DNA of 64,000 nucleotides, taken from positions 90,049 to 154,048 of IMG/VR virus record IMGVR_UViG_3300021420_000016; one strand, written 5' to 3'. Below the pieces are notes generated by a model. That model was given only the letters and a program-made list of their open reading frames with translations. It ran no database searches and was not told where the DNA came from. Within the stretch, counting starts at the first letter, position 1, and each line of letters opens with the position of its first letter. The stretch is from a virus. The position numbers and the translations under genes were made by a program. This document shows, piece after piece, positions 1-64,000 of this stretch.

Positions 1-16
1 ATGCAGCGGAGTGCGG

Positions 17-583
17 TCATGCCGGGATCTCCCACAGAACGCCCTGCGAGGCGGGCGGCGACTTGACTGGTACTGGCGTGGCCCGTACCAGCTCGGCGGC
101 CGGCATAGGCGTGCTGCGACGGCTGATTTTTCGGCCGGGCAACTGCTGATACACCCACAGGCCACCCTTAGTGAACCCCACATGCGACCACCCGGCGCGC
201 AGGTAGCACCAGCCTGGAATCTCCTTAGGCTTGGTCTTGCGCGGGTCAATGAAACTGACGATGCCCAGCTCGGGTACATCGGGCCACTCGGCACGCGTGT
301 GGGCGACCGCCCAACGGATGAGGTCCGATGCAAGGTGCGGGGAATCCTCTCGGCGGAACAAGCTATTCACCCACGCCCCCCCCCCCCATGCGTGCTTGAC
401 GTACTGCGCGTACGGCCAGGAGGTGACCCACACCGCCGAACGGTCTTCGGTGAGCAGCACGAAGCAGCTACCCGGCGGGACGAACTGCGGCGAGCCCGGC
501 TTCTGCCGGTTGTAATGCCGGTCGGCGAGTGGCAGCGCGGCGGGGTCTGCTCGATGGGAGCGCAGCCAGGGGGAGCCGGTCAC
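17..583 (-). CDS. Mom-like/GNAT-fold putative DNA base-modification protein
   Basis: DRHYNRQKPGSPQFVPPG and SFIDP..K..PGWCYLRAGW..VG.TKGGL motifs of a common phage family resembling Mom; coupled to the upstream MTase gene. Confidence 0.5.
   Translation of the reverse strand: MTGSPWLRSHRADPAALPLADRHYNRQKPGSPQFVPPGSCFVLLTEDRSAVWVTSWPYAQYVKHAWGGGAWVNSLFRREDSPHLASDLIRWAVAHTRAEWPDVPELGIVSFIDPRKTKPKEIPGWCYLRAGWSHVGFTKGGLWVYQQLPGRKISRRSTPMPAAELVRATPVPVKSPPASQGVLWEIPA
376..387. repeat. C12 homopolymer (G12 on coding strand) inside Mom-like gene
   Basis: Read directly; encodes WGGGAW. Confidence 0.95.
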
Positions 584-1089
584 AGCAGCACCTCCTGCGC
601 TAGCACGGTGGCCATGACGCCAGTACCGGGGAACAGGTCATCAAGCGTGTCCTCGCTGCCGATGTAGCCGAGCAGGTCGAGCACCCATCGGCAGAAGGGG
701 GGGGGGGGCTTAGCGCCAGTCAGCCCGCGCTTGAGCGTGATGACCTGGCTGAGGTGATCCCGGCCGACTGGTGCACCGGCCTTGGAGCTATCCCGCCCGG
801 GCCGGAAAAGGACGGGCTCCCAGGTGTAGGCGATGCGGACGTTCCGCTTGAATGCCGCGAACGGCTTGACCCAGGCCGCGACGCGGACACCGGCGGGCGC
901 GAGGGGCAGCAACTCTTGCAGTGAGGTAGACGAGCAACTGTAGGCCCAGCCGTCGTATTCACGGTCGAGGCGCAGCATTAGCGCTTCGTGCTCGTCTGTC
1001 TCATCCCAGCAGCCCCACGGCTCCTGGTGCCGGTGCTCGTACCGGCGGCAGCACCCAAGGTAGGGCGGGTCGGCGTAGGCGAACTTCAT
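580..1089 (-). CDS. Small amino (N6-A/N4-C) DNA methyltransferase-like protein
   Basis: N-terminal ADPPY catalytic motif and C-terminal DDLFPGTG SAM-binding motif; ATG 1089 overlaps upstream stop. Confidence 0.75.
   Translation of the reverse strand: MKFAYADPPYLGCCRRYEHRHQEPWGCWDETDEHEALMLRLDREYDGWAYSCSSTSLQELLPLAPAGVRVAAWVKPFAAFKRNVRIAYTWEPVLFRPGRDSSKAGAPVGRDHLSQVITLKRGLTGAKPPPPFCRWVLDLLGYIGSEDTLDDLFPGTGVMATVLAQEVLL
697..708. repeat. G12 homopolymer (C12 on coding strand) inside MTase gene
   Basis: Read directly; encodes KPPPPF. Confidence 0.95.
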
Positions 1090-1961
1090 GCTGCCACTTC
1101 CTGCTTCCGGGTGGTGGCATGGGCCGCCCGGGCCAGGGCCGTGTTGAGCGTGTCCCGTCTCAACCCGAGGCGTTCCGCGATCTGCCGGCGCACCAGTTCC
1201 GGCGCCACTGCGCGGAGCGGGTGCGAGGCCTCCAGTTCGGCGTAGTCGGCGGCGAGCTCGGCGGAGGGAGTGGATTTCTTGCGCCGCCACCCGACTGGGG
1301 CCGGGGTGTCCGGGTTGTCGATCTCGTCGTCGTCCCAGGCCATCGGGACCGGCCAGTTGTTCCGTTCGGCGCGCCTGCGGGCCATGGTGGCGGCTCTGCG
1401 CTGTCCCGGCGTGGCCGTAGGGGGAGGCTGATCCCACAACTGGTCGTAGGCGGCGCACATGCCCCGTGCGACGCGGGCGGTGACCATGGTTACCCGGCCG
1501 GAGACGATCGCTTCCAGGTGGTCGTGGCACATGGGCACTAGCGGGGCGATGCCTGTCCCGGTGTGCCCGCGGGCGATCAGCGCCTGGGCGCGCCGGCGGG
1601 TACCCGTGGCGTCTGTCGCGGCCCCGGCGGCGAGGGCGGCGGCCGGGTCGGCGAGAACCGTTCCGGCGGCGCGGGTGATCTGCGCGGCGTTGTGTGCGGT
1701 GACTGCGGGCTGCCCGCAGTACATCAGCCGGCTCAGTGTCGAGTAGGGGACGCCGGACAGTTCGGCGAACCTTCGCAGGCCGATTCCCGCGTCCATGCAC
1801 CGGCGGACGAGGGCGCGGGCTGGAGTGGCGTCAGTAGTGGTGTAGGGGGGCTTGGCTAGGGTGGCGTTCACGGCCGGGTTCCTTCTTAGGGTAGGGACTG
1901 GGCTGAGGGCCGGCGGCACGTGTACAGCGTGCGGCCGGCCCGTGGTCATGGTGGCGGTCAT
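1086..1961 (-). CDS. Phage multi-HTH DNA-binding protein
   Basis: GIGLRRFAELSGVPYSTLSRL HTH, DATGTRRRAQALIARG motif typical of actinophage regulators, C-terminal IAERLGLRRDTL HTH. Confidence 0.65.
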   Translation of the reverse strand: MTATMTTGRPHAVHVPPALSPVPTLRRNPAVNATLAKPPYTTTDATPARALVRRCMDAGIGLRRFAELSGVPYSTLSRLMYCGQPAVTAHNAAQITRAAGTVLADPAAALAAGAATDATGTRRRAQALIARGHTGTGIAPLVPMCHDHLEAIVSGRVTMVTARVARGMCAAYDQLWDQPPPTATPGQRRAATMARRRAERNNWPVPMAWDDDEIDNPDTPAPVGWRRKKSTPSAELAADYAELEASHPLRAVAPELVRRQIAERLGLRRDTLNTALARAAHATTRKQEVAA

Positions 1962-3355
1962 TTGGGACTCGCCGGAACGTGCTTGCCGCTGGCCGTCCAG
2001 TTGTCACTGGCCATGTCAACAAAGCGGCTGTAGTGTCCCTGGAATGCGACGGTCACTGTCGCCATCGGGCCGTTCCGGTGCTTGGCGATAATAAGGTCCG
2101 CTTCCCCGGTCCGGGGTGAGTCCGTTTCGTGCATATCCTCGCGGTAAAGGAGGATTACGACGTCCGGGTCTTGTTCCAAACTGCCCGATTCGCGTAGATC
2201 TGAGAGCAATGGGCGTTTATCACTGCGCATTTCCGGGCCCCGATTGAGCTGGGAGATAGCGACCACCGGCACGTGAAGCTCCTTGGCCAGCAGCTTCAGC
2301 GACCGGGAGATGTCCGACACCTCCTGCTGCCGGTTCTCCACCCGCCGGCCGGGGGTGCTCATCAACTGCAGGTAGTCCACGATCACCAGCCGCAGGTCGT
2401 GGCGCATCTTCAGCCGCCGGCACTTCGCCCGGATCTCCATCAGGGACATGTTCGGCGAGTCGTCGATGAACAGCGGCGCGCCGGCGATCTCCTCCATGCA
2501 CTGGGCGAGCCGGGCCCAGTCCTTTTCGGTCAACTGGCCGGTCCGCATTGCGTGCAATGGCACCCGCGCCTCCGCCGACAGTAGCCGCATGGTGATCTCG
2601 TTGCGGGTCATCTCCAGGCTGAAGATCGCCGTCGCGAGACCGTGCTTGATCGCCGCCGACCTGGCAAAATCTCCACCTAGCGTCGACTTGCCTGCGCCGG
2701 GCCTTGCGGCCACGACCACCATCTGCCCTGGGTGCAGTCCGTGTGTCAGGGAGTCCAGGTCGAGGAATCCGGTCGGCACGCCGGTGAGTGCGCCGCCGTT
2801 AGCGCCGATCGCCTCGACCTCGTCCATGGCGCCGGGGAGGATTTCGGCCAGTGACAGGTAGTCCTCCCCCGCCCGCCGGTCGGCGACCGCGTACAGTGCC
2901 GTTTCGGCCCGGTCGAGCATGTCGTCGGCGTCGGCGGTGGCGTCGTAGCCGAACTGGGCGATGCGGGTGCCCGCTTCGGCGAGGCGGCGCAGGATCGCCT
3001 TCTCCCGGACGATCCGCGCGTAGTACCCGGCATTGGCGGCGGTGGGTACTGACGCGAACAGGGTGTGCAGGTACCCGGCGCCGCCCGCCCTTAGGAGGGT
3101 GCCCTCTTTGCCCATCAGGTCGGCGACCGTGACCGCGTCGGCGGGCTCGCCGCGGGAGTACAGGTCCAGGATTGCCTCGTGCACCATCTGGTGCGCCGGG
3201 CGGTAGTGGTCGAGCGGCCCGATGATCTCGATGACATCCGCGATGGCGTCTTTCGACATGAGCATGCCGCCGAGGACGCACTGTTCCGCGGCGAGGTCAT
3301 GCGGCGGGATGCGCTCGAACCCGGGTGGCGGCGCGACGTCTGCCAGGGCGCTCAT
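1958..3355 (-). CDS. dnaB: Replicative DNA helicase DnaB
   Basis: PPHDLAAEQCVLGGML, AARPGAGKS (Walker A), FSLEM, IVDYLQLM, SQLNR, SDLRESGSLEQD, KHRNGP. Confidence 0.97.
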   Translation of the reverse strand: MSALADVAPPPGFERIPPHDLAAEQCVLGGMLMSKDAIADVIEIIGPLDHYRPAHQMVHEAILDLYSRGEPADAVTVADLMGKEGTLLRAGGAGYLHTLFASVPTAANAGYYARIVREKAILRRLAEAGTRIAQFGYDATADADDMLDRAETALYAVADRRAGEDYLSLAEILPGAMDEVEAIGANGGALTGVPTGFLDLDSLTHGLHPGQMVVVAARPGAGKSTLGGDFARSAAIKHGLATAIFSLEMTRNEITMRLLSAEARVPLHAMRTGQLTEKDWARLAQCMEEIAGAPLFIDDSPNMSLMEIRAKCRRLKMRHDLRLVIVDYLQLMSTPGRRVENRQQEVSDISRSLKLLAKELHVPVVAISQLNRGPEMRSDKRPLLSDLRESGSLEQDPDVVILLYREDMHETDSPRTGEADLIIAKHRNGPMATVTVAFQGHYSRFVDMASDNWTASGKHVPASPK

Positions 3356-4431
3356 GACACGGCTGCTTTCCTGTCAGCGGCGCAGGATGGGCATTCGGAT
3401 CCGGCCGCATGGCTGACGTGATGGTCCGGGCAGGTCACCTTCGGCCTGGGCGGCGGCGCGGTCCGGTCGCGGGCAGCCGCCCACCAGTAACCGTCGGCGT
3501 GCAGGCCGCCGGGAGAGTGTGATCTTTCATCGGCAGCGCGGATCAGCGCGGCAGCGCGGATCAGCGGCCAAGGGCGATCGAGGGTGTCGCGGTGGCACAG
3601 GGACTCGCGGATTGACCGTTCCGACCAGTCCGGGCGGATGGTGCGGATGGTGCCGACCAGTGCGCTGACCTCGCCGTCTGAGGGGGTTTCCTGGACTAGG
3701 CCCCCCTCCCCCGTTTGGGCGCCGGGAAGGCCGAACGGGACCATGGGCGACTGGGCCCAGCTTGCGCCGGGGGCGGGGGGATTGGGGCCAGGGGCGAGGG
3801 GCTTTCTTAGGGATCCACCGTTATTTCTCCCCTTCCCCCTGGCCCCCTGGGCACCGGGTAGGACACGGAGGTCGGCAGGGGCATCAGCCGGGCGCTCCGC
3901 ACGGTGGTCAGCAACCCCCTCCGCATGGCCCTGCGGAGGGGGGTCGGCAGGGCCCTGTGGGAGGGCATGGGCAAGGCGGGCGGGAAGGGCGTCCAGCAGG
4001 GCGATTACAGGTTCACGGGTCTTGTTGGTCAGTTCCTTCAAGGGAAGCCGGCCCAGTTCGCGGAAGATCACGGCGCGCAGCGTCGCCGATTCCACGCGCG
4101 CCGCGTCGGCGATGGCGATGGCTAGCACCTTCGGCTGCTTCCAGACCTCGTCGTTGCGGATCAAGGTGCGGATCAGCAACTCCCCGGTGTCCTCGTCCGC
4201 GATCGTGAACCGGGCTGCGCAGGTGTACTTCAGTGCGGCCGCGAGCGTCTCCTGGTCCCAGCCGATCCGGCGGGCCCACAGCCGCAGGTTGATCGTGATG
4301 ACGCCGCAGTGGCGTAGCTCCGGCTGGGCCAGCAGCATCTGGTAGAGGTTTTTCCCGTCCGGGTGCAGAGCGCGCCAGTCGTCGTCGTCGGTCCACATGG
4401 ACGCCTTGAGGCGCGCCTCGGTCCGCGGCAT
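3352..4431 (-). CDS. Phage replication initiator / replisome organiser
   Basis: N-terminal MWTDDDDWRAL..LYQMLLAQPEL.HCGV winged-helix type domain, Pro/Gly linker, C-terminal CPDH..CPSC; directly upstream of dnaB. Confidence 0.65.
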   Translation of the reverse strand: MPRTEARLKASMWTDDDDWRALHPDGKNLYQMLLAQPELRHCGVITINLRLWARRIGWDQETLAAALKYTCAARFTIADEDTGELLIRTLIRNDEVWKQPKVLAIAIADAARVESATLRAVIFRELGRLPLKELTNKTREPVIALLDALPARLAHALPQGPADPPPQGHAEGVADHRAERPADAPADLRVLPGAQGARGKGRNNGGSLRKPLAPGPNPPAPGASWAQSPMVPFGLPGAQTGEGGLVQETPSDGEVSALVGTIRTIRPDWSERSIRESLCHRDTLDRPWPLIRAAALIRAADERSHSPGGLHADGYWWAAARDRTAPPPRPKVTCPDHHVSHAAGSECPSCAADRKAAVS

Positions 4432-4670
4432 CAGACCTCGCCGCCTTCGGTGATGCGCTGGGGGATGGCCACGTTGCGGGCCACCTTTCCGGGGTCTCGT
4501 TGTGCAGTTAACTCACTACGCACCGGCAAGGGCGCTCTGTCCGGACTCTAGTCCGACAATAATACGGTTGCAAGTCTGTACTGGGGACTACTTTCAGGTA
4601 TGACACAGTGGTACGATTGCCCCAAGTCATGACCGGACGTCATGACCCATGGCCCTGAACTCCGAGGAGC

Positions 4671-4949
4671 GTGGACGAGTTGACCGACCCGCTGAACGAC
4701 TTGCTGGCCGAGCTTGCCCGCGATGCCGCCGAGGTCGAGGAGTACGACCCGAAGGCGGAGGCAGCCCGGCAGCGCATCCGGGACAAGCTCCCCCAAGCCC
4801 GCGCGCTTGGCGCCGGCCCAGCGGAACTGGAGCGCGCGATCCGCGGCATCTACACCGCGAAGTCCATCAGCCGCTGGACCGACGAGTCCGCACCCGGGGA
4901 CCAGCGCCGCGGCCGCCGCAAGCGCAACGGCGCACCCGTCGCCGCCTGA
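4671..4949 (+). CDS. Small HTH-like regulator, opposite strand to the operon
   Basis: GGAG RBS, GTG start, GAGPAELERAIRGIYTAKSISRW HTH-like; AT-richer spacer with two GTCATGAC palindromes at 4626 and 4639. Confidence 0.55.
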   Translation: MDELTDPLNDLLAELARDAAEVEEYDPKAEAARQRIRDKLPQARALGAGPAELERAIRGIYTAKSISRWTDESAPGDQRRGRRKRNGAPVAA

Positions 4950-4972
4950 TCTCGCACTCCCCCAGCCCGCCA

Positions 4973-6292
4973 TCACGCTGCCGTCTCCTGTAGCTGAGCC
5001 GGCGTCGCCTGCCGCTGGATGCCTGCCGCCATGGTGATCACGTGCTGGGCTAGCAGGGGCGGCATTGCGTTGCCGACCTGCTGGAACTGCTTGGTTTGGC
5101 TCCCCCGCCATGGATAGTCCGGCGGGAACGACTGGAGGACCGCAGCCTCCTGGACGGTGATCCGCACCGGCTCGGCCCGCAGCTCACCCGGGCCAGGTTC
5201 ATGTACCCACGCCGCCCAGTTGGACCGGCCACCGAAGAACAGCGTCCCTGCGGGCTCGTCCAGTGACCGCGTGCAAGCGTTGTTGTTGTTGTTGTTGTTG
5301 CGGAAGACCCACTGGCCAGCTCTCTGCGCGGCCGCGAGTGCGTCGCGGTCCCGGTGCCCGAACGGTTCAGCACCACCGGTGGCGGTCCCGCCGGCGGTGA
5401 CCGTCGGCGCCGGCCGGCCGGTCGCCCCCCAGCCAAGGACTTTCTCCATGGACACCCACGGGGTGCCCCACAGTTGCTCGCCGCCGCGCGGATCGTAATG
5501 CACTGGCGGCGGGCAGGACACGGGACGCGAGCGTGAGGCGATCAGGATGGCGCGTTGCCGGGTCTGCGGCACGCCATAGTCGGCGGCGTTGAGCTTCCCG
5601 CACCAGGTGCTGTAGCCGGCCTTCTGCAGTTCGTCTGCATACACCTGCCACAGGGGCAGCACGGCCGGCACCTGCTCCAGCGCCACCCATTCGGGCTGGC
5701 CGGCGTAGATGAACCGGGCCGGCTCAAGGACCAGGGAAGCCGACCGGACAGCGTCCCAGATCTTCGCCGATCGCTGAGCGCGGGTCAGGTGCGAGCCAGG
5801 CGGCGCGCTCGCCATGTCGCGCAGGCGCTTGTGGGGGGAGTTCCTTCGGGCCAGCAGTTTCCGCTTCCATGCCTGCTGGCGCTTGCGCCGCCATGCCTCG
5901 GCGGTCATCTGCGGGGTAGGTGATCCACCTAGCCACCCGGCCAGCCGCAGGGTGGTGACCATCTCTCGCCGCCGCCGTGCCCGGGTCGCCTGGCCAGCGA
6001 ACTGGTCCCGTATCCCGTCGGCGAGAATGGCGATCACCCCGAGCCCGGCGCCCAGGCCGGCCATGCTGAACACGATGCACGGCGGGCTGTGACATTGACC
6101 CCAAGTCTTCCTGGCTAGTCCTTCGACCGGGAAGGCGCTCATATCGGCGTGAATGGTCAGGTGGCCTGCAGCGGCGCGGGTGGCGCAGGCGGTGGCGTCC
6201 CGTTCAATGCCGATCGAGCGCAGGCCGAGCATGCGGAGCGCCTCGTCCCAGCCGCCGGGACCACCGAATCCGTCCAACACAAGGTCGCTCAC
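4973..6292 (-). CDS. C5-cytosine DNA methyltransferase
   Basis: DGFGGPGG (motif I), SPPC (IV), EQV (VI variant), PQTRQR (VIII), LQSFP (IX), QVGNA (X); GTG 6292 overlaps upstream stop. Confidence 0.92.
   Translation of the reverse strand: MSDLVLDGFGGPGGWDEALRMLGLRSIGIERDATACATRAAAGHLTIHADMSAFPVEGLARKTWGQCHSPPCIVFSMAGLGAGLGVIAILADGIRDQFAGQATRARRRREMVTTLRLAGWLGGSPTPQMTAEAWRRKRQQAWKRKLLARRNSPHKRLRDMASAPPGSHLTRAQRSAKIWDAVRSASLVLEPARFIYAGQPEWVALEQVPAVLPLWQVYADELQKAGYSTWCGKLNAADYGVPQTRQRAILIASRSRPVSCPPPVHYDPRGGEQLWGTPWVSMEKVLGWGATGRPAPTVTAGGTATGGAEPFGHRDRDALAAAQRAGQWVFRNNNNNNNACTRSLDEPAGTLFFGGRSNWAAWVHEPGPGELRAEPVRITVQEAAVLQSFPPDYPWRGSQTKQFQQVGNAMPPLLAQHVITMAAGIQRQATPAQLQETAA
5279..5299. repeat. 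(AAC)7 trinucleotide repeat encoding poly-Asn in the MTase variable region
   Basis: gtt x7 on + strand; FRNNNNNNNACTRS. Confidence 0.95.
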
Positions 6293-6933
6293 AACGTCAC
6301 CTCGGTGATGTGCAGGGTCACCTGGCCGCGGGGGCAAGTGCCGGGCAGTAGTTCGTAGGTGACCCGCCGGACGTGCTTGCGGCTGTCACCACCGCCGAAT
6401 ACCCCCGTGTCCGCGATGCCATCGATCAGATGCTTACCGGTGGGCGCGAGGTTCTCACTGTCCTCAATCCGCGCCGCGGCGAAGGGGTGACGGTCTTTGC
6501 GCCGCCTCGGTGGCGGCAGGTAGGTGACATGGATGTCGGCGCGGTGGATCAGTGGCAGGCGGCTGCTCCTCGCCGCAATCCCTCCGTGTTGCCGGAGCGT
6601 CTTGATGATCTCCGCTTTCGGGTGGAGGGACAGCCGGTTGTTGGCGGTGAGCAGTTCCATGCCGGCCGGGAACTGGATCGTCCACGTCCTGGGGTCACCG
6701 GCCGGCGCGCTTCCACCAGACACGCCGGCCGGCGACGTTTTCAGAGCCCCGCGGGGGCCAGCGGCAGGCCGGCCTGCCCGCGGGGCCTGCTCTCCTCGCG
6801 GGGATCGCCTGGGGGGCGCGGAGGAGAGCGCTGCGCCAGCCCCGATCGGGGAGCCGGGGGGCGCAGCAGGCACCACCAGCCGCGCGGCGGGCGCGGCCCT
6901 GGTGGTGCGTCTTGGGGTCCGGGTGGTGGTCAC
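6289..6933 (-). CDS. rusA: RusA-like Holliday junction resolvase
   Basis: LLTANNR, RRRKD, D.ENLAPTGKHLIDG..D.GV..GDS pattern. Confidence 0.65.
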   Translation of the reverse strand: MTTTRTPRRTTRAAPAARLVVPAAPPGSPIGAGAALSSAPPRRSPRGEQAPRAGRPAAGPRGALKTSPAGVSGGSAPAGDPRTWTIQFPAGMELLTANNRLSLHPKAEIIKTLRQHGGIAARSSRLPLIHRADIHVTYLPPPRRRKDRHPFAAARIEDSENLAPTGKHLIDGIADTGVFGGGDSRKHVRRVTYELLPGTCPRGQVTLHITEVTL

Positions 6934-7556
6934 GCCGCAATCTCCCGCCGTGCCACCAGGGCAATCACCCGGGAAACGAGTTCGGCCCGCAGATCCATCA
7001 GTGCCGTGAACTCGCCGACGTAGCGCTCCATGTCGCCGCGCTGCTGCTCGAACACTTCTGCCAGTTCGGCACTGCCCATGCCTTCCTCGCGCAGCCCCTG
7101 GGCTCCGTCGAGCAGGTGAACGATCTTTGGCAGGCATTTATCGAGACCGCGGACGAACCGGGCTTCGGGCAGTTCCTGCTCCTCGTAGAGGCGGACCATG
7201 AACGGCACCCATGGCAGCCGGCCGTGGAACTCCGCACTGATGCGCTCGATGGCTTCGTGCTCGCGGGCGGCTTTAGCTTTGCGCCCGGCGGCGTCGATGC
7301 GCAGCGTGGAGGTGTCCCCGGCGTAGACCTCGGGCATGTCGTGGATCAGCGCGAACTGGGCGATCAGGCCGATGTCGAGCCGGCCGTTGTACAAGGCCTG
7401 GGCGAGGGCTGGGGCGATCCACCCGAGCATGACCGTGTGGTCGGCGTCGGATTCCCGGGTCGCCCCGTCGGGGTGGTAGCAAGCGGTCCGGTCGATCTGG
7501 CCGAACGCCATCGCGAGCCGCCCAAGGTCAATCACGGCGTCCGCGAGCCCGCTCAT
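6930..7556 (-). CDS. HD-domain phosphohydrolase (YfbR/5'-deoxynucleotidase-like)
   Basis: RESDADH...LIHDMPEVYAGD...EARFVRGLDK. Confidence 0.85.
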   Translation of the reverse strand: MSGLADAVIDLGRLAMAFGQIDRTACYHPDGATRESDADHTVMLGWIAPALAQALYNGRLDIGLIAQFALIHDMPEVYAGDTSTLRIDAAGRKAKAAREHEAIERISAEFHGRLPWVPFMVRLYEEQELPEARFVRGLDKCLPKIVHLLDGAQGLREEGMGSAELAEVFEQQRGDMERYVGEFTALMDLRAELVSRVIALVARREIAA

Positions 7557-7816
7557 GACACACGCGCCGGGAGGTCTTCGCTGCTCCATAGTGCCCCTTG
7601 GTCGGGGTGTGGCGTCTTGTCCAGTTCAGCCTCGCGTGCGGCCTTCTCGCGCAGTTCGTCCCGGAGGGACAGCATGCCCTGCCCTTCTGGGCACAACCCG
7701 GCGGGGCGGCGCTTGCGCGCGGCGGGTTCGCACTGATGGCAGCCTCTGCGGTGGTGCTGCCATGTCTCGTCGGCGTCGCGGGCGCTGGCCCGGGCCATGG
7801 TCGTCTCGTAGCTCAT
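7553..7816 (-). CDS. Small Cys/His protein
   Basis: HH..GCHQC..LC; preceded by the AGGCGAAGGG motif at 7825. Confidence 0.6.
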   Translation of the reverse strand: MSYETTMARASARDADETWQHHRRGCHQCEPAARKRRPAGLCPEGQGMLSLRDELREKAAREAELDKTPHPDQGALWSSEDLPARVS

Positions 7817-8859
7817 GGTGGTGTCCCTTCGCCTGTCCGGTCCAGGTCGGCCCGTGCTGCTGCCTGCGCCATGTCGGCGCACAGCATCCGGAGCTGATCG
7901 CGGAACCGGTCCTTGCTGTCCTGCGGGATGTCCCGCAGGGTGAATTCCATCTCGGCGGCGTACTCGTCCAGTTCGCGCGATCCGCGGGCCCACCGCCACG
8001 CCTGCCTGCCACCCTCGATGGCGGCGTGCAGCAGCAGGCAGACGGCGAGCATCACTGCCAGGGCCAGCAGGAGGCCCAGGGCGGCTGGGAGGCAGATGAA
8101 CGTCGGCAGGGTGGCGAGCACCCGCCAGGCGGGCCGCCGTTTTTGGCGGCGGAATTCTCCCTGCGCGTAAGACATCGTTAACGCCGCCCCCTCCCCCGGC
8201 GCCGCGGCCGCGTACCTGCCGCCGGGGGTGAGCCATGCGATCGTTCCCCCGCCGTGGCCGTGGAGCGTGACCGGGTAGCCGCCGGGCTGCTCCTGGCCGT
8301 TGCGTCTGCGCCAGAAACCCTTCTCGAACATGTGCGGGTCACGATTCTCGCACAAGCCGTGACAGCCTGTGGCGGAAGTGCCGCAGAGCAGGCAGCCATT
8401 CGCCGCCGACCGGTACAGCCGCCCCGCCGACCCGCCGGCGCCCCGGGCGTAGATGTGCTGGATCTGGCCGCCGTGTTCACCGAGCCACACCCCGCATGCT
8501 TCGCAGCGGGCGTTCTGCGGGTCGCCGTTCCCCGCGCGGGTGCGGATGAGCAGCCTCACCGCGGCGGGGAACCCGGTGTCCCGGGGCGCTTTGCGGCCTG
8601 CGGGCCGCACAGTGCCGGGCGGGGCGCTCGCCGTGAGCGCAGCCTTGCCCGGTGAGCGGCCGGCCGGCGCGGGGTACAGGTGCCAGCCGCCGCATGCCGC
8701 ATGGTAGCGGGCCTGCCTGGCCGGGCCGTTCTCGTGGCGGGACGAGTCGGCCCGGCCAGGGCCTGCGAGCGCCAGCCCGGCGGCTATCGCGTCGTCGTAG
8801 CGGTACCGGCCGCACCCCGGGTGCAGGCCCTGGCGACGCTTCAGGGCGGCCTGTTTCAC
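7813..8859 (-). CDS. HNH endonuclease reading in frame into a downstream membrane protein (own ATG at 8175)
   Basis: RCEACG..QIQHIYARGAGG..ANGCLLCG..GCHG HNH core; hydrophobic stretch after MSYAQ. Confidence 0.7.
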   Translation of the reverse strand: MKQAALKRRQGLHPGCGRYRYDDAIAAGLALAGPGRADSSRHENGPARQARYHAACGGWHLYPAPAGRSPGKAALTASAPPGTVRPAGRKAPRDTGFPAAVRLLIRTRAGNGDPQNARCEACGVWLGEHGGQIQHIYARGAGGSAGRLYRSAANGCLLCGTSATGCHGLCENRDPHMFEKGFWRRRNGQEQPGGYPVTLHGHGGGTIAWLTPGGRYAAAAPGEGAALTMSYAQGEFRRQKRRPAWRVLATLPTFICLPAALGLLLALAVMLAVCLLLHAAIEGGRQAWRWARGSRELDEYAAEMEFTLRDIPQDSKDRFRDQLRMLCADMAQAAARADLDRTGEGTPP

Positions 8860-10261
8860 GGCGTGCCGCCTTGCCCGGCGAGGGACACGAGGGCTTTCTC
8901 CCGGCTGGCCATGGTGCGGCCGATGTCGATGCGCGCGTGCAGCGCCTTGAGGGATTCGCGCTGCCGGCGCACCGCGGCGACGGCCTTGCCCCAGGTGCGC
9001 CACTGCGCGTCGGTGCCGGCGATGGCCCGCTGCTTGCGGTCCTCCAGCGTCCCGGCCGCTTCGGCGTATGCGGCAGCGAACGCCTTGCGGAAGTCGCCTT
9101 CGGTGTCGACGGCGAGTTCTTCCAGTTCGGCGAGCAGCGTGATCTCGGTTTCCAGGTCGCGGCCGAGCGCGCCAAGATGCCGGATGACCGCATCCCCGTC
9201 GAAGACGTGCGCGTCACCCAGCGGGCCGGCAGGATTAATGGGCAATTCTTGCCCCCCGCTGCGGGCAGGGCCTTCCACCGGTCGCGCAGGAAGGTGGCGA
9301 GTTCCTCGAACACCTTCTCTTCGGCGTCGCCGCTGGTGCAGACGTGGTCCTCGTCGATGCGCAGTTCCACGGCCTCACTGGCGAGGCTGGCGACCTCTTC
9401 GCGGGTGGTGGCCTGCCAGGCATCGGCGACGATCCGCTGCCAGGCTTCGTCCAGATCAACGGGCGGATCCGCCGGTACCGGGGCGGGCGGGCGGGGCGCA
9501 GGGAGGGCGCGGCGCTGCTGACCGGGGGCGGGCGGCAACTGGGCGGCCAGCCCCTCCCCCAGGGCGCCGGTGACGAGCTCGCGGGGAGTGTTGAGCAGTT
9601 CGAACACCGGCACCGGGTACCGGCGGGTCTTCCCGTCGGTGACGCGGCTTTGGTGGTCGATCCAGAACCGGGCGGGCAGGAAGATCCCGGCAGCGCGGGC
9701 CGCTTCCATGATCCGCAGCTTGTAGGCCAGGCCGATAGTGCCGTAGTAGGACTTGGTGCTGAACAGCCACGTGCCCGCGTCGGGCAAATCCTGCAGCACG
9801 GCGTTGACCCGGGCGACCAGCGCACACGCCTTCGGGGTTTTCAGGGCAGCGAGGCGGGCGCGTTCCTTCCCCCGGTCCGCTTCGGGGAATCCGGCGAGCA
9901 GTGGCGCGCACAGGCACGGCCCACCGGATTTTTGCTCGGTGTCGGAGTCGCACCGGCGCGAGCACCCGGCGGCGGTCCACATCTCATACCACATGGTGAT
10001 GGCGCCGATGTCGGGGGGGATGGTCAGCAGCAGCGCGTCAGCTTTGGTGATCACTTCCCACTGGGCGTGGCCGCGGTTGTCCCACGGGCGGGCGGTGCCG
10101 CCGTACAGGTCCGCGGCCGCTTCGATGGCGGCACGGGAGGCGGAGGTGAACCGGAACGTGCTGATGCTCATCGGTTCGCCGCGTTCATTGCGGATGCCGT
10201 TGCGGATGACGCCGACCTGGTAGCCGAGCCGCTGCCGTTTGAGGAGGTCATGGACTGGCAT
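8477..10261 (-). CDS. phiC31 gp3-like (recombination directionality factor family) protein; conserved part ends near 9240 but no stop until 8477
   Basis: G.IR.G..FRFTSASR..IEAAA.LYGG..PW..QWEVIT, YEMW..GC.RRCD, PCLC, GTW..TKSYY, RRYPVPV.E. Confidence 0.75.
   Translation of the reverse strand: MPVHDLLKRQRLGYQVGVIRNGIRNERGEPMSISTFRFTSASRAAIEAAADLYGGTARPWDNRGHAQWEVITKADALLLTIPPDIGAITMWYEMWTAAGCSRRCDSDTEQKSGGPCLCAPLLAGFPEADRGKERARLAALKTPKACALVARVNAVLQDLPDAGTWLFSTKSYYGTIGLAYKLRIMEAARAAGIFLPARFWIDHQSRVTDGKTRRYPVPVFELLNTPRELVTGALGEGLAAQLPPAPGQQRRALPAPRPPAPVPADPPVDLDEAWQRIVADAWQATTREEVASLASEAVELRIDEDHVCTSGDAEEKVFEELATFLRDRWKALPAAGGKNCPLILPARWVTRTSSTGMRSSGILARSAATWKPRSRCSPNWKNSPSTPKATSARRSLPHTPKRPGRWRTASSGPSPAPTRSGAPGARPSPRCAGSANPSRRCTRASTSAAPWPAGRKPSCPSPGKAARRETGRPEASPGPAPGVRPVPLRRRDSRRAGARRPWPGRLVPPRERPGQAGPLPCGMRRLAPVPRAGRPLTGQGCAHGERPARHCAARRPQSAPGHRVPRRGEAAHPHPRGERRPAERPLRSMRGVAR
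8856..9245 (-). CDS. Helical/coiled-coil phage protein
   Basis: Helical ORF ending LKALHARIDIGRTMASREKA; probable TTG start 9245. Confidence 0.6.
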   Translation of the reverse strand: MPINPAGPLGDAHVFDGDAVIRHLGALGRDLETEITLLAELEELAVDTEGDFRKAFAAAYAEAAGTLEDRKQRAIAGTDAQWRTWGKAVAAVRRQRESLKALHARIDIGRTMASREKALVSLAGQGGTP

Positions 10262-11424
10262 CAGGCCGCCTCCGCCAGGCAGGCTGCGGCGGCGGCGCAC
10301 GCCGCGCACCCGGGGATGGGGGCTTCGCCGTCGAGGTGCAGATCGTGGCCGGCGAGGAGACCGCGGATCACCGGCAGGGACTTGGGCCCGATCCCGGGCA
10401 GTTTGAGGCAGTCGGCGGCGGACAGGCAGGCGAGTTCCGCCAGGGTGTCGACGCCAGCTTCGGCGAGACGAGCCGGGACCCGGCCGTGCAGGTCGGCGAC
10501 CCACGGGGGGCGGAGGGTGCCGTCGGGCAGCAGCGGGCAGGCCACCTCCCCCAGCCTGGCCGCGACCGCGCGGCGGCCGTCGTACAGTTCGACGGCCCGG
10601 CGGAGCCGGTTCCACGCGGCGGCGGCGTCGGCGGGTGAGATGAGGATCAGCCGGTACCCGTTTTTGAACCCGGGCCGCAGGTGCAGCACCGCGGTGGCGT
10701 CGACGGCCGGCATGGCTGCGATCTCCCCCAGGGGGAGCAGCGCTTCGGTGCTGTGCGCGTACCCGGCGAGCTGCTCGGGGACGGTGACATCCAGGTTCTT
10801 GCCGGTTTTGACGTCCACCAGGATCGTCACCGACTGGCCCGGGGCGGCCACGAGGCGGCCGTCGCGGGCGATCACGACCCCGTGCAGGGTGATGATCATG
10901 TCGAGGGTGCCGGCGACGCCGAGGGCAAGGTTGAAGACGATCATTTCGGCGGCGTCGAACCGGGGGGCGAAGTCGGCGGCGAAGGCGGTGAACCCGTCGA
11001 TCATCCACGCGACCACGTCGGCCAGCGGCTGGTCGTCATACGTTGCGTTCGCAAGATGCTCAGGCAGGTCCGGGATGGTGACGTTCGCGCCGTGGCCGGG
11101 TTCGGCGGCCCACAGGATCAGCGCTTCCACGACGGCGTGCACGTAGGTGCCGGCGTCCGCCTTCCGCTGGCGGATGATCTCCGCTTGGTCCTTGGCCAGC
11201 TTGACCCCGGCGGCGGGGCCTTCGGTGCGGATGACCCGGGCGATCTGCCGCCAGTTGGTGACGCAGTATTCGGCGATGACCTTCGCCGACCATGGCACCA
11301 GCCACGGCTTGCCGCAGGTGGCGTCCAGTATGCCGGTGTAAGAGGGCAGGCGGCGGCCGGTGGGCGGGTGAATGTACCAGTGCCCGGTGGCGTCGTGGTC
11401 GCGGACCTGCCCGGCGGTGATCAT
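10261..11424 (-). CDS. PD-(D/E)XK (Cas4-like) exonuclease with C-terminal RNAP-alpha-CTD-like HhH domain
   Basis: LPSYTGIL..KPWLVPW, GTYVH, AGTLD, VDVKTGK, QLAGY; C-terminal LAEAGVDTLAEL..LKLPGIGPKSL..I..LL. Confidence 0.8.
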   Translation of the reverse strand: MITAGQVRDHDATGHWYIHPPTGRRLPSYTGILDATCGKPWLVPWSAKVIAEYCVTNWRQIARVIRTEGPAAGVKLAKDQAEIIRQRKADAGTYVHAVVEALILWAAEPGHGANVTIPDLPEHLANATYDDQPLADVVAWMIDGFTAFAADFAPRFDAAEMIVFNLALGVAGTLDMIITLHGVVIARDGRLVAAPGQSVTILVDVKTGKNLDVTVPEQLAGYAHSTEALLPLGEIAAMPAVDATAVLHLRPGFKNGYRLILISPADAAAAWNRLRRAVELYDGRRAVAARLGEVACPLLPDGTLRPPWVADLHGRVPARLAEAGVDTLAELACLSAADCLKLPGIGPKSLPVIRGLLAGHDLHLDGEAPIPGCAACAAAAACLAEAA

Positions 11425-12648
11425 GCCGCGTGGCCTGTGTCCGCAGGCGCCGCGAGGCCGGCTTGGCGGCCCCGCGTGCCGGTGCCGTGCAGCAGCAGGT
11501 CTTCCAGTGCGGCGACACGCTGGGCGGCGTTGTCCAGCCGGGTTTCGTAGGGCAGTTCGTCGTCGATACCGAGGGGCCCATCGGCCCATGCCTCGTGGTT
11601 GAGCCCGTCGAGGTGCGCGAGGTCGGTGAGGTAGTCCGCCCACGAGCAGCCCAGGCAGATGCCGCAGGTGCAGTCCAGCGGGAACGGGTCGTCGTTCATG
11701 GACGCGTGCACGGTGCTGGCCAGCATGATTTCCCGGACGGCGGGGCCGAATTTCTCCCAGTCCCGGGCCAGCCACCGCAACGTGGTGCGCCGGTCTTCCA
11801 CGGTGGGGGTGCGCGCGGTGACGGTCATGCCGGCACCGCCACGGGCAGTTCACCGGCGTCGATCGCGCGCAGGATCCCCGAGTCGGTGAGCCAGTCCCGC
11901 TGCTCGTCGTATTCGACATCGGGGCCGAACAGGTGGGCGAAGTCGAGCCTGTTCTGCAGTTCCTGGGCGTGCTCTTGCAGCCGGGCAACCTCGGCCCGCA
12001 GCCGGGCGGCTTCCCGGTGTTCGTTCGCCGCGACCCGCTGCGCCATGGCGGCGAAGGTGGCGGCGACGCCGAACGCGGGTGCCAGCATGGGCGGCAGGAC
12101 CCGGCCGTAGGCGCGGGCCCGGCCCATCCGCCAGACCTTGGCGGGGACGCGCCGCGGGGACACCGGGGCATCCGCGATCGGCACGGTCATGAAGTCATCG
12201 AGCGGGGCGGTTGCCGCGACCGGCGGCGCGGCGGGCAGGTATTCCTCGTGTGCTGCGCCACGCTGCTCGCCGGCCAGTCGCTGCATCCAGGCGATGGTGT
12301 CCTCGTCGGCGGGCTGCTGCAGTGGTTCCGCTGTGCGGTGCTGCCCCGCGTAGTCGTAGTCGCGGCTGCCATCCCATCTGTCCGAGCGGACCAGCAGGAT
12401 GAGGGTGACAATCACCGCGACGATGGCGGCGGCGCAGACGATGAGCAGGATCACGCTACGTCCTCCAGGGCTTTGCGCTCCAGCTCGGCGATCTTCTTGT
12501 CCAGTTCCTCGGGCGTGTCGGCGTCCTCGGTGGTGCCGCAGCCCGCCGGGTCGAAACTGTGCGCCGCGGCGGCCCACACGTGGCCGCTGCGGGTCTGGTA
12601 GGCGTGCCAGCCGGGGTGATGCTGGCTGATCTCGGTGAGGGTCATCAC
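11421..12648 (-). CDS. Three coupled hypothetical genes (11421-11828; 11825-12454 with N-terminal TM; 12451-12648)
   Basis: 4-nt start/stop overlaps. Confidence 0.65.
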
Positions 12649-12673
12649 CGGGCCTTCTTTCCGTGCAGAGAGG

Positions 12674-12946
12674 CTAGGCGGCGTCGGGCGTCGCGTCTTC
12701 GGCCAGTTCCAGGTCCGGGACCGGCATGAGGTAGATGTCGGCCCACCGCAGGTTCAGGGCGATGAGGTAGGCGTCCAGCAAGGTCTTGCTGACCGGCCGG
12801 CCGGCGCGCTCCAGGTTGCTGATGGTGCCGCTGCCGCGTACAGGGACGCCACATTCGGCCATCCGGCGCTTCACGTCTTCCTGGGACAGGCCCATGCACT
12901 TGCGGAGGGTTCCGAGCGAGACACAGGGAAGGCTGCGTGATGACAT
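12674..12946 (-). CDS. Cro-like XRE HTH protein, probably leaderless
   Basis: LGTLRKCMGLSQEDV..GTISNLERAGR; first gene of the leftward operon. Confidence 0.8.
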   Translation of the reverse strand: MSSRSLPCVSLGTLRKCMGLSQEDVKRRMAECGVPVRGSGTISNLERAGRPVSKTLLDAYLIALNLRWADIYLMPVPDLELAEDATPDAA

Positions 12947-12952
12947 AGTGAA

Positions 12953-12982
12953 AGGATAGGGAAAGAACCGGAAAGTGCGCAA
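12953..12982 (-). promoter_or_regulatory. Leftward promoter for the Cro-like gene
   Basis: TTGCGC-18 nt-TATCCT, 6 nt before the ATG. Confidence 0.5.
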
Positions 12983-13091
12983 GAGATTCTGGGGATGTCT
13001 TCGTGGAAAGTTGGCGTCATACGCGCTACCCTGCCTGGAGATGGCAGAGCCGCCGCATCCCCCGACGACGAAGGCCGCAGGATCCACGGGC

Positions 13092-13676
13092 ATGACAGTT
13101 TTTGCTGCAGACGACGAGCTGGCTGGGTACCGGAAGGGCCTCGGCCGGCACGCTCGCCGCCGCCGCCGGTTCCTGAATCTCACCATGAGGGATGTCGCGG
13201 CCCGCGGTGGCCCGTCGGTGGTGACGCTGCGGCAACTGGAAAAAGGCGACGACGTCGCCTGGCACCCCACTACGCTGCGCAAACTCGACAGGGCGCTGGA
13301 CTGGGTGCCCGGCTCCGCCTCGGCCACCCTGGAAGGCGGCAGGCCGTCGGAACTGACGCTGTCGGTGCCGCCGGACCGCAGCCGGCCGAAGGGCGTTAGC
13401 CCAGGGCTGCGGCTCATGGCCGATATCGCCAGGGTGCTGTACGCCGCCGGCCGCAGCACCGACGAGGTCACCGGCCTGTTCGCCGAACTGGGCCTGCCCC
13501 GGCACAGTGACCTGGAAATCCACGAGTGGATGCTCGTGGCGCAAATGCTTGGCGTCACCCTCGGCACAGTGCTCACGGAGTTCAACGTGGTCACCGCCGA
13601 CGATCTGGCACTGGAGTTCGCCCCGTCCCCCCTGCCGCCGGTGCCTGGTCTGCGTGAGGAGCGCCGCCGGGCCTGA
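13092..13676 (+). CDS. Immunity-repressor-like XRE HTH protein (start uncertain, 13041 or 13092)
   Basis: LGRHARRRRRFLNLTMRDVAARGGPSVVTLRQLEKG..TLRKLDRALDWVPGS; divergent from the Cro-like gene. Confidence 0.75.
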   Translation: MTVFAADDELAGYRKGLGRHARRRRRFLNLTMRDVAARGGPSVVTLRQLEKGDDVAWHPTTLRKLDRALDWVPGSASATLEGGRPSELTLSVPPDRSRPKGVSPGLRLMADIARVLYAAGRSTDEVTGLFAELGLPRHSDLEIHEWMLVAQMLGVTLGTVLTEFNVVTADDLALEFAPSPLPPVPGLREERRRA

Positions 13677-13696
13677 CATCAGAGGGGGGAACCACT

Positions 13697-14650
13697 GTGC
13701 CGTGGTGGCGCCGTGACCGCGCCTTGCGCCGTCGTGACCGTGACCGTATCCAGATCGCGACCCTGACCGAGATTGCCCAGCTCCGCGAGATGCTGTCTCG
13801 CGCGCAGGACCGGAACGCCGGCCCGGTGCACCCGCTGCTACTCCAGGCGGTCGCCGCCCCGGGCCGCGACGGGGACCTGCTGCGCCTGCAGGCCCGCGGC
13901 GTGGAATTCCTGGCCATTGTCGCCCCGGGCACCGATTCTGCCGAGAGCATCTGGGAACGCGCCGCCGGGCTGGCTGTCGCCGTGGGCGCTGCGGGGCGCC
14001 CGGTCGCCGGGCCGCATGAGGTGGTCCAGGTCGCCTACCGCGTGTTCCCCGACGGCTTGCACGCCATCGGGGTCGCCGGGCGACGGCAGGGGGAACTGCT
14101 CGCTTTCGTGTCCACGTCGCTGCATCCCGCTGACCAGCGGGCAGCGGTGCGCCGCCTGGACCGCGCGGCGCCCGGCCGGCACAGCATCATGCCCCTGGCG
14201 GCGCCTGCGCCGTTCGCCTTACTGTTCCGCCACCACCCCGTCGCTGCCGCGATCGGCACAGCAGCCGCCGGGACCGCAACGGCCGCCACGATCGTGGCTC
14301 TGCAAGCGCCCCCCGCCGCCCCGTTCTTGCGCCCGCAGCCCAGGGCACTGCCGACGCCTGCGGTGCACACGGCGCGGGCCGCTCCTGCTGCCCCCGCCCA
14401 GATCGGCCACCGGCGGCACCACCGCCGTGGCCTGCGGGACAACTCCCGCGCGGGGCAGTTGCAGCGGATCCACGCGGTGCACGCGAGTACCCCGTTCACG
14501 GCGCCGATGATCCCCGCGGCATCTCCGTCCCCCACCGGGCTGCTCCCGCCGTTCCCGGCGCCGGTACAGACACCCGGGCGGGCCTGCGTGGAAATCGTGC
14601 ACGTCAAGGTGTGCGCGCAAGTGACGCCGCCACCCGTGCTGCGGTTCTAG
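13697..14650 (+). CDS. Putative membrane-anchored protein with Pro-rich tail
   Basis: RBS, long ORF, hydrophobic Ala-rich segment; follows the repressor. Confidence 0.55.
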   Translation: MPWWRRDRALRRRDRDRIQIATLTEIAQLREMLSRAQDRNAGPVHPLLLQAVAAPGRDGDLLRLQARGVEFLAIVAPGTDSAESIWERAAGLAVAVGAAGRPVAGPHEVVQVAYRVFPDGLHAIGVAGRRQGELLAFVSTSLHPADQRAAVRRLDRAAPGRHSIMPLAAPAPFALLFRHHPVAAAIGTAAAGTATAATIVALQAPPAAPFLRPQPRALPTPAVHTARAAPAAPAQIGHRRHHRRGLRDNSRAGQLQRIHAVHASTPFTAPMIPAASPSPTGLLPPFPAPVQTPGRACVEIVHVKVCAQVTPPPVLRF

Positions 14651-14660
14651 GCAGGAAGGG

Positions 14661-15044
14661 CTAGCGGGCCCCTGCCGCGCCCCGCAGCGAGGTCACCGAA
14701 GCGCCGCGATCCCGGTCGGCCATCGCCTGGTACATGGTGTCTGCGCCGAGCTGAAACACCTCGACGGTCCGGCCGAAAACGGCGACGAGCCACAGGGCTG
14801 TCGTGACGAAGCCCAGGGTGGCTGCGGCGGCCATCGCTACGGCCACTGACCCGGCAGATGCTCCCGTCAGCCACACGTAAAGGCCCCAGCCCCAGAACGC
14901 GGCGCTGGCCCCAGTGCCAGCGATGGCAAGCCTTTTCACGCGGCCCCTCCCCTGTCTCGGCCGTACCTGCTCATACCAGGCGGCACAGTAGCCGCGTGCC
15001 CGGTTTACCACTGGAAGCTTACTGAGTGCAACCACTGTGTTCAC
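14661..15044 (-). CDS. Two-TM membrane protein
   Basis: GGGAGG RBS, GTG 15044, two hydrophobic helices. Confidence 0.55.
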   Translation of the reverse strand: MNTVVALSKLPVVNRARGYCAAWYEQVRPRQGRGRVKRLAIAGTGASAAFWGWGLYVWLTGASAGSVAVAMAAAATLGFVTTALWLVAVFGRTVEVFQLGADTMYQAMADRDRGASVTSLRGAAGAR

Positions 15045-15136
15045 GTTTCGGCCTCCCAGTTGTGACTTGCCGTTACCGGGGCACATATGACCAGTCCGTC
15101 TTCGGTGCCGTTGCCGGATCGGATGGCATCGGCGGG

Positions 15137-15898
15137 CTAAGCAGCCCTGCGGGCGAACTGGGGGCCGAGATCGGTGCGCGATGCCTGGCGGATGGCCCGC
15201 TCGATCCGCGCTTGGCCCGCTGGGTCCTGGAGAACCTTCCAGTAGGCGTACGTCCCCGGCTCCATCCGCCATCCGTGCCCGCTGATCCGCCGGGTGACGA
15301 CGGCACAGCCGGAGTCAAGGGAGGCATTGGTTGCCGCCCAGAACACCGACCCGGAGGTGCGGCCAACGACGGGGGCGAGGTCGGCGACCCAGCCGGCCCG
15401 GTAGTGATCCCAGAACCCCGAGCCGGCGAAGTCCTGCCGGGTGAATGGTGGCCATTGCGGCTCCGGGAGATCCGCGCGGGGCATCCCCGACCATGCGGGC
15501 AGATTGTCCCAGTCTTCGTCGGCATAGAACGGGAAGATGGCGGTGATGCCGCCGCCGTCGCGCCAGCCGAACAGGGAGCCGTCCCGCGGGATGGGCACCG
15601 CCGAGGCGACTAGGCGCGCGGCGTCGCCAGGGATGCCCCCGCCGAGGCTTTCGACCCCGCCAGCGGAATCTGCGATCACGCTATCCCGGGCGTTTTTCCA
15701 GGGCGACAGGGTGATGAACGGGCGCGGGATGCCACTGAGGACGCGCTGCAGAATGTGGAACGCACGGCCGGGGCTGCCCAGGACCATCCGGTCCTGGGTG
15801 CCGTCGGCAGTGACGGGCTCGACCGCGAGCGGGTAGGTGTCGAACAGTGCACTAAATTCCTCGTACAGGGTGCCAGGCATCTGATGTGGCTCCTTCAA
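15137..15898 (-). CDS. Hypothetical protein, Trp-rich
   Basis: 253-codon ORF with protein-like composition; AAGGAG RBS before ATG 15880. Confidence 0.6.
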   Translation of the reverse strand: MKEPHQMPGTLYEEFSALFDTYPLAVEPVTADGTQDRMVLGSPGRAFHILQRVLSGIPRPFITLSPWKNARDSVIADSAGGVESLGGGIPGDAARLVASAVPIPRDGSLFGWRDGGGITAIFPFYADEDWDNLPAWSGMPRADLPEPQWPPFTRQDFAGSGFWDHYRAGWVADLAPVVGRTSGSVFWAATNASLDSGCAVVTRRISGHGWRMEPGTYAYWKVLQDPAGQARIERAIRQASRTDLGPQFARRAA

Positions 15899-15982
15899 TT
15901 CATTTCGGTTCTGGCCGGCCCGTAATTTTGGCAGCCGGTTTTGCGCCGCGCGTAAGGCCCCTTCTCTTTCGCCTTCCTTTTG

Positions 15983-17182
15983 TCAGCCCACGCGGCCTAC
16001 CGGTTGCGGCCCCAGCAGTACTTCATCGATTCGGTTCCTTCCCCAAGTGCGGCTGCGGCCGGGGAACATTCCCGCCAGCCGGCGGTCCGTTAGGGGTTTG
16101 CCTCTTACGACCGAGCGCCGGTAGGCCTCGCGCGCTTCGCGGGCCTGCGCCTCGCGGTCGAGCGGAACGGCGGCCGCTGCGGGTGGCCCGCTGGCCCCTG
16201 GCGCGCCGGTGGCTTCTGGCGTAGGCTCCTGGCCCGGCGAGCCGGTGGCTCCCAGGGTGGCTCCCGCCACCGGCCCCCCGGTAGAAGCCGGTGGCTCTCC
16301 GGTGGCCTTTCCGATGGCTTCTGCGGGTGGCATGTCCGTGGCACGCCCGCCGGTGGCACGCCGGGTGGCTTCCCTGGCTCCTGGCTCGTGCCGTTTGTGG
16401 CCGATCGCCACGGAGGGCCGATCCTGGAGAACAGCATCGGCGACGGCAGTGGCGACCGCCGACTCCCATCCGCCAGTGAGTCCCTCCCCCACCGCCGCAG
16501 TGACAGCCGCAGTGACAGCGTCGCCCAGGCGCCCCTTGCGGATGTTCGACCGCAGCAGCGCTGGCGCGTGCGCGAAGTACCGCCACCGGCCGCCGTACTG
16601 GGCCCGGGCCAGGTCCCGCATGTGCTTGCGGGCGTCTTCGAGGGCGCAGGCCAGCCGGTAGGACTGGATGTTCTGCAGCACCATGCGCCGCTTCAGCTTC
16701 ACCGTCCCCCACGGGTCGAGCACCCACCTTGCCAGCGGCACCGGGTCGGCGTGTTCCACCTGCCGGATGTCGGCAAGCTGCCGCCACCGGGTGAGCTCCA
16801 GGAACACGATCCACAGCGCGGGCATGATCGCGTGCAGGGTGCGGCCCAGCCAGTCGTGCGGCGGGCTGCCGTGGATGTTGACGTAGATGGTGCCCAGCGA
16901 CAGCGCCCACGCCAGCGCCCGGGGCACCAGGTCGCTGCGCTTGCGCCGGCGCAGCTTGGCGGCCTCGTTCATCAGCGCCAGAATGCCGACGTCGATGCCG
17001 ATGGGGTACAGCGCCGGCCAGCCGGGCAGCCCGTGCGCGGCGGCCTGGCGGGAAACCGTCTGGAACGACACCGCGAACCCGATCCCGGCGACGCCGAGCA
17101 GCAGCGGGTTGTCGGCCAGCGGGCTCGCGGTGACCGCGGCCCAGCCACTTTTCAGCCCAGATTTGGCCTGAATCCTTGACAT
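15983..17182 (-). CDS. DUF2637 / SpdA-like membrane protein
   Basis: GFAVSFQTV..LYPIGIDVGIL..IYVNI..HAIMPALW..RWVLDPWGT..RRMVL; C-terminal HTH (LTDRRLAGMFPGRSRTWGR). Confidence 0.8.
   Translation of the reverse strand: MSRIQAKSGLKSGWAAVTASPLADNPLLLGVAGIGFAVSFQTVSRQAAAHGLPGWPALYPIGIDVGILALMNEAAKLRRRKRSDLVPRALAWALSLGTIYVNIHGSPPHDWLGRTLHAIMPALWIVFLELTRWRQLADIRQVEHADPVPLARWVLDPWGTVKLKRRMVLQNIQSYRLACALEDARKHMRDLARAQYGGRWRYFAHAPALLRSNIRKGRLGDAVTAAVTAAVGEGLTGGWESAVATAVADAVLQDRPSVAIGHKRHEPGAREATRRATGGRATDMPPAEAIGKATGEPPASTGGPVAGATLGATGSPGQEPTPEATGAPGASGPPAAAAVPLDREAQAREAREAYRRSVVRGKPLTDRRLAGMFPGRSRTWGRNRIDEVLLGPQPVGRVG
16180..16370. repeat. Cluster of 8-bp repeats CCGGTGGC (candidate clt / TraB recognition sequences)
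   Basis: Exact at 16206, 16242, 16288, 16299, 16350; inverted at 16266; variants at 16180, 16254, 16311, 16324, 16335, 16362. Confidence 0.65.
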
Positions 17183-17297
17183 GGTGGCTCCCTTATGGTC
17201 TAATCGCGCGCGTGCACGCGTATACGCCTATACCTGTGTACGCATAGGGCGCCTGAACAGGCGCCCCTCCCCCGGGGGAGGGGAGGGGCTGCGGCCG

Positions 17298-18619
17298 TCA
17301 CGGCGCACCCCAGGCCGGGAACGGCCTGCCGTAGCCGGGGCAGTCCGGCGCCCCGTCCCAGTCGAATGGGTCAAAGATGGCCCTGGTGAGGCGAGGTAGC
17401 GGGCCGGTGCTGTAATAGGCCGCGCACCGCTGGGCCAGTTCCGCAGCCTCATCGAGACTGGAGCGCCCAGTGGAACCTAGGCCGGCGGCGAGGGTGTCCC
17501 AGCCTGTGTACACCCACACTCCCCCGCCCGCGGCGGCGGCGGCCGCCCGCTGCTGCCATGCGCAGCCGATGACGTAGCCGTCAGCGTCTGCGGGGCCGCC
17601 GTAGGCGGCGTAGAAGCAGATCACGATTGCGGCGCTGGGGACGCCGGGCCGCAGCCAGCGGACGGCAAACGCCTGGCCGCCGGCGCACCCGTCATCCTGG
17701 GCGACAGCGGCATCCCACGTCCGGTACGGCTCCCCGGCGGGGATCCACCGCTCGCGACCGGGGGCCGGCGCGGGTGCCGCCGGGTGCCGCCAGCGCCTCA
17801 GCACGGTGGCACCCCATTCCAGGACAGGCACGCCGGGAGGCCACCAGGGAAGCCACCCCACGTGCCACCGCAAGCCAATGCCACGACGGCATCAAGAGCC
17901 GCGTCGATGGCACTTTCTGGCTTGGCGAACCACAGCCGGGCGTGGTCCGTGCCGTAGGCCTGCCACGGGCCGCATGCCAGCCGGTACCGGCACGCGACCC
18001 CGTACGAGGGCCACCCGGGCTCCTGCCCGGTGGCGTACAGCCAGACGGTCACCTGAGCACTGGGCTGGCCGGGCCGGGTGAACCGGGCCCCGTACGCGAC
18101 GTCACTGACGCAATAGCGGTCAGACGCAAGCGCGGAATCGCAGGCCTGCGGTTCGCCGCCGTCCGGCAGCCATTTCAGTTCGGCCTGCGCGGGCACTAAT
18201 GCGGGCGCGGGAATTGTCATGACAGGCCTCCTTTATTCCGGCCTTCGCCTAGTGTTGATGACGATGGCGACTATGGCGCCGGCAACGATGGCGACGGCGG
18301 CCACGAGCGGCCAGCCCGACAGCAGTGAATGTGCCGGGGAATGCGCGGCCTGGTGGATGATGATCGTCCGCCGCGGAGCGGCCGCCGGCGGCGTGGCGTG
18401 GCCGGCCCGGGCGGCGAAGCACGCCAGCCCGGCTGCGGCCAGCAGCGCGGCGATCCAGCCGCCGGAATGTGAACACGACGCTGGCAGTGCTGGCGCGGGC
18501 CGCATGAGCCACCAGAGAACGGCGATGATCGCGGCAATGATCGCGGTGGCGAGAACATGGTGGCCGGCCCAGTGGGCGATCACGCCCAGCACGTGGGGGG
18601 CGGTGGCTGTGTTACGCAT
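17298..18619 (-). CDS. Three hypothetical genes downstream of ftsK (17298-17804; 17798-18220; 18233-18619 multi-TM)
   Basis: Coupled ORFs with RBS. Confidence 0.55.
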
Positions 18620-20633
18620 TGGCGGGCCTGCTTTCGGTTGTGCCGCGCAGTTCTGCGAGGAGCCCCGGCAGCTCGTCCGGAAGCACCAGCACGTCCCTGG
18701 CCTTGGAGCCCTCGCTCGGCCCGACGATCCCCCGGCTCTCCAGCAGATCCATGAGCCGGCCGGCCTTGGCGAAGCCGGCCCGCATTTTGCGCTGCAGCAT
18801 CGAGGTGGAGCCGAACTGGGTGCTGACCACGAGCTCCGCCGCCCGGACGAGGTCTTCGAGGTCGTCGCCGATGTCGAGGTCACCCCGGACCGGGCCTTCG
18901 GCCTCGGGGGCCACCTCTACCAGCTCAGGGGGGGCGAATGCAGCCTTGGCCATCTTCACGTAGTCGTGGATCTCCGCCTCGGTGACGAACGCGTTCTGCA
19001 CCCGCAGCGGCTTGCTCACGCCCATCGGCAGGAACAGCGAGTCGCCCTGGCCGAGGAGTTTCTCCGCGCCGCCCTGGTCCAGGATGACCCGGCTGTCGGT
19101 GGCGCTCGCAGCGGCGAACGCCAGCCGGGACGGCACGTTCGCCTTGATCAGCCCGGTCACCACGTCCACCGACGGCCGCTGGGTGGCGAGCACCAGGTGG
19201 ATGCCGGCCGCCCGGGCGAGCTGGGTGATCCGGACCACGGCGTCTTCCACGTCGCGTGGCGCGATCATCATCAGGTCGGCCAGTTCGTCGACGATCACCA
19301 GCAGGTACGGGTACGGCAGGAACACCCGGTCACTGCCCGGAGGGGTCTTCACCTTCCCGGCGCGGACCGCTTTGTTGAAGTCGTCAACGTGGCGGAACCC
19401 GGCGGCCTGCAGGTCGTCGTAGCGCCGGTCCATCTCCCCGACGACCCAGCCGAGCGCCTCGGCGGCCTTCTTCGGGCTGGTGATGATCGGCGTGATCAGG
19501 TGCGGGATGCCCTGGTAGATCGCCAGCTCGACACGCTTGGGGTCGATGAGGATCATCCGCACCTCATCCGGGGTGGCCCGGGCCAGGATCGACGTGATCA
19601 GCCCATTCACGCAGGTACTTTTGCCCGATCCCGTACTTCCGGCAATGATGATGTGAGGCATCTTCGCGAGGTTGGCGACGACCGCGGCACCTTCGACGTC
19701 CTTGCCTAGGCCGACCGTCAGGGGATGGTGGTCGGCCATGGCGATCGGCGAGCGCAGAACGTCGCCTAGGCGCACGATCTCCCGGTCGGCATTGGGGACC
19801 TGGATTCCGACGGCCGACTCCCCTTCGACGGGGGACTGGATCCAGATGTTCGCGCTCTTCACTGCGTACGCGATGTTTCTGGTGAGCTGGGTGACCCGCT
19901 CCACCTTGACGCGGGGCCCGAGGGTGACCTTGTAGAGGGTGACGGTCGGCCCGCGACTGAACCCGGTCACTTGGGCGTCCACGTCGAATTGCCCGAAAAC
20001 TTCGTCGATAGCCCGTATGACGGTGTCGTTGGCTTCGGTGCGCGGCGCGCTCGCATACCCGGTGACCAGAGAGCCGGGACCGAGGGGCTGCTGGGCGGCT
20101 CGCGGCGCAGTGTGCGGCACCGGCTCGTAGCGTTCGGCGAGGATTTCCGCGTGCACCGGGGTGTCCGGCGCGGAATCTTCCGGCGGCGCCGCGGCGCCGT
20201 TTCCCTGGCCGAGCGGGCGCAGCTCGCCGCGCAGGGTGCGGTGGGCGGGGGTGGCGTGCTCGATGCGCCGGTCCCACAGCAGCGGGAAGCACAAGGCCGT
20301 GCCGCCGGCCCACAGCAGCCCTTGCAGGATCCAGCCGGCCAGCCCGTGGAACGGGCCGTGGACGGAGGCGACCGGCAGCCAGATGGCCCCGCCGGCCCAC
20401 AGCCGCAGCGCCACCATTTCCATGGCCGGGTGGCTGCGCACCGCGTGAATGGCCCATCCGGTGGCACCGGCGATGGCCACGACGGGGATCCCGAGGGCGA
20501 GCAGGCCGGCGGCCCAGTGCCCGAAGACGGCCACGGCGTCCGCGGCGGCCATCCAGGCGAAGGGCACCAGGACGGGCCGGTGGGCGTGCACCACCGCACC
20601 GGTCTCTGTCGCTGCCCGCTCGCCGTCACGCAT
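18612..20633 (-). CDS. ftsK: FtsK/SpoIIIE DNA translocase (TraB position)
   Basis: N-terminal TMs; [54 protein letters not shown]; gamma domain [25 protein letters not shown]. Confidence 0.95.
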
Positions 20634-20639
20634 GGCTGA

Positions 20640-22324
20640 TTAACGCCTCCCCGCCGGCGTCGGGTCGCCGCCCGGGCCGGGGCCGCCACCGCCGAGCGCG
20701 GGCCGGGTTTGCGGGCGGCCGAAGCTGCCCCGCGTCGCCTTACCCTTGCGGCGGCCCCACAGGCTGCTGGCGAACCGGCCGACACCCAGGCCCTGGGCCA
20801 TGATCGGCTGCGCGACGGGCAGCGCGCCTTCGCGCTGCTCGCGGCGCTTGTGCAGCCCGCGGACAAGGAGGAACAGCACGGCGACGCCGATCACGAACGC
20901 CACCAGGTACACCTCCTGCTGGTGGGCGGCCTGCCCGTGCGCCGCAGGCGCGGCGTGGATGTGGGTGATCGCCTTGCCGATCTCCTTGCCGGTGCGGGGC
21001 AGCAGCGCCGCACTGCGGTGGGCGACCTGCGGCCAGTCGGCGACGGTGACCGCCATGGTGAACCCGAAGATGCCGCAGATGAACGGGGTGATCACCGGGT
21101 GGTACTTGTGCGCCAGGAGGGCCTCGAACAGGAACCCGACTGCGGCGATGGCGTCCACCGCCAGCAGGGCGGTCATGCCGTTGTCGCTGTTGGCCTGCCC
21201 CGCTGCGGCGTACAGCAGCGGGGGCAGCCCGAACGCGAGGAAGAACCCCAGAGGGCCGGCGAACCAGGCGATCAGCCGGGGCGCCTTCCGGTAACGCCAG
21301 CACAGGCCGATCACGACCGCACAGGCAAGGGCGAGAACCAGTGGCGGGCTCATCGTGTATTGCCCTCCTTCAAGGGGGTTAGAGGATGCCGAGCCAGATC
21401 AGGGCCGCGATGACCGCGGCGAGGGTAAGAGCGAACAAGGCCAGGGCGACGATCTGCCGGAACGGCCTGACGACCAGCCACAGCCAGATGATCGCGGGGA
21501 TCATCGCTGGGATCGCCCACCACGTGTGGTAGCGGGCGCCCCACTGCTCCGACCAGCCGCCGTAGTGGCCTTCGGGCACCCATGCCCGGCCGTCGCGGTA
21601 CTGGATCTGGCCGGGGATGTGCACGGTTGCGCCGCACGCGGTGCAGCGGACGCCGGCTCCGCCGATCGAGGGGGGCAGCCAGTGTTCGATGCCGTTGATG
21701 AAGCCGCCTTCGTTCCTGCGGGCCATCCGCCACGTCAGCCGCGCCGCGATGACCGCCTGGCGCAGCGCGCTGAGCGCCTGCTGCCGCGCGGTCACTGCGG
21801 CAACCTCGGCTGCCGGGGCAGGCGGCGCGGCCGGGAAAGCGGCAGGCTCAGGCTGCGGCGGCTCCGCGGGCACTTCAGGGCTAGGACCCGGGGCGGCCCC
21901 GGCGTTCCACCCGGGGCCGTCATCGCCGTCCCCGAACACGGCATCAAGGAAGTCGGTGTCATGACTCATTACTTGCCCCGCTCCCGCCGGCGGCGCGCCT
22001 CAGGCCACCAGTCAGGGCCGCGTGGAACGCGGCCCACAGGTCCCGGCCGGTGGGGATGCCACCCTGGTAGGTCGGCGGCCGCTTCACCCTCGCCGGCCGG
22101 ACGCTCGCCGCTGCCGCCTGGATGACGCCGGCGACTTCGGCGTGCAGCAGCATCCACTCGGCGGTGGGCCGGTCCTTGCGCGTCTTGGCCAGTTCGGACA
22201 GCAGGGCGGCGATGGCGGTGTGCACCGCCTCCGCGCAGTTGCCGTCGTTCAGTTCGTCGGCGATGGCCGCCGGGGCGACGTCCACGGCGCGGCGGGGCTT
22301 GTCGTCTTGCGGACCGGTGGCCAT
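20640..22324 (-). CDS. Three genes upstream of ftsK: multi-TM protein 20640-21353, TM protein 21379-21969, small protein 21959-22324 (Spd-like)
   Basis: Hydrophobic helices, co-oriented with the translocase. Confidence 0.6.
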
Positions 22325-22356
22325 CTCAGCGTTCCTCTCGTGGGTTCAGGTGCGGG

Positions 22357-23283
22357 TTAGGAGAACCGGGCCGGTGCGCCGGTGCGGCGCAGGGTGCCGA
22401 TACGCTGCTCGAACCGGTAGTACCGCTCGTTGCCGAGTTCAGTTCCGGCGTAGCTGCCGAACGGGCCACCCGGACCGATCTCGCAGTGCATTCCGGTGCC
22501 GCCGTAGCGGGGGCCGTAGCGCTTGCGCGCCAGCCGTTCCTGCTCGGCCAGTTGCTGCCACCTGGCGCGGGACCAGTGGCAGTTCTTCGCGGACGCAACC
22601 GGCGGCGCCGCTGGGGGCCCGGCGCGGCAGGTGCCGAGCCGGCCCGGTGCCTGGTCGCCGTGGCAGATGGGCGCCTGCGGGTCCGGCGCCCAGTAGCTGA
22701 CCGTTCCTGAGCCTTCACAGAACGCGCGCCGCGGCGGCGGGACGCCCACGGAAAACTCGAACGTAGTCGTGGCCGCCGAACCGAACGTGGTGCTTACGTG
22801 CACGTTGTGCCCAGGCGGGGTGCCCTCGCGCGCGGTGCCGCTGGTGCGGCCGTAGGCGGTGACGGTGGACATGAACCCGTACCGGCCGCGTTCGGCCCCG
22901 AGGGGGACGTGGACGGTGAACGTCGAGGTTGCCGACGAGTGGGCGGCCACCCAGCCGCGGGTGCCCGGGACGGTGAAGGAGATCCAGGACCGCGGCGTGG
23001 AGTACTGGGGGGTGTCCAGGTCCGGCAGGTTCTCGACGCCCATGTCGAGCCGCTCGTAGCCGCCGTGCTTGCCGCGGGTGGGGTTGACCACCGACACCGC
23101 GACGGATGCGGACTGCCCGGGTTGCAGGGTGCGGGTGACGCACGCCGGGCCGGCCTGCATGCCCGCAGACACTGAGCCGGTGGCCACGGCGCCGGGCGGG
23201 CCGCCAGTGGCCATTGCGGCGGCGGCGGCACCGATGCCGATCACCTTGGCCACGGCGTGGACGAAGCTGTGGAACCAGCCCAT
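22357..23283 (-). CDS. Secreted protein with beta-sandwich/Ig-like region
   Basis: Signal-like N-terminus; Thr/Val/Ser beta pattern (FTVHVPLGAERGRY). Confidence 0.55.
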   Translation of the reverse strand: MGWFHSFVHAVAKVIGIGAAAAAMATGGPPGAVATGSVSAGMQAGPACVTRTLQPGQSASVAVSVVNPTRGKHGGYERLDMGVENLPDLDTPQYSTPRSWISFTVPGTRGWVAAHSSATSTFTVHVPLGAERGRYGFMSTVTAYGRTSGTAREGTPPGHNVHVSTTFGSAATTTFEFSVGVPPPRRAFCEGSGTVSYWAPDPQAPICHGDQAPGRLGTCRAGPPAAPPVASAKNCHWSRARWQQLAEQERLARKRYGPRYGGTGMHCEIGPGGPFGSYAGTELGNERYYRFEQRIGTLRRTGAPARFS

Positions 23284-23289
23284 GGCTGA

Positions 23290-23529
23290 TCAGCCCCGGC
23301 CCTGCATGCCGTACCGCTGCGCCAGCCGCCGCTCGCGGCGGCTGTTACGGGTGGCGAACCGCACGATGCCGTACAGGACAAGAAGGAAGAGTGCGGCGGC
23401 GATATAGCCGCCCTCCTTCGGCGTGACCGCCCCTTGGGTGACATGTGTCGCGAGGTGCTGCGCCGGGCGCAGGAGAGTGTGGTGATGCCGGGCCATCAAG
23501 GTGACGACCAGGTGGACGAGGGGATGCAT
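23290..23529 (-). CDS. Small TM protein
   Basis: GAAAGG RBS; single TM. Confidence 0.55.
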   Translation of the reverse strand: MHPLVHLVVTLMARHHHTLLRPAQHLATHVTQGAVTPKEGGYIAAALFLLVLYGIVRFATRNSRRERRLAQRYGMQGRG

Positions 23530-23557
23530 CGGAGGGGTTTCCTTTCAGGAGCTGGGG

Positions 23558-24103
23558 TTAACAGGTGGCAGTCAGGGCGTAGTGGTAATGGCTGGCCGCC
23601 CACGGGGAGTCCTCGATCGCGTTGGCGACCGCCTGGGCGTTGTTTCCGGCGCGCAAGGCGGCGAGGATGCCGCCGTAGCTGCGCACCGTCTGGACGGTGT
23701 AGCGGAGGCCGATCCGGGCAGTGGGGAACGCCCACGCGCCGGTCGCGTTGTAACCGGGCCATCCGGCACCGGGGCCGGGGTTCAGGTTGAGCGGGTTGTT
23801 CTCGGCCTGGTTGCCGAACCCGCCACCTTCGGCGGTTTCCCAGGCGATCACCGCGTTGCGGTCGCACCGGGTGAGCGGTTCGGGGATGTCTTGCAGGAAC
23901 GCCCGGGCCCACGAGGCGCGGGTCGACAGGTTCCCCGGGTTCCCCGCGGAGGCTTGTACGGAGGTGAGCATGCCGTTCTGGACATGGTGGCCGTGGTGGT
24001 GGCCGTGGGTTTGGCTCAGGCCAGCGAGGCTGAGGCCTACGGTCACCGCAGCGGCGGCCCAAGCCCCCGTGTGACTCTTCTGGACGTAACGGCGGCGGCT
24101 CAT
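23558..24103 (-). CDS. Secreted lysozyme-like/cell-wall hydrolase candidate
   Basis: Signal peptide; WA..FL..NAVIAWETAEGG..NNPLN..YGGILAALR..SPWA pattern seen in actinobacterial lysozyme-fold domains. Confidence 0.55.
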   Translation of the reverse strand: MSRRRYVQKSHTGAWAAAAVTVGLSLAGLSQTHGHHHGHHVQNGMLTSVQASAGNPGNLSTRASWARAFLQDIPEPLTRCDRNAVIAWETAEGGGFGNQAENNPLNLNPGPGAGWPGYNATGAWAFPTARIGLRYTVQTVRSYGGILAALRAGNNAQAVANAIEDSPWAASHYHYALTATC

Positions 24104-24105
24104 GA

Positions 24106-24261
24106 TCACAGCCCGTTCACGAACGTCTGGATCGAACCGCCAGCCTGCTCCAGCAGGCCCAGAAGACTGTGGACTGCATGACTGGCGGCGGCGGGCTGGG
24201 TGAACAGGTACCACGCCAGAAACACGACGATCGCCCAGCCCAGGACGCTCCGGATTCTCAT
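24106..24261 (-). CDS. 51-aa membrane peptide (not in ORF track)
   Basis: Translated by hand: MRIRSVLGWAIVVFLAWYLFTQPAAASHAVHSLLGLLEQAGGSIQTFVNGL; ATG overlaps upstream stop. Confidence 0.75.
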   Translation of the reverse strand: MRIRSVLGWAIVVFLAWYLFTQPAAASHAVHSLLGLLEQAGGSIQTFVNGL

Positions 24262-25103
24262 TGCGCACCTACCGGGTTTTCTGCCGCCTTGATGAGTGCG
24301 GCGACGCCTGCTTCCCAGTTGCCCCAGGGAGGCTGGCTGATGATCGAGACGCCGGCGGCCTTGGTCACCTGGCCGCTGGCGGGGACGTACAGTTCGTCGC
24401 CGGGGTCCGGTGCGACGTCACCCCAGCGCTGCGCGGGGATCGAAGTGCACGCCGCGTACTTGGCGACATGGCCGCACGACACACGGAGGGCCCCGGCGGC
24501 GGTGGCCAGCGTGACCGACCAGGCCTCACAGCCACCACCCATGGCCACCTGTGAGCCGCGGCGCGGTGAGGGGCAGTCCCCCCACTGGATGGCTGACCGC
24601 GTGATGATCCCCGCGATCATGCCCGGACGGGCGGGCGGCGGGTCCGCCCGCAGCCACGCCTGGGCAGCGGGCAGGACGCTCGGCGGCCCGGAGAGGCCGT
24701 CGAGGCCGGTGAACGTACAGGTAAGCCGCACGGGGACGATGGCCAGCGCCGGCGGGAAATGGTCCAGTGCCACCTGGGCGCCGGCGTAATCCAGTTCCCC
24801 AGCGAGCTCGCGGCTCGCGGCATCCCCCAGTGCGCGGGCCTTATCGCGGAGGTGATCGACCCGGCCAAGCCATGCGCCGGTCGCGGGATCGCCTGCCGAA
24901 GCGGGCGCGTTGCGGATCACGGCCCGCACTCCGGCCAGGCAGCCGGACGCGTCGCGCACTGGGGGGACGCTTCTGCCGTCAGGGGGCTCCTCGGCCTGGC
25001 CGGCGACGCCGCAGCCGGCCACCGCGACGGCGGCGAACGCGGTCCCGGCGGCGAGCGCGACGCGGGCCCTCATGGCCGCCGCCTCCGCAGGAAGGGAAGC
25101 CAC
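24258..25103 (-). CDS. Putative lipoprotein
   Basis: AVAVAGC lipobox. Confidence 0.55.
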   Translation of the reverse strand: MASLPAEAAAMRARVALAAGTAFAAVAVAGCGVAGQAEEPPDGRSVPPVRDASGCLAGVRAVIRNAPASAGDPATGAWLGRVDHLRDKARALGDAASRELAGELDYAGAQVALDHFPPALAIVPVRLTCTFTGLDGLSGPPSVLPAAQAWLRADPPPARPGMIAGIITRSAIQWGDCPSPRRGSQVAMGGGCEAWSVTLATAAGALRVSCGHVAKYAACTSIPAQRWGDVAPDPGDELYVPASGQVTKAAGVSIISQPPWGNWEAGVAALIKAAENPVGAQ

Positions 25104-25247
25104 AGCACGCAGATGACGCCGACACCGGCAACCATCGTCACGGTCGAGCCGTAGACCACTTCACGGGCGGCTATCGCCAGCACCGCGAGCCAAAGGATCT
25201 TCCACATGACGGCTGAGCGCTCCTTCGAAGTCTGCTGTTCTTTGCCG

Positions 25248-25283
25248 GCCCGGCCCCCCAGAGGCCAGTCTGGGGGGCCGGGC
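25248..25283. promoter_or_regulatory. Perfect 15-bp inverted repeat in the leader of the transfer operon
   Basis: gcccggccccccaga-ggccag-tctggggggccgggc. Confidence 0.75.
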
Positions 25284-25445
25284 TGACACCATGACGGATC
25301 AGAGTGCTGTTCTTCTGGATCGAACTGACACTATCATGGAGTACATTGACACAGACGTCAAGCCCAAGGCAGACTTGAGTAGGCACTAGAGACTGGAGCA
25401 TGCTGGAATGGACCTGGATCAAACTGGATCAACAGGAGGCCAGCC

Positions 25446-25799
25446 ATGCTTCAGCCGACCCTTCAGCGCACCCGTCATCTCAGCGGCTGCAACGGGGGCC
25501 CATGCCCCCACGTGCACGAGACGACCATCCCCGGCATCTGGGCCATCCAGGGGGAGCGCCCCGAGATGAGCACCCGCACCGGCTGGATCACCGTCCCCGG
25601 CCTGGAGCCCACCGCAGCAGAACTCGCCGCGATGGCCACGGTCGCGCAGATCCCCGGCCACGAGAACGTGGTCCTCGTGCTGCAGGAGACCCTCGACGGC
25701 TACGCCCGCACCGGGCGTGTGCGCGAGGCGCACGACTTCGAGACCACGGTCCTGGTGCCGGCGCACATCCTCGACCAGGCCCTGGGGGCGCTGGTATGA
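25446..25799 (+). CDS. Small protein with CxGGxCP motif (partner of DUF6879/Xre systems)
   Basis: AGGAGG RBS; SGCNGGPCPHVHET..IQG. Confidence 0.7.
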   Translation: MLQPTLQRTRHLSGCNGGPCPHVHETTIPGIWAIQGERPEMSTRTGWITVPGLEPTAAELAAMATVAQIPGHENVVLVLQETLDGYARTGRVREAHDFETTVLVPAHILDQALGALV

Positions 25800-26368
25800 C
25801 TCCCGCAGACTTCGACGCCGCCTTCAATGGCGACTGGGAAACCGTCGCCCGGCTGGAGACCCATCAGGTGTACATGGTGCCCGGCGAGGAAGCCGCCCTG
25901 GAGGCGTTCCGTGCGGGCCAGCCAAGGCCGGTCTGGTCGGTGCGCACCGATCCGTGGCTCGCCCGGATCGCGCTCACCTCCGCACCGGAGGAACTGACCG
26001 GCAAGCCGCCCAAGCGGTGGCTGCGGTGCCGCATCGTGCAGCATCCGCGGAACCTCTACACCGATCATGAGATCGAGGGCTACCGCGAATCGCAGGCCGC
26101 CGGCGAGCAGATCTTCATCGCCCCCCTCGAAGCCGACCCGGCCCTTACTGGCCTGCGCCAGGACTTCTGGGGCTTCGGCCTCGGTACCACCGGCGCGTTC
26201 GTGATCATCATGGACTACGATGCCGGCGGTCACTGGCTCGGCGCCGAGCGCACCACTGACCCGGTCATCCTGGACCGCTGCCTGAAGCAGTGGAACCTGG
26301 CCCGGTCGCATTCGGTGCCGCTCAACGAATACCTCGCACCCGGCAAGGAGGCGCGAAAGGCTGCATGA
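25796..26368 (+). CDS. DUF6879 family protein
   Basis: F...F....ARLET...Y....E, R.RIV..P...Y, AGEQI, DFW motifs. Confidence 0.8.
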   Translation: MTPADFDAAFNGDWETVARLETHQVYMVPGEEAALEAFRAGQPRPVWSVRTDPWLARIALTSAPEELTGKPPKRWLRCRIVQHPRNLYTDHEIEGYRESQAAGEQIFIAPLEADPALTGLRQDFWGFGLGTTGAFVIIMDYDAGGHWLGAERTTDPVILDRCLKQWNLARSHSVPLNEYLAPGKEARKAA

Positions 26369-27237
26369 CCGATGCGCAGGAGCAGCAGCGACAGCACCGG
26401 GCGGCGCTCGGTGCTGAGTTGCGGCGCCTGCGCGAACGGGCCGGCCTGAGCCGCGACCGGCTCGCCCGCGACCTTGGCCCGGGGTACAGCAAATCGACAC
26501 TCCTGCGCATCGAAGCCGGCGGAACCAAAGGCGGTGGGCCGCCCTCCTGGGCGGACGTCAAGGTCTGGGCTGAGGCTTGCGCCGCCGCCGGCCCCGACAT
26601 GGCGTATCTGCGCACTCTCGCCGACTTCGTCCTCGGCACCCAGGCGGCCTACCAGGACCGGGGCGGCCTCCCCGCCGTCCAGGAGCAGGTCGGCAAGCAA
26701 GAAGCCGCCGCCATGACGATGCGGAACTTCAGCAACTGGGGGATCCCCGGCCTGCTGCAAACCCCCGGCTACGCCCGCGAGGTGCTGCGCCTCGCCGACA
26801 TGTGGGGCAGCGAGGACGTCGACACCGCCGCCGCGAAGCGCCAGGGCCGCCAGGTGATCCTGTCCGACCCCCGCCGCAAGCTGGAGTTCCTCGTCACCGA
26901 ACGGGCCCTGCGCTGGCCCCCGGTCCCCCCGGCCGAACTGAAGGCCCAGCTCGACTACGTGGCTGCGGTGATGGCGTGGCCCACCATCACCGTCCACGTG
27001 ATCCCCGACAACGCCACGCCCCGCGCTCTGGGCATGTGCCCGTTCGTCTTGTACGAGGATCTGGCCAACGGCGGCTCCCCCTACGCCGAGGTGGAAATGT
27101 CCCACCGGGCCGACAGGGTGGGCACCCCCGAAGACGTGGCCCTTTACCGCAAACTGTTCGGCCTGCTCGATGAGACGGCGTTGCGTGACGGCGAGGCGGC
27201 CGAATTCGTGCGCCGGGTAGCCGCCTCGCTGTCGTGA
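26365..27237 (+). CDS. Xre HTH + DUF5753 regulator (Scr1/WhiJ-like)
   Basis: LGAELRRLRERAGLS..STLLRIEAG; IPGLLQTPGYAREV, RQGRQ.IL, E.ALRW, QL, Y..LF..L..AL. Confidence 0.92.
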   Translation: MTDAQEQQRQHRAALGAELRRLRERAGLSRDRLARDLGPGYSKSTLLRIEAGGTKGGGPPSWADVKVWAEACAAAGPDMAYLRTLADFVLGTQAAYQDRGGLPAVQEQVGKQEAAAMTMRNFSNWGIPGLLQTPGYAREVLRLADMWGSEDVDTAAAKRQGRQVILSDPRRKLEFLVTERALRWPPVPPAELKAQLDYVAAVMAWPTITVHVIPDNATPRALGMCPFVLYEDLANGGSPYAEVEMSHRADRVGTPEDVALYRKLFGLLDETALRDGEAAEFVRRVAASLS

Positions 27238-27276
27238 TCTCTTGTCGCGCGGCGCCTGCTGGTGCACGCTTAATCC

Positions 27277-28014
27277 GTGACACTGACTCCCGGGGCCGCT
27301 ACCGTAGCGACGGTGGTTGCACTGTGGCTGGGCTGGTATCTGCGGGGCTGGCGGGGCGCCGAATCGGACAAGGCCGCCGCGAACAACCGGATCCGGGCGG
27401 CGGGCCGGGCAGCATGGCGGGCCCGCCGGGCGGCGATGGTAGTGGTTCTGGTGGCGGCCGCAGCGGCCGACGTGTGGATTCGCGGGAAGGGGCGCTGAAA
27501 GGCGATGCCCGACCCGTTCGCCCGTCACGCTCGCACCAAGGAAGATGACTGGGGAGCGTTCCCCTCCCGGTCCGCCTTGGTCCGTGAAGCTGCTGCCGCC
27601 GACCCGGAGCCGGTCAGGCGCCCCCCGGGGCGAAAGGATACGCGCCGCTGGTGCAGGGGGAAGGCCGGCGCCGAACACGTCCTGGTCTTGGAGATGACAC
27701 CGTTCCCGTCGTGGCGCACGGCGAGGGTGTGCGGGTGGCTTTCCCGGTGGGATATCCCCGCCCAGGATTATCGGGTCGGCTGGGGCTGCGGTCACCGGGA
27801 AGTGTGCGCGAACTGCAGGAAGGTGTTCCGTGAACCGTGGGAGCTGCCGCCCGAGATGTGCCCCGCCTACCCCGGCGGCCCGGCGCAGCGCGCCGCGGCC
27901 GAGGCGGATCTGGTGAAGGACCGGGAGCGCCGCGCGGCGCACGCGGAGCGGTACGGCCGCCGCGGGCCGGTCATCACCGGCCCGCAGGGCTACCGGCGGA
28001 AGCGGCCGGTGTGA
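27277..28014 (+). CDS. Two-TM protein 27277-27498 and Cys-rich protein 27505-28014
   Basis: ORFs; RKDTRRWCRGK..H..C..CGHREVCANC zinc-binding pattern. Confidence 0.65.
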
Positions 28015-28469
28015 ACTGGGGCAGCGGCCCGAACGCCGGCTCGTTCCCGTGCATCATCTGCGGGGAGCCTCTGGAGCGCGCCTTCGGCCTTGAGCAGCAG
28101 CCTAGCGGCGGGATCATGTGCGAGAACGCAGGCAATTACGGGTCGGCCGTGTTCGACAGCATGGACGGGGAACGTCTCGCGTTCAACATCTGCGATTAGT
28201 GCATGATCCGAGCCGGCACCCAGGGCCGGGTGATGACCTACCGCAAGTACCGCCCGGTGCTCGTGGAAGGCGTGGTTGTTGGCCGGGAGATGCCGAAGAA
28301 CCGGCCGTACGTTCAGTGGAATGTGGATCTGGCGCGCGACGATGAGCCCGTGCATCTGGAGCCCGGTGAACTGACCGGCCTGCCCGCGAGTTTCCAGTTC
28401 GATATACCCGTGCCCGAGATTCGCGACCTGGCGCAGGTGCGCCGCGCCCGGCGGGGTGGCAATCCGTGA
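28011..28469 (+). pseudogene. Zinc-binding protein gene interrupted by an in-frame TAG at 28197-28199
   Basis: PCIICG...GNYGSAVFD..FNICD*CMIRAG; same frame continues. Confidence 0.7.
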
Positions 28470-28759
28470 GCGACCTTACGTACCCTCCATGGACCGGGGA
28501 GCAGGTCGCCAACCTGAACTCGTTTCAGCGGTCCGGCCAGTTCCACCCGTTCACATGCTCCGGCGGCGGCGGCCCGCACGGCGACCGGCCAGACCGGCCG
28601 GCGGTACTGATCCCCGAGCGCGACGGATGGCGGTGCCCGGTCCCGGAGTGCACGCACCGGCAGGCGTGGGCGTACGCGACCATGGCCGGCCATTACTGGG
28701 AGCCGGTCTCCCTGGAGATGTTGTTCGGCGAGGCGCGAAGGCGGCGGCAGGAGCCGTGA
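28466..28759 (+). CDS. Small Cys/His phage protein
   Basis: PWT.EQVANLN.FQ.SG.FHPFTC..L....GW.C..C..RQAWA. Confidence 0.75.
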   Translation: MSDLTYPPWTGEQVANLNSFQRSGQFHPFTCSGGGGPHGDRPDRPAVLIPERDGWRCPVPECTHRQAWAYATMAGHYWEPVSLEMLFGEARRRRQEP

Positions 28760-29130
28760 AGATCGGCCTGGATTACTGGCATGTCTGCAGCGACCATCCG
28801 GGATACTTCGCCGCGCTATCCCGGGCTCACCTGTGGGCAGGCGACGAGGTGCACGTCATCTCCGCCATCGGCCGCAGCCGGTCCGGCACGATCCTCGCCG
28901 AAGTGCATTCGCTGGCAATCCCATACACTGCGGTGCACGAGGTCGTGTTCATGCACCCCCGGGAGTCGCCGCGATTGAAGCTGGCTAAATGCCTGGAGCT
29001 GGGTATCACCGTCTACTACGACGACCGCGATGATGTGTGCCGGCTGCTCGCCGGGCGTGGGATCTTGGCGCTGCGGGTCACCCGGGAAGAGGCTGCCGGT
29101 GACGTGGCGGCGGAGCGCGATGGCGATTAG
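28756..29130 (+). CDS. HAD-like protein (degenerate motif I)
   Basis: KIGLDYW, VHVISA, K...C.ELGI..YYDD. Confidence 0.55.
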   Translation: MKIGLDYWHVCSDHPGYFAALSRAHLWAGDEVHVISAIGRSRSGTILAEVHSLAIPYTAVHEVVFMHPRESPRLKLAKCLELGITVYYDDRDDVCRLLAGRGILALRVTREEAAGDVAAERDGD

Positions 29131-29132
29131 CC

Positions 29133-29588
29133 GTGGCGAAGATGCTGGGCCGCATTGCCGCGCTTACCCGCAACGGCTCGGCCTGCCGCTGCGGGGATTG
29201 CGATACACGGGGTGCCAGGCGTGCCCGTAAGCGCGCAGAGGCACGGGAGGTGACCGCCGAGGTGAACGACGAACTCCGGCACCGGGACGAAGAATTGGGC
29301 CGGCTCGTGCAGGAGCGGCTGGACGAGCGCGCCACCCATGGCCCGTGCGCCCATTGTGGCCGCAAGCCGGCGGCGGGGTATGCGATGTCCGGCGGGGCGC
29401 AACTGTGCCACCCCTGCGATCCGGCGCTCCCCGATTGTTATGTGCGGGTGGAAATTTGGCGCGAGCCCCTTGGCGTGCTCCGGGACCGTGATCCTAAACC
29501 GGCCGGCCTGGACGGTGTCAGCGGTGAGGTTGACGCATTCCTGCGGATGGTGACGCTGACCGAGGAACTCGGGCCTAGTGATGGCTGA
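29133..29588 (+). CDS. Hypothetical Cys-rich protein
   Basis: ORF with CRCGDC, CAHC, LCHP..PDCY. Confidence 0.55.
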   Translation: MAKMLGRIAALTRNGSACRCGDCDTRGARRARKRAEAREVTAEVNDELRHRDEELGRLVQERLDERATHGPCAHCGRKPAAGYAMSGGAQLCHPCDPALPDCYVRVEIWREPLGVLRDRDPKPAGLDGVSGEVDAFLRMVTLTEELGPSDG

Positions 29589-30363
29589 CCCACAGCGAAT
29601 TGTTGTCGCCGGGGACTGGCACGGCAACATTGGCTGGGCGCAGCACGTCATCGGCTGGGCCGGCGTGGCGCTCGCCGGGGAGGACTCTCCGCTGATCCTG
29701 CACCTAGGGGATTTCGGTATCTGGCCGGGGGCCGGTGGCGTCCTTTACCTGAACGCGGTGATCGGCGCCTTGTCTGCAGCCGGGACCAAGCTGTGGTTCA
29801 TTGACGGAAATCATGAGGACTTTCCTCAGCTCGCACGCTGGGGGCCGGATGGCCGGCGACCTGGCGCCGACGACCATCCCGAGTGGGCGCGGATTCGCTG
29901 GCTTCTCCGCGGGCACCGCTGGACGTGGCATGGCCGCACGTGGCTTGCCTGCGGCGGCGGGGTGAGCCTCGACAAGGCGGCTCGCGCCGAAGGCCGGGAT
30001 TGGTGGCCCGAGGAGGAGATTACCGCTGAGCAGGAGGCGGCGGTCATCGCCGGCGGCCACGCCGATGTGCTCGTATCCCATGATTGGCCTTCTGGGGTGG
30101 TCCATGCTTATCCGCCAGCGCCGTCATGGTGGGACCGTGCAGATCTCCACCGCAGCGACTGGCATCAGAAGCGATTGCAGCGGATCGTGGGCGCTGTTCG
30201 GCCGCGGCACATCATGCACGGTCATCTTCATAGGAGTTACCAGCGCACCTGCGATTTCGGTTATGGGCCAGTGGAGGTGACCGGCCTGGATTGCGACGGC
30301 GGCAAGGGGGCCAATTGGGCGGTCTTGAATGTGGAAACGATGACTTGGGAAACCTCGGGGTGA
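29581..30363 (+). CDS. Calcineurin-like metallophosphoesterase
   Basis: GDWHG, LGDFG, DGNHE, SHD, HGHLH. Confidence 0.92.
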   Translation: MADPQRIVVAGDWHGNIGWAQHVIGWAGVALAGEDSPLILHLGDFGIWPGAGGVLYLNAVIGALSAAGTKLWFIDGNHEDFPQLARWGPDGRRPGADDHPEWARIRWLLRGHRWTWHGRTWLACGGGVSLDKAARAEGRDWWPEEEITAEQEAAVIAGGHADVLVSHDWPSGVVHAYPPAPSWWDRADLHRSDWHQKRLQRIVGAVRPRHIMHGHLHRSYQRTCDFGYGPVEVTGLDCDGGKGANWAVLNVETMTWETSG

Positions 30364-30458
30364 GCGCCGCCTGTTTGCAGGCGCGGTGGTATCGGGAGCG
30401 TCCCGTTAGGGCCATGGGGCGGTAAAGAATCCTTGCCGGGTGCCTACGCACCGGTAAC

Positions 30459-31399
30459 GTGCATTACGTGGTGGAGGAGGGGGGGCCTCGGGACGGCGGT
30501 CACTGGACCGCGACCTGGATAGGTCACCTCGGCGGGAACTGGCAACTGCTGCTCACGGACTCCGCCGGCGCCGTCAAGCTGGACGAGCCGACGCAAATCT
30601 CCAGCGCCTACCCGCGTCCCGGCCCCGGAGTCCTGGAAGCGCTGGATGTGGAAGTTATCCCGGGCACCACGTGGACGCAGTCGGGGACCGCGAGCGTGTG
30701 GTTTTCCCGGCCGGTCAAACCGTGGAAGCGGGCTCCAGGGGAGCCAGCACCCTCCTTAGCCGCTTCGTAGCGGGCCCCTTACCCTCCGGATACATCAGGC
30801 TTCTCACCTGCCTCACCTTCACCCGTATTTGTGAATCACGTTTTAGGATGTACGAGTACGGCGCACAGGGACGTGCGCCCGGGCGGGAGGGAGCCCGGCA
30901 TGGGGGGGACTGGCGCGCTGCGAATCTCTGCGCCATGGGAGATCACCACGGCCCACGCACCACCGGCGCTCGCGGAGGAAACCCCGGACTGGTGGGCTTA
31001 CGCCGCCCAGTACCCGCGCTGGCACGTCTGGCGCGGCGTCGCCGGCCTGCTGTACGCGCGCAGGCCGCGGACCAGCCCGCCGTGGATCGTCCGCGCCACC
31101 GACCCCGACGAACTCGCGCAGAAGGTGGCCCTCCGCGAACGCGGCCAGCGGCCCTGCTGGTGACCCTCTTCGAGCTCGCCCGGCTTCCCCGCGTCGCCCT
31201 CATGGGGGAGTACCTGCGCACCCTCGACCGCAGCGACCGCATGGAACTTGCGCGCGTGGCGAACATGACCCGCGAAGCGCTCGTTGCGGCCATCATGGGC
31301 GACCCGGACGGCGGCCGGCGGCTGCGGGCCATGGCCGCGGCCGAGCGCCACCTCCAGGTGGCCCTGGGTAAGCTGCGTGACCAGCGTCACGCCGCGTGA
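30459..31399 (+). CDS. Three small hypothetical genes (30459-30770; 30900-31163; 31160-31399)
   Basis: ORFs; GTGA overlap at 31160. Confidence 0.5.
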
Positions 31400-31458
31400 T
31401 ACCTGTGACCCGGTTGGCGGAACTACACGGGTGGGACTAATACTGGTTCTGAAGTAGT

Positions 31459-31468
31459 CCCCCCCCCC
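31459..31468. repeat. C10 tract in the 5' region of the 31518 gene
   Basis: Read directly. Confidence 0.9.
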
Positions 31469-31517
31469 TGTGTGCAGCCCCTTCCTCCCGCCGCCCGCCA
31501 CGCGAGGTGATGCCGTC

Positions 31518-32381
31518 TTGCCTTCGTCCGGCCGCAAGTCCTGGGAACACTCGTTCGACACCCGGGAAGAGAACGCGCGATGGCGAGCGAACAGCGGCCA
31601 CCGCAGAACGGCCGGGCCCCGGGAAACCCCGTGCCCTGGCGGGTGCAATGCGGCCTGGCGGCGGCAGCAGCGGCTCCTGGACGCCTACCAGCGGTCCATG
31701 GAGGCCTGGCAGGACGATCCCTCCGGTAGCCCGCCGGCTGAGCCCGAGACGCGCGCCTTGTCGCCGTATCCGGGGAACCCGTTCTGCAGCAACGACCAGG
31801 CGGTCTACCGGCGGCTGCTCGGCGAAGTGGACGACCTGGCCGCCATCGCCATCCGGCACAACGACGGGCACCGCAAAGACCCCGACGCCGAGCGCGTGTC
31901 CGGTAGCCGCGGCACCCGGTCCCCGTCGGCGACGATCGAGGAACTCGACCACGTCGCCTCGGCGTTGCGGGACTGGGAGGCCACGGCGCGGGATCTGATT
32001 CGCAAGCAAGCCGGCCGGCTCCCCAGCGACGAAGGCACCCCGCCACGGCGCGGGTACCTGGCCAGCGAGATCACGACCAGTGTGAGCTGGCTGGTGGCGC
32101 ACTTCGAGGTGCTGATCACCGACGCCGACGCGGCCGTCCCGTTCGCTGCGGAGATCAGCGAGTGGCATGAGCGGCTGAAGAAGCGGGAGAAGGCCGGCAC
32201 GGGCCGCAAGCACATGAAGCGCCCCTGCCCGCGGTGCGACAGGTACAGCTTGTACCAGGAAGACGACGCTGACTACGTAGCGTGTGCGCGCCCTGACTGT
32301 GGGCGGCTTATGGCCTGGGGGGAATGGCTCACCTACGCCGACACCTTCGCCCAGCCCACGGCGTCCGCCGGTGCGGCCTGA
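31518..32381 (+). CDS. Phage protein with C-terminal zinc ribbon (possible late-gene regulator)
   Basis: GAGGTG RBS + TTG; PCPRCDRYSL..VAC...CG; followed by an HTH gene. Confidence 0.65.
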   Translation: MPSSGRKSWEHSFDTREENARWRANSGHRRTAGPRETPCPGGCNAAWRRQQRLLDAYQRSMEAWQDDPSGSPPAEPETRALSPYPGNPFCSNDQAVYRRLLGEVDDLAAIAIRHNDGHRKDPDAERVSGSRGTRSPSATIEELDHVASALRDWEATARDLIRKQAGRLPSDEGTPPRRGYLASEITTSVSWLVAHFEVLITDADAAVPFAAEISEWHERLKKREKAGTGRKHMKRPCPRCDRYSLYQEDDADYVACARPDCGRLMAWGEWLTYADTFAQPTASAGAA

Positions 32382-32572
32382 GACGAGTGCGGCGGCCTCC
32401 CCTTTTAGCCATCCAGGGGGAGGCCGCCTTGGCGCCGCCGGAAAGGAACCCAGCGCCCCCATGATGCCCCGCCGCGCCCCGGCGGAAACAGGTGCGCGTC
32501 TTGCATGACATCAGGCCGCGGACCCCTGTAAACTCTCGTGCGACCAAGACTGTTGTGCCCTCTTCCGGGAAC

Positions 32573-32594
32573 GCCCCCTGGCTGGGGGCCTTTT
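32573..32594 (+). terminator. Intrinsic terminator-like hairpin
   Basis: gccccc-tggct-gggggc followed by ctttt. Confidence 0.5.
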
Positions 32595-32623
32595 CGCTGT
32601 CCGGCGGGGGTGAGCTGCCCCCC

Positions 32624-32881
32624 ATGGAACTCCCGGCCCCCGCCGCCGACGGCCTCACGTACGTCACCACGGCGACCGCAGCCCGCCTGCTGCGGATCGC
32701 GCCGTGCACCGTGACGAGCTGGAAAGTAAAGGGTTACCTGCGGCCGATTCCGGGCAGTCCCCTCCATAAGCCCGTCTATCTATGGGATGACGTACTGGAC
32801 GCCGAGCACACCGCCCGCAGCAACGCCCTGCGTACCTCCGGAACCGATGTCCAGGTCCGCCGCGACCGGGAGGCGTCGTGA
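32624..32881 (+). CDS. MerR/excisionase-like HTH protein
   Basis: VTTATAARLLRIAPCTVTSWKVKGYL.P..VY.WDDV. Confidence 0.75.
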   Translation: MELPAPAADGLTYVTTATAARLLRIAPCTVTSWKVKGYLRPIPGSPLHKPVYLWDDVLDAEHTARSNALRTSGTDVQVRRDREAS

Positions 32882-33270
32882 CCAGCACGATCCGGGTGCG
32901 CGTCGTGGATCTCGGCGGCCTGCGCGCCTGGCGGGCGTCGGTGCCGCGGTCACCTGGCGGCAACCCGTGCACCGAAGACAAGAATCACATCGCCGCCACC
33001 GCGGAGACGGTGCTTCGCTGGCAGGAACCCCAGGCTGCCGGTCCCGGCAAGGGCTTGATCCGTTTCACCTGGGTATGCCCGGGCTGCGGCGGCACAGTCC
33101 TCGGCCATCTCGGTGACCAGCCCTCGGGGGGCTGGGATGCGCCGAGATGGGTGAACGTGGGGAGCTGGGAGAAGCCCACGCTCACCCCGTCTCTGGCCTG
33201 CCCATTGTGGCGTTCCCGTCGCTGCCAGGGCCATTGGCATCTCCGCGAGGGAATTCTTCACCCGGCATAG
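32878..33270 (+). CDS. DUF6527-like Cys/His protein
   Basis: CPGCG..W...GS..KPTLTPSL.C..C..HWHLREG. Confidence 0.6.
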   Translation: MTSTIRVRVVDLGGLRAWRASVPRSPGGNPCTEDKNHIAATAETVLRWQEPQAAGPGKGLIRFTWVCPGCGGTVLGHLGDQPSGGWDAPRWVNVGSWEKPTLTPSLACPLWRSRRCQGHWHLREGILHPA

Positions 33271-34780
33271 AGACGACCCTCAGGCCCACGGCCGCCCACC
33301 CTTCCGCGGTGGAGTCGTGGCCGGCCTCCCACCATCGGCTGACCGCATCGTGCAGCGCATGGTCGGCGGCCGGCCCGAGGATTCGCAGCTTCGCCAGGAG
33401 GGCCCGTTCGCCTATCTCCCACTTGGTACCGTAGCTGGCCTGCCCAGTGGCGAAGGAGAAGGCGTCCTCAGCCTCGGCCCATGTCAGAGGCAGGTTCACC
33501 ATCATCCCGGGACTGAGCAGCGTGCCGTTGAGGATATCGGCGATGCAGTTGATCTCGCCGAGGGTGAACCGGAGCCGGCGCAGCTCAGTAGTGAGGGCCA
33601 TACGCCACAGTTCGATCTCGGTACGGGCCTGCACGTGCGGGCTCATGGCATGCATGCGGTGGGCGCGGTCCGTCAGCCAGTCCAGGGTCCCGTCGTCCAG
33701 CCTGAACTGGGTCAGTTCGGTCTTAGCCATGACCGTGGTGCCGCCCTTCACAGGTAGGACAGGTCGCTGGGATCCAGTTGGGTGATGCGTTTCTCGATCT
33801 CGTCATGAAGATCGCGGATCTCGCCCTCTAGGTCTTCCGCCTCGTCTTGGAGATTGGCGGCGTGACGTTCCCAGTCGTAGCTGCTGAGGTTTCCGGTGCG
33901 CCGCCGGACCTTATCCCGCAGCCTGCGGATGTCTCGATGATCGCGGTCCAGTAGCGCCTCTTTGCGGGCCACCTCATGCTGGAGCGCGAGGATCCGCTGC
34001 AGTGCGGCTTCCATCGCCGGATCGGGATGTGGCCGCCGCTGGGGCCCTCTGTGGCGCCGGAACATGAGGTCAGTCTCCGTAGGGGCCGCGGCGGCTGCTG
34101 CGGCCCATCTGGTAGGCGTTCTGGGTGACGAACCGCACCGGGTAGGGCGGGCACAGGTTCCCGTGCTGCGGGTGGGACAGTACACGGCGGCCGGCATCCC
34201 AGACGTGACTCTCGGGCAGTTCACCCTTGCCGTCATGCGGCCGGGTGGTTTCGATCGCGTACACGTCGCCCTGGCGCTCCGCGCGGCGGCCGGCATCCAG
34301 CGCCTGAATGACCTCTGCCGGGGTGATCCAGGCGAGCGCGCTTCGGACGGTTTCGATGGTGCCGGGCACCCGGACGGCCCACGGTTGCCCGTCTTCGGTG
34401 CCGCACAGGTAGGACAGGCTGGCGCGCCGGTGGCCGAAGGCCCGCGAGTATGCCCGCCATCCTTCGGCGTGCAGCAGGACGAGGCCGACGTTCTTGCCCC
34501 AGGTGGGCCGGTCGGCGACGGTGAGCGGCACGAATCTGTCGCGGGAGTCGATGGTGGTCTCCCCGCCGCGGCGGCTGATTTCTTTTGCGTAGCGGCCGGC
34601 GACCCGCGCGTTGGCCCTGGCCCGTACGCCGGGGTGGTACCGGGGCTCGATGGGCCGCTGCTTGGCGCGCTCGCGGCGCAGCCGGGTGATGGCGGTCTTG
34701 GACCGCTGGCCGGGCAGTCCTTGCTCGCGCAGAGCTGCGGCGAGCAGGGCCGGGTTGCGGGTGGGCAGTGCGGCAGCCAT
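33182..34780 (-). CDS. Three-gene leftward insert: 34070-34780, 33748-34065 (coiled coil), 33182-33730 (possible RHH N-terminus)
   Basis: Own promoter and a GGGCGAAGGG variant leader; opposite strand to neighbours. Confidence 0.7.
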
Positions 34781-34811
34781 TGGAAGATCTCCCTTCGCCC
34801 TTTGTATCTCA

Positions 34812-34840
34812 ACCGTATACGGACAACCTACTCCTGTCAA
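34812..34840 (-). promoter_or_regulatory. Sigma-A type promoter
   Basis: TTGACA-17 nt-TACGGT on minus strand. Confidence 0.75.
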
Positions 34841-34863
34841 TCAAATCTTTGGGGGGATGAGCC

Positions 34864-35396
34864 GTGACCGACGAGACCGAGGCCCTGCGTGCCGAGGTGG
34901 CCGAACTCCGTGCTGAGATCGAGCGCCTGCAGGCATGGCAGGCCACGCATGTATGCCAGCCGCAAGCGGGTAACTGGCCGTCGCAGTGCACCTGCGGGAC
35001 GAGCACCCGCTCCCCGGTGCATGCCCCGCCGCCCTGGCAGGGGACCTGGACGAGTGTCGCCGCAGGCGCTGCGGGCGGGGGGTCCACCCACATGTGGACC
35101 GCCAACACCGCCAACACTGCCGCAACGCCGATGGTGACGATCGTCCCGCTGACCACGATGGGCGCGGCCCCGCAGCCGCAGATCTTCACCTACTACGACG
35201 TCGGCGGCGAATGCGCATGATCGGAATCCTTGCGATCCTGTTCTTCGCCGCCGCGGTCATCGTGCACGGCGGCGCGGTCACCGTGCACACGCACTGGCTT
35301 GACTGGGAAGGGCTCGCCCTCGCCGGTTTGCTGTGCCTGTCCCTGACGGGCTTCTCCCCGCCCGCAGCGCTCACCCGGTGGCGCAGGCACGACTGA
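34864..35396 (+). CDS. Hypothetical 34864-35220 and small two-TM protein 35217-35396
   Basis: ATGA overlap; hydrophobic second ORF. Confidence 0.55.
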
Positions 35397-35418
35397 CCTG
35401 CGCGCCTGCGTAAACGCC

Positions 35419-35458
35419 GCCCCTCGCCGTCTCGCGCAGGGGCTTTTTCATGTCCCCC
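35419..35458 (+). terminator. Terminator-like hairpin
   Basis: gcccct...aggggc-ttttt. Confidence 0.5.
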
Positions 35459-35478
35459 CACGGAAGGAAGGCCGCCAC

Positions 35479-35913
35479 TTGAGCAGTGAGATCACGCCCG
35501 GGGAAGTCGTCACCTATTTCTGGCGGTGGTTCTGGGTGGGCGTACTCGCCCTCGCCGTCATCGCTGCCCTGATCGCAGGCAGCCAGACCGGGTGGTTCTG
35601 GCTGGACACCCGCGCGGTGCAGCACCAGTCGCAGGTGATCCGGCTGAATTACGCCACCCAGGAAGCGTATGTGCAGCAGATGCAGGGTTACATCGCCCAG
35701 ATCCTCACCGACCAGGAGCAAGAACTTGGCCTATCCGGCGCCCAGCTCGCGGATATGCGTGCTGCGGCTTTGGGCCTGGGCCAGCAGGCGTGCGCGAAAG
35801 CCGCCGACGTGTCTATTTCCCTGGGGCCGTCCGGGTCCTGGGTGCGGGCGAACTGCAAGTACGGCGCAGTGAACCCGGCGTCACCTCTTCAGAAAGGATC
35901 TTCTTCGCCGTGA
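35479..35913 (+). CDS. Membrane-anchored protein paired with the downstream lipoprotein
   Basis: N-terminal TM, helical domain with two Cys. Confidence 0.7.
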   Translation: MSSEITPGEVVTYFWRWFWVGVLALAVIAALIAGSQTGWFWLDTRAVQHQSQVIRLNYATQEAYVQQMQGYIAQILTDQEQELGLSGAQLADMRAAALGLGQQACAKAADVSISLGPSGSWVRANCKYGAVNPASPLQKGSSSP

Positions 35914-36545
35914 ACATCCGCAAAATCCCCCTTGCGGTTGTGCTCGCCGCCCTGTGCCTGCTCGCCGTCGCCGCGTGCCGTTCCAGCGGTAACAGCAACG
36001 GGCAGGCGCTGGAAAACCAGCAGCAGTACAACAATGAGTCCACGTTCGAGCAGGTGCAGCCGATCCCGCATTTCGCCTATTCCCAGTATAGGGCCACCCT
36101 AACCGAGGTGGAGGCGATTCAGGCGCTCGGCACGCAGACCACGAGCTTCTTCTTCAACCAGGGCATTCAGAAGCCGATCTTTGCATGCCCGTCGCTGGGT
36201 ATGCCGGTCGCCTCGACTGCACAACTGAGCAACCCAGCGCAGCCCTTCAACATGACCGACGGAAACGGCAACTACAACACGGTGGTCCTTGGAAACATGG
36301 ACCCGAACGGCACGTATTCGCCGCCGGATTCGACGGGGACGAACGTGGTGTGCCTGAACGCCACCGGGCAGCCGTACATCGAATACTGGGAAGGCTTTGT
36401 GGACGCCGTTTCCGGCGTCGCCCACTGGGATTCCGCGACCAGTTCCGTGGTGGTGACCGGCGCGCCGGCGCTGCCGAAGTGCAAGCCCGCGACCGCCACT
36501 ATCGGCGGTAAGCAGCAGCGCGTCACCACCTGCGCGAAAGCCTGA
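35910..36545 (+). CDS. Phage lipoprotein
   Basis: LAVAAC lipobox; CPSLGMPV..QLSNP..DPNGTY..GT.VVC pattern. Confidence 0.75.
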   Translation: MNIRKIPLAVVLAALCLLAVAACRSSGNSNGQALENQQQYNNESTFEQVQPIPHFAYSQYRATLTEVEAIQALGTQTTSFFFNQGIQKPIFACPSLGMPVASTAQLSNPAQPFNMTDGNGNYNTVVLGNMDPNGTYSPPDSTGTNVVCLNATGQPYIEYWEGFVDAVSGVAHWDSATSSVVVTGAPALPKCKPATATIGGKQQRVTTCAKA

Positions 36546-36564
36546 CAATCCGGCCCTTTCTGCC

Positions 36565-36590
36565 GCCCCTGCATTCGCGGGGGCTTTTTT
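36565..36590 (+). terminator. Intrinsic terminator
   Basis: gcccctgc-attc-gcgggggc-tttttt. Confidence 0.75.
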
Positions 36591-36641
36591 GGTTGCCCGC
36601 GAACGAAAGGGAGGCGTCCTGTACCTACTTGAGGAGCAGCA

Positions 36642-37175
36642 ATGATCTCCCCGGATGAAGCCCGTGAGGTGGGCTTGGCCTTGGCGGTGGAGTTGTTTTC
36701 GTCGGGCCGCGACGATTATGTCCTCCTCTCTGACCCTTCGCCGGTCATTCATGTGGCGGGGGAGTTCGCCAACTGGCTGCTGGCCCGGCCGCAGAACCTG
36801 AAATTGCGGCCTGCGCCATTCACTTTCCCCGAGGCCGGTGGCCCGGGGGTTCCAACCCGAATAGGAGAAAACGGTATGTCCGTAACGATGACCGACGCGC
36901 AGCAGGTCGACTACACCTGTGAGCCGGAAGACAGCAAGGGCGTGGAGGTCAGCGACACGCTCACCTGGTCTTCGGACGACGGCGGCGCGGTGCTGACCGT
37001 CACCCCGTCGGCCGATGGCCTGTCGTGCACCTTCGCCGCCGTGGCGCCGGGGTCGGCGACCATCACCGTCACCGACGGCACGCTGAGTGGGAGCGACCTG
37101 ATCACGGTAACCCCCGGCGCCGTCGCCTCTCTGGTACTCACTCCCGGCACGCCGGCGGGCGAGCCCAGCGCCTGA
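36642..37175 (+). CDS. Ig-like (Big_2 type) domain protein with second in-frame start at 36876
   Basis: LTWSSDD..VLTV.PSADGLS..AVAPGSATITVT; AGGAGA RBS before 36876. Confidence 0.75.
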   Translation: MISPDEAREVGLALAVELFSSGRDDYVLLSDPSPVIHVAGEFANWLLARPQNLKLRPAPFTFPEAGGPGVPTRIGENGMSVTMTDAQQVDYTCEPEDSKGVEVSDTLTWSSDDGGAVLTVTPSADGLSCTFAAVAPGSATITVTDGTLSGSDLITVTPGAVASLVLTPGTPAGEPSA

Positions 37176-37273
37176 CCGCGTGAGCCGCCCGCAGTCCCAA
37201 GGGGGGAATCGGGGCTGCGGGCGGCGAGGGCGGGGCCGGCCTTCCGGAGTCGACGGGACGCACGCAGGCCGTC

Positions 37274-38656
37274 GTGACCGCTCGATCACAGGGTGAGCAC
37301 CCGTTTACCGATCCGTCAAGTCCCCCGAAAGGAAGTATTCGCGTGAGCAAGACCGTCCCCGGTGCCCGCGAAGTGGACCCGGCGAAGGAGGTGCTCCGGT
37401 TGGTCTCCGACCGCGACACGCCCGAGCACCATGGTTTCCGCCTGGTCCTCGATGAGGTCCACCAGATCCAGCCTGATGGCCAGCCGCCGGTGCAGGCGCA
37501 CATTGTCGTGACGGCGAGCAAGGGTGTCGCGGCCATCCCGGGCCTGGGGGAGAAGATCGCCGCGGCGCTTCGTGAGGGCTGGCAGCCCGAGGGGGAGGAG
37601 TAGCGGTGGGCGGCTACGACCACGGGCCGCTGCGCTCGTACGAGCTGGTGTGGCGGTCCGGGCACATCGAAACCCTGCAGGGCCACCAGGTGCTGTTCGA
37701 TTCCCACCGGATCGAGGGCCGCGATTTCCTCGCGTCGGTGTTCGGCGGGGTGGCCACCGAGACCCGCGGTGCGCCGGATCCCCGGTTCTACGTGCACGGT
37801 GAGTTCGACGGGCGCTGGCGGCTGGTCCTGTCGGCGCCCGAGTCCGAGCTGCACACGCTGCGCGATGTAACGGACCGGGAGCCCGCCGTCCCGGAGGCGG
37901 CCGGGTGACCGCAGGCCCGGGCGACCTGACCCCGGCCCAGGCGCAGGCGTTCCTTCGCGATCACGTCACCGTGGTCAGGCCGGGTGAGACTTTGGTGGTC
38001 CGCGGCGGCGACTGGGCGCCGTACCGGGTGCGGGAGCTTCAGGAGGCCCTCGACACGATGATCGCGGCCCGGGGGCTGAAGTTCAGCGTGCTGGTGGTGC
38101 CCGGCGATGAACTGGCCGTGGCGCAGGCGGACACGGACGCGGCGTTCGCGGAGCGGGTGGCGGCCGCGCTGCACCAGAATGCGCTGCGCGGCCGTTTCCC
38201 GATGCGGCCACGGTGAGCCCGTGGTGGGACGGTTCGCCTGTGACCGAGGCGCAGGTCCACGAATTCAGGGCTGCCCTGAGCATGGCCGCAGGTGACCCGG
38301 CCCGCAGGCACAAGATCACCGTCCTGCCGCCCGGCCAGCCAGCACTTGTGCCTGCGGGGCCACTGGACGCGGTCAGCGACCTGTGCCTTACGCCACCGGA
38401 GGCGTCAGTGGCCGAGCCGCTTCCTGCCTGCCGGTGCGGGAGCGCCGATCAGGTGACGTGGGCGCATGCGTTCGGCGCCCATTTGTGCTTCTCCTGCCGG
38501 ACCCAGCGCACGTGGGAACTGCTCGATGGGCCACCCGGGGGCGGTCCGCCGCCGGCGGCGTGCAGGTGCGACTGGCCGCCGGGCAATCCGCTGGCGGTGC
38601 ACCGCCCCTGGTGCGACGCGGGCCCCGTCTACTTGGGCGGGGGAAGGGCGTACTAG
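37274..38656 (+). CDS. Four small hypothetical genes (to 37603; 37606-37908; 37905-38216; 38213-38656)
   Basis: Coupled starts/stops. Confidence 0.6.
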
Positions 38657-38747
38657 CCTTGGGCGTCATGTCCGAGGATGATCTTGCTGTGGTTCTCAGC
38701 GTGCTGGAGCCAGCGCCGCCGGTTCCGGTCTCGGCCCAGGATCTGTG

Positions 38748-39926
38748 TCATGCGGCCGCCCTGCGGGGCTGGTATCCGGAGTTCCCGTTCCTGCCCGTCG
38801 CCCTTCCCGCGGTCGCGCCTTGTGCCTGCTCAGTTCCGACGCGATCACCGGCAAGGTGAGCAGGGCGAGGGAGATGAGGGCACGCCAAAGCAAGACTGGG
38901 CTCCTTGTGGGGAGTTCGCGGGTGTGGGTGCGGCGAGTACCGCAGGGTTAACCCTAGTGCGAGCGGGTGGCCGGCATCAACGGGCCCCGTGCGGCCGTCT
39001 CTTCTTGCGGCGAGCCGGTCTGGGCTGAACAGGAGCAGCCGGCCGCCTCGTTCTCGTAGTGCTGGGGTGAGCCACCCTTCCCGTACGGCTGCCCGCACGG
39101 TTCCGCTGTCCACCTCGAACGCTTTGGCTACCTGGTCGGTGGTGACTAGGCCGTCCCACCGGAGAGATTCCAGGACGGCGGGTTCTGCGGTGCCGTCGGG
39201 TGTGCCGGGTTTCACGAGCCGCCAGCCTGCTTCGTGGAGCAGGCGGCTGGTGAGTTGCGAGTGCCCGGTGGCGGCGATGCCCAGCTCCTGGGCGGCTTCG
39301 CTGACGGTGAGGCGGCGTCCGCGGCGTTCCACGAGGCCGGCGACGAGAGGTGCCCAGTCTTCGTGGGTGCGTTCCCACCGGCCGGGGTTGCCCCTGTGCT
39401 GGCTCGGCCATGTTGCGGCCCGCCATACGGCGAGGCGGCCGGTCTGCCAGGTGCCGTCTCCGGCGGGCAGCGGCATGGTTTTGGGGCCGGCGGTGCCGGC
39501 GGCGTGTTCGCGGCGGGCTTGGCGGAGCCGCTGGGCGACGGTACCGAGCCGGGGGTCGCTGTCGCCGAGGCCGGTGAGTGCGGCGATCTGCTCGCGGGTG
39601 ACTGCCCGTTTGGCGAAGACGCCGGCTTTGCGTTCGGCCGCGGTGAGTTTCCGGGGTTCGGTGTAGTAGGCGCCGCGCTCGTCTTCGGGAAGCGCGCCGA
39701 GTTCGTCGCGGATGACGGTGACGAGCGCGGCGAACCGCTCCGCCCCGGTGCCTTTCGTGGTGGCAAACCGGTCCTGGTGGGCTTGTCTCAAGGTGCGCTT
39801 TTTGCTGGCGAGGCCGTTGACGTTTTTGCAGTGGAGGCACCAGTGCCGCCCGCCGCGGACGTAGAGGTTGTCTCCGGCCATGGGGTTGCCGCAGGTGCGG
39901 CAGTGGGAGGGAAGCGGGCGGCCCAT
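38748..39926 (-). CDS. Zinc-finger + multiple HTH DNA-binding protein
   Basis: SHCRTCGNPMAGDNLY..WCLHC; HTH-like VTREQIAALTG, LTVSEAAQELG, VTTDQVAKAFEVDSGTVRAAVREG. Confidence 0.7.
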   Translation of the reverse strand: MGRPLPSHCRTCGNPMAGDNLYVRGGRHWCLHCKNVNGLASKKRTLRQAHQDRFATTKGTGAERFAALVTVIRDELGALPEDERGAYYTEPRKLTAAERKAGVFAKRAVTREQIAALTGLGDSDPRLGTVAQRLRQARREHAAGTAGPKTMPLPAGDGTWQTGRLAVWRAATWPSQHRGNPGRWERTHEDWAPLVAGLVERRGRRLTVSEAAQELGIAATGHSQLTSRLLHEAGWRLVKPGTPDGTAEPAVLESLRWDGLVTTDQVAKAFEVDSGTVRAAVREGWLTPALRERGGRLLLFSPDRLAARRDGRTGPVDAGHPLALGLTLRYSPHPHPRTPHKEPSLALACPHLPRPAHLAGDRVGTEQAQGATAGRATGRNGNSGYQPRRAAA

Positions 39927-40877
39927 GGAACCTTTTTACAGGGCCGGCCCGCGGGGCTTGCCGCCGGAGCGTTTCCTGACGGCGTCGGCGAGGGGCACGA
40001 AGAACCACGCGATGAGGGCGGCGGCGCAGAGGGGCCCCCATACGGGCCAGGCGCGGTAGCCGTCGCGGGCGAGGATGACGGCCCCGAGGATGAACAGCAG
40101 GCAGCCCATGCCGGCCCGGACCTGTACGTTCATCGTCCCGTTTCCTTTCGCCGGTCACACCGATCCAGCTTCGCCGGATTCCTCGGCGACGATCCGTTTC
40201 CACGCGCCAGAACTCCTGGGCGTCGTCGTATTCGGCCTGAAGCGCGGCCATCCTGGCCGGTGGATGTCCTGGATGCGTTCCGTTAGCTCGTCCATCGTTC
40301 AGCTCCTTCTGCGCACGGCCAAGTACGCCGCGATCGTGATGATGATGACGATGAGCGCGGGCCATACGGTCACGAAGACGATGACCCAAGGTTCGCGCGA
40401 CGCGCTCACCCCGTTCAGCCTGCGTCGCCTTCGGCGCTAGGGGCGCCCTTGCAGGTGACCAGTGCCGGGACGGTGGTGACCCGGTTGCGCCACGGATGCA
40501 CCTCCAGTACGAGCCGGCCGCAGCAGGGCATGAACCCGCCGGGGTCGCTCAGGTGTATGACCGCATCAGGGTCGGGGTGCTCGCGGGTGAACTCGGGCTC
40601 GTCCATCGCTCAGGTCACCTCGTTCCAGCCCCACGGGCAGTTGTCATTGACCGAGAACTCCACGATCTTCGTGATGGCGTCTTCACGTTCCCGTCCTTCG
40701 AGTCCTTCAAGGTCGGCGGCGTCGATCTCGATTACGTCGGTGTAGTGGTCGATCGTCCAGCTCGGCTCGATCGTGTACTCAACCTTGATCACCTTGTCAG
40801 GCATGGCTCAGCCTTTCCTGCTCGCGAACCATGGCGAGCTGGATAATCGCGGGGGGCTGACTGAAGGCGGTCATCGT

Positions 40878-41171
40878 TCAGCCCACCCCTGCATCGTCGT
40901 CGGTCGCTGGAATGTTCCGGTAGATCAGCATGGCTACCGCTGCTACGTCGAGCGCCTCATGCGCGAGCCGCGCTGCGACGCCAGGTTCACCCAGGCGCTT
41001 CTTGTTCGCGGCCCACTCGTCGTACAGTTCTTTGAGTTCGTCTTCCACGGCGGCGATGCCGAGGCGGAGCCCGTTGCGGTCGTAGGTGAAGTCCACCGGG
41101 AGCGGCGGCCCGGTCAGCCGCGCGTACTGGTCGGCCATGCGGTCGGCGAGACGATCCAGGGGAGTGCTCAT
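40878..41171 (-). CDS. MazG-like NTP pyrophosphohydrolase fold protein
   Basis: VEDELKELYDE...HEALDVAAVA. Confidence 0.5.
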   Translation of the reverse strand: MSTPLDRLADRMADQYARLTGPPLPVDFTYDRNGLRLGIAAVEDELKELYDEWAANKKRLGEPGVAARLAHEALDVAAVAMLIYRNIPATDDDAGVG

Positions 41172-44100
41172 CACCGGCCCGTTTCGCTGCGGATGAACCG
41201 GACGGCGCGTTCGAGGTGGTCGCGTTCCGGCCCGTAGCGGGTGCCCGCTTGCGCCGCGAGAGCACCGGCGATCTGCTCCCGTTCCCCGGCGGCGATGGCC
41301 GGCGCGGCGGCCTGCGTGATCGCGGTCAGGTCTGCGCGGCTGAGGTTGAGTCCTCGCGCAACCGCAACGCGCCACGCCGCATCCACGGCTTCGGGTGGCA
41401 CGGGGTCATGATCGGCCCTCATCGCCTGACTCCCCTCGCCGTCCGCCGGGCCTGTCGCAGGTGGTACCGAAGGTCTGACCGAGCGTGGCGCTGCTTCGTC
41501 CACATGCCGACCTGGTGGCCGTCAACGTAGACCCGGAAGACGGCCTTGTACTCGTCTCCGAACCAGCGGTAGCCGGGCTCGATCCCGGTACGGCTGCTGG
41601 GATCTTCCTCGGTCACCAGCAAGTCCGCAAGAGGGTTGCCTGTGAGGGGCGCTTCGCGGGCGATGATGAGCCCTTCGTGTTCGGTGAGCATCTGCCGCAC
41701 CATGTCCACGCTGCTGGGTGCGGGTGCCCGCACTTCGTAGGTGCCGTCCGCTCCGGGGACGGGCTCACCGTGGGGTGCAATGAAGAAGGCGCTCATCGCG
41801 TGGACCGTTTCGTCGGCGTGGCGGATCCGCCATGCTGGGTTGGCTGCATCGGCGGGGCCGGGGAGCACGTAGAACGCCATGCCTGCCATTTCGCTCATTG
41901 CTCAGCCTTCCTGCTCCGCGTCCGCTTGCATCTGGGCGAGCCGGGCTATCGCCCACGGTGCGCCTAGCTGGGCCCACTGCTCAAGGGTCAGGGGCTTGAT
42001 GGGATAGCGGGCGACGCTTGCACGTACCTTCATCGCTCAACCACCGTCCCGCTCGCAGTTACGGAACCCGGCTCGCCACTCGCTCTCCGCGACCCGGTGC
42101 CCGCACTTGCCCACGACGTACCCGGCCATGCCGCCGTTGAGTTCCAGCGGGATGGGGGCACCCGGCTGCGGGTACACGGGTCCGGGGTCGTCGGTGTCTT
42201 CGGCGACGGCTTGCAAGGCGAGCTTGATCAGGTCATCGGCAGTGGGCATCAACTGCGGGCTGCGGACGGTGGCGAGGCACATCTCCTCGATGCCGAACTC
42301 GGTCACCTGTAGCCCGTCGTGGAAGACGGCGAACTCGCCCCACTGGTCGGGGTAGTTGATGCCCAGGTGGTCTATTTCATACTTCTTCCCTGCCACGGTG
42401 TAGGTGGCGATGGTCTCGCTGGTGTCGGCGCTGGTCATTAGAACGCGCCCGCTCTGGCTGCGGCGGCTTCTGCCGCTTCGTCTCGTTCGCGGATACGCTC
42501 GTCGGCGAGCGCTGCGACCTGGCCGGCGCGGTGGAGTACCTCTATGAGTATGGGGATGTTCTCTTTGCGCACCTCCATGCCCCCGGGGCATTCGATGATG
42601 GCGTAGGTTTCGCCGCGGTCGTCATCCTCGCGGACCTTGATCTGCGCCTGTGGCGGGGGAGTGGTCCACGGGTCTCCGGGCACGGGGTCGAACTCGGCGC
42701 GCACGGTCACGGCCCGGCCGGCGTCGAGTTCCCAGGCGATGAGTTCGTCGGTGAGTGGCCGCAGCCCGTCGGTGATGGTGATCTCGTAGTCGCCCGTTGC
42801 GTTTCGTTCCATCGGTCAGCCGCCTTCCTGGTTGCGCCCCGTGCCGCGCACGACGGCGTCGATTTCCATGAGCATGTCGGCGCCGTCCCATTCGGGCCGG
42901 GCCAGCAGTTCCGCGATGTGGTCGAGGGCGTGCCGGTCGCTGACGGCGCCCTCGGTTCGGTGCACGCCCATGTGGTCAGCCAGTACCTCGTGACTGTGCG
43001 GCTCGTAGCCGTCGTGGGCGTGCATGGTTTCAGCATCCCCTGAGCCGGGAGTCGTACCAGGACTGCATCTCAGCCCACACGCCACCTTCCCGGCCTGCGG
43101 CGTATTGCTCGTACGCGTCGCCACCTGCCCGCCACGCCTGGTCGGCCCGGCAGTGCCCGCCCGGCACGAACTCGCAATTATTCGGCGAGACGGCGCCCGG
43201 TTGGCAGATGTGCTCGCTGGCAGGGCTGACCGGGTAGTGGATCTCGACCGGGCCGCCCATGGGGTGGGCGCCGCCGTAGATGTCGAACGTGACAGCACCT
43301 TCCGGGCCGGACAGAATGAACCGCTTGACCACGGAACTGCCCGGCTGGTGCACGTCCACGATGCGGCGGGTCAGGGTGTCAGTCATCGCTCGGTCCTCCG
43401 TTTGCGGTCAGGGCCGCGATCAGCAACGGGGAGACCGGCCGCGGTTGCGGCCACCCGGATTCGTTGCGCGGCTTCGGCGGCGTCGTTTCCACGGGGCGGC
43501 TCGCGTGCCGACCAGTGGGGTGCCCTCGCCATGCCCGGCGCTGCCCTCTGCGAATGGGCTTGCCGTTGGGGGGCATCATTGGCCGTCTGCCTCGTCTGAG
43601 AGCATCCGCTGGGCGAGCGCCCGGTGATGACCCATGGTGACCCAGCGGCCGGCCTCGTCCGAGTAGCTGAACACGGTGCCGAGCGCGACGAAGCGCGTGT
43701 AGTCGCCGCCGCGGGCCGCTTCAGTGGTATCGGCCTCGTACTCGGGGAGGCGGACGATCAGGTCGTCCCAGATGTTGTAGGCCGCTTCGCCTGCGGGGGT
43801 CATGTGTGCGGCTTCGTAGTCGTTGAGGTCGGCGAGGATCCCGGCGATGCGGAGGGTGCATCCGGTGCATTGCGCCGGGTTGTGGGGTGGGGTGGCGAAG
43901 GGGTGCGCGCCGGGTTCATCGAGGTGCCCGTTGGTGAACCGCTGCGCGACCATTTCTGCGACCTCAGCGAAGTCTGCTGCGGTCGGGTCGCCGTCAAAGG
44001 TGAGGTTCCATCCTGTGGCCATCGGCTTTGTCCCTTCGCCTAAGGTCTTACCATATCACGATGATATCAGATCATCGTGCGGGAATGAAGCACTTCACAT

Positions 44101-47100
44101 CGCAATGGCGGCCGACCTCGTACGGCGGGCCGTAGTCGGTGTCCGTGCTCATAGCGGCCTCCCGTCCTTGGCCGGGTCGTAGCGGTCCATGCCGGCGAAG
44201 GTCAAGCCGCCATTCTCGGGCTGCATGGCGTAGCCGATCCCGTACCACTCCTCGTAAGTCGCCCATTCTTCGTCGGTCGAGCCGGGCCGTTCGGCGACGC
44301 GGTACGCCGCAGCGCAGGCGTTCTCGACCTCGGCGAGCGTCAGCCCGGTCGCTTCGGCCCGGATGCGCTTGTGCAGTTCCACGATCTCGGTCTCAGTCAT
44401 GGCTAACCTGCTCTCCGGATTGCTTCGTCGGTGCGGTAGGGAATCACCAGATACCAGCCGCCCACCCGGGCGAGGGTGCGGTGATCCACACTCGTGCCGT
44501 GCACGTCGACCGGGATGGTCACCGGCTCGTGGCCGCGGTCCAGGCCATCCGCTATGGCCTTCGCCCCGGCCGGGCTGAAACTCCACTCGGCCGACAGGAA
44601 CTCTGCCAGAGCTTCCGGCGTGGGGAACGCGCGCACCCGTGCCCTGCACTCACAGGTCCCATCGGGGCCTATAGCGGGTGTGTCGTGGTTGCACCACTGG
44701 CCGGCGGTTCCCATGGCTAGTGGGCCTCGTAGACGGCGTGGCCCTGCACGGTGATCTGCATGGGTACCCGGCGCTCACCGTCCGGGTCCACCATGGGCGT
44801 GTCGCCGTTCACGTCGTCCAGGTCCACCGAGACGCGCATGACACCGTCCTCGCGGTACAGCCACACCGTCACGCCGGCCACCTGAATGCAGGGCAGCGCA
44901 CTGTCGCGGTCATCCACGGCTGCTGAGTCGCAGCCCCAGGAGATCGCGTCCGAATTGACTTCCCTGTCGGTCCTCATTGCGGTGTCCCTTCGCCTTTGCG
45001 TGTTGGCTTCGCCTGGTCGTTAACGAGTCGTAGTTGGCACGCGGGGGTCTTCATGGCAATCGGCGCAGACGCGCTGGTCGGTGTCTGCGGTCAGTACGGC
45101 TACTAGCCGCACATTGCGCGCTTGGCAAAACTCACACTGTCCCACCGGAATCTCGTCGCGACCCTGCCCGGCAAGGGCTTCGGCGATGGCCTCGCGGATG
45201 CTCTCATCGAGAGCCATTACGTCCACATGGCCAGTGGCCCGGTACTTAAGCGCTGCCGCGTCGCTGAGTGGCAGTACCGCCGCGAGGGCAGCGGCGGCGC
45301 GTGCGGCACCACAGGGCCACTGGGGAACCGAGTCGGCGCAGCGGGAAACGCATATGCCAGGCTCGGGAAAGTTCGCGCTTACGTGTTGGCGGTGGGCCTG
45401 CTGGATCTTGCCCAGGATCACGCCCAGTTCGAGCATGTGTAGTACGGTCACGGCTCAAGTCCTTCCGTCGTTGCCGGTGGTGGTGGCGGGTGCCCGGTGC
45501 TCAATCGCGGCCCGGACGTGAGCGCCAACGTTGTAGTGGTTCGCCCAGTCGATCAGGGTTGCCCATTCGCCCTCGCTGAGCGGGCGCGGGTTCGGGCTGC
45601 CGCAGTAGATGCAGACCGGGGCGCGTATCCCAATGGTTCTCGGGACGATCCGCCAGTGCCGCATACGGCCAGGGCAGCGATCTTGGCCGCTCATCTCGCT
45701 CGCCGCCCCGTCGTTGCCGACCACCCTGGCTCTGTGCGCCTGAACATTTCACGGGTCAGGGCGTCGGCCATGGCTTGCAGGTCCGCGAGCACGTCCTCGT
45801 TGTGCAGTTCGTAGGCCAGGGCGGTCTGCTGCCGGCATAGATCCTGACGGCGGCGGATCTCGGCCGTGTTGAGCGTGGGGAACAGTTCGTCGGCCTCACG
45901 GTCGGTTTCTGCCGTCCAGCGCCTCATCTCAGTCCCCGTTCGCCAGCAGTTCGCTGGCATGCCCGTAGCTCATCGCTCAGCCGCCCATCCGTGCGCACAT
46001 CAGATTCCAGATGCGCTCGGCGAGCTGCTTCTGCCTGTGCGACAGGTTGTCCGTGGTATCCGCAGAGGCCCACAAGTCGCCTGCGGTGATGAGCAGGGCC
46101 TCGATCTCGTCGGCGGTGAACTGGCTCGCCAGTGGGCCGAGAACGGCCGGCAGGGGGTCGTAGTCCCCGTGAATCCGCACCCCAGGCGCGGGCAGGGTGT
46201 CCGGCTTGGTGCCGTCTTCGGCCACGAAGGCACTCGCGTAGGCGACCGGGCCGACGCCGGGCTCGGTGATGGTGTCGAACCCGTGGTCGATCAGTGAGCC
46301 CGACAGCGTACCGATGGCTGCCTCCTCGTCTGCCGCTTCCAGGCAGGCCACGACCATGACCGCCGTGTTGTAGACGTCCATTACCTCCGCGCCCCTCTCA
46401 TGTGCTTGTCGTAGTGGTCAAACCACGGGCCGCCCAGCTCCCGGTCGGCGTCGGCCGCCGGGGTACCTTTCCGCGCCCATTCCTTGACGTCGCTGCGGGT
46501 AACGACGGGGTCGCCACTGCTATCACACTCGCCGGTGTACTCGCCCAGTGCCGGGGTGAAGGCGATCAGTTCCCCCAGGCCTTCACTGTCGGGGTCGGAC
46601 CAGGCCATGAACGACACGCCGGGTGCGGCCTCGCGCAACTCCGCAACCACGTCCTCAAGGGCCCGGTATGGCGCTTCGCTGAGCGTGTACGGCTCGTCCA
46701 TCTCCAGCTCGGGCCCCGGCTCGGCCACGTTCGACCAGTTGATTCCGAAGCCCCTGCCGGATTCGGCGAAGTACGCCCCCGCGGCATCGCACTGGTCCTC
46801 GGGGCAGTCGTACACGTACACCCGCAGGTCTGATCTCAGATCGCTCATGACTTGACCGTCTCTTTGACCTTGAGTTGCTTCAAGTTCCAGCGCATGCCGT
46901 CTTGGCCGCGCAACTCTGCCAGCGCACCCCTCAGCCGGGCTTCGGCGCTTGCGACCCGGATCATCGCGACGTCTAGGTGCTCGTTGCGTGCCGGGGCATC
47001 GTTCAGGGCGGAGCCGAGGGCGGTAAGGGCGCTCGTCAGCATCGCGCTGGCCTCGTCGGCGAGATGCTGCGCGCGGGTCATTGCGTTCTCGATTTCCGCT

Positions 47101-47130
47101 GGCCGTACGGTCATTGTCGTTCCCTTCGCC

Positions 47131-48354
47131 TTAGATAAGTCCCATGCGTTCCATGTCGTGCTGCATGGCTACCATCGGGTCCTCCCCGCCCGCGGCGGGT
47201 GCGTCGACCCAGGTTGCCTGCATGGCGGCGAGGGCGTCCCGGCCGCGCTTGGACCATTCCGGCCCGGCGGCGTCCGCCATGGTGGCCAGGGGCCAGCAGA
47301 TCTGCCGGTAGCGGCGGTGCGTCCCCTCGACGGCCGGGGGGATGTACTTGCGGAGCCATTCCCGGTTCCGGTCGCACCAGCCTGCGCCGGCGATCCTGAT
47401 GGCGGTCACCACCGTCGCTGCGTAGTCCGCCTCAGCGTCCAGGCTGGCCGGTTCGGCGTCGTCGGGGGCGGGGACCATGCGGATGCGGAACCCACGAGAG
47501 AGGATCGCAAGGATGTTCTCGCTGGCGGTCTTCTCCACCACGTCCAGGCCGGCGAGCGCGATCGGGGCGAACAGCGGCACCCGCTCGGTTTTCTTGTTCC
47601 GCTCCCGCAGCTTCGTCCCCGGCACCCCGATCCGCGGGTCCGGGTTCGTGTAGCCGTTCAGCAGGATCTGCTGTACCCCCTGCGAGCGTTTGTCGGTGGA
47701 CAGCAGAATGCCCAGCTCGTCAATCAGCAGCGTGGGGATCTCGGTCTGGAGCGACAGCAGCAGCCCGTACTCGGTCGGCTGCGTTTCCAGGCCGGCGACC
47801 CGCGGGCAGGTGCAGGACAGCAGCCGCATCAGCGTCGACTTGCCCGAGTTGCGCTTGCTGGACAGGGCGAACAGCCGCGGGGACATGGGGAAGATCACCC
47901 CGGCGCCATCTTCGGGTGCCTCCCGGGCGTAGGTGTGCGCCGTCCACAGCACTGCGGTGATCAGTGCCGACTGCGACGGCCACCACAGGTACCGGGAGTA
48001 GAACGCGGCGAGGTAATCCAGCCAGTATTTCGCGGTGACCTCGATGACCTGGCCGCCTTCGCTGCGGTACAGGAACGGCACCGGGGGCGGCAGCTCCACC
48101 CGGCCGTACGACGGGGGCGGGGGCAGCACGGGCAGGGGGGCGAATTTCGCGGCCTCCACCTGGGCCGGCTCGACGGTGGCGACCGTCCCCGCCGCACCCG
48201 GCCGGACTGGGCCAGCAAGAGCAGGCGGCACGGCAGGCGTGGGCGCTAGCCCGTCCCTGACCGCTGCGGCTTCCGCGTCTGCCCTAAGGGCCGCGTTCTG
48301 CTCCCGCAGGCTCCCAGGCACCTCCTGGGGCGGCGTGAGGGTGGTTCCGGTCAT
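47131..48354 (-). CDS. P-loop ATPase resembling DUF3631-associated AICE/plasmid Rep proteins
   Basis: LWTAHT..SPRL..S..RNSGKSTL, PTLLIDE, LLNGY, FAPIALAGL, SR...IRM, W.PL...AD.AG..W. Confidence 0.7.
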   Translation of the reverse strand: MTGTTLTPPQEVPGSLREQNAALRADAEAAAVRDGLAPTPAVPPALAGPVRPGAAGTVATVEPAQVEAAKFAPLPVLPPPPSYGRVELPPPVPFLYRSEGGQVIEVTAKYWLDYLAAFYSRYLWWPSQSALITAVLWTAHTYAREAPEDGAGVIFPMSPRLFALSSKRNSGKSTLMRLLSCTCPRVAGLETQPTEYGLLLSLQTEIPTLLIDELGILLSTDKRSQGVQQILLNGYTNPDPRIGVPGTKLRERNKKTERVPLFAPIALAGLDVVEKTASENILAILSRGFRIRMVPAPDDAEPASLDAEADYAATVVTAIRIAGAGWCDRNREWLRKYIPPAVEGTHRRYRQICWPLATMADAAGPEWSKRGRDALAAMQATWVDAPAAGGEDPMVAMQHDMERMGLI

Positions 48355-51300
48355 GACCGCTCACCTGCCCCCAGCGGGCCGCACGGAGGCGGCGTAGGCG
48401 TCCAGGTTGCCGAGCACCTCATTGGCGGTCTCTACCGCTTCCCGCAGGACTGCGAGCGCGCCAGCGGCGCCTTTGCTGCCGTCCCCCAGGTACCGGGTCT
48501 CGCTGAACCCGCCCGAGAGCTGGAGCCGCCACGGCCCGTCCAGGGTGACCATCCAGGCGTAGCCGGGGTCCTCGGTGCGGTAGTAGTCGAAGTCGATGAC
48601 TCCCGGCCCGGTGAGCAGCCCGGCTTCCCAGGCGCAGGTTACGACGCTGGACGTGTCGTAGCCTTCGTCGTTGTAGTCGCGCGGGTCGTATTCGCTGCCG
48701 ATCTCAAGCTCCGCCGGCTTGCTGCCGCGGTTCGCTTCCCAGCGCTCAAACTGCGCGACCTGCGCGGCCAGGTACCCGGCCGCTTTGGCTTCGTCCAGTT
48801 GAAATCTCGCGTTCATGCCCTCGCGTCCCTTCGCCTGGTCATATCACGATGATATCATGGATAGGGTCAGGATGGCGAGTCCTTTGCCACGGGCTGCCAG
48901 ACCGGCTCGCCGCACTGGCAGTCATGCGCCGGATCGCGCGGCCCTCCCGATGGCCAGATGATGTCTTCGTCGGGGATGCCGGCGCGCCACGCATCCCAGC
49001 TCGGCCCGTCGTGCACGTGATGCTGCCCGGTCATGCCCATGAGGATGTTGGTGACGTGGATGAGCCCGTCTGAGTTGTAGGCGGCGCAGAACTTCATGCG
49101 CGCCATGCCGCCCATCGGGTCGTAGCGCGGTTCGATGTCGCGCGGGCGCCAGGCGAGCATGACCTTCCGCGCGTCCGCCCAGTGCGGGTCTTGGTGCAGG
49201 TGGCCGTCTTCGCCGGTGTCCCGGCCGCTGGGCCGGGTGAAGTCACATCCGGTGGCCAGCAGTTCTGCGCGGAACTCGCGGGCCTCGGCCTTGAGGCGCA
49301 AGGTGACGGCGCAGTGAAGCCCGCTGCGCTCGTGCATGACACGCCAGCCGGCGCCGGGGGAGCGTTCCACGCTCAGCCCGCGGTCGACGTCGGTGCCGGT
49401 CATGACTCGCTCCCGGGGTATGTGATGGGCGGGAATCCCCAGAACGCGCGGTGTTCGGTCATGGCCTCAAAGGGCACATTCCGGGTCCACCGGACGCGGC
49501 GGTTGTCACCTTGACCGGCGGGGAACTTGTGCAGCTCGTACCGCGTCGGCCCGTTGAAGTCACCCGGCGCGTACCCGTCGCCGCCCTGGCCGATGGCCTC
49601 AAAGTCGAGCACGGGCCAGGCCACCTCATTGCCCACGCGGCTGACGACTAGCCCGGTGTCCTGGTCGACGCCGTAGCGGATGCTCCGGTTCCGGCTCATC
49701 GCGCGCCCGCTTCGCGGATCTCAGCGGCAACGGGGAAGACGTTGCCCTCAAGCGGGGCACGGTCACCCCCGCCGGCCGGATTGATCACGTACCGGACGAA
49801 GTGATCGGTGAAGACCGCGGAGCCAAGCCCGTTGTCGGTGACGATCCGGTACAGCCATTCCGTTGTGGTCATGTGCCGGTCGCCATGCTTGGTGAACTCG
49901 ACCCGGTCGAGGTAGATCACCGCGAGCGGCGTGTCGTACAACTCCAGCACGGCGGAGCCGGGGAAGTGGTGAATGGTGACGGTGGTGCCGATCCGCCTGC
50001 GGCTTTTCAGCCCGTCGTAGGTGAGCGGCGGGGTGTCCGCTGGAAAGCGGAAGATGTAGTCAGGCATGGTCGTGCCCCCCAGCCGGCGCTTCCTGCGCGC
50101 TCTCTGTCACGGCGTCCGCGATCCGCTGCCCGACCATCGCCATGTCGTCCTCGATGTCGCCGGTCGCTTCCCAGTTCTGCGCCGCCTCGGCCGCGTCGTA
50201 GGCGGCTGACAGCCGCCGGTACTCGTCCAGGTCGGCCCCGTCGACGGTGACGGTGAGGGTTACCGGCCTCGCATGTGGTGCGTTCATGGTCGCGATCCCT
50301 TCGCCTTATATCGTGATGATATCATGGATCGGGCGAGCCGTCTACAGTGGCCGTTCCGCGAGAGCCGCCCGGGACACGTCACTCAGGGACGCCGAGACGA
50401 CTAGATACGACTCGATGTCCCGCCGCGCCGCCCACACCTGATTTTGCGTCTCCACCAGCCCCCGGAACGTCACGGCGGCCTCGTCGTCGCCACGGCCCGT
50501 GTTCCCCATGGCTTCCCCGAGCCGCACCAGCTCGGCGCCGAGAGCATGACGGGCGGCGTTGATCTCGGCCGCGGACCATTCGAGCTTGAGCGTCGCGTCC
50601 TCGCCCGGCTCCCCGTCCTCACCCAGCCACGCGAAGTCGTCGGCCAGTTCGTCTAGATCAGCGCGCCGTAGCGCGGCACCCGCGGCCTTGGCGCGCTCGT
50701 GCGTCCAGTCGAGCTTGAGCGTGTACGGCATGACTCAGCCCTGCCCGGTCGGTACGTCAAGGCTCGTGAGGACCACCACGTATTCGTCGCCGTCGTCCAG
50801 TACGGCCCGGTCCTCTTTCCAGGGGAGATCACCGAACGGGGCGCACGCTTCGTCATACCGGCGCGATACGGCGTTGTCTTCGTCGTAGTGGTCCTGACAG
50901 GCTGCCCGCGCCTTGCCTTCGGTGCTGAATGCGCCGATGAAGTCGGACGCATGGCCGACCCTGTCGAGTAGTGCAGTGTAGATGTCCATGTCGCACTTGT
51001 GCCCTCTCGTCTTTAGTCCCGGTTCCCGGCCGCTGGCTGCCTCAGCGCGCGGGCAAGCCGGTCCTCAATGCCTGCCGTCAGTTCTCCCGGTGTGATGCCG
51101 AGCACGTCACGGATGCGGTCGGCGGCCACGTCCGGGCTGTAACCGAACAGGACGCGGTTTAGCATGATGGCCAGGTCGTGAATCAGTGCCCCGGTGGGGA
51201 TCTCGCCGCTAATCACGGGCCCCCCGCTCACATACACCGTGCAGCGGCACAGGTCCGGCCGCACCCGGCCACCCGGCCCGATGTGATCGCCCGGCCCGTG

Positions 51301-52129
51301 GTGCTGCTCGTAGGTGTGATCTCCGGAGTCGTGCAAAGGGTGCTCCGGGCATCCCTGCTCCCGGCACGCCCGATCCGGGCACCGCGTGCGAGGGTCCAGG
51401 TCGATGCACGTCTCGCGCCCCGCCTCGTCGCGCACCACCAGGACGGGCGGGGAGATGGCAGGGTCGCGCATGATTCCGTAGCCCGCGCGGGCTGCCTCGT
51501 CGGGCGTGTCGACGTCGTCTAGTTCGACCGCCAGTGTCACCATGTAATGCATCGCTTACCTCTAGTTAGTACCGTGGCGGGTTCGTCACTTGGTACCAGT
51601 TCCCGCAGTCGTCTTCGGTGTAAGTGCCGTCACCGCCGAGGGGCAGCCGGTCATGACTCCCGGCGCCCGGGAGGCGAAGCGGCTCGCCCGTGAGTGCGGC
51701 AAGTTCGCGCGCCTCGGCGGGGCCGTAGTCGTTGCCTTCGTCGCGCTGGGTGCACAGATCCTCAATGCGCGCCTCATCGCGCCAGCGTGCCCACTGCCGG
51801 GCCTCTCCGGGCGACACAACCGCGCCGGGGTCACCTGCGGCCCACTTCGCCGCGCGGTCGTACGCCTCGTGGTAGGCGCTCAGCCAGCGCCACCGATGCG
51901 GCGCGTTCTGCATCGTGGCCGGCCCGGGATGACCGAGCGCGGACGCTAGCGCCGCTTCGCCGGCCGCGTCCCGCGTGAACGCCGGAACGCCGGTCACGGC
52001 ATGCCGGCGCGCGAGGATGCGCGCCTGGCCCTCTGTCGTCGTCGCCATTTGCCTTGTCCCTTCGCCCTTGGTCTGATCGTTCGCTCATCCCGCCCCGGTC
52101 CCGAGTGGTACCGGGGCGGTAGCCAGCGG

Positions 52130-52507
52130 TCAGGCGCGCACCCAGTAGGCCACGCCATCGAACGTGACTTCGGTGTAATCCATCTTGAGATCGTCAGCGG
52201 CGGCGGCCCAGTCGATGCGGTTGGCTGGCCAGTCGGCGTCTCTCTGGATTGCGCCGATGTCCTCAGCGAACTCGCGGGCGTAGTCCTCGAAATATGAATC
52301 GCGGATCAGCCCGGCGCCGCCCCGCCAGTCGCCGGCGTGCATCTCACCTTCGGCGGCCAGGGCTCGGAGCGCGGCCAGTTCGGCGGTCTCGTCCTCGTCC
52401 AGCACGTACACGCCGTCACTGTCCGCGAGGTTTTCCAGTTCGGTGATCCGTTCGATAACCTCGCGGCTGTCGATAACGTCGCGGTCGCTGGTGATCGCGT
52501 CAGGCAT
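52130..52507 (-). CDS. ArdA-like antirestriction / DNA mimic protein
   Basis: Highly acidic; FEDYAREFAEDIG..WPANRIDWAAAADDLKMDY resembles the ArdA C-terminal domain. Confidence 0.6.
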   Translation of the reverse strand: MPDAITSDRDVIDSREVIERITELENLADSDGVYVLDEDETAELAALRALAAEGEMHAGDWRGGAGLIRDSYFEDYAREFAEDIGAIQRDADWPANRIDWAAAADDLKMDYTEVTFDGVAYWVRA

Positions 52508-52511
52508 TGAC

Positions 52512-53522
52512 TTACGCCTCCCCGCGCAGGTAGGCGCCGTAACGGTCCCCGAGGAACGCGCGAAGCTCGGCGGTCTGGCCCCCGGTCAGGTCATACATGC
52601 GACGCGCCTCGCGGGTGGTCTCCAGCCCGTATTCGCCGGCCCAGTCGGCAAAGTCGCGGGCGTTGTCGTAGCCGGCGGCGTCGTCGGCCAGGCAGCGGAG
52701 CACGTCACGCGCCGTGGGCGGGGTAGGCAACCGCGCCCCGCGGATGATCTCGGTATGCCCGGAGCCCATGAAAAACGGCACGGTCATCGACGCGCCGGCC
52801 GCGTTCGTCAGCGTGACATCCCACCATTGGCCGTGGCTTCCGCGGTCGCCAGTGGCCCACGCGGGCGGGGACTCGCGCGTCGTGGCTACCGCGGTGATCC
52901 CATCGCCGCTGATCGTCGCGCCCGGATCGAACGCCCGTGCACCGCGGAACAGGTCACGGACCCGCTTGAGCGTCCCGGCCGGCAGGTCCCGCAGCAGCCA
53001 CGCCGACCCGTACCGGTAGCCACCCGGCCGGGCCGGGCTCTCGTCCGTCTCGGGCTCGCCCGGATGCAGGCGCATAGCGGCAGGGGTCCGGCACGGCGGG
53101 GTCAGGTCGAGGCTCACCCGCTGGCCGCCGTACCCGTCATCTTCCATGACCGGCGCTTGGTGGTCGCATCCGGCGTTCATGTCATTGAGGTGCAGCGGCG
53201 CCAGACCGGCCAGCGCGGCCACCTTGGCCGCATCCCAGCCCGGCGCGAACTCGGTAAGCGCGGCGAGGATCTCCGCAGCGTCACCTGATGCGATCATGTC
53301 GGCGCCGTTCGGCTGCCACACCGCGGCAGTCATGGCGAAGTCGACCGGCTTGCTCACCTGCCGGTGGTCGGTCGTCTCGTAGGTGCGCCTGTCGAGGCGT
53401 TCCATGCGGACATCGACGGTCACCGGGCACCGTCCGCGGTAGCCGTAGCCCTCGCCGTCGACGTAGCCGACGTGCACGTTTTCGGCATCGAACACTGTTT
53501 CGCCGTTCAGTCCTCGCGCCAT
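52512..53522 (-). CDS. Two-domain hypothetical phage protein
   Basis: LHLNDMNAGC.HQ and GYRYGSAWL domain, then FFMGSG..PTARDVL.CL..DA..F.DW..EYG domain. Confidence 0.65.
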   Translation of the reverse strand: MARGLNGETVFDAENVHVGYVDGEGYGYRGRCPVTVDVRMERLDRRTYETTDHRQVSKPVDFAMTAAVWQPNGADMIASGDAAEILAALTEFAPGWDAAKVAALAGLAPLHLNDMNAGCDHQAPVMEDDGYGGQRVSLDLTPPCRTPAAMRLHPGEPETDESPARPGGYRYGSAWLLRDLPAGTLKRVRDLFRGARAFDPGATISGDGITAVATTRESPPAWATGDRGSHGQWWDVTLTNAAGASMTVPFFMGSGHTEIIRGARLPTPPTARDVLRCLADDAAGYDNARDFADWAGEYGLETTREARRMYDLTGGQTAELRAFLGDRYGAYLRGEA

Positions 53523-53831
53523 GTCCGGCGCTCCCTTCGCCTCGGTCCTGCTATATCGTGATGATATCATGCCCATGCGTGGCACGCTACCGGCTAGGCC
53601 AGTTCCGGCCGTCCCCTCTGAATAATCGTTCCGTCATCGCTGGTCCAGATGGGATTGACGCTGATCTCACGCCCAGCCGCATCCCTGAAAATCGCGGCAG
53701 CCATCGGGTCACCCCCGCCGCTCTCCACCGTGCACGTGTAGCGGGCCATGTCCAGTCCATACGCGGCCAAGTCGGCGCGTAGCTGTTTCTCGATCATGCG
53801 ATGCAGCGCAGCACCAGAGACCGCGCGCCGG

Positions 53832-54104
53832 TTACCGGCCGTCACGGCGACTACCGTCTTCCCAGTAACGATGTTTGGACGTCTCAGCCCGCGAAGGATG
53901 CCTAGCGGCGGCGAACGCTTCCCATTCGGGGCGCCGCTCAGCGGTCCATCCCCAGTCTTCCCCGCCTGACCTAGAAAAAAGCACGACATCCGGAATCGGG
54001 AAGTCATCGCGGCGGGCAAGCCAGTTAGACACAGCCGCACCTGTTACCCCGGTCCACTCGGCAACCACGCTTTGCCCGTAGGCAACCATAGGTCGATCTG
54101 TCAT
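53832..54104 (-). CDS. HTH DNA-binding protein (candidate array regulator)
   Basis: YGQSVVAEWTGVTGAAVSNWLARRDDFP.P..W. Confidence 0.7.
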   Translation of the reverse strand: MTDRPMVAYGQSVVAEWTGVTGAAVSNWLARRDDFPIPDVVLFSRSGGEDWGWTAERRPEWEAFAAARHPSRAETSKHRYWEDGSRRDGR

Positions 54105-55094
54105 CGCCTTTACCTGCCCTCCCGCGCTAGCCGCGCGTCTCGCTGCTGGTCGTTCTCCACCTGGAGGACGTAACCGCTCCCGTCGTTCATAGGCGCGCGG
54201 TAAACCCTCTTGCCCACGTCCCCCGGCAAGATCCGCCCCATGAAGTCGCCCACGGACCAGGCGCGGCCGAACGCATACAGAGGCGCCCGCCCCACGTCGC
54301 CCTCCATGAGGGTGTAAAATGCCGTGGCGCCTTCGCGGTAGGCAACCTCGCGCACGTTGACACCCCCGTCCGCTTGGTATATGTCGATAGCCAAATGGCC
54401 ATCCTCGGTGGTCCTGAACGCCACTAGGCAGCCGCCTGCGGCTGATGACACTTCCACGATGCGCTCATTTGGCCCGGCGTAGTTATTCGCCACGCACCGC
54501 GTTTCCACACTTGGCTTACGTCCTCTTGCCATTGCTCCAAGCCCCTTCGCCCTTATCTGATTTAGCCCGCCCCTCCCGGGCTAGTGCCGTACCGCGTCCC
54601 GGCCAGCGTGCACGGGAAGCCGGCGGCCCCCGTCGTAACGCTGGATCACTTCAACACAGTTATCGCCCCACGCCCGAATGCCACCCTCTCGCACCAGCTC
54701 GATGATCTCGGCCGCCTTGGAGTCGTAGCAGGGCCGGCACATGTTCGTAACGTGGCGGCGCTGCTCACCCCCCGGGGCGGTAACCCATTTGATCAGGAAC
54801 CGGCCGACCGCGGCCGGCGGGCTGGCGTCGTGCCCTTTGCCGGCGTAAAGCTCGCATACTGGCGTGCTCATCGTGCCCCGCCTCCTGTCTCGCCGGCTTG
54901 GCGCCGGTCTAGTTGCGCGTTGAGTACGTGCTGAATCCCGCGAGAGTAGGCGGCCAGGAAGTCATAGCGGTCAGACCAGGCCGGTTCCTCCGCGGGTGTC
55001 TCATGGGACGCCACGACGGCCGGTTTACCGGCTAGGACGTCGCGGGCATCCTGGCATCCGGCCGCGAATCCGCGCGGGAAAATATCGGTCATGG

Positions 55095-55769
55095 CTAGGC
55101 ACTCTCGCCCGCGGTGGCCGGGTGCAGCGGGCAGGCGCCGGCGTGCTCGACCTGGCCGCTACGGTGGTTGAGGGTGCCGGTGCACTTCGGTTCATGGGTA
55201 AGAGACTCGGCTACCTGCTTAGCCTCGTCTTCGGCTTCGCTGTAGCCGTAGATCCCCCAGCACGCCTCAACCTCTTCCCCGTCGATGGGGTCGGTGATCG
55301 TGTAGCCGTAAACCTCCCCGTTCACGTACTGCCCGTACGTCTCGACATCGCCGGTAATCAGCCGGTATGCCTGCTCCCGGTCTGCCTCGCTCCCCGTCCA
55401 GGGCTGGCCTTGCGTGTCCGCCCAAATCTGCGGGGTCACATACGCTAGCCCGGCCTGGCCCGAATCCCAGTCCCCCGGATCGCAGTCTGAGAAGTCCCGG
55501 CCGGCGCGCAGTGCAATGCCGGAATGGTCGATCATGTAAACCGGCGCGACGACTAGCGCACCCTCAGCGGTCGTCAGGTGCTCTGCGATCTCGGCCCACC
55601 CGCCGAAGTCGTCAAAGTTGACCCCGGCATCGTTGGGGAAGTCCCAGCTCCGGGCGGCCATGACCAGCCCGCAACCGGGCGAGTCGTCGTCGCGGGGGGA
55701 TGAGGCGTCCTCATCCGGGAAGATCTCGACGGTAAAGCCGTTAACCTCGCTTGTGCTGATCGGTTGCAT
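55095..55769 (-). CDS. Acidic conserved phage protein
   Basis: D.DA.SPRD, PVYMIDHSG, WDSGQ.G, ETY.QY..GEVYGY, CWG.YG. Confidence 0.7.
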   Translation of the reverse strand: MQPISTSEVNGFTVEIFPDEDASSPRDDDSPGCGLVMAARSWDFPNDAGVNFDDFGGWAEIAEHLTTAEGALVVAPVYMIDHSGIALRAGRDFSDCDPGDWDSGQAGLAYVTPQIWADTQGQPWTGSEADREQAYRLITGDVETYGQYVNGEVYGYTITDPIDGEEVEACWGIYGYSEAEDEAKQVAESLTHEPKCTGTLNHRSGQVEHAGACPLHPATAGESA

Positions 55770-56077
55770 GTGCCCGTGTCCCTTCGCCTTAGTCGCCTTA
55801 GCGGACGCTGCACCGCGCGGATAGCGGGGGATACCCGCGCGGTCCCGTGCTCGCTAGGGCTCGATCCGCTCGGCGTGAATGTCGGTGTTCAGCACGCCGA
55901 GCGGATCTATGATCTGCCGCGCAAGGCGCACCGCGTGACCCTCATCGGTGATGCCTTGCACGTCGGCGTCAAGGTAGAAGACTGGCACCTGAACCGAGCC
56001 GCGCCAGTGAACGTCGTGCCCATGTTCGTAGGTGCGCACCTGCGCGGTAATCGCGTACATCATGATTGCTCCCGCTC

Positions 56078-56707
56078 CTAGGAGTGCCGGCCGTCCGCCT
56101 CGCAGCCGATTTGACCGCACCCGCCGCAAAAGTCGCCATCACTGATCGGGGTGAGGTCGGACACGTCGACGTCTTCGGGCCGGTCGTCACCGATCATGAC
56201 CGCGGTGACCATCCCGTCGACCGCATCGGTGCTCACGATCCGCCACGCCACGCCGGGGGAGTCGGCCACGGCATAGGCGGAATCCATGTCCAGCCCGTGA
56301 GGCTGCACGTGCGAGCGCGCTTCACGCTCCACCTCGGCCCAGAATGCGCCCGATGCCGCATCCATGTAGGCCAGCTCCGCATCGTTCAGCCCGGACTCAT
56401 CCGGGTCGGCGTCCTCATCGATGTCAAGATCTGCGGCCAGGTCACGCGACGTGTAATCGCCGCTGTACTCGCCCGACAGGTCGGGAGTCCGGTAGGCGTC
56501 CATGATTTCCGGGTCACCCGCCTCGATGCCGCGGAGGACTCGCCGGTATGTCTCGCCGGCCGTGTTCCCGTCGAACACCCACCCGGCCGCGCTCTTGCCC
56601 GCTTCCGCGCCGAGTTGCCGCGCGTGCTCTAGCGTGCCCTCGGTGTAGTCCGGCTCCCGCGAGATATCGACGTCATAGCTTGCCGGCATCCGTGGCGTGT
56701 CACTCAT
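56078..56707 (-). CDS. Very acidic protein (DNA mimic candidate)
   Basis: D/E-rich; C-terminal FCGGCGQIGC. Confidence 0.6.
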   Translation of the reverse strand: MSDTPRMPASYDVDISREPDYTEGTLEHARQLGAEAGKSAAGWVFDGNTAGETYRRVLRGIEAGDPEIMDAYRTPDLSGEYSGDYTSRDLAADLDIDEDADPDESGLNDAELAYMDAASGAFWAEVEREARSHVQPHGLDMDSAYAVADSPGVAWRIVSTDAVDGMVTAVMIGDDRPEDVDVSDLTPISDGDFCGGCGQIGCEADGRHS

Positions 56708-56784
56708 GTCCGTTAGTCCCTTCGCCTTTAGGTTCTAGCTGGTATCGGAACGTACGGGCGGGCCGGCCGCACGCTCCGGGCCGG

Positions 56785-56940
56785 CTAGTAGGTGAGGCTG
56801 CCGTTGCCGACGCCGGCGCGGAGTTGCGCCTTGTCAGTCTCGGTCAGGCCGGCCCACTCGCGCTTGAAATCGGCCAGCCGGTACCCGTCGACCTTGATCG
56901 CGCTGTAAACCTCGCCCATGGTGGCCGCGTCGTTCGCCAT
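56785..56940 (-). CDS. 51-aa protein (not in ORF track)
   Basis: MANDAATMGEVYSAIKVDGYRLADFKREWAGLTETDKAQLRAGVGNGSLTY, preceded by the 10-mer and a promoter. Confidence 0.8.
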   Translation of the reverse strand: MANDAATMGEVYSAIKVDGYRLADFKREWAGLTETDKAQLRAGVGNGSLTY

Positions 56941-58800
56941 TGCCCTGCTGTCCCTTCGCCTAGGTTGAACTATGCTGCCATGATATCACGCCGATATGAC
57001 AGAACGCGAGGGTTCGCGCCGGTCAGTCTGCCGTGCCCGTCTCGGCCGGCATCCTGGCAAAACTCAGATACATGGTGGAGTAAATGACCTCGCTTCCGGT
57101 GTAGTCATTCCATCCCTCGCGGTTATCAACCGAGATAGCCGCAAGATGCCCGTACTCAGTGATGGCACCCATAGCCGGCTCATACTCGGCGGGCAGGTCC
57201 GTACTGTCGTCAAGGTCAATGCAGTACGCATCAGCGAAGACGCGCCACTGCTCACGGGTGAGGATGCCGGCCCACTTGCGATGCATGCCCGCGTTCGGGC
57301 AGGTGCATTCATCCTCACATTGACAGTCCCGGTCCGCATACGGCAGATAGCGCGGGCTACTGCCCTCTTTCACCAAATACCCGAAGTCGTATTGTTCGTC
57401 CCCTTCGGTTTGAGTGAATGCCTCAGTTATTGCCGTGATCGTTTCGTCAGGCCGGCGGCCCGCGGGCACGTGACGCGCCGGCGACATGCTCTCGATAAAC
57501 CCCGGGTAGTCGGTCACCACGTCAGCGTCATAGATCACGTAAACGTGAGTCCAGCCGGGAAACTCCGCGTCACCCATTACCATCAAGTCCCTTCACCTTG
57601 CCCTAGCTAGTCCTAGGGACTAGCGGCCCGCCACACTCGGCGCATGGTTGGCCGCTGGCCCATAGGCCGGTTAGCTCTTGTCGTCCTCAACCCAGAACGT
57701 CACCGCATCACGGTTCCCGCCTAGGGTGCTGCCACACGTAGCGCATGCGGACCAGGAAAACCCCAGGTCTTCACATTCGCAATCGTCCGCGATTTGCAGC
57801 TCATGAAACGTCACGGATGCTACCTCGGTAGCCGGCCCGCATCCGTGCTGCCACCGCGCGTCGTCCGCGTCGTCCGCGTCGTATTCGTACTCTGCGCCGG
57901 CCACGTCGGTAACAGTGCAGTTGGCAGCGCACCCGTGGTACTGCGCCAGCATGCCTAGAGTGACCTCGCACCCTTCGGTGATGCGGTTAAACCGCGCTAT
58001 GAAGTCCCGCCGCTGTTCACCGGTCCATTCCGGGTCCGTCTCACCGTTAGCCAGCCACATAAGGCAATCGGTACAGCACCCGTCCGGCGCGTTCCCTGTC
58101 AGTGTGCGTCCCATGATCGTTACCCCTTCGCCTAAGATGCTCCTATGATATCACGCCGATATGGTGCTAGGGAGTGTTTTCCCCGGTAGCCTCACGGCAT
58201 GCGGTCACGCGCGATTGATCCGGTAACGGAACGCCGAACGTGCCAGAAACCCCGGAGTTTCACTGTAGGACTGAGCTATAAGCGTGAGAGTCACGCCGTG
58301 TTCCGCCTGGTATGCTTTGCGCGCCGCGTTGATCTGCGCCGCGCGTGAACGCCGGCCGGCCGTGTCGTCCGCGTTGATCCACACATAGTCGCCTATGGCC
58401 TGCGGATTGTCGTTGTATGCGGTCACGTCTCTGCCCCTTCGCTTAGCAGTAGGACGTTGCCAGGGTGACCTGCTCACCGTCATCAGACATGCGTATCAGG
58501 ACACCGGAAAAGAAACTGTCATTGTGTATGCCGTGCCAGCCTGCCCGCGCAAAATCGCCGCCGGGCTCGACACGCCTAAACTGATCTAGGGAGTACAGCT
58601 CACCGCGGAAACGCACGAACGTAGCGGAATCCGCGCCGGCGTCGATCTTCGCCCAGTCCAGGTAGTCAAAATCGTCGCGTTCCGCCGGCGTTAGCTCACT
58701 GGGGTCGACAGTGAACCGTGGCACGTTGTTAGTCCGTATCGTGACCCTGCCGTCACTCATGGCCTGGTATCCCTTCGCCTAGTGGATGATCTGTCCTAGT

Positions 58801-58849
58801 GCCTGCCGTGACTCCGAGGTCACGCCGTGCCGGTCCCTACCGGGCAGGC
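58801..58849 (-). ncRNA. Structured leader, three-way junction, copy 1
   Basis: P1 gcctgc/gcaggc, P2 cgtgac/gtcacg, P3 ccggt/accgg. Confidence 0.55.
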
Positions 58850-59271
58850 TTGTTGACTCAGCTAGAACACCGGCCGGCGGGGTCACATCCAACATAGATA
58901 GTCGGGTGTGTGGCCTGGGCATCGTAGCCACCGATCCAGCCGGCGAACCATCCCGCGGGCAGATCGAACGCCGGCGCATAGTGCGCGGGATTGTAGGCCA
59001 CGTGGAAACGCTCGCACAGTGCCGACAGTGCCGAAGTCTGCGCCGGCGTCATAGCCGGCGAGAGTGTCACCGTGCCGACATCCCAAGCGCCGGAATGCCC
59101 GCGCCGGCTACCGGCGCCGGGGATGACGCGCGCAATGCTGCCATCGGCGAACAGTTCCGTAACCGTGCCGAACCATTCCCCGATTTCTGAATTGTCCACC
59201 CTAACGTACTGCCCTACCTGAAACCCTCGCATGACTGCCGCCCCTTCGCCTAGTGCGTGATCTTGCGTAGT

Positions 59272-59318
59272 GCCTGCTATGGCTATGACGCCATACCGGC
59301 CGACTGCGCCGGGCAGGC
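59272..59318 (-). ncRNA. Structured leader, three-way junction, copy 2
   Basis: P1 gcctgc/gcaggc, P2 tatggc/gccata, P3 ccggc/gccgg; same 30-nt offset from the 10-mer. Confidence 0.55.
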
Positions 59319-60595
59319 TGGCCTAGCTACGCCGGTTCGGTATCCAGCCAAACCCCGTCACGGTGCAGGTACAGCGGAGTGACCTTAAAGTGATACGCGC
59401 GCCGTGGTCCGAGCATCCAGCTTGACATGTCGACCGGCCGGCCGTTATCCGGCCGCGCGCCACGGGACAACGGGAAGGCATGCCAGAGCACATACGGGCC
59501 TGTAGCGCCAAAGCGAAACTCACCGTCGCGCCGCTGGTCCGTGTCGTAAGGATTCCAGCCTGCACAGTAGTGCGGCACTACAGCCTGCCCGTCGTCAAAC
59601 AAAGCTATGGCCTTGACCGCGTTGCCCAGTGGCAGAGCTGATGCGTCATCGCACGGCATGTAGATGCCGGCCGTAGGGTACTCGGCGCGGGAACCGTCCC
59701 CCCGGACCAGGGTGCCGCTGTACATCACAGCATGACCGCCGGCGTACTCGCGGGTCGGCTCGTGATTGTCCAGAGCCGTGCGCCAGTGGATCACTTGCAC
59801 GTCGTAATTGTGCAGGCTGGCCTGCTCCGCGTACTGTGCACAGTCTGCCCGCATGTCTTCGTAGGAGCGGAATTCTTGCCTTGCCATCGCCGATCGTTTC
59901 CCTTCGCCTAGTTCGGTTCGGTTCGTATGTCTCCCGGCAATGCCAGCGTGATCGGTCCGGCTGGCACTCCCGGGAGTCATGCGGCCTACAGCCGGACTGC
60001 GCTGATATGGATAACCGGCGCCGGCCGGAGCGTTCGCACGTATCGTCATGGGTGGTCCCTTCGCCTGCTGACCTGCTAGAATGTGTTGTGTCGCTAGGGT
60101 TTGCCGTTAAGCAGCCAGCCGTGCCGGCCACCGTCCCATGTGAACGTGATGCCGTCACGCTTGATAACCGGCGCATGGCCGTAGCGGCTCGCGTGAAACA
60201 CGGGGTCGACGGTGGCCAGCATGCCGCAGGTCACGCACCGTTGCGCGAACCTGCGGAGGTCGGCCAGCTCCGCGTGAGTGATCTCACCGTAAGTGTCGTT
60301 CTGCGGCATTGCCGGCTACCTCGCCGGCCGGCACTTGGGCATGTGCGGGCAGGTAGTGACCCGGGAGCAGTCATCCCGTGGGGGAAGGCTGCCCGCCGTC
60401 CACTGATCGAACGTGGCAGGGTAGGCCTGCCCGTTGTGCTGGCCGACGTACACACACTCGGCGTAACCGGCAGTGCAGTGGCAACGCGACTCGCACGCGG
60501 CACAGTCGTAGAGCCTGCCGGGCTCATGCGGATAGTCCGCGTGCGCCGGCTCGCTGGTCTTGGTCATGCCCGCTACCTCCCTGGTAGTGATTCAA

Positions 60596-60932
60596 GGATT
60601 CCAGAATACCACGCTTGCAAGGATTCCGGAATCCCCCTATCATGCGATCATGGGACGGACACGCAGCGAAGACGGACGCCGTAACAACGTGTCCGCCAAA
60701 CTGAGTGACTCGGAGCTGGCGTCCGTCAACAGTGCCCGCGGGAACATGCCAGCAGGCCAGTGGGTGCGAGGCGTCATCCTTGCAGCACTCCCAGGGGATG
60801 CCGCAGAACGCGCGCCGGCCACACCACGGGCGAGGCGTACCAGGCCAGCCAAGCGGGATACCGGAATCCTTGATACAGCCACAGACAAGGATTCCGGAAT
60901 CCCCCATACACCTAACAGGGATACCGGAATCC
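60596..60932. repeat. Five 14-bp palindromes GGATWCCGGAATCC
   Basis: 60596 (degenerate), 60621, 60856, 60889, 60919. Confidence 0.9.
60615..60643 (+). promoter_or_regulatory. Promoter with palindromic operator in the spacer; leaderless start
   Basis: TTGCAA-ggattccggaatccccc(17)-TATCAT-6 nt-ATG. Confidence 0.8.
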
Positions 60933-61003
60933 CGGAGTGCCCGCACCCCAAAGCAAGAGTCATCCGCGGATACTGCGGAGCATGCGGACAGCCAGCCAGC
61001 TAG
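60650..61003 (+). CDS. Ribbon-helix-helix type DNA-binding protein
   Basis: RRNNVSAKLSDSELASVNSARGNMPAGQWVRGVILAAL; C-terminal CPH..YCGACG. Confidence 0.7.
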   Translation: MGRTRSEDGRRNNVSAKLSDSELASVNSARGNMPAGQWVRGVILAALPGDAAERAPATPRARRTRPAKRDTGILDTATDKDSGIPHTPNRDTGIPECPHPKARVIRGYCGACGQPAS

Positions 61004-61014
61004 GGTCACCCGGC

Positions 61015-61115
61015 TAGTCACACCGTGACTACTCGCCACGGTGACCGGCCTCAGCCGATCACCCACTCGGCTAGTCACACTGAAACTAGCCCGGCCACTA
61101 GTCACACTGTGACTA
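61015..61115. repeat. Three 17-bp palindromes TAGTCAC-N3-GTGACTA
   Basis: 61015, 61072 (right arm degenerate), 61099. Confidence 0.85.
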
Positions 61116-61141
61116 CTCACAGACCTCCGACCGGCGGACCC

Positions 61142-61276
61142 TTACTCACGCTGGCCTAGGCGGTCGGCTAGGCAGATCTCGACATGGCCGAAGCCTTCAC
61201 AGCGCGGGCATGGCTTGCCGGTCGGCGTTTCTGCTTTGCCGTGACAGGCAGGACATAGGGCTACGTCGTAAAGCAT
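61142..61276 (-). CDS. 44-aa DnaJ-type zinc-finger peptide (not in ORF track)
   Basis: MLYDVALCPACHGKAETPTGKPCPRCEGFGHVEICLADRLGQRE. Confidence 0.7.
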   Translation of the reverse strand: MLYDVALCPACHGKAETPTGKPCPRCEGFGHVEICLADRLGQRE

Positions 61277-62513
61277 TGGCTAGACCAGCTTTACCAAGAG
61301 GTCACCGCGGGAACCTTTGGCCTTCAATGTGGTGATGTAGGAACGCCTAAGCCAGTCGGTACTCACGCCGAACAGATCAAGGTCACCACCGGCCATAGTC
61401 TCAAGATGCGCCATGAAAGCATCCATGCCATGATCGGCAATGTACAACATCGCATCCGTGCGGCCGATGATCAGGTCATAGCGGAGTTGTTGGGTAAGCA
61501 TTGCGTGTCCCTTCGCCTGTGCGCGCGTCTCGCGCGTCTATCCCTATCCAGTCGCATGCGTAGCCTTCGCTGGCATCGTTGCCCGTGCACGCTACGGTGC
61601 GCTGCCCGTGCCCGTTCCGGCCGGCCTTACGGATGCGCCGGCCGCAGTCTGGGCATGACTGCCCGGCCATGCCCACGGGTATGGCCGGGCAGTGAACGGG
61701 TGACCTAGGCACGCGCGTCCGTGCCAACGTCGGCTATGTAGCCTGCCAGCGTGGATGTCAGACGGTCCGGTCCCCAGAGACGTTCCGCGAGAGTCCAGCA
61801 CCCGTCACAGATCAGGCCATGTTCGCCGGTCTGCGCATGGCCGACACAATCGCGGTGCAGTTGGCTCTTGTCCGCCCCCGATTTGGGCGCGAACGCATGC
61901 CCGTGCCGACCGATAGGGTCACCCGGGTGATGTGCGGCACGGTTACACGTGGCGCACCGGTCGGCCGGTAGCAAAGTACTGAACGCCGGGCCGCGCGTGT
62001 CGTCACCGTTGGCGTAGTCGGCCATGATGCTGGCCACGGTGCGCTCCAGTCGGCCGGCCACGGTGCGAGCCGTAGGCATGGCGTGGACGTCCGCCTTCGT
62101 GCGGAGGTCGGCGATAGCGTCGCTCAGTTCATCCACGGTGCGCTCCAGTGCAGCGCGCAAGTTGTCGGTATAGGCACGGCGGTACATAGGTGATCCCTTC
62201 GCCTAGGTTGCGTCCGTATGGACTAGGGGTGCCCCGTCCCGTGCTGGCACGGTTCACCCGTGGCCCATACGGGCTAGTCGGACGATTCGGAGTGGTCGTA
62301 AAACACGATGGGGCGGACGGGGTGACCGTTGCTGTAGAACCGCCCGGTCTCGGTCAGGCGGTAGCGGTACCCGCCGCAGTCCGGTATGGCAATGGGTCCG
62401 ATGACCTCGGTCACGATGCCGCGGTAGGCGGTACCCATGGTGACGCACTGACCGACGATCACGTCACCGATCTTGGCGTCCGGCGTCCTGGTGGTGCTCC
62501 GCAGAGTGCTCAT

Positions 62514-62575
62514 ACACACATGATAATGCATCTTATCGTGTGTGCATAGGCAGTTAGCTCTGATATCATGACGGT
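62514..62575. promoter_or_regulatory. Divergent leaderless promoters at the head of the array
   Basis: Minus strand TATCAT (62525-62520) 6 nt before ATG 62513; plus strand TGATATCAT (62561-62569) 6 nt before ATG 62576. Confidence 0.7.
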
Positions 62576-62964
62576 ATGACGATCACCGACCCTAAGCACA
62601 GAGGCGACTGTGAGCGTGACCTCTGGGCAGGTGACTGCCCGTGCGTCACAGGACAGTCGGCGCCAACCTACTGCCAGCATTGCGGACTCGATATCGTGCG
62701 CGACTGGCGCGGCGTTTGGGAGTCTAAGGGACTCACCCCCGCCGTGAGGCGAGAGTGCTGGGACTCACCAGACCACAGGCACCAGCCGTGAGCAGGCCAT
62801 TCGCGTGGATGACACGCAAGCAGGCCACGGCGGTGCAGGCACGTACCTGCCCGTTGTGCGGGATGCCGCCCGGCTGGCTGTGTCGCACGCCAGGCAAGTC
62901 CGTGGCGGACGCGCGGGAATTGCGCTACCCGCACCCCGCTAGGCGGGATGCCCCCCAGGGGTAG
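62576..62964 (+). CDS. Two small zinc-finger proteins (62576-62791; 62788-62964)
   Basis: CPC..YCQHCG..C; CPLCG.PPG..C.T..HPAR; GTGA overlap. Confidence 0.7.
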
Positions 62965-63213
62965 GGGAGACGGCCCGACCGCCCGATATCCGCGGTCGGC
63001 TTGGGTGGCCAGCACATAGCCACTTTGCCTATTGTTAAAGTAGGAAATTTTTCCTTCGACCACCCCTCCAACTTTCGTGTCCCATTTTCCCTCCGCACGT
63101 AAGCCGCTCATGCCCGTCATGCTATGGCTCGTCCCTGACGTTTTCCTTGCACTGTTCTTGATCTCGCACGTAAGGGGCCTCGCGCTATGGCGGCATTGCG
63201 CTATAGTTACTTC

Positions 63214-63408
63214 ATGGCTAGGGACGTGCCCCCGGAGGGGCCTTGGGTGAACCTGTCGGTGTCGTTGCGCCAAGCCGACCGCGAACGGGCAGAGAGGGCC
63301 GCAGGGGCTGCCGGGCTGCGGAACGCGAGAGGCGAACCGAATGTGAGCGCCTGGGCGCGGCCGGTCCTTCTCGCGGCTCTGGATGCCACCGAAGGCGGCA
63401 CCTCGTGA
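63214..63408 (+). CDS. Small RHH-like protein
   Basis: VNLSVSLRQADRERAERAAGAAG..NVSAWARPVLLAAL. Confidence 0.6.
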   Translation: MARDVPPEGPWVNLSVSLRQADRERAERAAGAAGLRNARGEPNVSAWARPVLLAALDATEGGTS

Positions 63409-64000
63409 AACATTTGGTGCAGTACTCCACCGGAGCCGCTTCCGCCGAGGTCGCATATCGCGCAGTCCAGGAGCACGGCTCGGAGAACGTTGTACTCCTG
63501 TCCGCTGACACCCTTGTCGAGGACCAGGACAACTGGCGGTTCGGCGACGAGGTAGCGCGCCTGCTCGGCTGCGAGTGGGTTATCCTCGCCGATGGCCGTA
63601 CCCCCATGCAGGTAGGCCGTGACCGGAAAGTCGTCCCATCCGACCGGCTGGATGTGTGTTCTCAGCTCCTCAAACGCAGGGTGCTCTGGGATTACATGCA
63701 GCGAAACCACGACCCCGCTGCCTCTGTGATCTACATCGGATATGACTGGACTGAGCCGCACCGGTTCAGGGCGGCACAGCCCAACTGGGCACCTTGGACC
63801 GTCCGCGCGCCCCTCATGGATCCTCCGTATATGTGGAAGCAGGGCATCCTCGACACTTGGCGCGAGCGCGGGATCGCACCGCCCCGCCTGTATGGCCGGG
63901 GCCTCGGGCACGCCAACTGCGGCGGGTTCTGTGTTCGCGGCGGTATAGCCGAATGGAACAAGGGCCTTGAGGCTGACAGGGCCGGCTATCTAGTCTGGGA
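63405..64000 (+). CDS. PAPS-reductase / adenine nucleotide alpha-hydrolase-like protein, truncated by window end (not in ORF track)
   Basis: Translated by hand: MKHLVQYSTGAASA..ADTLVEDQD..CSQLLK..IYIGYDWTE..RLY..G.GHANCGGFCVRGG. Confidence 0.8.
   Translation, partial: MKHLVQYSTGAASAEVAYRAVQEHGSENVVLLSADTLVEDQDNWRFGDEVARLLGCEWVILADGRTPMQVGRDRKVVPSDRLDVCSQLLKRRVLWDYMQRNHDPAASVIYIGYDWTEPHRFRAAQPNWAPWTVRAPLMDPPYMWKQGILDTWRERGIAPPRLYGRGLGHANCGGFCVRGGIAEWNKGLEADRAGYLVW

Follow-up and report, generated by a model that had tools for sequence, protein, structure and literature searches.

Two twelve-nucleotide G/C runs as probable on/off switches in adjacent genes of an uncultured soil actinophage

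The question raised by this locus is whether the simple repeats lying inside three genes of an uncultured soil actinophage (genome 154,048 bp, 68% GC) render these genes phase-variable, as a sequence-only reading had proposed for all three. The window, i.e., the whole stretch of DNA analysed (64,000 nucleotides), carries on its plus strand C12 at 376-387, G12 at 697-708 and (GTT)7 at 5279-5299; the minus strand is the coding strand of the three genes, and all three repeats are present and in frame, just as that reading had described them. We suggest that the proposal holds for the two homopolymers, where length polymorphism was found, and not for the trinucleotide repeat: with a probability of roughly 60%, the two 12-nt G/C runs are hypermutable contingency loci in adjacent, translationally coupled genes. 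The features needed to follow the argument are these:

17-583, minus strand: GNAT-fold gene P0001, 188 aa, phrog_24928 (from the open reading frame and its AlphaFold model)
376-387, minus strand: G12 tract, tGG GGG GGG GGG Gcg, read as W-G-G-G-A and placed in the loop that precedes strand beta-4
580-1089, minus strand: small beta-class amino (N6-A or N4-C) DNA methyltransferase (MTase) P0002, 169 aa
697-708, minus strand: C12 tract, aag CCC CCC CCC CCC ttc on the coding strand, read as K-PPPP-F
1086-1961, minus strand: upstream gene, 291 aa, phrog_1590, function not assigned, in the same translationally coupled operon
4973-6337, minus strand: C5 cytosine DNA methyltransferase (Pfam match to PF00145)
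5279-5299, minus strand: (AAC)7, coding for Asn7, part of the motif R-N7-A-C-x-R-x-x-DEPAGTLFFG of the target-recognition region

The earlier remark that these were the longest tracts of their kind extends to the whole contig of 154,048 bp. Indeed, the two 12-mers are its longest homopolymers, followed by C10, C9 and four 8-mers, and (GTT)7 is its longest trinucleotide repeat, the runner-up having 5 units. Extrapolating the decay of G/C run lengths (x0.23 per nucleotide), 0.013 runs of at least 12 nt would be expected genome-wide; two were observed, 310 bp apart. Both are built from minority codons, CCC accounting for 33% of Pro codons and GGG for 29% of Gly codons (AAC makes up 89% of Asn codons), and the poly-Pro and poly-Gly stretches found elsewhere in the genome use mixed codons. 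All three repeats were also recovered in Logan contigs of the probable source run.

The MTase bears DPPY (motif IV) at residues 7-10 and FPGTG (motif I) at 153-157, both fully or almost fully conserved across 35 homologues. A Foldseek search related it to M.BceJIV, CcrM, M1.HpyAVI, M.PvuII and M.MboIIA, with E-values of 4e-5 to 1e-4 and TM scores up to 0.66, and the Pfam profile N6_N4_Mtase (PF01555) did not match it; with its more than 6,000 homologues, the family forms a short and divergent branch. The genome was likewise searched for PF02086, PF05063, PF05869 and PF01555 with no match, the controls being equally silent for two of these profiles. The ATG of the MTase overlaps the stop codon of the upstream gene (ATGA), and its C12 tract is flanked by the invariant K127 and by the helix that runs into motif I, so placed that changing its length in silico by +/-1 or +/-2 yields a product of 148-163 aa devoid of FPGTG. 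The motif G-A-K-P-x-x-F occurs in 132 of 135 relatives, GAKPPPPF being found in the window alone, with one extra codon. Relatives with 75-82% identity have no tract and carry CCG CCG instead, and from these alignments the MTase tract appears to be recent. Within the family, runs of at least 8 nt are enriched compared with flanking DNA (p = 1.5e-5), an excess on which we did not rely, given that it fails the test against synonymous-codon shuffles (5 observed vs 3.4 expected, P = 0.21). A split MTase homologue in the Xanthomonas phage PBR31 was set aside as irrelevant, its break lying away from any long homopolymer.

The GTG start of the GNAT gene overlaps, in turn, the stop codon of the MTase (GTGA). 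Here a change of +/-1 or +/-2 in the tract leads, in silico, to a stop two to three codons downstream and to a product of 71-73 aa. For neither gene did the shifted frames open an alternative reading frame or a fusion, all of them stopping quickly. In the IMG/VR relatives the motif W-x-G-A-W is found in 80 out of 80 cases, the window having W-GGG-A-W, i.e., one residue more. Pure G runs occupy this codon in eight related loci, where the in-frame lengths are 9 and 12: G9 (four times, L241-L244) and G12 leave the gene intact, and G7 (L238), G8 (L239) and G10 (L240) are frameshifted, the gene being split at the tract. The four G9 relatives come from four samples, are 70-81% identical by BLASTP and retain the pure G9 in spite of differing flanking codons. 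Three further truncated GNAT proteins stop at the same site, and among short fragments spanning it six of nine GG-type sequences are frameshifted vs one of 22 of the AG/PG type (Fisher p = 7e-4). Taken as a whole, these sequences point to the GNAT run as a conserved contingency tract with both ON and OFF alleles in its clade.

Length variation was also observed among contigs of natural genomes whose flanking DNA or proteins are identical, as the sequence-only reading would predict for both homopolymers: the MTase tract has 12, 9 or 13 nt and the GNAT protein 188 or 187 aa in otherwise identical genomes. The 291-aa upstream gene, identical in sequence in three strain-level contigs, serves as an anchor for comparing them. 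One contig of run X2 equals positions 689-1075 of the window exactly, save for G9 in place of G12 (k-mer depth 2.9). An ENA contig of 106 kb, with GNAT and C5 methyltransferase identical to those of the window, encodes a 149-aa MTase (P0005) ending ...KPPPTLLPMG..., from which protein alone we deduce an interrupted tract C9-A-C3, of 13 nt and out of frame; this is the one OFF allele of the MTase that was seen, the natural alleles being 12, 9 and this interrupted, frameshifted 13. A JGI contig of 8.8 kb from another sample has an identical 169-aa MTase and an identical 291-aa neighbour, together with a GNAT of 187 rather than 188 aa, an allele read from gene length, which implies a 3-nt loss. 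The contig of run X1 stops at position 699, the point at which the ENA allele would diverge, and runs X3 and X4 covered neither tract. Patterns anchored in the flanks of both tracts retrieved no near-identical contig from IMG/VR, a collection from which such records appear to be withheld. As a side observation, the ENA allele may share the source sample of the window.

The features found are thus those of contingency loci, namely the longest runs of the genome, the ablation of both products in silico, polymorphism between near-identical genomes and natural ON and OFF alleles, and the two tracts probably act as random on/off switches, a type of locus already described in phages. According to the mechanism that we propose, a small orphan beta-class amino-DNA-methyltransferase and a Mom/DruA-like GNAT-fold enzyme would share an early or replication operon, and replication slippage would alter the length of either run. 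A length of 9 or 12 would correspond to ON in either gene, and any other length to OFF, with the GNAT cut after residue ~70 and the MTase deprived of its AdoMet-binding motif I. Slippage toggling both genes would lead phage populations to mix up to four states (MTase +/-, GNAT +/-). We infer that such switching would be fast and reversible, and the mixture might hedge between restriction that modification blocks and the modification-dependent (type IV) restriction of hosts. An obligatory pairing of the two genes was considered and rejected, the GNAT being present at only 3 of 153 MTase loci and an MTase of either tested type lying just upstream of the GNAT in 2 + 2 of 80 loci.

The most serious competitor, which we regard as possible and yet unlikely, is that the runs are non-adaptive mutational hot spots, slipping in hosts that repair indels poorly, with OFF alleles that are deleterious and transient and a mutability that was never selected. 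The reading frame is intact in most of the strain-level alleles (12, 9 and 12 nt; 188 and 187 aa), a pattern equally compatible with plain purifying selection acting on a site prone to mutation; moreover, the absence of the tract from the MTase relatives with 75-82% identity means that this run could be a recent neutral expansion, and the family-wide excess of runs of at least 8 nt is not significant against synonymous shuffles. What this explanation accommodates less easily is the GNAT tract, where at least four relatives with differing flanking codons have preserved a pure G9 of the minority codon GGG (29%), the chance of GGG-GGG being 0.08 per lineage. Both gene families show a marked deficit of exact 7-runs (6 vs 18 expected and 3 vs 10.8), so that selection is able to purge such tracts, yet the GNAT one was kept. 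It also has to account for the presence of the two longest runs of the 154-kb genome in adjacent genes.

A role at the RNA level appears quite improbable. In this case RNA-polymerase slippage would generate mixed-frame mRNAs, or the pairing of C12 with G12 in the mRNA would regulate the MTase/GNAT junction. A 13-bp helix does join the two runs, enclosing the MTase stop and the GNAT start, in both the MFE and the centroid structures of the minus strand (350-735), and the relative L240 has C9 in its upstream MTase plus G10 in the GNAT; nevertheless, the fold is no better than shuffles (z-score -0.82), a complementary C run is absent nearby at seven of nine G-run GNAT loci, and no co-variation of the two tracts is seen among the strains (12/12, 13/12, 12/187 aa). 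Furthermore, out-of-frame products stop at once and no alternative frame is conserved.

Turning to the C5 methyltransferase, its assignment rests on a PF00145 match of 75.7 bits vs a cut-off of 22 bits; it is the sole PF00145 gene of the genome, and its translation probably begins with the GTG at 6292 (439 aa). The idea that (AAC)7 acts as a third switch, slippage altering the number of Asn residues and thereby retuning specificity, is in our opinion very improbable. It draws on the repeat being the longest of its class in the genome, on its position in the target-recognition region and on relatives bearing N5, N6 or N7. However, two relatives (L234 and L235), at 58% and 52% identity, have N7 encoded by the same (AAC)7, a single protein sequence occurs in all three strain-level assemblies, and a change of frame is impossible. 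The repeat is, besides, the default coding of N7, because AAC is the codon of 89% of Asn residues (0.887^7 = 0.43). The tuning by Asn-tract length that had been envisaged finds no support, the length of 7 being kept at 52-58% identity within a conserved Asn-rich motif; the (AAC)7 encodes a conserved Asn7 loop of the recognition region and is no frame switch.

Least probable of all is a sequencing or assembly artefact, the main alternative of the earlier interpretation, in which the 12-mers, or the seeming differences in length, would be products of homopolymer miscalls: the Logan contigs of the probable source run do break at both tracts, the k-mer depth between them falls to 5.7 from 9.9, the X2 allele stands at a depth of 2.9 and the ENA allele has an odd A within its run, but overcall is unlikely because these are short-read assemblies (151-nt contigs, k-mer graphs) from several samples, made on platforms without homopolymer overcall, and the length of 12 is found in both the JGI and the Logan assemblies, the JGI contig of a second sample also yields the 169-aa MTase, both tracts are in frame, and a run sits at the same GNAT codon in eight related loci from different studies.

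A further issue concerns the nature of the GNAT, which had been labelled Mom-like. The label stands at the level of the fold. With the AlphaFold model of P0001 (pLDDT 78), the top solved structure in VIA-align was 8bv8 (Mu Mom), with Z 11.6 vs 10.8 for other GNATs, a tie within 1; residues 1-156 of the model and 37-239 of Mom gave 140 paired residues with 17% identity, and among Atlas clusters the TM score was 0.61 for Mom and 0.59-0.63 for DruA. At the sequence level no kinship to Mom or to any PDB chain was found. A weak hhalign alignment (E = 0.08) pairs S86/S124, D113/D149 and Y127/Y159, places the essential R111 of Mom opposite the invariant G69 of the GNAT family, and aligns Mom R151 with R115, which is not conserved across the family. 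Pfam returned no match for P0001 and 35 family members at E <= 10, nor did the PF25680 (Mom) profile match in the genome, a search whose controls were equally silent. In Mom, R111, S124, D149 and R151 are catalytic and an HTH-like insertion (~175-209) is essential for momylation (PMC13219725); in the model of P0001 this insertion is missing, the GNAT core ending at ~150 and being followed by a disordered tail. The resemblance is limited to the fold, so that the description of the three as DNA-modification genes is unproven for the GNAT, which may act on DNA. As in Mu Mom (PF25680; PDB 8BV8; PMC13219725), the gene is phage-borne, has a GNAT fold and adjoins an adenine-type methyltransferase; unlike P0001, Mu Mom is under the control of Dam, OxyR and Com and has no repeat tract. 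A bolder version of the contingency-locus interpretation, which we consider doubtful, would see in the GG-clade GNAT a Mom-like DNA (or aminoacyl-tRNA-dependent) hypermodification enzyme with a selected G9 switch, paired with a newly evolved MTase switch, so that a single burst would release four epigenetic types, each with its own plating on actinomycete hosts whose restriction is either classical or methyl-specific; C12-G12 pairing in the mRNA might, in addition, couple the expression of the two genes.

Hosts such as Streptomyces are noted for strong methyl-specific restriction. If the switching is real, the range of phage contingency loci, which includes coliphages, gut phages and Campylobacter phages, would widen to take in soil actinophages of high GC content. 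The analysis also brings out a widespread, uncharacterised clade of Mom/DruA-like GNATs in which the G9 tract is conserved and natural OFF alleles are frequent; this ON/OFF behaviour suggests an activity that helps the phage on certain hosts and burdens it on others, and makes the clade an obvious place to look for a novel modification of nucleic acids, or a novel anti-defence activity, in phages. Annotation pipelines will label such tract genes as split or hypothetical, and tract length is worth recording as a population variable. New here are the occurrence in a soil actinophage, the pair of tracts in adjacent genes and the conservation of one of them across a clade of Mom-like GNATs.

Different known systems can be compared with this one. 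In bacterial phasevarions (Type III mod, Type I hsd), too, repeat slippage in a DNA methyltransferase ORF gives ON/OFF methylation; they belong, however, to chromosomal R-M systems, and their switching reprogrammes the expression of host genes. P0002, by contrast, is a stand-alone 169-aa beta-class enzyme of a phage replication operon, where it lies between the phrog_1590 gene and the GNAT; no restriction gene that might be its partner was found, and this orphan enzyme does not correspond to the mod or hsdM/S subunit of an R-M system. Homopolymer phase variation is known in Actinobacteria, as in the 7C tract of M. tuberculosis glpK (PMC10334774), among others, where G/C homopolymers of high-GC actinobacterial replication systems lead to reversible frameshifts; those cases concern runs of 7-9 nt in host chromosomal genes, whereas the runs described here measure 9-12 nt and belong to phage genes. 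In phages, according to the discussion of Gomez et al. (bioRxiv 10.1101/2025.10.21.683753), poly-G tracts are found in receptor-binding genes of Campylobacter Fletchervirus and in a methylase of a Bordetella BPP-1-type phage. Like the runs of the soil actinophage, these G runs (7-11 nt) lie in coding sequence and create subpopulations, one of them in a methylase; the Campylobacter tracts alter adsorption and not DNA modification, the Bordetella tract is not known to have been studied, and neither concerns a tract conserved among Mom-like GNATs. A close parallel can be drawn with the A9 tract of T2 agt, a measured contingency locus in which escape from TgvAB is set against sensitivity to McrA/BC (Gomez, Barrick & Waters 2025; bioRxiv 10.1101/2025.10.21.683753). 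That gene encodes an alpha-glucosyltransferase of an AT-rich coliphage, with both rates and trade-off measured, whereas the soil actinophage has G/C runs of 9-12 nt in two adjacent genes, for a methyltransferase and a GNAT, described here from their sequence. In both, a homopolymer lies in a phage gene of the DNA-modification type, slippage by +/-1 gives null alleles, and the proposed gain is a hedge between modification-dependent and modification-sensitive restriction.

Region 1-6400 of the window, which is the final 64 kb of one 154,048-bp contig (68% GC; completeness of the IMG/VR virus record estimated at 98% by CheckV), harbors replication-type genes organized in a minus-strand operon, and all the public runs containing this DNA are soil metagenomes. 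Direct reading of the window confirmed that the three repeats described in a sequence-only reading are present and in frame:

Genes and repeats of region 1-6400
4973-6337, minus strand: C5-methyltransferase gene, upstream of the operon genes
5279-5299: (GTT)7 on the plus strand, coding-strand (AAC)7, N7 in the C5-methyltransferase, in frame
3352-4431, minus strand: replication initiator
1958-3355, minus strand: DnaB
1086-1961, minus strand: phrog_1590 gene, 291 aa
580-1089, minus strand: P0002, small amino-methyltransferase (MTase), 169 aa
697-708: G12 on the plus strand, coding-strand C12, K-PPPP-F in P0002, in frame
17-583, minus strand: P0001, GNAT-fold protein, 188 aa
376-387: C12 on the plus strand, coding-strand G12, W-GGG-A in P0001, in frame

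Consecutive genes of the operon overlap by 4 nt (ATGA, GTGA), which implies their translational coupling. The gene at 4973-6337 is a bona fide C5-methyltransferase and the only PF00145 member in the genome, where no gene of the other methyltransferase families searched was found (PF02086, PF05063, PF05869, and PF01555, the controls being silent for two of these).

The 12-nt tracts are indeed the longest ones, since they are the two top homopolymers of the whole genome, followed by C10, C9, and four 8-mers; by extrapolation of the run-length decay, 0.013 G/C runs of at least 12 nt would be expected genome-wide. Elsewhere in the genome, poly-Pro and poly-Gly are encoded by mixed codons, and CCC and GGG are minority codons (33% and 29%, respectively). 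The segment embedding the MTase tract is seven residues long (G-A-K-P-x-x-F) in 132 out of 135 relatives of a non-redundant set, the eight-residue GAKPPPPF being found only in the window, and 80 out of 80 IMG/VR relatives of the GNAT protein exhibit H-x-W-x-G-A-W, instead of which the window has W-GGG-A-W. This excess of one codon over both families suggests that both 12-mers are 9-nt runs grown by 3 nt. The third-longest homopolymer, C10 at 31459-31468, lies past the stop of ORF 30671-31399 and directly upstream of a phrog_1568 DNA-binding protein gene (ORF 31470-32381; homology from residue ~102); it may represent a further slippery tract in a leader/promoter region.

The GNAT-fold protein belongs to phrog_24928, a family without assigned function. 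Its model (pLDDT 78) has a GNAT fold whose top match among solved structures is phage Mu Mom (8bv8; Z 11.6, 140 residues, 17% identity), with ordinary acetyltransferases just below (10.8), and its structural neighbors in the ESM Atlas include Mom (PF25680) and Druantia DruA clusters. In the statistically weak alignment of the family profile with Mu Mom (E = 0.08), the invariant S86, D113, and Y127 stand opposite Mom S124, D149, and Y159, whereas the essential R111 of Mom corresponds to an invariant glycine position (residue roles from PMC13219725). Moreover, the Pfam Mom model did not match P0001, which also lacks the HTH-like insertion essential in Mu Mom, so that the term “Mom-like” used previously holds only as a statement on the fold. 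This protein is a candidate for a role in nucleic-acid modification.

The small MTase has no sequence match in Pfam, NCBIfam, or PDB. It harbors the motifs DPPY (residues 7-10) and FPGTG (153-157), both kept in its homologues, and its AlphaFold model (pLDDT 85) matches the beta-class amino-methyltransferases M.BceJIV, CcrM, M1.HpyAVI, M.PvuII, and M.MboIIA; the family is a large one (more than 6,000 matches) of small phage and metagenome enzymes. In silico, slippage of the MTase tract to any length not divisible by 3 exchanges the C-terminal ~40 residues, with motif I among them, for a different sequence, and in the GNAT gene it leads to a stop 2-3 codons past the tract, the protein ending ahead of strand beta-4 and of every conserved core residue. 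The shifted frames revealed neither a fusion nor a conserved alternative frame; the MTase frameshift may weaken the coupling by shifting the stop away from the GNAT start.

Four independent assemblies represent essentially one phage, with differences confined to the tracts:

Tract alleles (lengths multiple of 3 are in frame, ON; others are frameshifted, OFF)
Window (JGI, 154 kb): MTase tract 12; GNAT tract 12 (188 aa)
Logan contig of soil run X2 (other sample and study): MTase tract 9; GNAT region outside the contig
ENA contig, 106 kb (ERZ27253567): MTase tract 13, most parsimoniously C9-A-C3, frameshifted; GNAT 188 aa, identical
JGI contig, 8.8 kb (sample 3300050821): MTase product identical, 169 aa; GNAT 187 aa

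The X2 contig exhibits zero substitutions with respect to window 689-1075, run length being the sole difference, and its G9 restores the canonical length of the MTase family. In the ENA contig, whose GNAT and C5-methyltransferase are the same as the window's, the MTase is 149 aa long and ends ...KPPPTLLPMGARP.... As for the 8.8-kb contig, where the 291-aa neighbor is also identical, downstream coordinates assign the sole length change, one 3-nt loss, to the GNAT gene, the tract being its obvious candidate site. The Logan contigs of X1, the probable source run, reproduce both 12-mers and break at both, once precisely at 699, i.e., the branch point expected for the ENA allele (G3-T-G9, plus strand). 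In X1, the k-mer depth drops from 9.5-9.9 in the flanks to roughly half (5.7) between the tracts (388-696), which could reflect reads degrading past long G/C runs or a branching of alleles; positions 420-434 fall outside all the X1 contigs listed.

The comparison of its relatives points to a long-standing GNAT tract that switches. The nearest full-length proteins (62-82% identical) include 22 with W-G-G-A-W, and in all four of these whose DNA was read, coming from four different samples, the site is a pure G9 (TGG GGG GGG GCT) flanked by varying codons. A search for short products revealed six GNAT proteins stopping right past “WGG”, with the tails predicted for out-of-frame reading (GGLGE*, GGRG*, GGGLGEF..., GGP*); the DNA of three of them has G7, G8, and G10 at the tract codon and the remainder of GNAT in another frame. 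Over eight loci, the lengths at the site are 7, 8, 9, 9, 9, 9, 10, and 12. Frameshifts at the site affect 6/9 GG-type versus 1/22 AG/PG-type fragments crossing it (p = 7e-4), within a list of short proteins whose retrieval bias is common to all fragments. The pure run of a minority codon kept over divergence, together with frequent natural OFF alleles, gives the site the signature of a contingency locus. GG-clade GNAT genes are downstream neighbors of differing early genes, always with a 4-nt overlap or tight spacing; the gene directly upstream is WhiB in locus L242 (Logan SRR34148722 contig), DnaB in L239, a 500-aa PF01555 MTase in L240 and L238, and a small MTase in the window, L179, and L189.

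The MTase tract is young compared with the GNAT one: the nearest MTase proteins have KPPQF, KPPEF, or KPARF at the site, and relatives with K-P-P use CCG CCG. This youth favors a non-adaptive hot spot, a real although less probable alternative, above all for the MTase tract. Runs of at least 8 nt number six in 65 kb of MTase genes versus four in 518 kb of flanking DNA (p = 1.5e-5). Runs of 8-10 nt occur in other members, namely L052, L061, L072, and L176, all in one loop (residues 59-65) preceding the conserved R-V-A-A-W-V-K-P strand, L069 (residue ~139), and L041 (residue ~78); those of L069 (G10) and L072 (C8) lie at frameshifts. Intact MTase genes contain five runs of at least 8 nt (P = 0.21), and since synonymous-codon shuffles already predict 3.4, family-wide selection for MTase tracts is only suggestive. 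By the same shuffles, runs of at least 7 nt are 6 versus 18.2 expected in the MTase family (135 genes) and 3 versus 10.8 in the GNAT family (76 genes); there is a strong deficit of runs measuring 7 nt exactly, and those of at least 8 nt are at expectation, so that lengths are bimodal in both families. A small-MTase homologue of the cultured Xanthomonas phage PBR31 (L236, MT119766.1 29801-30264), annotated as two hypothetical proteins, was rejected as a tract switch: its break, near W-V-K-G-F, has no long homopolymer, which leaves an ordinary frameshift or a sequencing error as the cause of the split.

The two tracts are complementary and form, in both the MFE and the centroid fold of the minus-strand mRNA, a 13-bp G:C helix enclosing the MTase stop and the GNAT start; in L240, a C9 in the PF01555 MTase (locus position 1439, K-PPP-V) lies 270 nt upstream of the G10 in GNAT. 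However, the fold z-score is only -0.82, and RNA-level roles, including that of the predicted C12:G12 helix, appear very improbable.

Even less credible is the idea, advanced in the sequence-only reading, that the length of the Asn tract varies and tunes specificity. The run sits in the target-recognition region (motif R-N7-A-C-x-R-x-x-DEPAGTLFFG), where the nearest cluster representatives have N5-N7 and distant ones are N-rich (e.g., NNTNA, NGNQA). Rapid length change is without support, (AAC)7 being exactly conserved in two IMG/VR relatives (58% and 52% identity) and the protein being the same in all three strain-level assemblies; since AAC represents 89% of the Asn codons in the genome, N7 would be (AAC)7 ~43% of the time. 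The repeat is a conserved Asn loop in the default codon and does not act as an on/off device. In the homologues P0246-P0299, the target-recognition region comprises a variable number of tandem modules (W-x-L-R-N-x-x-x-N-A-x-x-R-x-x-DEPAPT-x-x-FG), and protein length ranges from ~310 to 775 aa chiefly via module gain/loss. Least probable of all is a sequencing/assembly artefact, previously regarded as the main alternative, because the strain-level alleles come from short-read k-mer assemblies, to which long-read homopolymer overcall does not apply.

Phase variation is hence retained as the probable reading for the two homopolymers, on the basis of strain-level length polymorphism, truncation upon +/-1 changes, and recurrent ON/OFF alleles at the GNAT site, and abandoned for (AAC)7. 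Replication slippage at the tracts would lead to high ON/OFF switching, which we infer to be fast and reversible within the population; this might be a form of bet-hedging, with modification protecting the phage from the restriction of some hosts and exposing it to modification-dependent restriction in others. Restriction directed at methylated DNA exists in many Streptomyces. Actinobacteria are not known to have MutS/MutL, and their NucS leaves indels uncorrected.

The A9 tract of phage T2 agt is a measured contingency locus, in which escape from TgvAB is set against sensitivity to McrA/BC (bioRxiv 10.1101/2025.10.21.683753), and phase variation through homopolymers is an established phenomenon among Actinobacteria (PMC10334774). 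What is new here is the high-GC soil-actinophage setting of the putative homopolymer switches, the presence of two tracts in coupled genes, each in the ON state and expanded, and the conservation of one tract across a GNAT clade resembling Mom/DruA.

Follow-up and report, generated by a model that had tools for sequence, protein, structure and literature searches.

A conserved FtsK operon of large actinophages as a possible membrane DNA-translocation device

The window analysed here, a stretch of 64,000 nucleotides, belongs to an IMG/VR virus record of ~154 kb (IMGVR_UViG_3300021420_000016). GC3-based gene calling reveals a single leftward gene string on the minus strand (25207 to 15137), whose genes often overlap or are almost contiguous. 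It opens with a 45-aa single-TM peptide (25070..25207; GC3 0.82, one hydrophobic segment), a lipoprotein with signal peptide and VAGC lipobox (24258..25103; ~271 aa from a Met at ~25073), a membrane-anchored protein of 181 aa with a predicted lysozyme fold (23558..24103), a 79-aa protein called as a gene with one hydrophobic TM segment (23290..23529) and a predicted Ig-fold protein, N-terminally anchored or secreted, with a Cys-rich C-terminal half (22357..23283). The core follows with the soluble 121-aa protein g21959 (21959..22324), the 196-aa TM2 with two C-terminal TM segments (21379..21969), the 237-aa five-TM protein TM5, an aligned family (20640..21353), and, 6 nt behind the TM5 stop, an FtsK-type dsDNA translocase (18612..20633). 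Downstream lie a small membrane protein whose start overlaps the ftsK stop (18233..18619), a 140-aa protein (17798..18220) that is paralogue-like to the next gene, which codes for at most 191 aa from an uncertain start (17298..17873; GC3 0.84, homologues), and a protein with a DUF2637 membrane domain, a low-complexity linker and a C-terminal HTH-like segment (15983..17182). An intergenic hairpin, a perfect 10-bp G/C palindrome (17263..17289; CCCCTCCCCC / GGGGGAGGGG), precedes the DUF2637 gene and bears GGGNAGGG on both strands. The leftward operon is real, and every component listed in the initial annotation, from the lipoprotein to DUF2637, was recovered; that list had overlooked the two ORFs between ftsK and DUF2637 (18233-18619 and 17798-18220, both minus strand and called from frame-specific GC3), and a 253-aa gene (15137..15898, minus strand), with homologues 3' of ftsK in L011, L050 and L053, is probably the operon tail.

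A control region (25208..25445) with a sigma-70-like site on the minus strand (25361-25333; consensus match only) separates the operon from a divergent unit on the plus strand. The DUF6879 protein (~25805..26368; Pfam, 104 bits) and the Xre HTH_31 plus DUF5753 regulator (26365..27237; 122 bits), whose likely start overlaps the DUF6879 stop, stand as described before, and a separate 117-aa gene ahead of them (25446..25799; GC3 0.91, homologue in L018) has to be added. The regulator has the WhiJ/Scr1 architecture; SCO4543 and SCO4441 are tabulated in PMC10364602.

The record carries a tailed-phage gene set comprising Mu F/portal, SU10-type capsid and XkdF protease, besides two holins, neck and tail-fibre families and 38 tRNAs. 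Its sole tyrosine integrase (record 69335-70516) lies 36 kb from the FtsK operon. These virion genes and the integrase confirm that the proposed transfer module sits in a true, large temperate tailed phage of soil actinomycetes and not on a contig devoid of virion genes. The operon had also been described as lacking an integrase, Rep or att boundary of its own, which agrees with our searches: it contains no integrase, no significant direct repeats border it, and neither an AICE-type Rep (RepSA, RepAM, Prim-Pol) nor ParA or ParB was seen among the record proteins scanned.

The translocase consists of a phage-specific four-TM N-domain, a short linker and alpha, beta and gamma domains, all three of which exceed their Pfam cut-offs, and it matches the FtsK structure 2IUT with an E value of 1e-110. 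Its gamma domain is nearly identical to that of cellular actinobacterial FtsK. The N-domain is kept in nine phage relatives, with conservation confined to the phage copies, and, with no match in 80 cellular loci, is unrelated to the cellular 4TM domain. Judged from its sequence, the pump is a genuine FtsK motor whose DNA-motif-reading gamma domain is intact, mounted on a phage-specific four-TM anchor. A tree of the motor places the FtsKs of phages and plasmids together, outside the well-supported chromosomal clade of Actinomycetes (99), so the phage gene is not a recent capture from the host.

At ~10 further phage loci the genes stand in the same order, g21959-TM2-TM5-FtsK-(small genes)-membrane-HTH, with 24-72% identity, and an order of at least five genes persists between loci of only 24-60% identity and between phages with different structural genes; TM5 directly adjoins ftsK in every relative. 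Syntenic homologues were found for g21959 (35-49% identity; L017, L021, L023, L034, L101) and TM2 (L011, L017, L018, L030, L033, L034), and relatives exist for the proteins at 17798..18220 (L017, L023, L030, L033) and 17298..17873 (L017, L023, L028), besides weak homologues of the 18233..18619 product 3' of ftsK in L012 and L017. At related loci, a WhiB gene shares the operon. On the other side, four complete or near-complete structural relatives are devoid of FtsK. An independent insertion, which would be bounded by att repeats and absent from relatives, thus matches the data largely in the second point and not in the first. Taken together, the FtsK-free relatives and the missing att boundaries identify the operon, at the level of gene content, as a mosaic, horizontally shuffled accessory cassette and not an inserted ICE.

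Dedicated polytopic membrane proteins are encoded in tight linkage with FtsK, and this phage adds an envelope set to them. The candidate wall enzyme, whose real start lies at ~24103, has three parts, namely a TM anchor, a linker rich in His and a domain of ~120 aa in which one Glu is invariant; a Cys pair is also present. It has at least 202 homologues, none of them named, and its AF2 model finds its top structural matches almost exclusively among glycosidases of peptidoglycan or chitin (VIA-align: GH73, phi29 gp13, FlgJ, AtlA; Z 5.1-5.7, rmsd 3.2-3.9 Å over 95-115 residues). The modest fold scores (Z <6) make it a candidate, predicted wall hydrolase with a lysozyme-like fold. The Ig-fold protein is modelled as a beta-sandwich (AF2, residues 40-182) with Z 8-9.9 to PapD/ASH/carbohydrate-binding-type Ig folds, and only seven related clusters occur among 1.84 billion representatives. 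The lipoprotein has no match in Pfam, PHROG or NCBIfam; in L101 its position is taken by an NlpC/P60 gene, which adjoins a homologue of the wall enzyme.

At the other end of the operon, the DUF2637 match (Pfam, 66 bits) is accompanied by a C-terminus that aligns to the HTHs of its homologues, which carry precomputed HTH_24, LacI or HTH_23 matches. The linker region holds a direct-repeat array (16181..16369, plus strand) of five to six exact copies of CCGGTGGC and about six variants, almost all co-oriented; the window as a whole contains 23 exact copies (10.4 ± 3.2 expected). Equivalent private arrays with a different motif in every phage are present in the relatives. The membrane-HTH gene accounts for 4-11% of each locus and contains, in 8 of 11 cases, the densest cluster of co-oriented short direct repeats (7-mers; Poisson-binomial P ~5e-8). 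The cluster is therefore a candidate loading site. In the window, L018, L033 and L214, its copies are not confined to a single reading frame; since one frame is shared by four of five exact copies in the window (peptide ATG) and by all five in L017, the arrays may also be a by-product of a repetitive low-complexity protein linker. DUF2637 domains are present on 312 actinomycete plasmids, where they adjoin DNA-transfer ATPases, namely T4 coupling protein together with MobF relaxase, or FtsK on pSROS01.

Based on these data, we tentatively propose, at somewhat less than an even chance, that this conserved accessory operon, which occurs in large and mostly temperate actinophages, builds a membrane DNA-translocation device. 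The DUF2637 membrane-HTH protein would bind the private repeat array in its own gene and tether phage DNA at the membrane, the partner proteins would position the FtsK hexamer at septa, cross-walls or sites of hyphal contact, the wall enzyme would locally open the peptidoglycan and the hexamer would pump double-stranded phage DNA across, so that phage genomes would reach hyphal compartments, spores or neighbouring hyphae without virions. By analogy to TraB/Spd, the operon may serve the phage as a device of its own for dsDNA transfer across septa or between cells, a reading that we would not put ahead of its negation, and phage DNA might spread in the absence of virus particles. Several observations speak against the transfer reading, as does the lack of homology to TraB, Spd and KilB (see below): i) the genome shows no prominent polar motif of the KOPS, SRS or TRS type, ii) no repeat array lies immediately 3' of ftsK, iii) the hydrolase, Ig and lipoprotein genes are outside the universal core and vary between relatives, iv) no member of the hydrolase family turned up among 50,697 phage and 72,556 plasmid records or in a pattern scan across GTDB, and v) the system is known from no cultured member.

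The closest functional model is the TraB/Tra, Spd, Kor and clt system by which Streptomyces plasmids and AICEs conjugate and spread as dsDNA (pIJ101, pSVH1, pWTY27; Ghinet, 2011, PMC3218068; PMC3583192). Both share a membrane-anchored hexameric dsDNA pump of the FtsK/SpoIIIE family, co-operonic small membrane proteins, a divergent repressor-type regulator and a short direct-repeat cluster close by. In contrast to TraB/Spd, the phage pump is FtsK alpha/beta/gamma with unrelated accessory proteins and comes last among the core genes, not first; a dedicated predicted wall hydrolase and a membrane-HTH protein belong to the operon, and the element forms virions. The clt sites are varied direct and inverted repeat arrays adjoining tra (PMC3583192), whereas the phage repeats lie 2.3 kb off inside another gene. 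Closer in sequence is the set of full-length FtsK and DUF2637 on Streptosporangium roseum pSROS01, Micromonospora pVMKU and large Streptomyces linear plasmids: the pSROS01 motor is 68% identical, and DUF2637 is in the same operon there. These plasmid FtsKs have ~810-830 aa, at least one is annotated with a cellular-type 4TM domain, unlike the phage, and the phage N-domain, TM5, TM2 and g21959 have no plasmid counterparts. Accounts of the actinomycete plasmid-phage pZL12/phiZL12 (Zhong et al., 2010, J Bacteriol 192:3747, via PMC4487206, PMC3583192 and PMC5431353) and of PhiNon1 of Nonomuraea gerenzanensis (PMC5431353), which join virion genes and plasmid-type functions, show that one and the same element can form virions and conjugate. 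According to these accounts, such elements are self-replicating with 59-90 kb, and pZL12 has ParAB (PMC4487206); in comparison with pZL12, made by description only, and PhiNon1, our record has a tyrosine integrase. A further comparable layout, with a membrane protein gene directly ahead of a gene for a membrane FtsK-like translocase, is that of SmeA-SffA in Streptomyces coelicolor, where the small membrane protein SmeA is reported (Ausmees et al., 2007) to target the FtsK/SpoIIIE-like pump SffA to sporulation septa; SffA is not known to have a comparable context of hydrolase, HTH protein and regulator.

The strongest alternative, in our estimate unlikely but well worth weighing, is a takeover of the host cell cycle in which FtsK and its partners act on septation or chromosome clearance with no cell-to-cell transfer, e.g., by preventing septa from closing, by removing DNA from septa as they close or by securing entry of the genome into spores; alternatively, they might work with host XerCD to resolve and segregate phage or prophage DNA. 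The almost cellular gamma domain should read host-type motifs, and FtsK gamma could contact XerD. The WhiJ/Scr1-type regulator belongs to a development-tied family, WhiB shares the operon at related loci, pSROS01 joins FtsK with SsgA, BldC and DUF2637, and ssgA-like morphogenes occur on PhiNon1 and pNon2 (PMC5431353). However, a takeover leaves the private repeat array and the membrane-tethered HTH protein unexplained, the host already owns an FtsK, and the phage N-domain has no kin in the cellular loci.

Rather less probable is a chance mosaic of unrelated accessory genes, such as lysogenic-conversion envelope proteins, a spare FtsK for replication or concatemer handling and a membrane regulator. 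The differing envelope genes would fit, and Streptomyces phage FtsK-like genes are listed as possibly replication-related (PMC11536984). Likewise, the cluster J (Omegavirus) mycobacteriophages, also large temperate actinophages, encode a soluble FtsK-derived ATPase with alpha and beta domains only. In Courthouse gp201 (442 aa), the match is ~50% identical and limited to alpha and beta (query residues 215-556); neither the membrane anchor nor gamma is matched, and membrane or wall partners of this kind are missing from the annotated neighbours. Against mere chance stand the core order kept at low identity, the invariable TM5-ftsK junction and the conserved anchor and gamma domain.

Superinfection exclusion or defence by the prophage, with membrane proteins and pump blocking or expelling incoming DNA, seems improbable. 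In its favour, a tyrosine integrase accompanies 5/6 FtsK-positive records vs 1/6 FtsK-negative structural relatives (Fisher P = 0.08) and the motor is similar to SspH and mads_8 (PADLOC) in their FtsK-like part, but the SspH match reflects the shared ATPase only, the accessory proteins match no PADLOC model and the full alpha/beta/gamma architecture is unlike known defence ATPases.

That the phage has taken up a genuine TraB/Spd module of the AICE or Streptomyces-plasmid kind, or else an independent ICE, is very improbable despite the divergent repressor, small membrane proteins and membrane translocase with FtsK/SpoIIIE domain, since the defining features are missing: the TraB model NF041214 gives the pump 60 bits (cut-off 800), its identity to pIJ101 Tra is 25% over 220 aa, the accessory proteins match neither SpdA, SpdB, KilB nor any NCBIfam transfer protein, and att repeats and an AICE-type Rep were not found in the searches above. 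The label "AICE-type" in the initial annotation has thus to be withdrawn; the tra/spd/kor-like layout stands, whereas on sequence grounds the descent does not. If the transfer reading is true, the device would have arisen independently of TraB/Spd from a mobile-element-associated FtsK lineage.

A single leftward string of genes, running from 25207 to about 15137, faces a divergent rightward unit (25446-27237, plus strand), and gene calling and domain matches bear out this arrangement as the initial annotation had described it. On the minus strand, the operon begins with a 45-aa membrane peptide, followed by a lipoprotein (lipobox VAGC), a 181-aa membrane-anchored protein with a His-rich linker (23558-24103), a 79-aa TM protein, a 308-aa exported protein, a 121-aa soluble protein (g21959), a 2-TM protein of 196 aa (TM2), a 5-TM protein of 237 aa (TM5) and, as the ninth gene, FtsK. 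Behind ftsK there are three small or medium-sized proteins, a G/C palindrome (17263-17289), a DUF2637 protein (15983-17182) and, as the probable tail of the operon, a 253-aa protein, the last two also on the minus strand. Two of the three genes between ftsK and DUF2637 were missing from the earlier gene list. One ORF in this interval (18233-18619, minus strand) encodes a small membrane protein and overlaps the ftsK stop, and another (17798-18220, minus strand) is similar to the 191-aa gene that comes next (38% over 48 aa). The perfect 10-bp palindrome (CCCCTCCCCC/GGGGGAGGGG), which separates the 191-aa gene from DUF2637, probably forms a terminator-like hairpin. Both of its strands contain the E. 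coli KOPS consensus GGGNAGGG in outward orientation, which is notable beside a gamma-bearing FtsK; apart from this palindrome, the KOPS, SRS and pSVH1 TRS motifs showed no polarity or enrichment.

The rightward unit comprises a 117-aa gene, a DUF6879 gene (104 bits) and a regulator with an N-terminal Xre-type HTH (HTH_31, 51 bits) and a C-terminal DUF5753 domain (122 bits), which is the architecture of WhiJ (SCO4543) and Scr1 (SCO4441) (PMC10364602). DUF397, the usual partner of WhiJ/Scr1-type regulators, was not found here, and the partner is DUF6879. A second Xre-type HTH gene (233 aa, 12975-13676) lies 2 kb left of the module and diverges from a 65-aa gene (12451-12648). Its homologues adjoin the module in two related loci (L011 and L012), and either of the two regulator sets is a candidate for the immunity switch.

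The pump contains FtsK_alpha (PF17854, 75 bits), FtsK_SpoIIIE (PF01580, 222 bits) and FtsK_gamma (PF09397, 73 bits) domains, all above the Pfam cut-off, and the E. coli FtsK model is matched over the whole motor (PRK10263, positions 886-1352 of 1355). It aligns with the solved FtsK (PDB 2IUT) at an E value of 1e-110 and is 68% identical over 476 residues to the FtsK of plasmid pSROS01. Four hydrophobic segments lie in residues 1-190, a region with no Pfam match, and in none of the 80 cellular loci did an FtsK match the pump before residue 140. This N-domain is conserved in nine phage copies with invariant Pro24, Trp27, Trp85 and Gly110. In a tree of 110 motor domains, built with a quick method, showing long branches and midpoint-rooted for drawing only, the chromosomal FtsKs of the class Actinomycetes form a supported clade (99), and the phage copies, other IMG/VR copies, pSROS01 and pVMKU fall outside it in a basal grade. 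The pump shares the alpha, beta and gamma domains with chromosomal-type FtsK and departs from it in the four-TM N-domain, which has no cellular match, and in its placement outside the chromosomal clade. From sequence, we read the pump as a member of an old, mobile-element-associated FtsK lineage, and as neither a recent host capture nor TraB. In contrast, cluster J mycobacteriophages have a soluble alpha+beta FtsK only, in another gene context.

The label of an AICE-type transfer module, which the initial annotation had assigned, needs correcting, and the operon is not a TraB module either. The pump does possess the FtsK/SpoIIIE P-loop ATPase domain that the TraB/Tra family also requires, but it reaches only 60.3 bits with the NCBIfam TraB model NF041214 (cut-off 800) and is 25% identical to pIJ101 Tra over 220 aa, in the ATPase core only. 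Spd-type partners are likewise lacking: using the pIJ101 proteins as sole reference, blastp for similarity to SpdA, SpdB and KilB gave nothing better than E 0.08, and none of the accessory proteins matches an NCBIfam transfer-protein model. AICEs combine Int, Rep (RepSA, RepAM/DUF3631 or Prim-Pol) and Tra in one att-flanked element of 30-60 kb (PMC3218068). Here, the integrase lies 36 kb off in a virion-encoding genome of 154 kb, and PF12307 and PF09250 are absent from the families found in 93 scanned proteins, among which no AICE-type Rep was seen. A search for direct repeats bounding the module found none, in agreement with the earlier impression that it has no att boundary of its own. Plasmid-phages of the pZL12/PhiNon1 kind join virion genes to autonomous plasmid replication/partition and a transfer locus; our record has virion genes and an integrase, and no ParA, ParB or Rep family was seen among the 93 scanned proteins. 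An ssgA-like gene is carried by PhiNon1, a related plasmid-phage (PMC5431353), and FtsK-like genes are listed without function in Streptomyces phage papers (PMC11536984, PMC13587820).

The record itself is a real tailed phage. The window forms the final 64 kb of a 154,048-bp IMG/VR virus record with a completeness of 98% (CheckV) and, since the G+C content is about 69%, genes were called by third-position GC. Virion families include an SU10-type capsid, XkdF protease, neck, tail-fibre and two Phage_holin_2 proteins, besides 38 tRNA genes and one tyrosine integrase (69335-70516 in record coordinates), and the window additionally encodes DnaB, a C5-methylase, ArdA, an exonuclease and a metallophosphoesterase. 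Because of this virion gene set, the alternative of a plasmid or ICE devoid of virion genes fails. The proposed check of the whole record for capsid and terminase recovered the former, and no terminase was seen. As the record also opens within a portal/Mu F-type gene (record 1-555), the absent 2% or so probably holds the terminase together with the portal start. The other end of the record (window 63243-64000) falls inside a PAPS-reductase-like gene. Across the whole record there is no recognisable endolysin domain, with Amidase_2 and NlpC/P60 both absent, and the unassigned proteins at record 44373-47308 may include the lysin. A role of the operon as lysis cassette was rejected because both holin-family genes sit in the structural arm.

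Retrieval with FtsK from IMG/VR yielded 74 loci, about ten of which (L011, L012, L017, L018, L021, L023, L030, L033, L034 and, from an assembly, L101) have homologues of the 5-TM, 2-TM and 121-aa proteins ahead of a full-length phage-type FtsK, with identities of 24-72%. These loci often also carry the hydrolase and the divergent Xre-DUF5753 regulator. Synteny among related phages, raised as a test in the initial annotation, holds for the core order in these loci. Among ten records with the same head-tail protein, FtsK occurs only in G004 (113 kb, complete, with terminal repeats), which has both the module and structural genes in common with this phage, and is absent from four complete or near-complete ones (G006, G007, G009, G011); a second complete genome, G001 (110 kb), agrees with this phage only in the non-structural neighbourhood. 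Because FtsK is patchy among structural relatives and the module, taken relative to the exonuclease gene, has the opposite orientation in L023 and G004, these alignments identify it as a mosaic accessory cassette that has no recognisable ends. Tyrosine integrases are encoded in 5 of 6 FtsK-positive records versus 1 of 6 FtsK-negative relatives (Fisher P = 0.08), an association that is suggestive only. Megablast found no sequence match of the module to phages, and the 857-aa structural protein as query found no related loci. One alignment (A6) was ruled out as a structural gene, being a homing-endonuclease-like ORF. An ORF in the capsid region of L003 (11935-12885) and L087 (18006-18773), with 59% identity to G004 and DUF559/REase-like motifs, is probably an intron-borne homing endonuclease and not a capsid exon.

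Proteins of the DUF2637 family join a membrane domain to a C-terminal HTH, for which some homologues have precomputed HTH_24, LacI or HTH_23 matches. The C-terminus of the window protein aligns with this motif, and its sequence search against the PDB returned nothing. A polytopic-membrane-plus-HTH gene follows 1-3 kb downstream of ftsK in every module locus. The domain also occurs on 312 actinomycete plasmids, and since plasmid copies adjoin a T4 coupling protein and MobF relaxase or, on pSROS01, lie within the FtsK operon, DUF2637 is tied to DNA transfer by context. A clt locus consists of an array of short direct repeats at tra or beside it, to which the C-terminal wHTH of the pump binds. 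Directly 3' of ftsK there is no repeat array. A clt-like candidate, an array of 11 CCGGTGGC-like copies (16181-16369), lies within the DUF2637 gene, 2.3 kb downstream. Its 5 exact and roughly 6 variant copies are packed into 190 bp and, with few exceptions, share one orientation. The window holds 23 exact copies versus 10.4 +/- 3.2 expected. The densest cluster of co-oriented 7-mers in the whole locus falls within the membrane-HTH gene in 8 of 11 loci, a gene that accounts for 4-11% of the locus (P about 5e-8), and the motif differs from phage to phage. The copies keep to one reading frame in L017 and occupy two or three in L018, L214, L033 and the window. A private cis-acting site, clt-like or centromere-like, would be expected to look like this; a sober alternative is a fast-evolving repetitive protein linker.

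For the 181-aa protein, one of at least 202 members of an unnamed family in which a Glu (Glu92) is invariant, neither Pfam nor a Foldseek search of its model against the PDB gave a significant match. All 21 best all-PDB structural matches of the AF2 model (pLDDT 65) are peptidoglycan or chitin glycosidases, among them GH73, phi29 gp13, FlgJ and AtlA, with Z scores of only 5.1-5.7, which is consistent with a lysozyme-like fold (GH73/GH23-type), short of proof. The family was found neither in cultured phages or plasmids (tblastn) nor in GTDB genomes (pattern scan). The 308-aa protein contains an Ig-like beta-sandwich (Z up to 9.9) with relatives in only seven clusters among 1.84 billion representatives, and the lipoprotein and TM5 had no usable matches in the ESM Atlas.

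Taken together, the operon is best read as one phage-owned membrane DNA-translocation device that would be analogous, not homologous, to TraB/Spd/Kor/clt. In contrast to that system, it has a true FtsK with gamma domain and a conserved partner set of its own, and it adds a candidate wall enzyme and a membrane-HTH gene with a private repeat array. The HTH protein or FtsK gamma would bind the array, the 5-TM and 2-TM partners would place the pump at septa, the cell wall would be opened locally and phage DNA would pass through. The main rival is that the operon manipulates septation or segregation of the host, in favour of which are the host-like gamma domain, the WhiJ-type regulator, WhiB in related operons and SsgA/BldC beside the plasmid FtsK of pSROS01. 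The operon may also be a loose collection of accessory genes. It may serve defence or exclusion, but none of its accessory proteins matches any PADLOC model. Going further than a translocation device, it is possible, if rather unlikely, that large temperate actinophages turned the mobile-element FtsK lineage into a self-contained, TraB/Spd-independent apparatus for virion-free transfer. The membrane-tethered HTH protein would then mark the phage genome at the private array in its own gene, and the gamma-bearing FtsK, the membrane partners and the wall hydrolase would move the whole 100-150 kb genome via septa or hyphal contacts. Besides its particles, the phage would thereby have another way to spread, one with an origin separate from that of TraB/Spd.

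To our knowledge, Streptomyces-type conjugation, which is driven by one FtsK-like pump, is the sole dsDNA conjugation system; how phages infect multicellular, compartmentalised hyphae is little understood. If the transfer reading is true, the operon offers a gene set with a candidate loading site and wall enzyme to test particle-free movement of phage genomes through the mycelium or into spores, and to test whether FtsK itself, besides TraB, was recruited for intercellular DNA transfer. Whatever the function, our data correct the label to neither AICE nor TraB module. They define TM5, TM2 and g21959 as a conserved set of unnamed proteins, describe DUF2637 as a membrane domain coupled to an HTH, and add a family of wall-enzyme-like proteins known only from metagenomes as well as a private repeat array that recurs between loci.

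The 28-kb Streptosporangium plasmid pSROS01 (L008, 62-10149) encodes BldC, DUF2637, SsgA, an ATP-binding protein and a full-length FtsK in one operon, that is, developmental and division genes alongside a pump. On pVMKU (L009) and in L010, the plasmid FtsK is followed by genes annotated as 'Pycsar system effector family protein', and on pVMKU a type IV coupling protein gene adjoins the FtsK gene. The 105-kb contig L212 carries a DUF3631 gene (19487-20806; RepAM-type, an AICE replication family) about 8 kb from a DUF2637 gene, as well as a DUF6879/Xre-DUF5753 pair and WhiB. In L214/L215 (contigs of about 50-63 kb; 1900-11005), which represent a smaller Mu-portal phage, such a pair faces an FtsK-less operon with a HTH_17/MerR-like gene, WhiB, a 669-aa protein without Pfam match, YdjM and a DUF2637 gene that contains 7 copies of CCGTCAG. 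In these phages, the DUF6879/Xre-DUF5753 pair may serve generally as a switch for early operons.

Follow-up and report, generated by a model that had tools for sequence, protein, structure and literature searches.

AGGCGAAGGGA, a putative start-associated sequence at the cassette junctions of an early-type gene array in an uncultured soil phage

Early-type gene cassettes in an uncultured 154-kb soil phage (38 tRNAs) are preceded by a short repeat, AGGCGAAGGGA, that is probably a start-associated sequence: a standardised translation-initiation tag that doubles as the cassette junction. We put the probability of this reading, which is built on sequence comparison, at roughly 70%. Within the repeat, GAAGGGA would act as a moderate Shine-Dalgarno site for fresh loading of 30S subunits, and the tag would stand where ribosomes load afresh, behind either a promoter/operator element, TGATATCAT, or a hairpin spacer. 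Coordinates refer to the window, the whole 64,000-nt stretch that was analysed (positions 90,049-154,048 of IMGVR_UViG_3300021420_000016; the whole genome is 154,048 bp), unless genome positions are named.

An earlier note on this DNA had listed 22 minus-strand copies of the 10-mer AGGCGAAGGG, 17 exact and five with one changed base, each 7-12 nt before a start codon. All 22 are confirmed at their coordinates and at minus-strand starts, and the list needs two minor corrections: one exact copy also lies on the plus strand, at 20555, antisense within an FtsK-like gene and away from starts, and there are eight more one-mismatch matches. A search of both strands of the window with up to one mismatch gave 31 matches versus 6.6 +/- 2.6 in shuffled sequences (0 of 100 shuffles reached 31). 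The plus-strand copy and these eight matches, none of them at a start, make nine in all, a number that fits the chance background. The codon 7-12 nt downstream is ATG for 21 of the 22 minus-strand copies and GTG for one, compared with an ATG share of 52% (92/176) among rough gene calls elsewhere in the genome. The array, the copies and the associated elements are as follows.

44032-62204, minus strand: leftward array of about 40 small ORFs with 20 of the 22 copies (from the ORF map and intergenic gaps)
7825-7834, minus strand: exact copy, outlier, within the end of the upstream gene; ATG 7816
7553-7816, minus strand: uncalled 87-aa ORF behind the outlier at 7825, in ATGA overlap with the upstream stop
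34791-34800, minus strand: variant GGGCGAAGGG, outlier; ATG 34780 of a 236-aa gene (34070-34780)
44032-44041, minus strand: exact; ATG 44022, 148 aa; TGATATCAT 19 nt upstream
44986-44995, minus strand: exact; ATG 44977, 86 aa
47122-47131, minus strand: exact; ATG 47114, 89 aa
48827-48836, minus strand: exact; ATG 48816, 151 aa; TGATATCAT 12 nt upstream
50297-50306, minus strand: exact; ATG 50287, 75 aa; TGATATCAT 9 nt upstream
52058-52067, minus strand: variant GGGCGAAGGG; ATG 52048, 160 aa; hairpin spacer
53533-53542, minus strand: exact; ATG 53522, 336 aa; TGATATCAT 18 nt upstream
54543-54552, minus strand: variant GGGCGAAGGG; ATG 54532, 140 aa
55780-55789, minus strand: exact; ATG 55769, 224 aa, more than 1100 homologues; homology with L082 and L076 begins exactly at the motif
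56718-56727, minus strand: exact; ATG 56707, 209 aa; L077 homology block stops at the last motif base
56952-56961, minus strand: exact; ATG 56940, 51 aa; TGATATCAT 18 nt upstream; L077 block begins at the motif
57589-57598, minus strand: variant AGGTGAAGGG; ATG 57577, 184 aa
58124-58133, minus strand: exact; ATG 58114, 147 aa; TGATATCAT 11 nt upstream; L077 homology stops at the motif
58435-58444, minus strand: variant AAGCGAAGGG, over the upstream TAA stop; GTG 58426, 73 aa; L076 homology begins at the motif
58771-58780, minus strand: exact; ATG 58760, 105 aa; structured hairpin leader
59242-59251, minus strand: exact; ATG 59232, 124 aa; leader paralogous to that at 58771
59900-59909, minus strand: exact; ATG 59887, 186 aa; start matches that of the L076 homologue
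60057-60066, minus strand: exact; ATG 60049, in frame with the 59887 start; 240-aa reading
61509-61518, minus strand: exact; ATG 61501, 73 aa
62195-62204, minus strand: exact; ATG 62187, 160 aa; 84-nt leader 88% identical to L077, identity ending at the motif
44061, 48849, 50316, 53561, 56980 and 58145 (span 44061-58153), minus strand: six TGATATCAT elements, TG-extended, -10-like and palindromic

That the element is private, as had been claimed, also holds. Its copies are confined to the 18-kb array plus the outliers at 7825 and 34791, the other 90 kb of the genome contain no exact copy of the 10-mer, and none is found in genome positions 1-97,000, which limits the motif to the non-structural part. 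Among the 176 rough-called starts outside the array it precedes only one, with the copy at 34791, which lies behind a promoter-like TTGACA-17-TACGGT in a divergent region (the ORF behind 7825 is absent from the calls); GGAGG precedes 25 of these 176 starts and GAAAGG 11, in keeping with the reported use of AGGAGG/GAAAGG by other operons. Within the array, 17 of the 22 intergenic gaps of at least 40 nt end with the motif, whereas short gaps carry other Shine-Dalgarno sites and closely coupled genes have an ordinary GGAGG or GAAAGG rather than the tag. The copies at 47122, 58435 and 7825 fall within or across the end of the upstream ORF; the first A of the one at 47122 is the final base of the upstream TAA stop, in a gap of 16 nt. 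Pfam places most array ORFs in no family, with weak ArdA and weak DUF3145 matches as exceptions, and for the suggestion that the array holds anti-defence genes the sole point in favour is the ArdA match, below the Pfam cut-off. Neither the proteins behind the two outliers nor those around the divergent region at 34.8 kb matched a Pfam family.

The conserved unit extends one base beyond the search pattern. Although position +10 lies outside that pattern, 18 of the 22 copies have A there and the other 4 have G, which makes the unit an 11-mer. This 11-mer is nearly invariant, compared with 0.1-0.7 bit for the bases that flank it on either side, and its AGGC prefix is 86-100% conserved across the 22 copies, as invariant as the Shine-Dalgarno part. 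A literature search for the 10-mer string returned unrelated primers only, and an IMG/VR search with TGATATCATCRYGATAT returned single chance matches only.

For pairing with 16S rRNA we assumed the general actinobacterial tail 3'-CUUUCCU-5' (compare a figure legend in PMC3203893); the host's own tail may differ. Against GAUCACCUCCUUUCU, a general tail that may not be the host's, RNAduplex predicts -9.2 kcal/mol through GAAGGGA alone, with seven pairs, one of them G:U, at the extreme 16S 3' end and with AGGC unpaired; GGAGG gives -8.7 kcal/mol for comparison. The earlier note was thus right, for this general tail, that GAAGGGA pairs with the anti-Shine-Dalgarno through one G:U and that AGGC adds nothing to the duplex. 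By its predicted complementarity 5-12 nt from the start the tag is a Shine-Dalgarno site, and the invariance of the whole 11-mer is not explained by an ordinary site of this kind. Since AGGC lies beyond the rRNA end and is nevertheless as invariant as the pairing part, it appears to be under another constraint. An identity with 16S rRNA positions 724-731, also raised before, is same-sense and 8 nt long, with a chance expectation of roughly 0.07 or more, and was set aside.

Phages recovered from metagenomes carry counterparts of the tag, and every version is limited to one strand. L077 has the same motif (9 forward and 0 reverse, compared with 17/1 in this phage), AGGCGAGAGG is the tag of L076 (8/0) and L052, and L078 has ACGGAARGGAAAYGATC, a whole 18-nt site, with ACGGAARGG at 23/0. 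The tag of L082 is YGAAGGGAAAC, with a 3' AAC flank and YGAAGGGA at 8/0. L082 has the closest homologue found of the 224-aa protein (76%) and yet lacks AGGC, which indicates that the prefix is dispensable for the architecture. Depending on the lineage, the heptamer is GAAGGGA, GAGAGGA or GAAAGGA, with predicted duplex energies of -9.0 to -10.3 kcal/mol against the same assumed tail; G is constant opposite rRNA C, and A/G changes occur only opposite rRNA U, also at +10 within this genome. On these alignments the tag is one family trait with lineage-specific versions and the same architecture in related soil phages. In the search for cultured relatives, megablast comparison of the array with 50,697 phage records gave no match, nor did tblastn of a large structural protein, and tblastn of the 224-aa protein gave only distant matches (<46% identity) in unrelated large phages, with no cultured relative or host. 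In IMG/VR the closest relatives by DnaB are short fragments, a clear motif array is missing from the relatives of 95 kb and 58 kb (DnaB identity ~50%), and scans of metagenome, viral and genome collections with the DUF3631 and 224-aa families returned distant or uninformative matches only.

The intergenic map agrees with the modular units proposed earlier, in which a promoter or hairpin is followed by the motif and then a small ORF. Comparison with the relatives likewise agrees with the expectation that breakpoints of gene gain and loss fall at the motif, given that homology blocks and indels begin or end at its edges. Of ~33 internal blastn endpoints, 7-8 coincide with motif position 0/-1 or +9/+10 and the majority of the others with the upstream stop codon; cassette order is permuted relative to L082. 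The leader at 62277-62194 keeps 88% identity with L077 while both neighbouring genes are unalignable. One soil run lacks the leader at 61508-61707 or has another in its place; the affected part reaches from the upstream stop codon to within one base of the motif's 3' edge and so takes in the 10-mer at 61509. A role as the exclusive recombination site is not supported, since a natural deletion of 58181-59042 in two soil runs has both ends away from the motif; the soil DNA runs consist of low-depth contig fragments only, and no RNA run is listed as carrying this DNA. Endpoints at the motif are partly expected of any conserved island at gene boundaries, and crossing-over inside the motif is not thereby proven. 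As homology blocks start and stop at the tag, new genes may plug into ready-made expression slots. The units resemble the promoter-early stem-loop (PeSL) cassettes of T4-type phages (Arbiol et al. 2010, PMC2839356), a likeness that had been pointed out aptly: both have compact spacers that run from a stop codon through a promoter and/or stem-loop to the Shine-Dalgarno and start, both stand before ORFans in a hyperplastic early region, and in both, the cassettes delimit what is inserted, deleted or replaced from one relative to another (here the limits are motif edges and upstream stops). PeSLs conserve a sigma-70 promoter and a stem-loop, whereas the invariant part here is the ribosome-site tag, and where a PeSL spacer unites promoter and stem-loop, the spacers here mostly have either TGATATCAT or a hairpin.

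In print, start-associated sequences are essentially a curiosity of cluster K mycobacteriophages, where SAS was described in 2011 (PMC3203893) and its role is unexplained as of the 2024-2025 literature (PMC11373665; PMC12699233). The comparison with SAS and ESAS, also made before, is equally apt. Both SAS and the present tag are short, asymmetric, one-orientation repeats (11-19 copies in cluster K, 22 here) that are limited to non-structural regions and lie a few bases before starts with a strong ATG preference, a bias that Pope et al. reported for SAS genes (PMC3203893). Both join a Shine-Dalgarno core to equally conserved bases unable to pair with 16S rRNA (the host 16S being assumed here), and some copies of each follow a promoter element that contains an inverted repeat: in cluster K this is ESAS, currently interpreted as a SigA-like promoter (PMC3203893; Adephagia 2024, PMC11373665; 188-genome survey 2025, PMC12699233), and here it is TGATATCAT, which is unrelated in sequence. 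However, the present tag has 11 nt rather than 13, its spacer to the start is 7-12 nt compared with 3-7 (Pope et al., PMC3203893), and its pairing segment, GAAGGGA, meets the rRNA tail at the extreme end, whereas SAS pairs with the AGGAG core. Cluster K SAS itself, GGGATAGGAGCCC, gave 2 matches with up to two mismatches versus 2.6 expected, neither at a start. The carrier is an unrelated, uncultured 154-kb soil phage in which homology blocks end at the tag and the tag changes between related lineages. A SAS-like design would have arisen a second time, independently, in this clade of large soil phages. Cluster K has no comparable series, whereas here several related lineages have different tags; across them every change in the rRNA-pairing core preserves pairing and the non-pairing flank varies freely, so that the ribosome part can be separated from the private part. 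This supports standard expression slots, with a fixed ribosome-site adapter and with promoters, hairpins and accessory genes exchanged as modules.

AGGC would most likely be read by a phage-lineage-specific factor, either a protein or an RNA, by which all cassettes are switched on or off together; alternatively, it may be kept as a shared adapter where leaders and ORFs recombine. A possible, although tentative, extension of the start-associated reading is that the tag is an mRNA address for a phage RNA-binding regulator or endoribonuclease resembling T4 RegA/RegB, which would recognise AGGC together with the Shine-Dalgarno and jointly turn translation from all cassette leaders on or off. AGGC, for all its invariance, brings no gain in rRNA pairing, and the flank varies by lineage (5' AGGC here, 3' AAC in L082, an 18-nt site in L078), which is easier to reconcile with a co-evolving factor of the phage than with a fixed one of the host; the outliers precede the 236-aa protein at a divergent control region and the 87-aa ORF, either of which could be an autoregulated factor. 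Against such a regulator, no RNA-binding or RNase family is recognisable in the genome and no consistent RNA structure presents the motif. A search of the phage genome for reader candidates recognised no S21, S1, CsrA, NusG or sigma-70 region 2, and a role of AGGC as a translational enhancer or protein site is not supported. Complements of the motif of at least 8 nt, as an antisense partner would have, occur only as scattered chance copies, and 0 of 7 spacers of the phage's own CRISPR/TnpB locus match the motif or the array (self-matches are all <=16 nt). More speculatively, the 11-mer and its lineage counterparts could serve as address for a translational switch encoded by the phage, a protein or small RNA that reads AGGC plus the Shine-Dalgarno on about twenty early mRNAs, turns the full set on or off and co-evolves with the tag. 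With the tag acting as recombination adapter too, a gene would come under this switch as soon as it is captured.

The stoperator consensus differs between cluster A subclusters. Stoperators of L5 and other cluster A mycobacteriophages (the contrast is named in PMC3203893) are, like the tag, asymmetric, of similar length (13 bp in L5), present in many copies and oriented with transcription. It is improbable, nonetheless, that the motif is a comparable site at which a bound repressor would block transcription of the array in a lysogen. Its asymmetry and single orientation relative to transcription, its many intergenic copies, its different consensus between lineages and the divergent control region at 34.8 kb would suit such a site; but its position is locked 7-12 nt from start codons, its lineage variation obeys the rules of pairing with the rRNA tail, all copies stand at starts and none in the structural half, and the array already contains TGATATCAT, a separate palindrome that is probably an operator. 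A stoperator works on DNA, by way of the repressor, and is not tied to starts, and the same contrast was drawn for SAS by Pope et al. (PMC3203893). We find the tag not across early and late operons but in one array, always at the same 7-12 nt.

About as improbable is an ordinary ribosome site whose copies are identical through recent leader duplication or gene conversion. The leader at 58771 is indeed paralogous with that at 59242, and the TGATATCAT units are also paralogous; however, the flanks hold 0.1-0.7 bit around a nearly invariant 11-mer in 22 copies, and the 11-mer is kept in L077, where the flanking genes have diverged beyond alignment. A nearly invariant 11-mer amid almost uninformative flanks, together with this retention, argues for selection on the 11 bases themselves.

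Least likely, by a small margin, is that the tag belongs to a phage-specific promoter or initial transcribed sequence, each copy marking a transcription start: six units do have a -10-like TATCAT box 9-19 nt upstream, from which a transcript would start near or just before the motif, but the distance to the box varies, fourteen copies stand behind hairpins without promoter-like sequence, the copies at 47122, 58435 and 7825 are in or over an upstream ORF end, and the phage genome yielded neither a sigma factor nor an RNA polymerase (the search for a single-subunit RNA polymerase, without a match in the phage genome, also matched in none of its control genomes).

For the start-associated reading, the TGATATCAT elements are probably early promoters/operators and the counterpart of ESAS; a scan gave 10 matches versus 0.07 expected, and they stand at a variable 9-19 nt from the motif at 6 of the 20 array copies. 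On the strand of the array, a consensus promoter scan gave no more than 2 promoter-like sites. The other 14 copies have a hairpin upstream; these hairpin spacers are GC-rich and without a U tail, and none of 4 terminator-like sites with a T run lies within a spacer. Among 20 folded leaders no shared RNA structure involves AGGC or presents the motif, and the mean unpaired probability of GAAGGGA is 0.62 versus 0.3-0.45 in the leaders.

The tag, a 10-mer (AGGCGAAGGG) upstream of start codons, is best described from its sequence context as a start-associated sequence that would add a private 5' extension to a Shine-Dalgarno site of moderate strength. At up to one mismatch, AGGCGAAGGG has 31 matches, compared with 6.6 ± 2.6 in shuffles. 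As an earlier note on this DNA had reported, the 22 start-linked copies (17 exact and 5 variants) all lie on the minus strand and all have a start codon 7–12 nt past the 10-mer. This codon is ATG in 21 and GTG in 1. The other nine matches are at chance level and include an exact plus-strand copy at 20555 inside an FtsK-like gene, and a scan of the whole contig found no exact copy in the 90 kb of the genome outside the window. Position +10 lay outside the search pattern, yet 18 copies have A there and 4 have G; the conserved unit is therefore the 11-mer AGGCGAAGGGA, flanked by positions that carry only 0.1–0.7 bit. In approximately 12 of the 22 copies, a stop codon (TAG or TAA) either includes the first A of the tag or ends directly before it (positions -3 to +1). 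TAG accounts for 7 of 22, against a background of 10.7% (T before AGG on the array strand), which is reminiscent of the internal TAG in the start-associated sequences (SAS) of cluster K mycobacteriophages. This stop-codon overlap leaves the G-G-C of the AGGC prefix unexplained.

Genes were called by codon bias and all intergenic gaps of the leftward array of small open reading frames (ORFs) were read. Between 44 and 62.2 kb, 17 of the 22 gaps of at least 40 nt end in the tag, a 7–12-nt spacer and ATG. Array genes 0–25 nt apart are otherwise preceded by GGAGG, GGGAG or GAAAGG-type sites, as is also the case in the rest of the genome, in agreement with the note's statement that other operons use AGGAGG/GAAAGG. 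The tag copies in other settings are:

7825, minus strand: outlier before an 87-amino-acid ORF (7553–7816, minus strand) that the codon-bias caller missed; its start codon shares bases with the upstream stop (ATGA), and it lies between a 348-amino-acid gene and an HD-domain gene
34791, minus strand: outlier before a 236-amino-acid gene behind a TTGACA-17-TACGGT site
47122 and 58435, minus strand: copies that extend into the preceding gene's stop codon, in 16-nt gaps
59900, minus strand: copy that lies within an open frame, 157 nt past the 60057 copy

The spacer 5' of the tag holds either a TGATATCAT element or a GC-rich hairpin that lacks a T run, and a consensus scan of the array spacers found no terminator-like sites. 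TGATATCAT is a palindromic, TG-extended -10-like box and has 10 matches where 0.07 are expected. Its distance to the tag ranges from 9 to 19 nt, and because the distance to the -10-like box varies, the tag is argued to be separate from the promoter. The proposed modular unit (a spacer with TGATATCAT or a hairpin, then the tag, then an ORF) is supported.

The open frame at 59327–60066 (minus strand) has two in-frame ATGs, at 60049 and 59887, each preceded by an exact tag and with a strong hairpin between them; the homologue in L076, a metagenome locus of a relative, aligns with the downstream start. The double start could reflect two isoforms or what is left of a lost cassette. At the head of the array, the first gene (62274–62513, minus strand) has no ribosome site, and 6 nt separate its ATG from the end of a TATCAT box. 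The region around this start (62505–62570, minus strand) is 96% identical in the relative L077, and the mRNA is probably leaderless, from the predicted outermost early promoter.

With the general actinobacterial 16S tail GAUCACCUCCUUUCU, which may not be that of the host, the tag forms seven pairs through GAAGGGA, one of them G:U, at -9.2 kcal/mol, compared with -8.7 kcal/mol for GGAGG and -15 kcal/mol for a perfect GAAAGGAGG. AGGC contributes nothing to this duplex, so the division into a pairing heptamer and a non-pairing prefix is as the note described it. In folded leaders, GAAGGGA has a mean unpaired probability of 0.62, above its surroundings, and no recurrent RNA structure involving AGGC was seen.

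A search for a reader of AGGC found no S21, S1, CsrA, NusG or sigma-70 region 2 in the phage genome. A single-subunit RNA polymerase also gave no match there, in a search that matched none of the control genomes either. The proteins behind the outlier tags at 7825 and 34791 belong to no family, no antisense partner of the tag was found, and the CRISPR spacers of the phage do not match the tag. The CRISPR-like array itself lies outside the window (genome positions 68,065–68,530) and has 29-nt repeats; the seven spacers read have no self-target longer than 16 nt in this genome.

Searches of cultured phages yielded nothing useful as relatives, and metagenome contigs with similar arrays were reached via homologues of two array proteins. 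Each relative has a lineage-specific purine-rich tag before the first gene past each spacer, always on the coding strand.

Lineage-specific tags in the window and in metagenome loci of relatives (forward/reverse copies)
This window: AGGCGAAGGG, 17/1
L077 (46.7 kb): AGGCGAAGGG, with the TGATATCAT element in common, 9/0 exact; 11 including variants, all before starts
L076 (172.8 kb): AGGCGAGAGG(AC), 8/0
L052 (7.4 kb): GGCGAGAGG, 2/0
L078 (125 kb): ACGGAARGGAAAYGATC abutting ATG, 23/0
L082: YGAAGGGA(A)AC, AGGC prefix absent, 8/0
L079: GGAGAGGA(GC), 5/0
L053: CAACGAGAGGGAG, 2/0

Among GAAGGGA, GAGAGGA and GAAAGGA, variation is confined to positions opposite the rRNA U run, with which both A and G can pair, and every lineage version has G at the positions opposite rRNA C. 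Duplex energies across the lineage tags range from -9.0 to -10.3 kcal/mol with the assumed actinobacterial tail. This is the pattern that would be expected of a core read by the anti-Shine-Dalgarno tail, and the flanks (5' AGGC, 3' AAC or an entire fixed spacer) are free to vary between lineages. Judged from these arrays, the tag is one lineage's version of a trait common to a clade of uncultured soil phages. In L078 (3800–11200), the 18-nt initiation region ACGGAARGGAAAYGATC is kept whole, adjoining ATG, before more than 12 consecutive small genes, a homogenisation far stricter than that in the window.

The note had also suggested the tag as a site of gene shuffling. Although collinear with the array, L077 is mosaic. 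The 84-nt leader at 62277–62194 is 88% identical between the two, the genes on either side are unalignable and identity ends at the tag. When 310-nt windows centred on each tag were compared with all relatives, 7–8 of approximately 33 internal alignment ends fell at position 0/-1 or +9/+10 of the tag; the majority of the rest lay at -58 to -74, which is the upstream stop codon. Before the gene for a 224-amino-acid protein, a 73-nt hairpin leader here is replaced by a 144-amino-acid gene in L082, with the upstream stop codon at one limit of the difference and the tag at the other, and the cassettes of the two genomes stand in permuted order. In a contig variant from a soil run, the leader at 61508–61707 is skipped or replaced, beginning at the stop codon and stopping one base before the 3' edge of the tag. 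Leaders and genes hence act as separate modules that meet at the tag. However, a deletion of 58181–59042 in contigs of two other soil runs (58180 joined to 59043), which takes out two small genes along with part of a third, has only 2 nt shared at the joint and lacks a tag at both ends. The alignments support crossing-over inside the tag without proving it, because any conserved gene-boundary island ends alignments at its own position. On this reading, each fresh initiation site of the early-type cassette array would have the tag, which would also form the common joint of leader and gene modules.

The tag shows the properties by which Pope et al. defined SAS: an asymmetric repeat in a single orientation, within the genome's non-structural half, shortly before starts, with an ATG bias and with a Shine-Dalgarno core beside conserved bases that do not pair (PMC3203893). 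The role of SAS was still called unknown in 2024 (PMC11373665) and 2025 (PMC12699233). The cluster K SAS consensus is absent from this phage, and the tag is therefore an analogue rather than a homologue. Extended SAS are now interpreted as SigA-like promoters that carry an inverted repeat (PMC11373665); their counterpart here is the TGATATCAT units. The PeSL (promoter-early stem-loop) cassettes of T4-type phages have in common with the array a layout of stop, regulatory spacer, Shine-Dalgarno site and start, a plastic early region and modular shuffling, but their conserved part is the promoter and stem-loop (PMC2839356). Both systems are thus analogous but different, as had been proposed; the original observation is real and most of its structural reading stands.

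For the 224-amino-acid array protein (55095–55769, minus strand), more than 1,100 homologues come from metagenomes and from large phages whose hosts differ widely (Ruegeria, Mesorhizobium, Bacillus and Moorella). Its conserved positions are H, W-D-S-G and C-x-x...H-x-x-x-C, and it matches no Pfam family.

The window is the final 64 kb of one 154,048-bp virus record from a soil metagenome (CheckV completeness 98%), with 68% G+C and 38 tRNA genes at 72.5–81 kb. The large structural proteins mostly matched no Pfam or PHROG families, and the phage encodes a DnaB-like helicase and an FtsK-like protein. Several array protein families are typical of actinobacterial mobile elements (DUF3631 and, as a weak match, DUF3145 here; DUF3560 in relatives), and the host is therefore probably an actinobacterium.

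Follow-up and report, generated by a model that had tools for sequence, protein, structure and literature searches.

The window, a 64,000-nucleotide stretch of viral DNA, derives from the 154-kb genome of an uncultured soil phage whose group, uncultured high-G+C soil phages, looks actinophage-like, and whose host is probably an actinobacterium. The genes of the region considered here are carried by the minus strand, and two gaps between neighboring early genes hold copies, A and B, of a shared module (Table 1). Because of this gene orientation, each copy is an intergenic spacer, flanking one gene on its 3' side while also forming the leader of the following gene; the first-pass annotation had called the elements leaders, which is apt for the downstream gene and overlooks the upstream one. 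The early-gene arrays of this group are presumably transcribed as polycistrons. Between copies B and A lies a 124-aa ORFan gene that has the codon-position G+C pattern typical of a genuine gene and one known relative, and that is not a paralog of the 105-aa gene downstream of copy A by direct comparison. G+C-rich hairpins 3' of the stop codon also occur in most other gaps of the array, and the element itself is present in only 2 of its about 20 cassettes.

Table 1. Features of the two intergenic modules and adjacent genes, in window coordinates.
Feature	Position	Strand	Size	Details
Stop codon of gene upstream of copy B	59327..59329	(-)		TAG
Spacer	between TAG 59327..59329 and copy B	(-)	8 nt	CUAGGCCA
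Three-way junction, copy B	59272..59318	(-)	47 nt	
Closing stem, copy B	59313-59318 with 59272-59277	(-)		GCCTGC...GCAGGC
Hairpin 1, copy B	59296-59312	(-)	5 bp	7-nt loop; CCGGC/GCCGG
Hairpin 2, copy B	59278-59295	(-)	6 bp	6-nt loop; TATGGC/GCCATA
Linker, copy B	59252..59271	(-)	20 nt	ACUACGCAAGAUCACGCACU
Start-associated 10-mer, copy B	59242..59251	(-)		AGGCGAAGGG; 9 nt ahead of ATG 59232
124-aa ORFan gene	58858-59232	(-)	124 aa	ATG 59232; between copies B and A
Stop codon of 124-aa gene	58858..58860	(-)		TGA; copy A starts 8 nt downstream
Three-way junction, copy A	58801..58849	(-)	49 nt	
Closing stem, copy A	58844-58849 with 58801-58806	(-)		GCCTGC...GCAGGC
Hairpin 1, copy A	58830-58843	(-)	5 bp	loop AGGG; CCGGT/ACCGG
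Junction spacer, copy A	58825-58829	(-)		
Hairpin 2, copy A	58807-58824	(-)	6 bp	6-nt loop; CGTGAC/GTCACG; adjoins 3' closing strand
Linker, copy A	58781..58800	(-)	20 nt	ACUAGGACAGAUCAUCCACU
Start-associated 10-mer, copy A	58771..58780	(-)		AGGCGAAGGG; 10 nt ahead of ATG 58760
105-aa gene	58443-58760	(-)	105 aa	ATG 58760; downstream of copy A

From 5' to 3' each module consists of a stop codon, 8 nt, a three-way junction of 47-49 nt, a 20-nt linker, the 10-mer AGGCGAAGGG, which includes the Shine-Dalgarno-like sequence GAAGGG, a further 9-10 nt, and an ATG. The junction is built of a 6-bp closing stem, a 5-bp hairpin 1 and a 6-bp hairpin 2, and copy B is without a junction spacer. The first-pass annotation had given the coordinates, the common closing stem, and the sequences of both hairpins (its second and third stems, with the 6-nt loops of the second) as they appear in Table 1, and all proved correct, as did its observation that the distance from the plus-strand 10-mer CCCTTCGCCT (58771 and 59242) to the start of the element is 30 nt in both cases. 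The linkers that it had described as related are identical at 14 of 20 positions, and that of copy A contains AGAUCA, which recurs ahead of the Shine-Dalgarno motif in relatives. A pairing between the 5' closing strand and the spacer from Shine-Dalgarno motif to ATG was considered and rejected as too weak and not conserved.

The three-way junction is the minimum free energy (MFE) structure of copy A alone and of copy B alone, with ensemble probabilities of 0.53 and 0.69, respectively, and the MFE fold is this same junction in all six copies known to us (see below). Stability is unexceptional for the G+C content, with whole-gap z-scores of about -1 and element-only z-scores of -1.0 (copy A) and -3.3 (copy B); that copy A and the whole gaps are ordinary for their composition is a point against an RNA role. 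A strict descriptor (perfect 6/5/6-bp stems) matched copies A and B only in the 154-kb genome, and there was one match in six Markov-simulated genomes. The phage's own genome holds these two copies only. Template switching during replication can also maintain perfect palindromes without selection on an RNA.

Three related contigs from soil metagenomes yielded four further copies: A' in L151, C and D in L155, and E in L240. Copy A' departs from A solely in its junction spacer of 5 nt, UCUCG in place of CACGG, and the variant recurs in an independent contig from Logan, run X6. Copy E (L240/L241) was a match of covariance model R3 at an E-value of about 4.5e-5, with no pattern preselection, in a sequence picked solely for encoding a neighboring protein family, and it is the only unbiased confirmation among the added copies; C and D were recognized partly by their fit to the fold, with covariance-model E-values of 1.4 and 0.29 before inclusion. 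The TAG-CUAGGCCA spacer of copy E is the same as that of copy B (the spacer is identical in L151 and L240), its linker is related, and it has the related motif GAAGGGG. All copies are intergenic, on the sense strand and directly 3' of a stop codon. Over the copies the element ranges from 45 to 51 nt, the stop-to-junction distance from 7 to 14 nt, the linker from 20 to 39 nt, and the closing stem and hairpin 2 from 5 to 6 bp each, with hairpin 1 at 5 bp. The fixed distance from the 10-mer reported by the first-pass annotation holds only within the phage's lineage; in L155 and L240 both the element-to-start-motif distance and the start motif differ from the phage's own.

Searches farther afield returned no additional copies. 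Among GenBank phages no relative was returned by megablast, blastn or tblastn when the queries were the region, the modules and the 186-aa protein encoded upstream of copy B. Pattern scans of IMG/VR produced 77, 50 and 99 stretches that were all chance or coding sequence on inspection (L196, for instance, was the C-terminus of an ORF), and none of the 43 pattern matches in GTDB species genomes was genuine. The metagenomic candidate L146 (covariance-model E-value 7.6e-5) was rejected, as its motif falls within a signal-peptide coding region on the opposite strand. No copy was present in L167 and L168 of IMG/VR or in the relatives L153, L154, L157-L164 and L242-L245, and there was no RNA run among the public runs listed as holding this DNA. 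A cmscan against Rfam 15 (E-values up to 10), with tRNA, leaders, the hammerhead and further ribozymes among its families, of window positions 56000-64000 and of L151, L241 and L155 gave nothing that overlaps any copy.

Copies A and B alone keep 17 of 17 pairs, with four double changes and one GC-to-GU change, although two rows alone cannot be significant, since 38 of 500 shuffles were equally good. With four rows the 17 pairs remained 100% paired, seven of them with double changes, a result that none of 500 shuffles reached, and slid controls were 18-41% paired. Across the six copies, standard pairs occupy 100 of 101 pair cells and the letters vary at 10 of the 17 pair positions, the invariant parts being the closing stem GCCUGC/GCAGGC and the CGG/CCG of hairpin 1. 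These pair counts lean towards structure, because the alignment was hand-fitted and N-padded (MAFFT gave no structural alignment of the copies) and because C and D were recognized partly by fold. Two U-G pairs, in hairpin 1 of copies C and D, would become C-A on the antisense strand and so fit the sense strand only, which favors a sense-strand RNA over double-stranded or antisense DNA; as both pairs close loops, they carry little weight. Judged from these comparisons, the unnamed element is a real, conserved fold that marks gene boundaries. The first-pass annotation had proposed an unannotated structured element and a covariance-model search beyond its two copies, and the core of its proposal is borne out in that homologs exist (E among them), covariation is seen in the six copies, and no Rfam family or terminator matches.

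The genes around the element are mosaic. L151 shares with the phage three intergenic modules only, at 75-95% DNA identity; none of its four genes is found at the corresponding place in the phage genome, and its module is a hybrid with a B-like 5' flank and an A-like body. A second contig, X2, shows full identity through copy B, and its divergence sets in precisely at the stop codon upstream. (An X2 joint of 58180 to 59043, supported on one side by only 29 nt, was not relied on.) In these mosaic relatives the breakpoints lie at module edges; no recombinant or circle was seen directly. When the genes flanking the copies were compared all against all by BLAST, the sole match was the known pair of 145-aa and 130-aa proteins, and none of seven flanking proteins scanned had a Pfam domain. 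Relatives of the 152-aa gene that follows copy D were looked for and none found, and the relatives of the 105-aa gene in IMG/VR have neither the element nor the 10-mer. Since the module of ~90 nt is better conserved than the genes surrounding it, it may serve as a homology patch for the exchange of gene cassettes.

T4-type phages carry some of the closest described systems, their PeSL (promoter-early stem-loop) cassettes (Arbiol et al., 2010, PMC2839356; Comeau et al., 2014, PMC4122927). Like these, the modules are intergenic and repeated in ORFan-rich regions, span the gap from an ORFan's stop codon to the start of the following ORFan, place a stable structure before a Shine-Dalgarno sequence at the 3' end, and are conserved better than the genes they flank, to whose insertion, deletion or replacement they are tied. 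They differ in belonging to another phage group and host phylum, with zero sequence similarity, and in their structure, a three-way junction with covarying stems and no U-tract as opposed to a simple G-run/C-run hairpin. PeSL cassettes also have a strong sigma-70-like early promoter, whereas modules A and B are without one: a promoter consensus scan found no promoter-like site in gap A or gap B, and their linkers have GATCAT and GATCAC in place of the TGATATCAT extended -10 of six other gaps. A further likeness is to Cluster K mycobacteriophages (Pope et al., 2011, PMC3203893), which have a 13-bp start-associated sequence (SAS), GGGATAGGAGCCC, upstream of starts; some of these sites are directly abutted by an extended SAS (ESAS), an imperfect 17-bp inverted-repeat pair separated by 4-13 bp. 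Both the SAS and the 10-mer AGGCGAAGGG are lineage-private, asymmetric motifs a few nucleotides ahead of the starts of non-structural genes, and in both systems some sites add an upstream inverted-repeat feature of unknown function; the feature here, however, is a three-helix junction of 45-51 nt at least 20 nt upstream, in two copies per genome.

Our preferred reading, held tentatively and at somewhat less than even confidence, is that the element acts as a sense-strand RNA at gene boundaries, stabilizing or processing transcript ends and insulating genes, within a PeSL-like module at which cassettes are exchanged. In the early-gene arrays the junction would form the folded center of a composite module, with hairpin 2 stacked against the 3' strand and hairpin 1 beside the 5' strand. 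Transcription would read through, the junction not stopping RNA polymerase; the single-stranded linker would then be cut, leaving the junction to shield the 3' end of the upstream cistron from 3' exonucleases and to uncouple neighboring genes in stability and translation. A familiar parallel is the polycistronic early transcript of phage T7, whose gaps hold RNase III sites: each is one irregular hairpin about two helical turns long, and processing leaves the upstream message with a protective 3' hairpin and the downstream leader free. No helix of the junction is longer than 6 bp (12 bp if stacked), and it would thus be a poor RNase III substrate. Mycobacterial RNase E prefers RN/CNU (PMC10641625), a motif that, checked by eye, occurs once in linker A and is absent from linker B, and no conserved cleavage motif therefore backs the processing step. 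If the fold does act as RNA, it would be a new compact structured motif, absent from Rfam, and a gene-boundary mark in the fast-evolving early regions of large actinophage-like soil phages, a group without cultured relatives. A short insulator or stabilizer for high-G+C hosts could also serve in operon design.

A second explanation, that the module works at the level of DNA only, as a PeSL-like homology patch that swaps ORFan cassettes, with the hairpins incidental or acting as folded single-stranded DNA, we consider unlikely on its own, although it is compatible with the preferred reading as a second role. It accounts for the conservation of junctions between unrelated genes, the hybrid B/A module of L151 and the breakpoint of X2 at a stop codon, and copies A and B flank a single ORFan in the manner of PeSL phages, where two copies around one gene can give deletions or mini-circles (PMC2839356). 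Homology, however, needs no pairing, yet pairing is kept through the changes at 10 of 17 positions; the U-G pairs suit one strand only, and the A' variant alters the unpaired spacer alone. Nor was a site-specific recombinase found near the copies, the single tyrosine recombinase (genome position 69950-70444) lying about 80 kb away, and no Y1 transposase was found. Integron attC sites, which act as folded single strands, resemble the element in keeping structure over sequence and in following each promoterless cassette ORF, but there are no R''/L''/L'/R' boxes, GTTRRRY core or adjacent IntI/attI here, and the U-G pairs of the element favor RNA.

It is also conceivable, if improbable, that the element is a tRNA-like punctuation mark, in which closing stem and hairpin 2 would form a coaxial minihelix of 12 bp resembling the acceptor and T arms, cut on its 5' side by RNase P and trimmed on its 3' side by an exonuclease or RNase Z. 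Some phage and operon RNAs are RNase P substrates. The two helices add up to 6+6 bp in four copies (A, A', B and C), to 6+5 bp with an A-A mismatch in E, and to 5+6 bp in D; only in D does a nucleotide, one A, come between hairpin 2 and the 3' strand, which adjoin in all other copies. The first pair is G-C in all six copies, the 3' flank (A-C in five copies, G-C in D) recalls a discriminator base followed by C74, and the 7-nt loops of C (UGCAAGC) and D (AUCAAGC) resemble the T-loop consensus UUCRANY. Conversely, A, B and E have 6-nt loops unlike a T-loop, the base ahead of the stem is A or G and not the preferred U, and position 75 is not C. ARAGORN found no tRNA in the window, and no copy matched RF00005 or a tRNA-like Rfam family at E-values up to 10. 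Were this explanation true, early transcripts would be cut to single-gene messages, as in mitochondria, by an element of <50 nt that current tRNA and Rfam models miss.

We assign a similarly low probability to a terminator or attenuator without a U-tract that grades read-through along the array. A G+C-rich structure does directly follow the stop codons, as it does in the majority of the array's gaps, and PeSL stem-loops terminate transcription in E. coli (PMC2839356). The stem here is followed by ACUAGG or ACUACG, with no U-run, and is thus probably not an intrinsic terminator; a scan of 11 kb gave one terminator-like site, located elsewhere. Mycobacterial RNA polymerase, the relevant comparison if the host is an actinobacterium as is probable, did not terminate in vitro at hairpins lacking a U-tract, even with NusA and NusG (PMC3993855).

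Equally doubtful is a binding site for a phage or host protein, such as a translational repressor or RNA chaperone, that controls some early genes. The invariant stem parts are conserved beyond what pairing needs, and the few copies per genome are expected of a specific regulator rather than of a generic boundary. The downstream genes, however, are mutually unrelated, 20-39 nt separate the element from the ribosome-binding site, with which it has no conserved pairing, and no candidate binding protein was found. Least probable is a functionless short palindromic repeat, spread by duplication or recombination and kept perfect by template switching: the few copies, the ordinary stability of copy A and the four adjacent spacer changes of A', which look like one complex mutation event, would suit it, but template switching mends single hairpins and leaves whole-junction conservation unexplained. 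Moreover, four phage lineages with unrelated hairpin 2 sequences have all retained the three-helix architecture, the lengths of the stems, the strand and the location after a stop codon.

The modules provide an example outside the T4-type phages of intergenic sequences that outlast the ORFans they flank in conservation, and they extend the idea of regulatory cassettes as "linkers" in modular phage evolution. They also aid the setting of gene starts and cassette borders in such genomes; for the 186-aa gene upstream of copy B, the probable real start is ATG 59887.

The gaps of copies A and B, the two three-way-junction elements of the window, share one layout when read on the coding (minus) strand, in which the element is followed by a linker, a start-associated 10-mer and an ATG (see table). 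The closing stem (GCCUGC/GCAGGC) does not differ between the copies; hairpin 1, directly after the 5' closing strand, is CCGGU/ACCGG in A and CCGGC/GCCGG in B, and hairpin 2, which abuts the 3' closing strand, is CGUGAC/GUCACG in A and UAUGGC/GCCAUA in B. Every feature of the paired-leader structure described in the first-pass annotation is present in the sequence (a shared closing stem, differing second stems and a third stem with one compensatory change), and the equal distance to the 10-mer that it reported holds, the linker being 20 nt in both. The minimum-free-energy structure of each copy folded in isolation is the three-way junction, with a folding energy that is unremarkable for the G+C content. 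A strict descriptor (perfect stems of 6, 5 and 6 bp) matched only A and B when both genome strands (154 kb) were scanned, and gave one match in six simulated genomes. Comparison of the pair yielded four double changes, which 38 of 500 shuffles equalled, so that a statistical test was impossible from A and B alone. The genes flanking the two copies are not paralogues of one another, and the repeat is therefore limited to the gap sequence.

Positions and properties of the element copies and of the modules shared with contig L151 (window positions unless a contig is named)
Feature	Position	Strand	Details
Copy A, stop codon	58858-58860	minus	
Copy A, spacer after stop codon		minus	8 nt
Copy A, junction	58849..58801	minus	49 nt
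Copy A, linker		minus	20 nt
Copy A, 10-mer		minus	10 nt before ATG 58760
Copy B, stop codon	59327-59329	minus	
Copy B, spacer after stop codon		minus	8 nt
Copy B, junction	59318..59272	minus	47 nt
Copy B, linker		minus	20 nt
Copy B, 10-mer		minus	9 nt before ATG 59232
Copy C	L155:1317-1367		closing stem identical; hairpins differ (GCGGU/GCCGC, GCUAGG/CCUAGC)
Copy D	L155:6503-6552		closing stem GCCCU/AGGGC; hairpin 1 CCGGU/GCCGG; hairpin 2 CUCACG/CGUGAG
Copy E	L240:5411-5455		same sequence in L241; found by model R3, E about 4.5e-5
Degenerate variant	L240:4923-4966		hairpin 1 missing
L151 match 1, junction module			95% to A, 5' flank B-like
L151 match 2, hairpin+10-mer module	59894-60000		90%
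L151 match 3, 10-mer region	60055-84		

Covariance models built from A alone and from A and B together recovered only these two copies in the phage genome, the next-best match (52058-52121, E 0.3) being a simple hairpin whose linker is similar. An Rfam search found no family, and pattern scans of IMG/VR returned chance matches only. One metagenome scan gave one true match, a 1,106-nt JGI contig (L151) carrying copy A', in which all three stems are identical to those of A and the sole difference is the unpaired junction spacer of 5 nt, which reads UCUCG in place of CACGG; this variant also occurs in a Logan contig of run X6, from another soil study. The 145-aa gene adjoining A' (L151:194-631) has 24 homologues (59-78% identity) on contigs from soil that reach 160 kb in length, and these contigs yielded three further full copies (C, D and E) and one degenerate variant. 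The ORFan family concerned (130-145 aa, homologues P0002-P0025) has the N-terminal motif IPGYGPDAS and no Pfam domain; this phage genome lacks the family, although in relatives it is bordered by the same junction modules. Copy E was found by R3, a covariance model of the element, in a sequence that had not been preselected by any nucleotide pattern. It shares its hairpin 1 stems with B and differs from B by one compensatory change in hairpin 2; the linkers and GAAGGGG motifs of the two can be aligned, and TAG-CUAGGCCA precedes E exactly as it does B and A'. No copy was found in the other relatives examined, GenBank phages or GTDB genomes.

A four-row structural alignment, fitted to the structure with loops padded with N, contained 17 pairs that were 100% paired, seven of them changed on both sides; its covariation score was reached by none of 500 shuffles, and slid controls were 18-41% paired. 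Across the six copies, which represent four independent lineages, standard pairs occupy 100 of 101 cells (the basal A-A of hairpin 2 in E is the sole departure), and from two to four pair types occur at 10 of the 17 pair positions; acceptance of C and D rested in part on their fit to the fold, leaving E as the only unbiased confirmation. At the level of sequence, these comparisons confirm the predicted three-way junction as a real, conserved and unnamed element. The earlier proposal of an unannotated conserved structured element is borne out and strengthened by the additional copies in relatives, with Rfam offering no match.

The IMG/VR phage record (154,048 bp, 98% complete by CheckV), of which the window is the final 64 kb, derives from a soil metagenome assembly, and the G+C content is 0.62-0.72. 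DNA comparison with GenBank phages revealed no similarity; the nearest cultured phages, remote and linked via one protein, infect Streptomyces, Microbacterium and Gordonia, for which reason the phage is probably an actinophage. From approximately 44 to 62.3 kb the window carries densely packed small ORFans on the minus strand, and no Pfam domain was present in any of the six proteins scanned between 57.6 and 60.3 kb. The 10-mer AGGCGAAGGG has 17 exact minus-strand copies 7-12 nt ahead of start codons, and is the same kind of start-associated motif as those known from Cluster K mycobacteriophages (PMC3203893). Extended -10-like TGATATCAT motifs occur in only six gaps of the array and are absent from those of A and B; the array has few promoters.

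The stretches matching between L151 and this genome number three, all of them intergenic modules. The four genes of L151 are all missing from the equivalent positions here: three lack any counterpart, and the fourth is matched only by a paralogue (48% identity) at another site in the genome. A Logan contig of soil run X2 matches 59043-59330 without a difference, and its divergence starts precisely at the stop codon upstream. In one Logan contig of this run 58180 is joined to 59043, so that 862 bp in which copy A and two genes lie are skipped, a deletion variant of low confidence because one side of the joint is only 29 nt. Related phages have private versions of a "post-stop hairpin + linker + start motif" grammar, one per lineage: TTCCGGA-N4-TCCGGAA with AGATCAGGAGA in L157, CCGAGCCAA..GGAG in L155, a hairpin with GTGCCTAG in L163, AGGCGAGAGG in L240, and TTGACACGTGTCTAC with AAACGGAGGC in L167. 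The same pattern of conserved junctions and variable genes is seen in the promoter-early stem-loop (PeSL) cassettes of T4-type phages, conserved intergenic modules between which recombination shuffles ORFans (PMC2839356). Judged by sequence, the element would be a novel three-way-junction motif within an already known kind of phage intergenic regulatory or junction cassette.

The element lies in the sense strand directly past stop codons, and the genes that follow its various copies are mutually unrelated, so that it is not the leader of one gene family. The best-supported reading, held tentatively, is an RNA boundary element, which would protect the 3' end and provide a signal for processing or insulation from one cistron to the next, and whose conserved flanks would double as recombination linkers. 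A DNA-only recombination patch is an unlikely alternative: the two U-G pairs found in hairpin 1 of copies C and D would turn into C-A mismatches if the other strand folded, which favours folding in the sense strand, i.e., in mRNA. That the element is a tRNA-like punctuation cut by RNase P is improbable; a 12-bp stack, a G-C first pair, an A-C flank and the T-loop-like 7-nt loops of C and D are consistent with it, but neither ARAGORN nor Rfam lends support. Intrinsic termination is unlikely since the element has no U-tract and mycobacterial RNA polymerase does not terminate in vitro at hairpins lacking one (PMC3993855); a U-less attenuator is a doubtful candidate to much the same degree as RNase P punctuation, as is a protein-binding site. 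Least probable is a non-functional palindrome. An integron-like mechanism was also considered and is not supported.

Within minus-strand positions 59888-60066, a distance of 157 nt separates two 10-mers (60057-60066 and 59900-59909), and the interval contains no credible gene. The same two modules enclose a 74-aa gene in L151, and on this basis the region looks like an emptied cassette. The 240-aa ORF 59327-60049 extends across a hairpin module that is conserved (about 59931-59975), and its true start is therefore probably ATG 59887, giving 186 aa. Simple post-stop hairpins at 52058-52121 and 54543-54580 (minus strand) are followed by linkers with GATCAG or AATCAG ahead of a variant of GGCGAAGGG, a pattern similar both to the AGATCA in the linkers of A and B and to AGATCAGGAGA, the start motif of L153 and L157. 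A 712-nt interval (60568-61279) without a minus-strand gene is repeat-rich, with GGATTCCGGAATCC-like and TAGTCAC..GTGACTA-like palindromes. The tetranucleotide CTAG, normally rare in high-G+C DNA, is found very often after post-stop hairpins or within linkers (e.g., TAG-CTAGGCCA, ACTAGG, GCTAGC) at 52000-62300 and in the gaps of L153, L157, L163 and L240.
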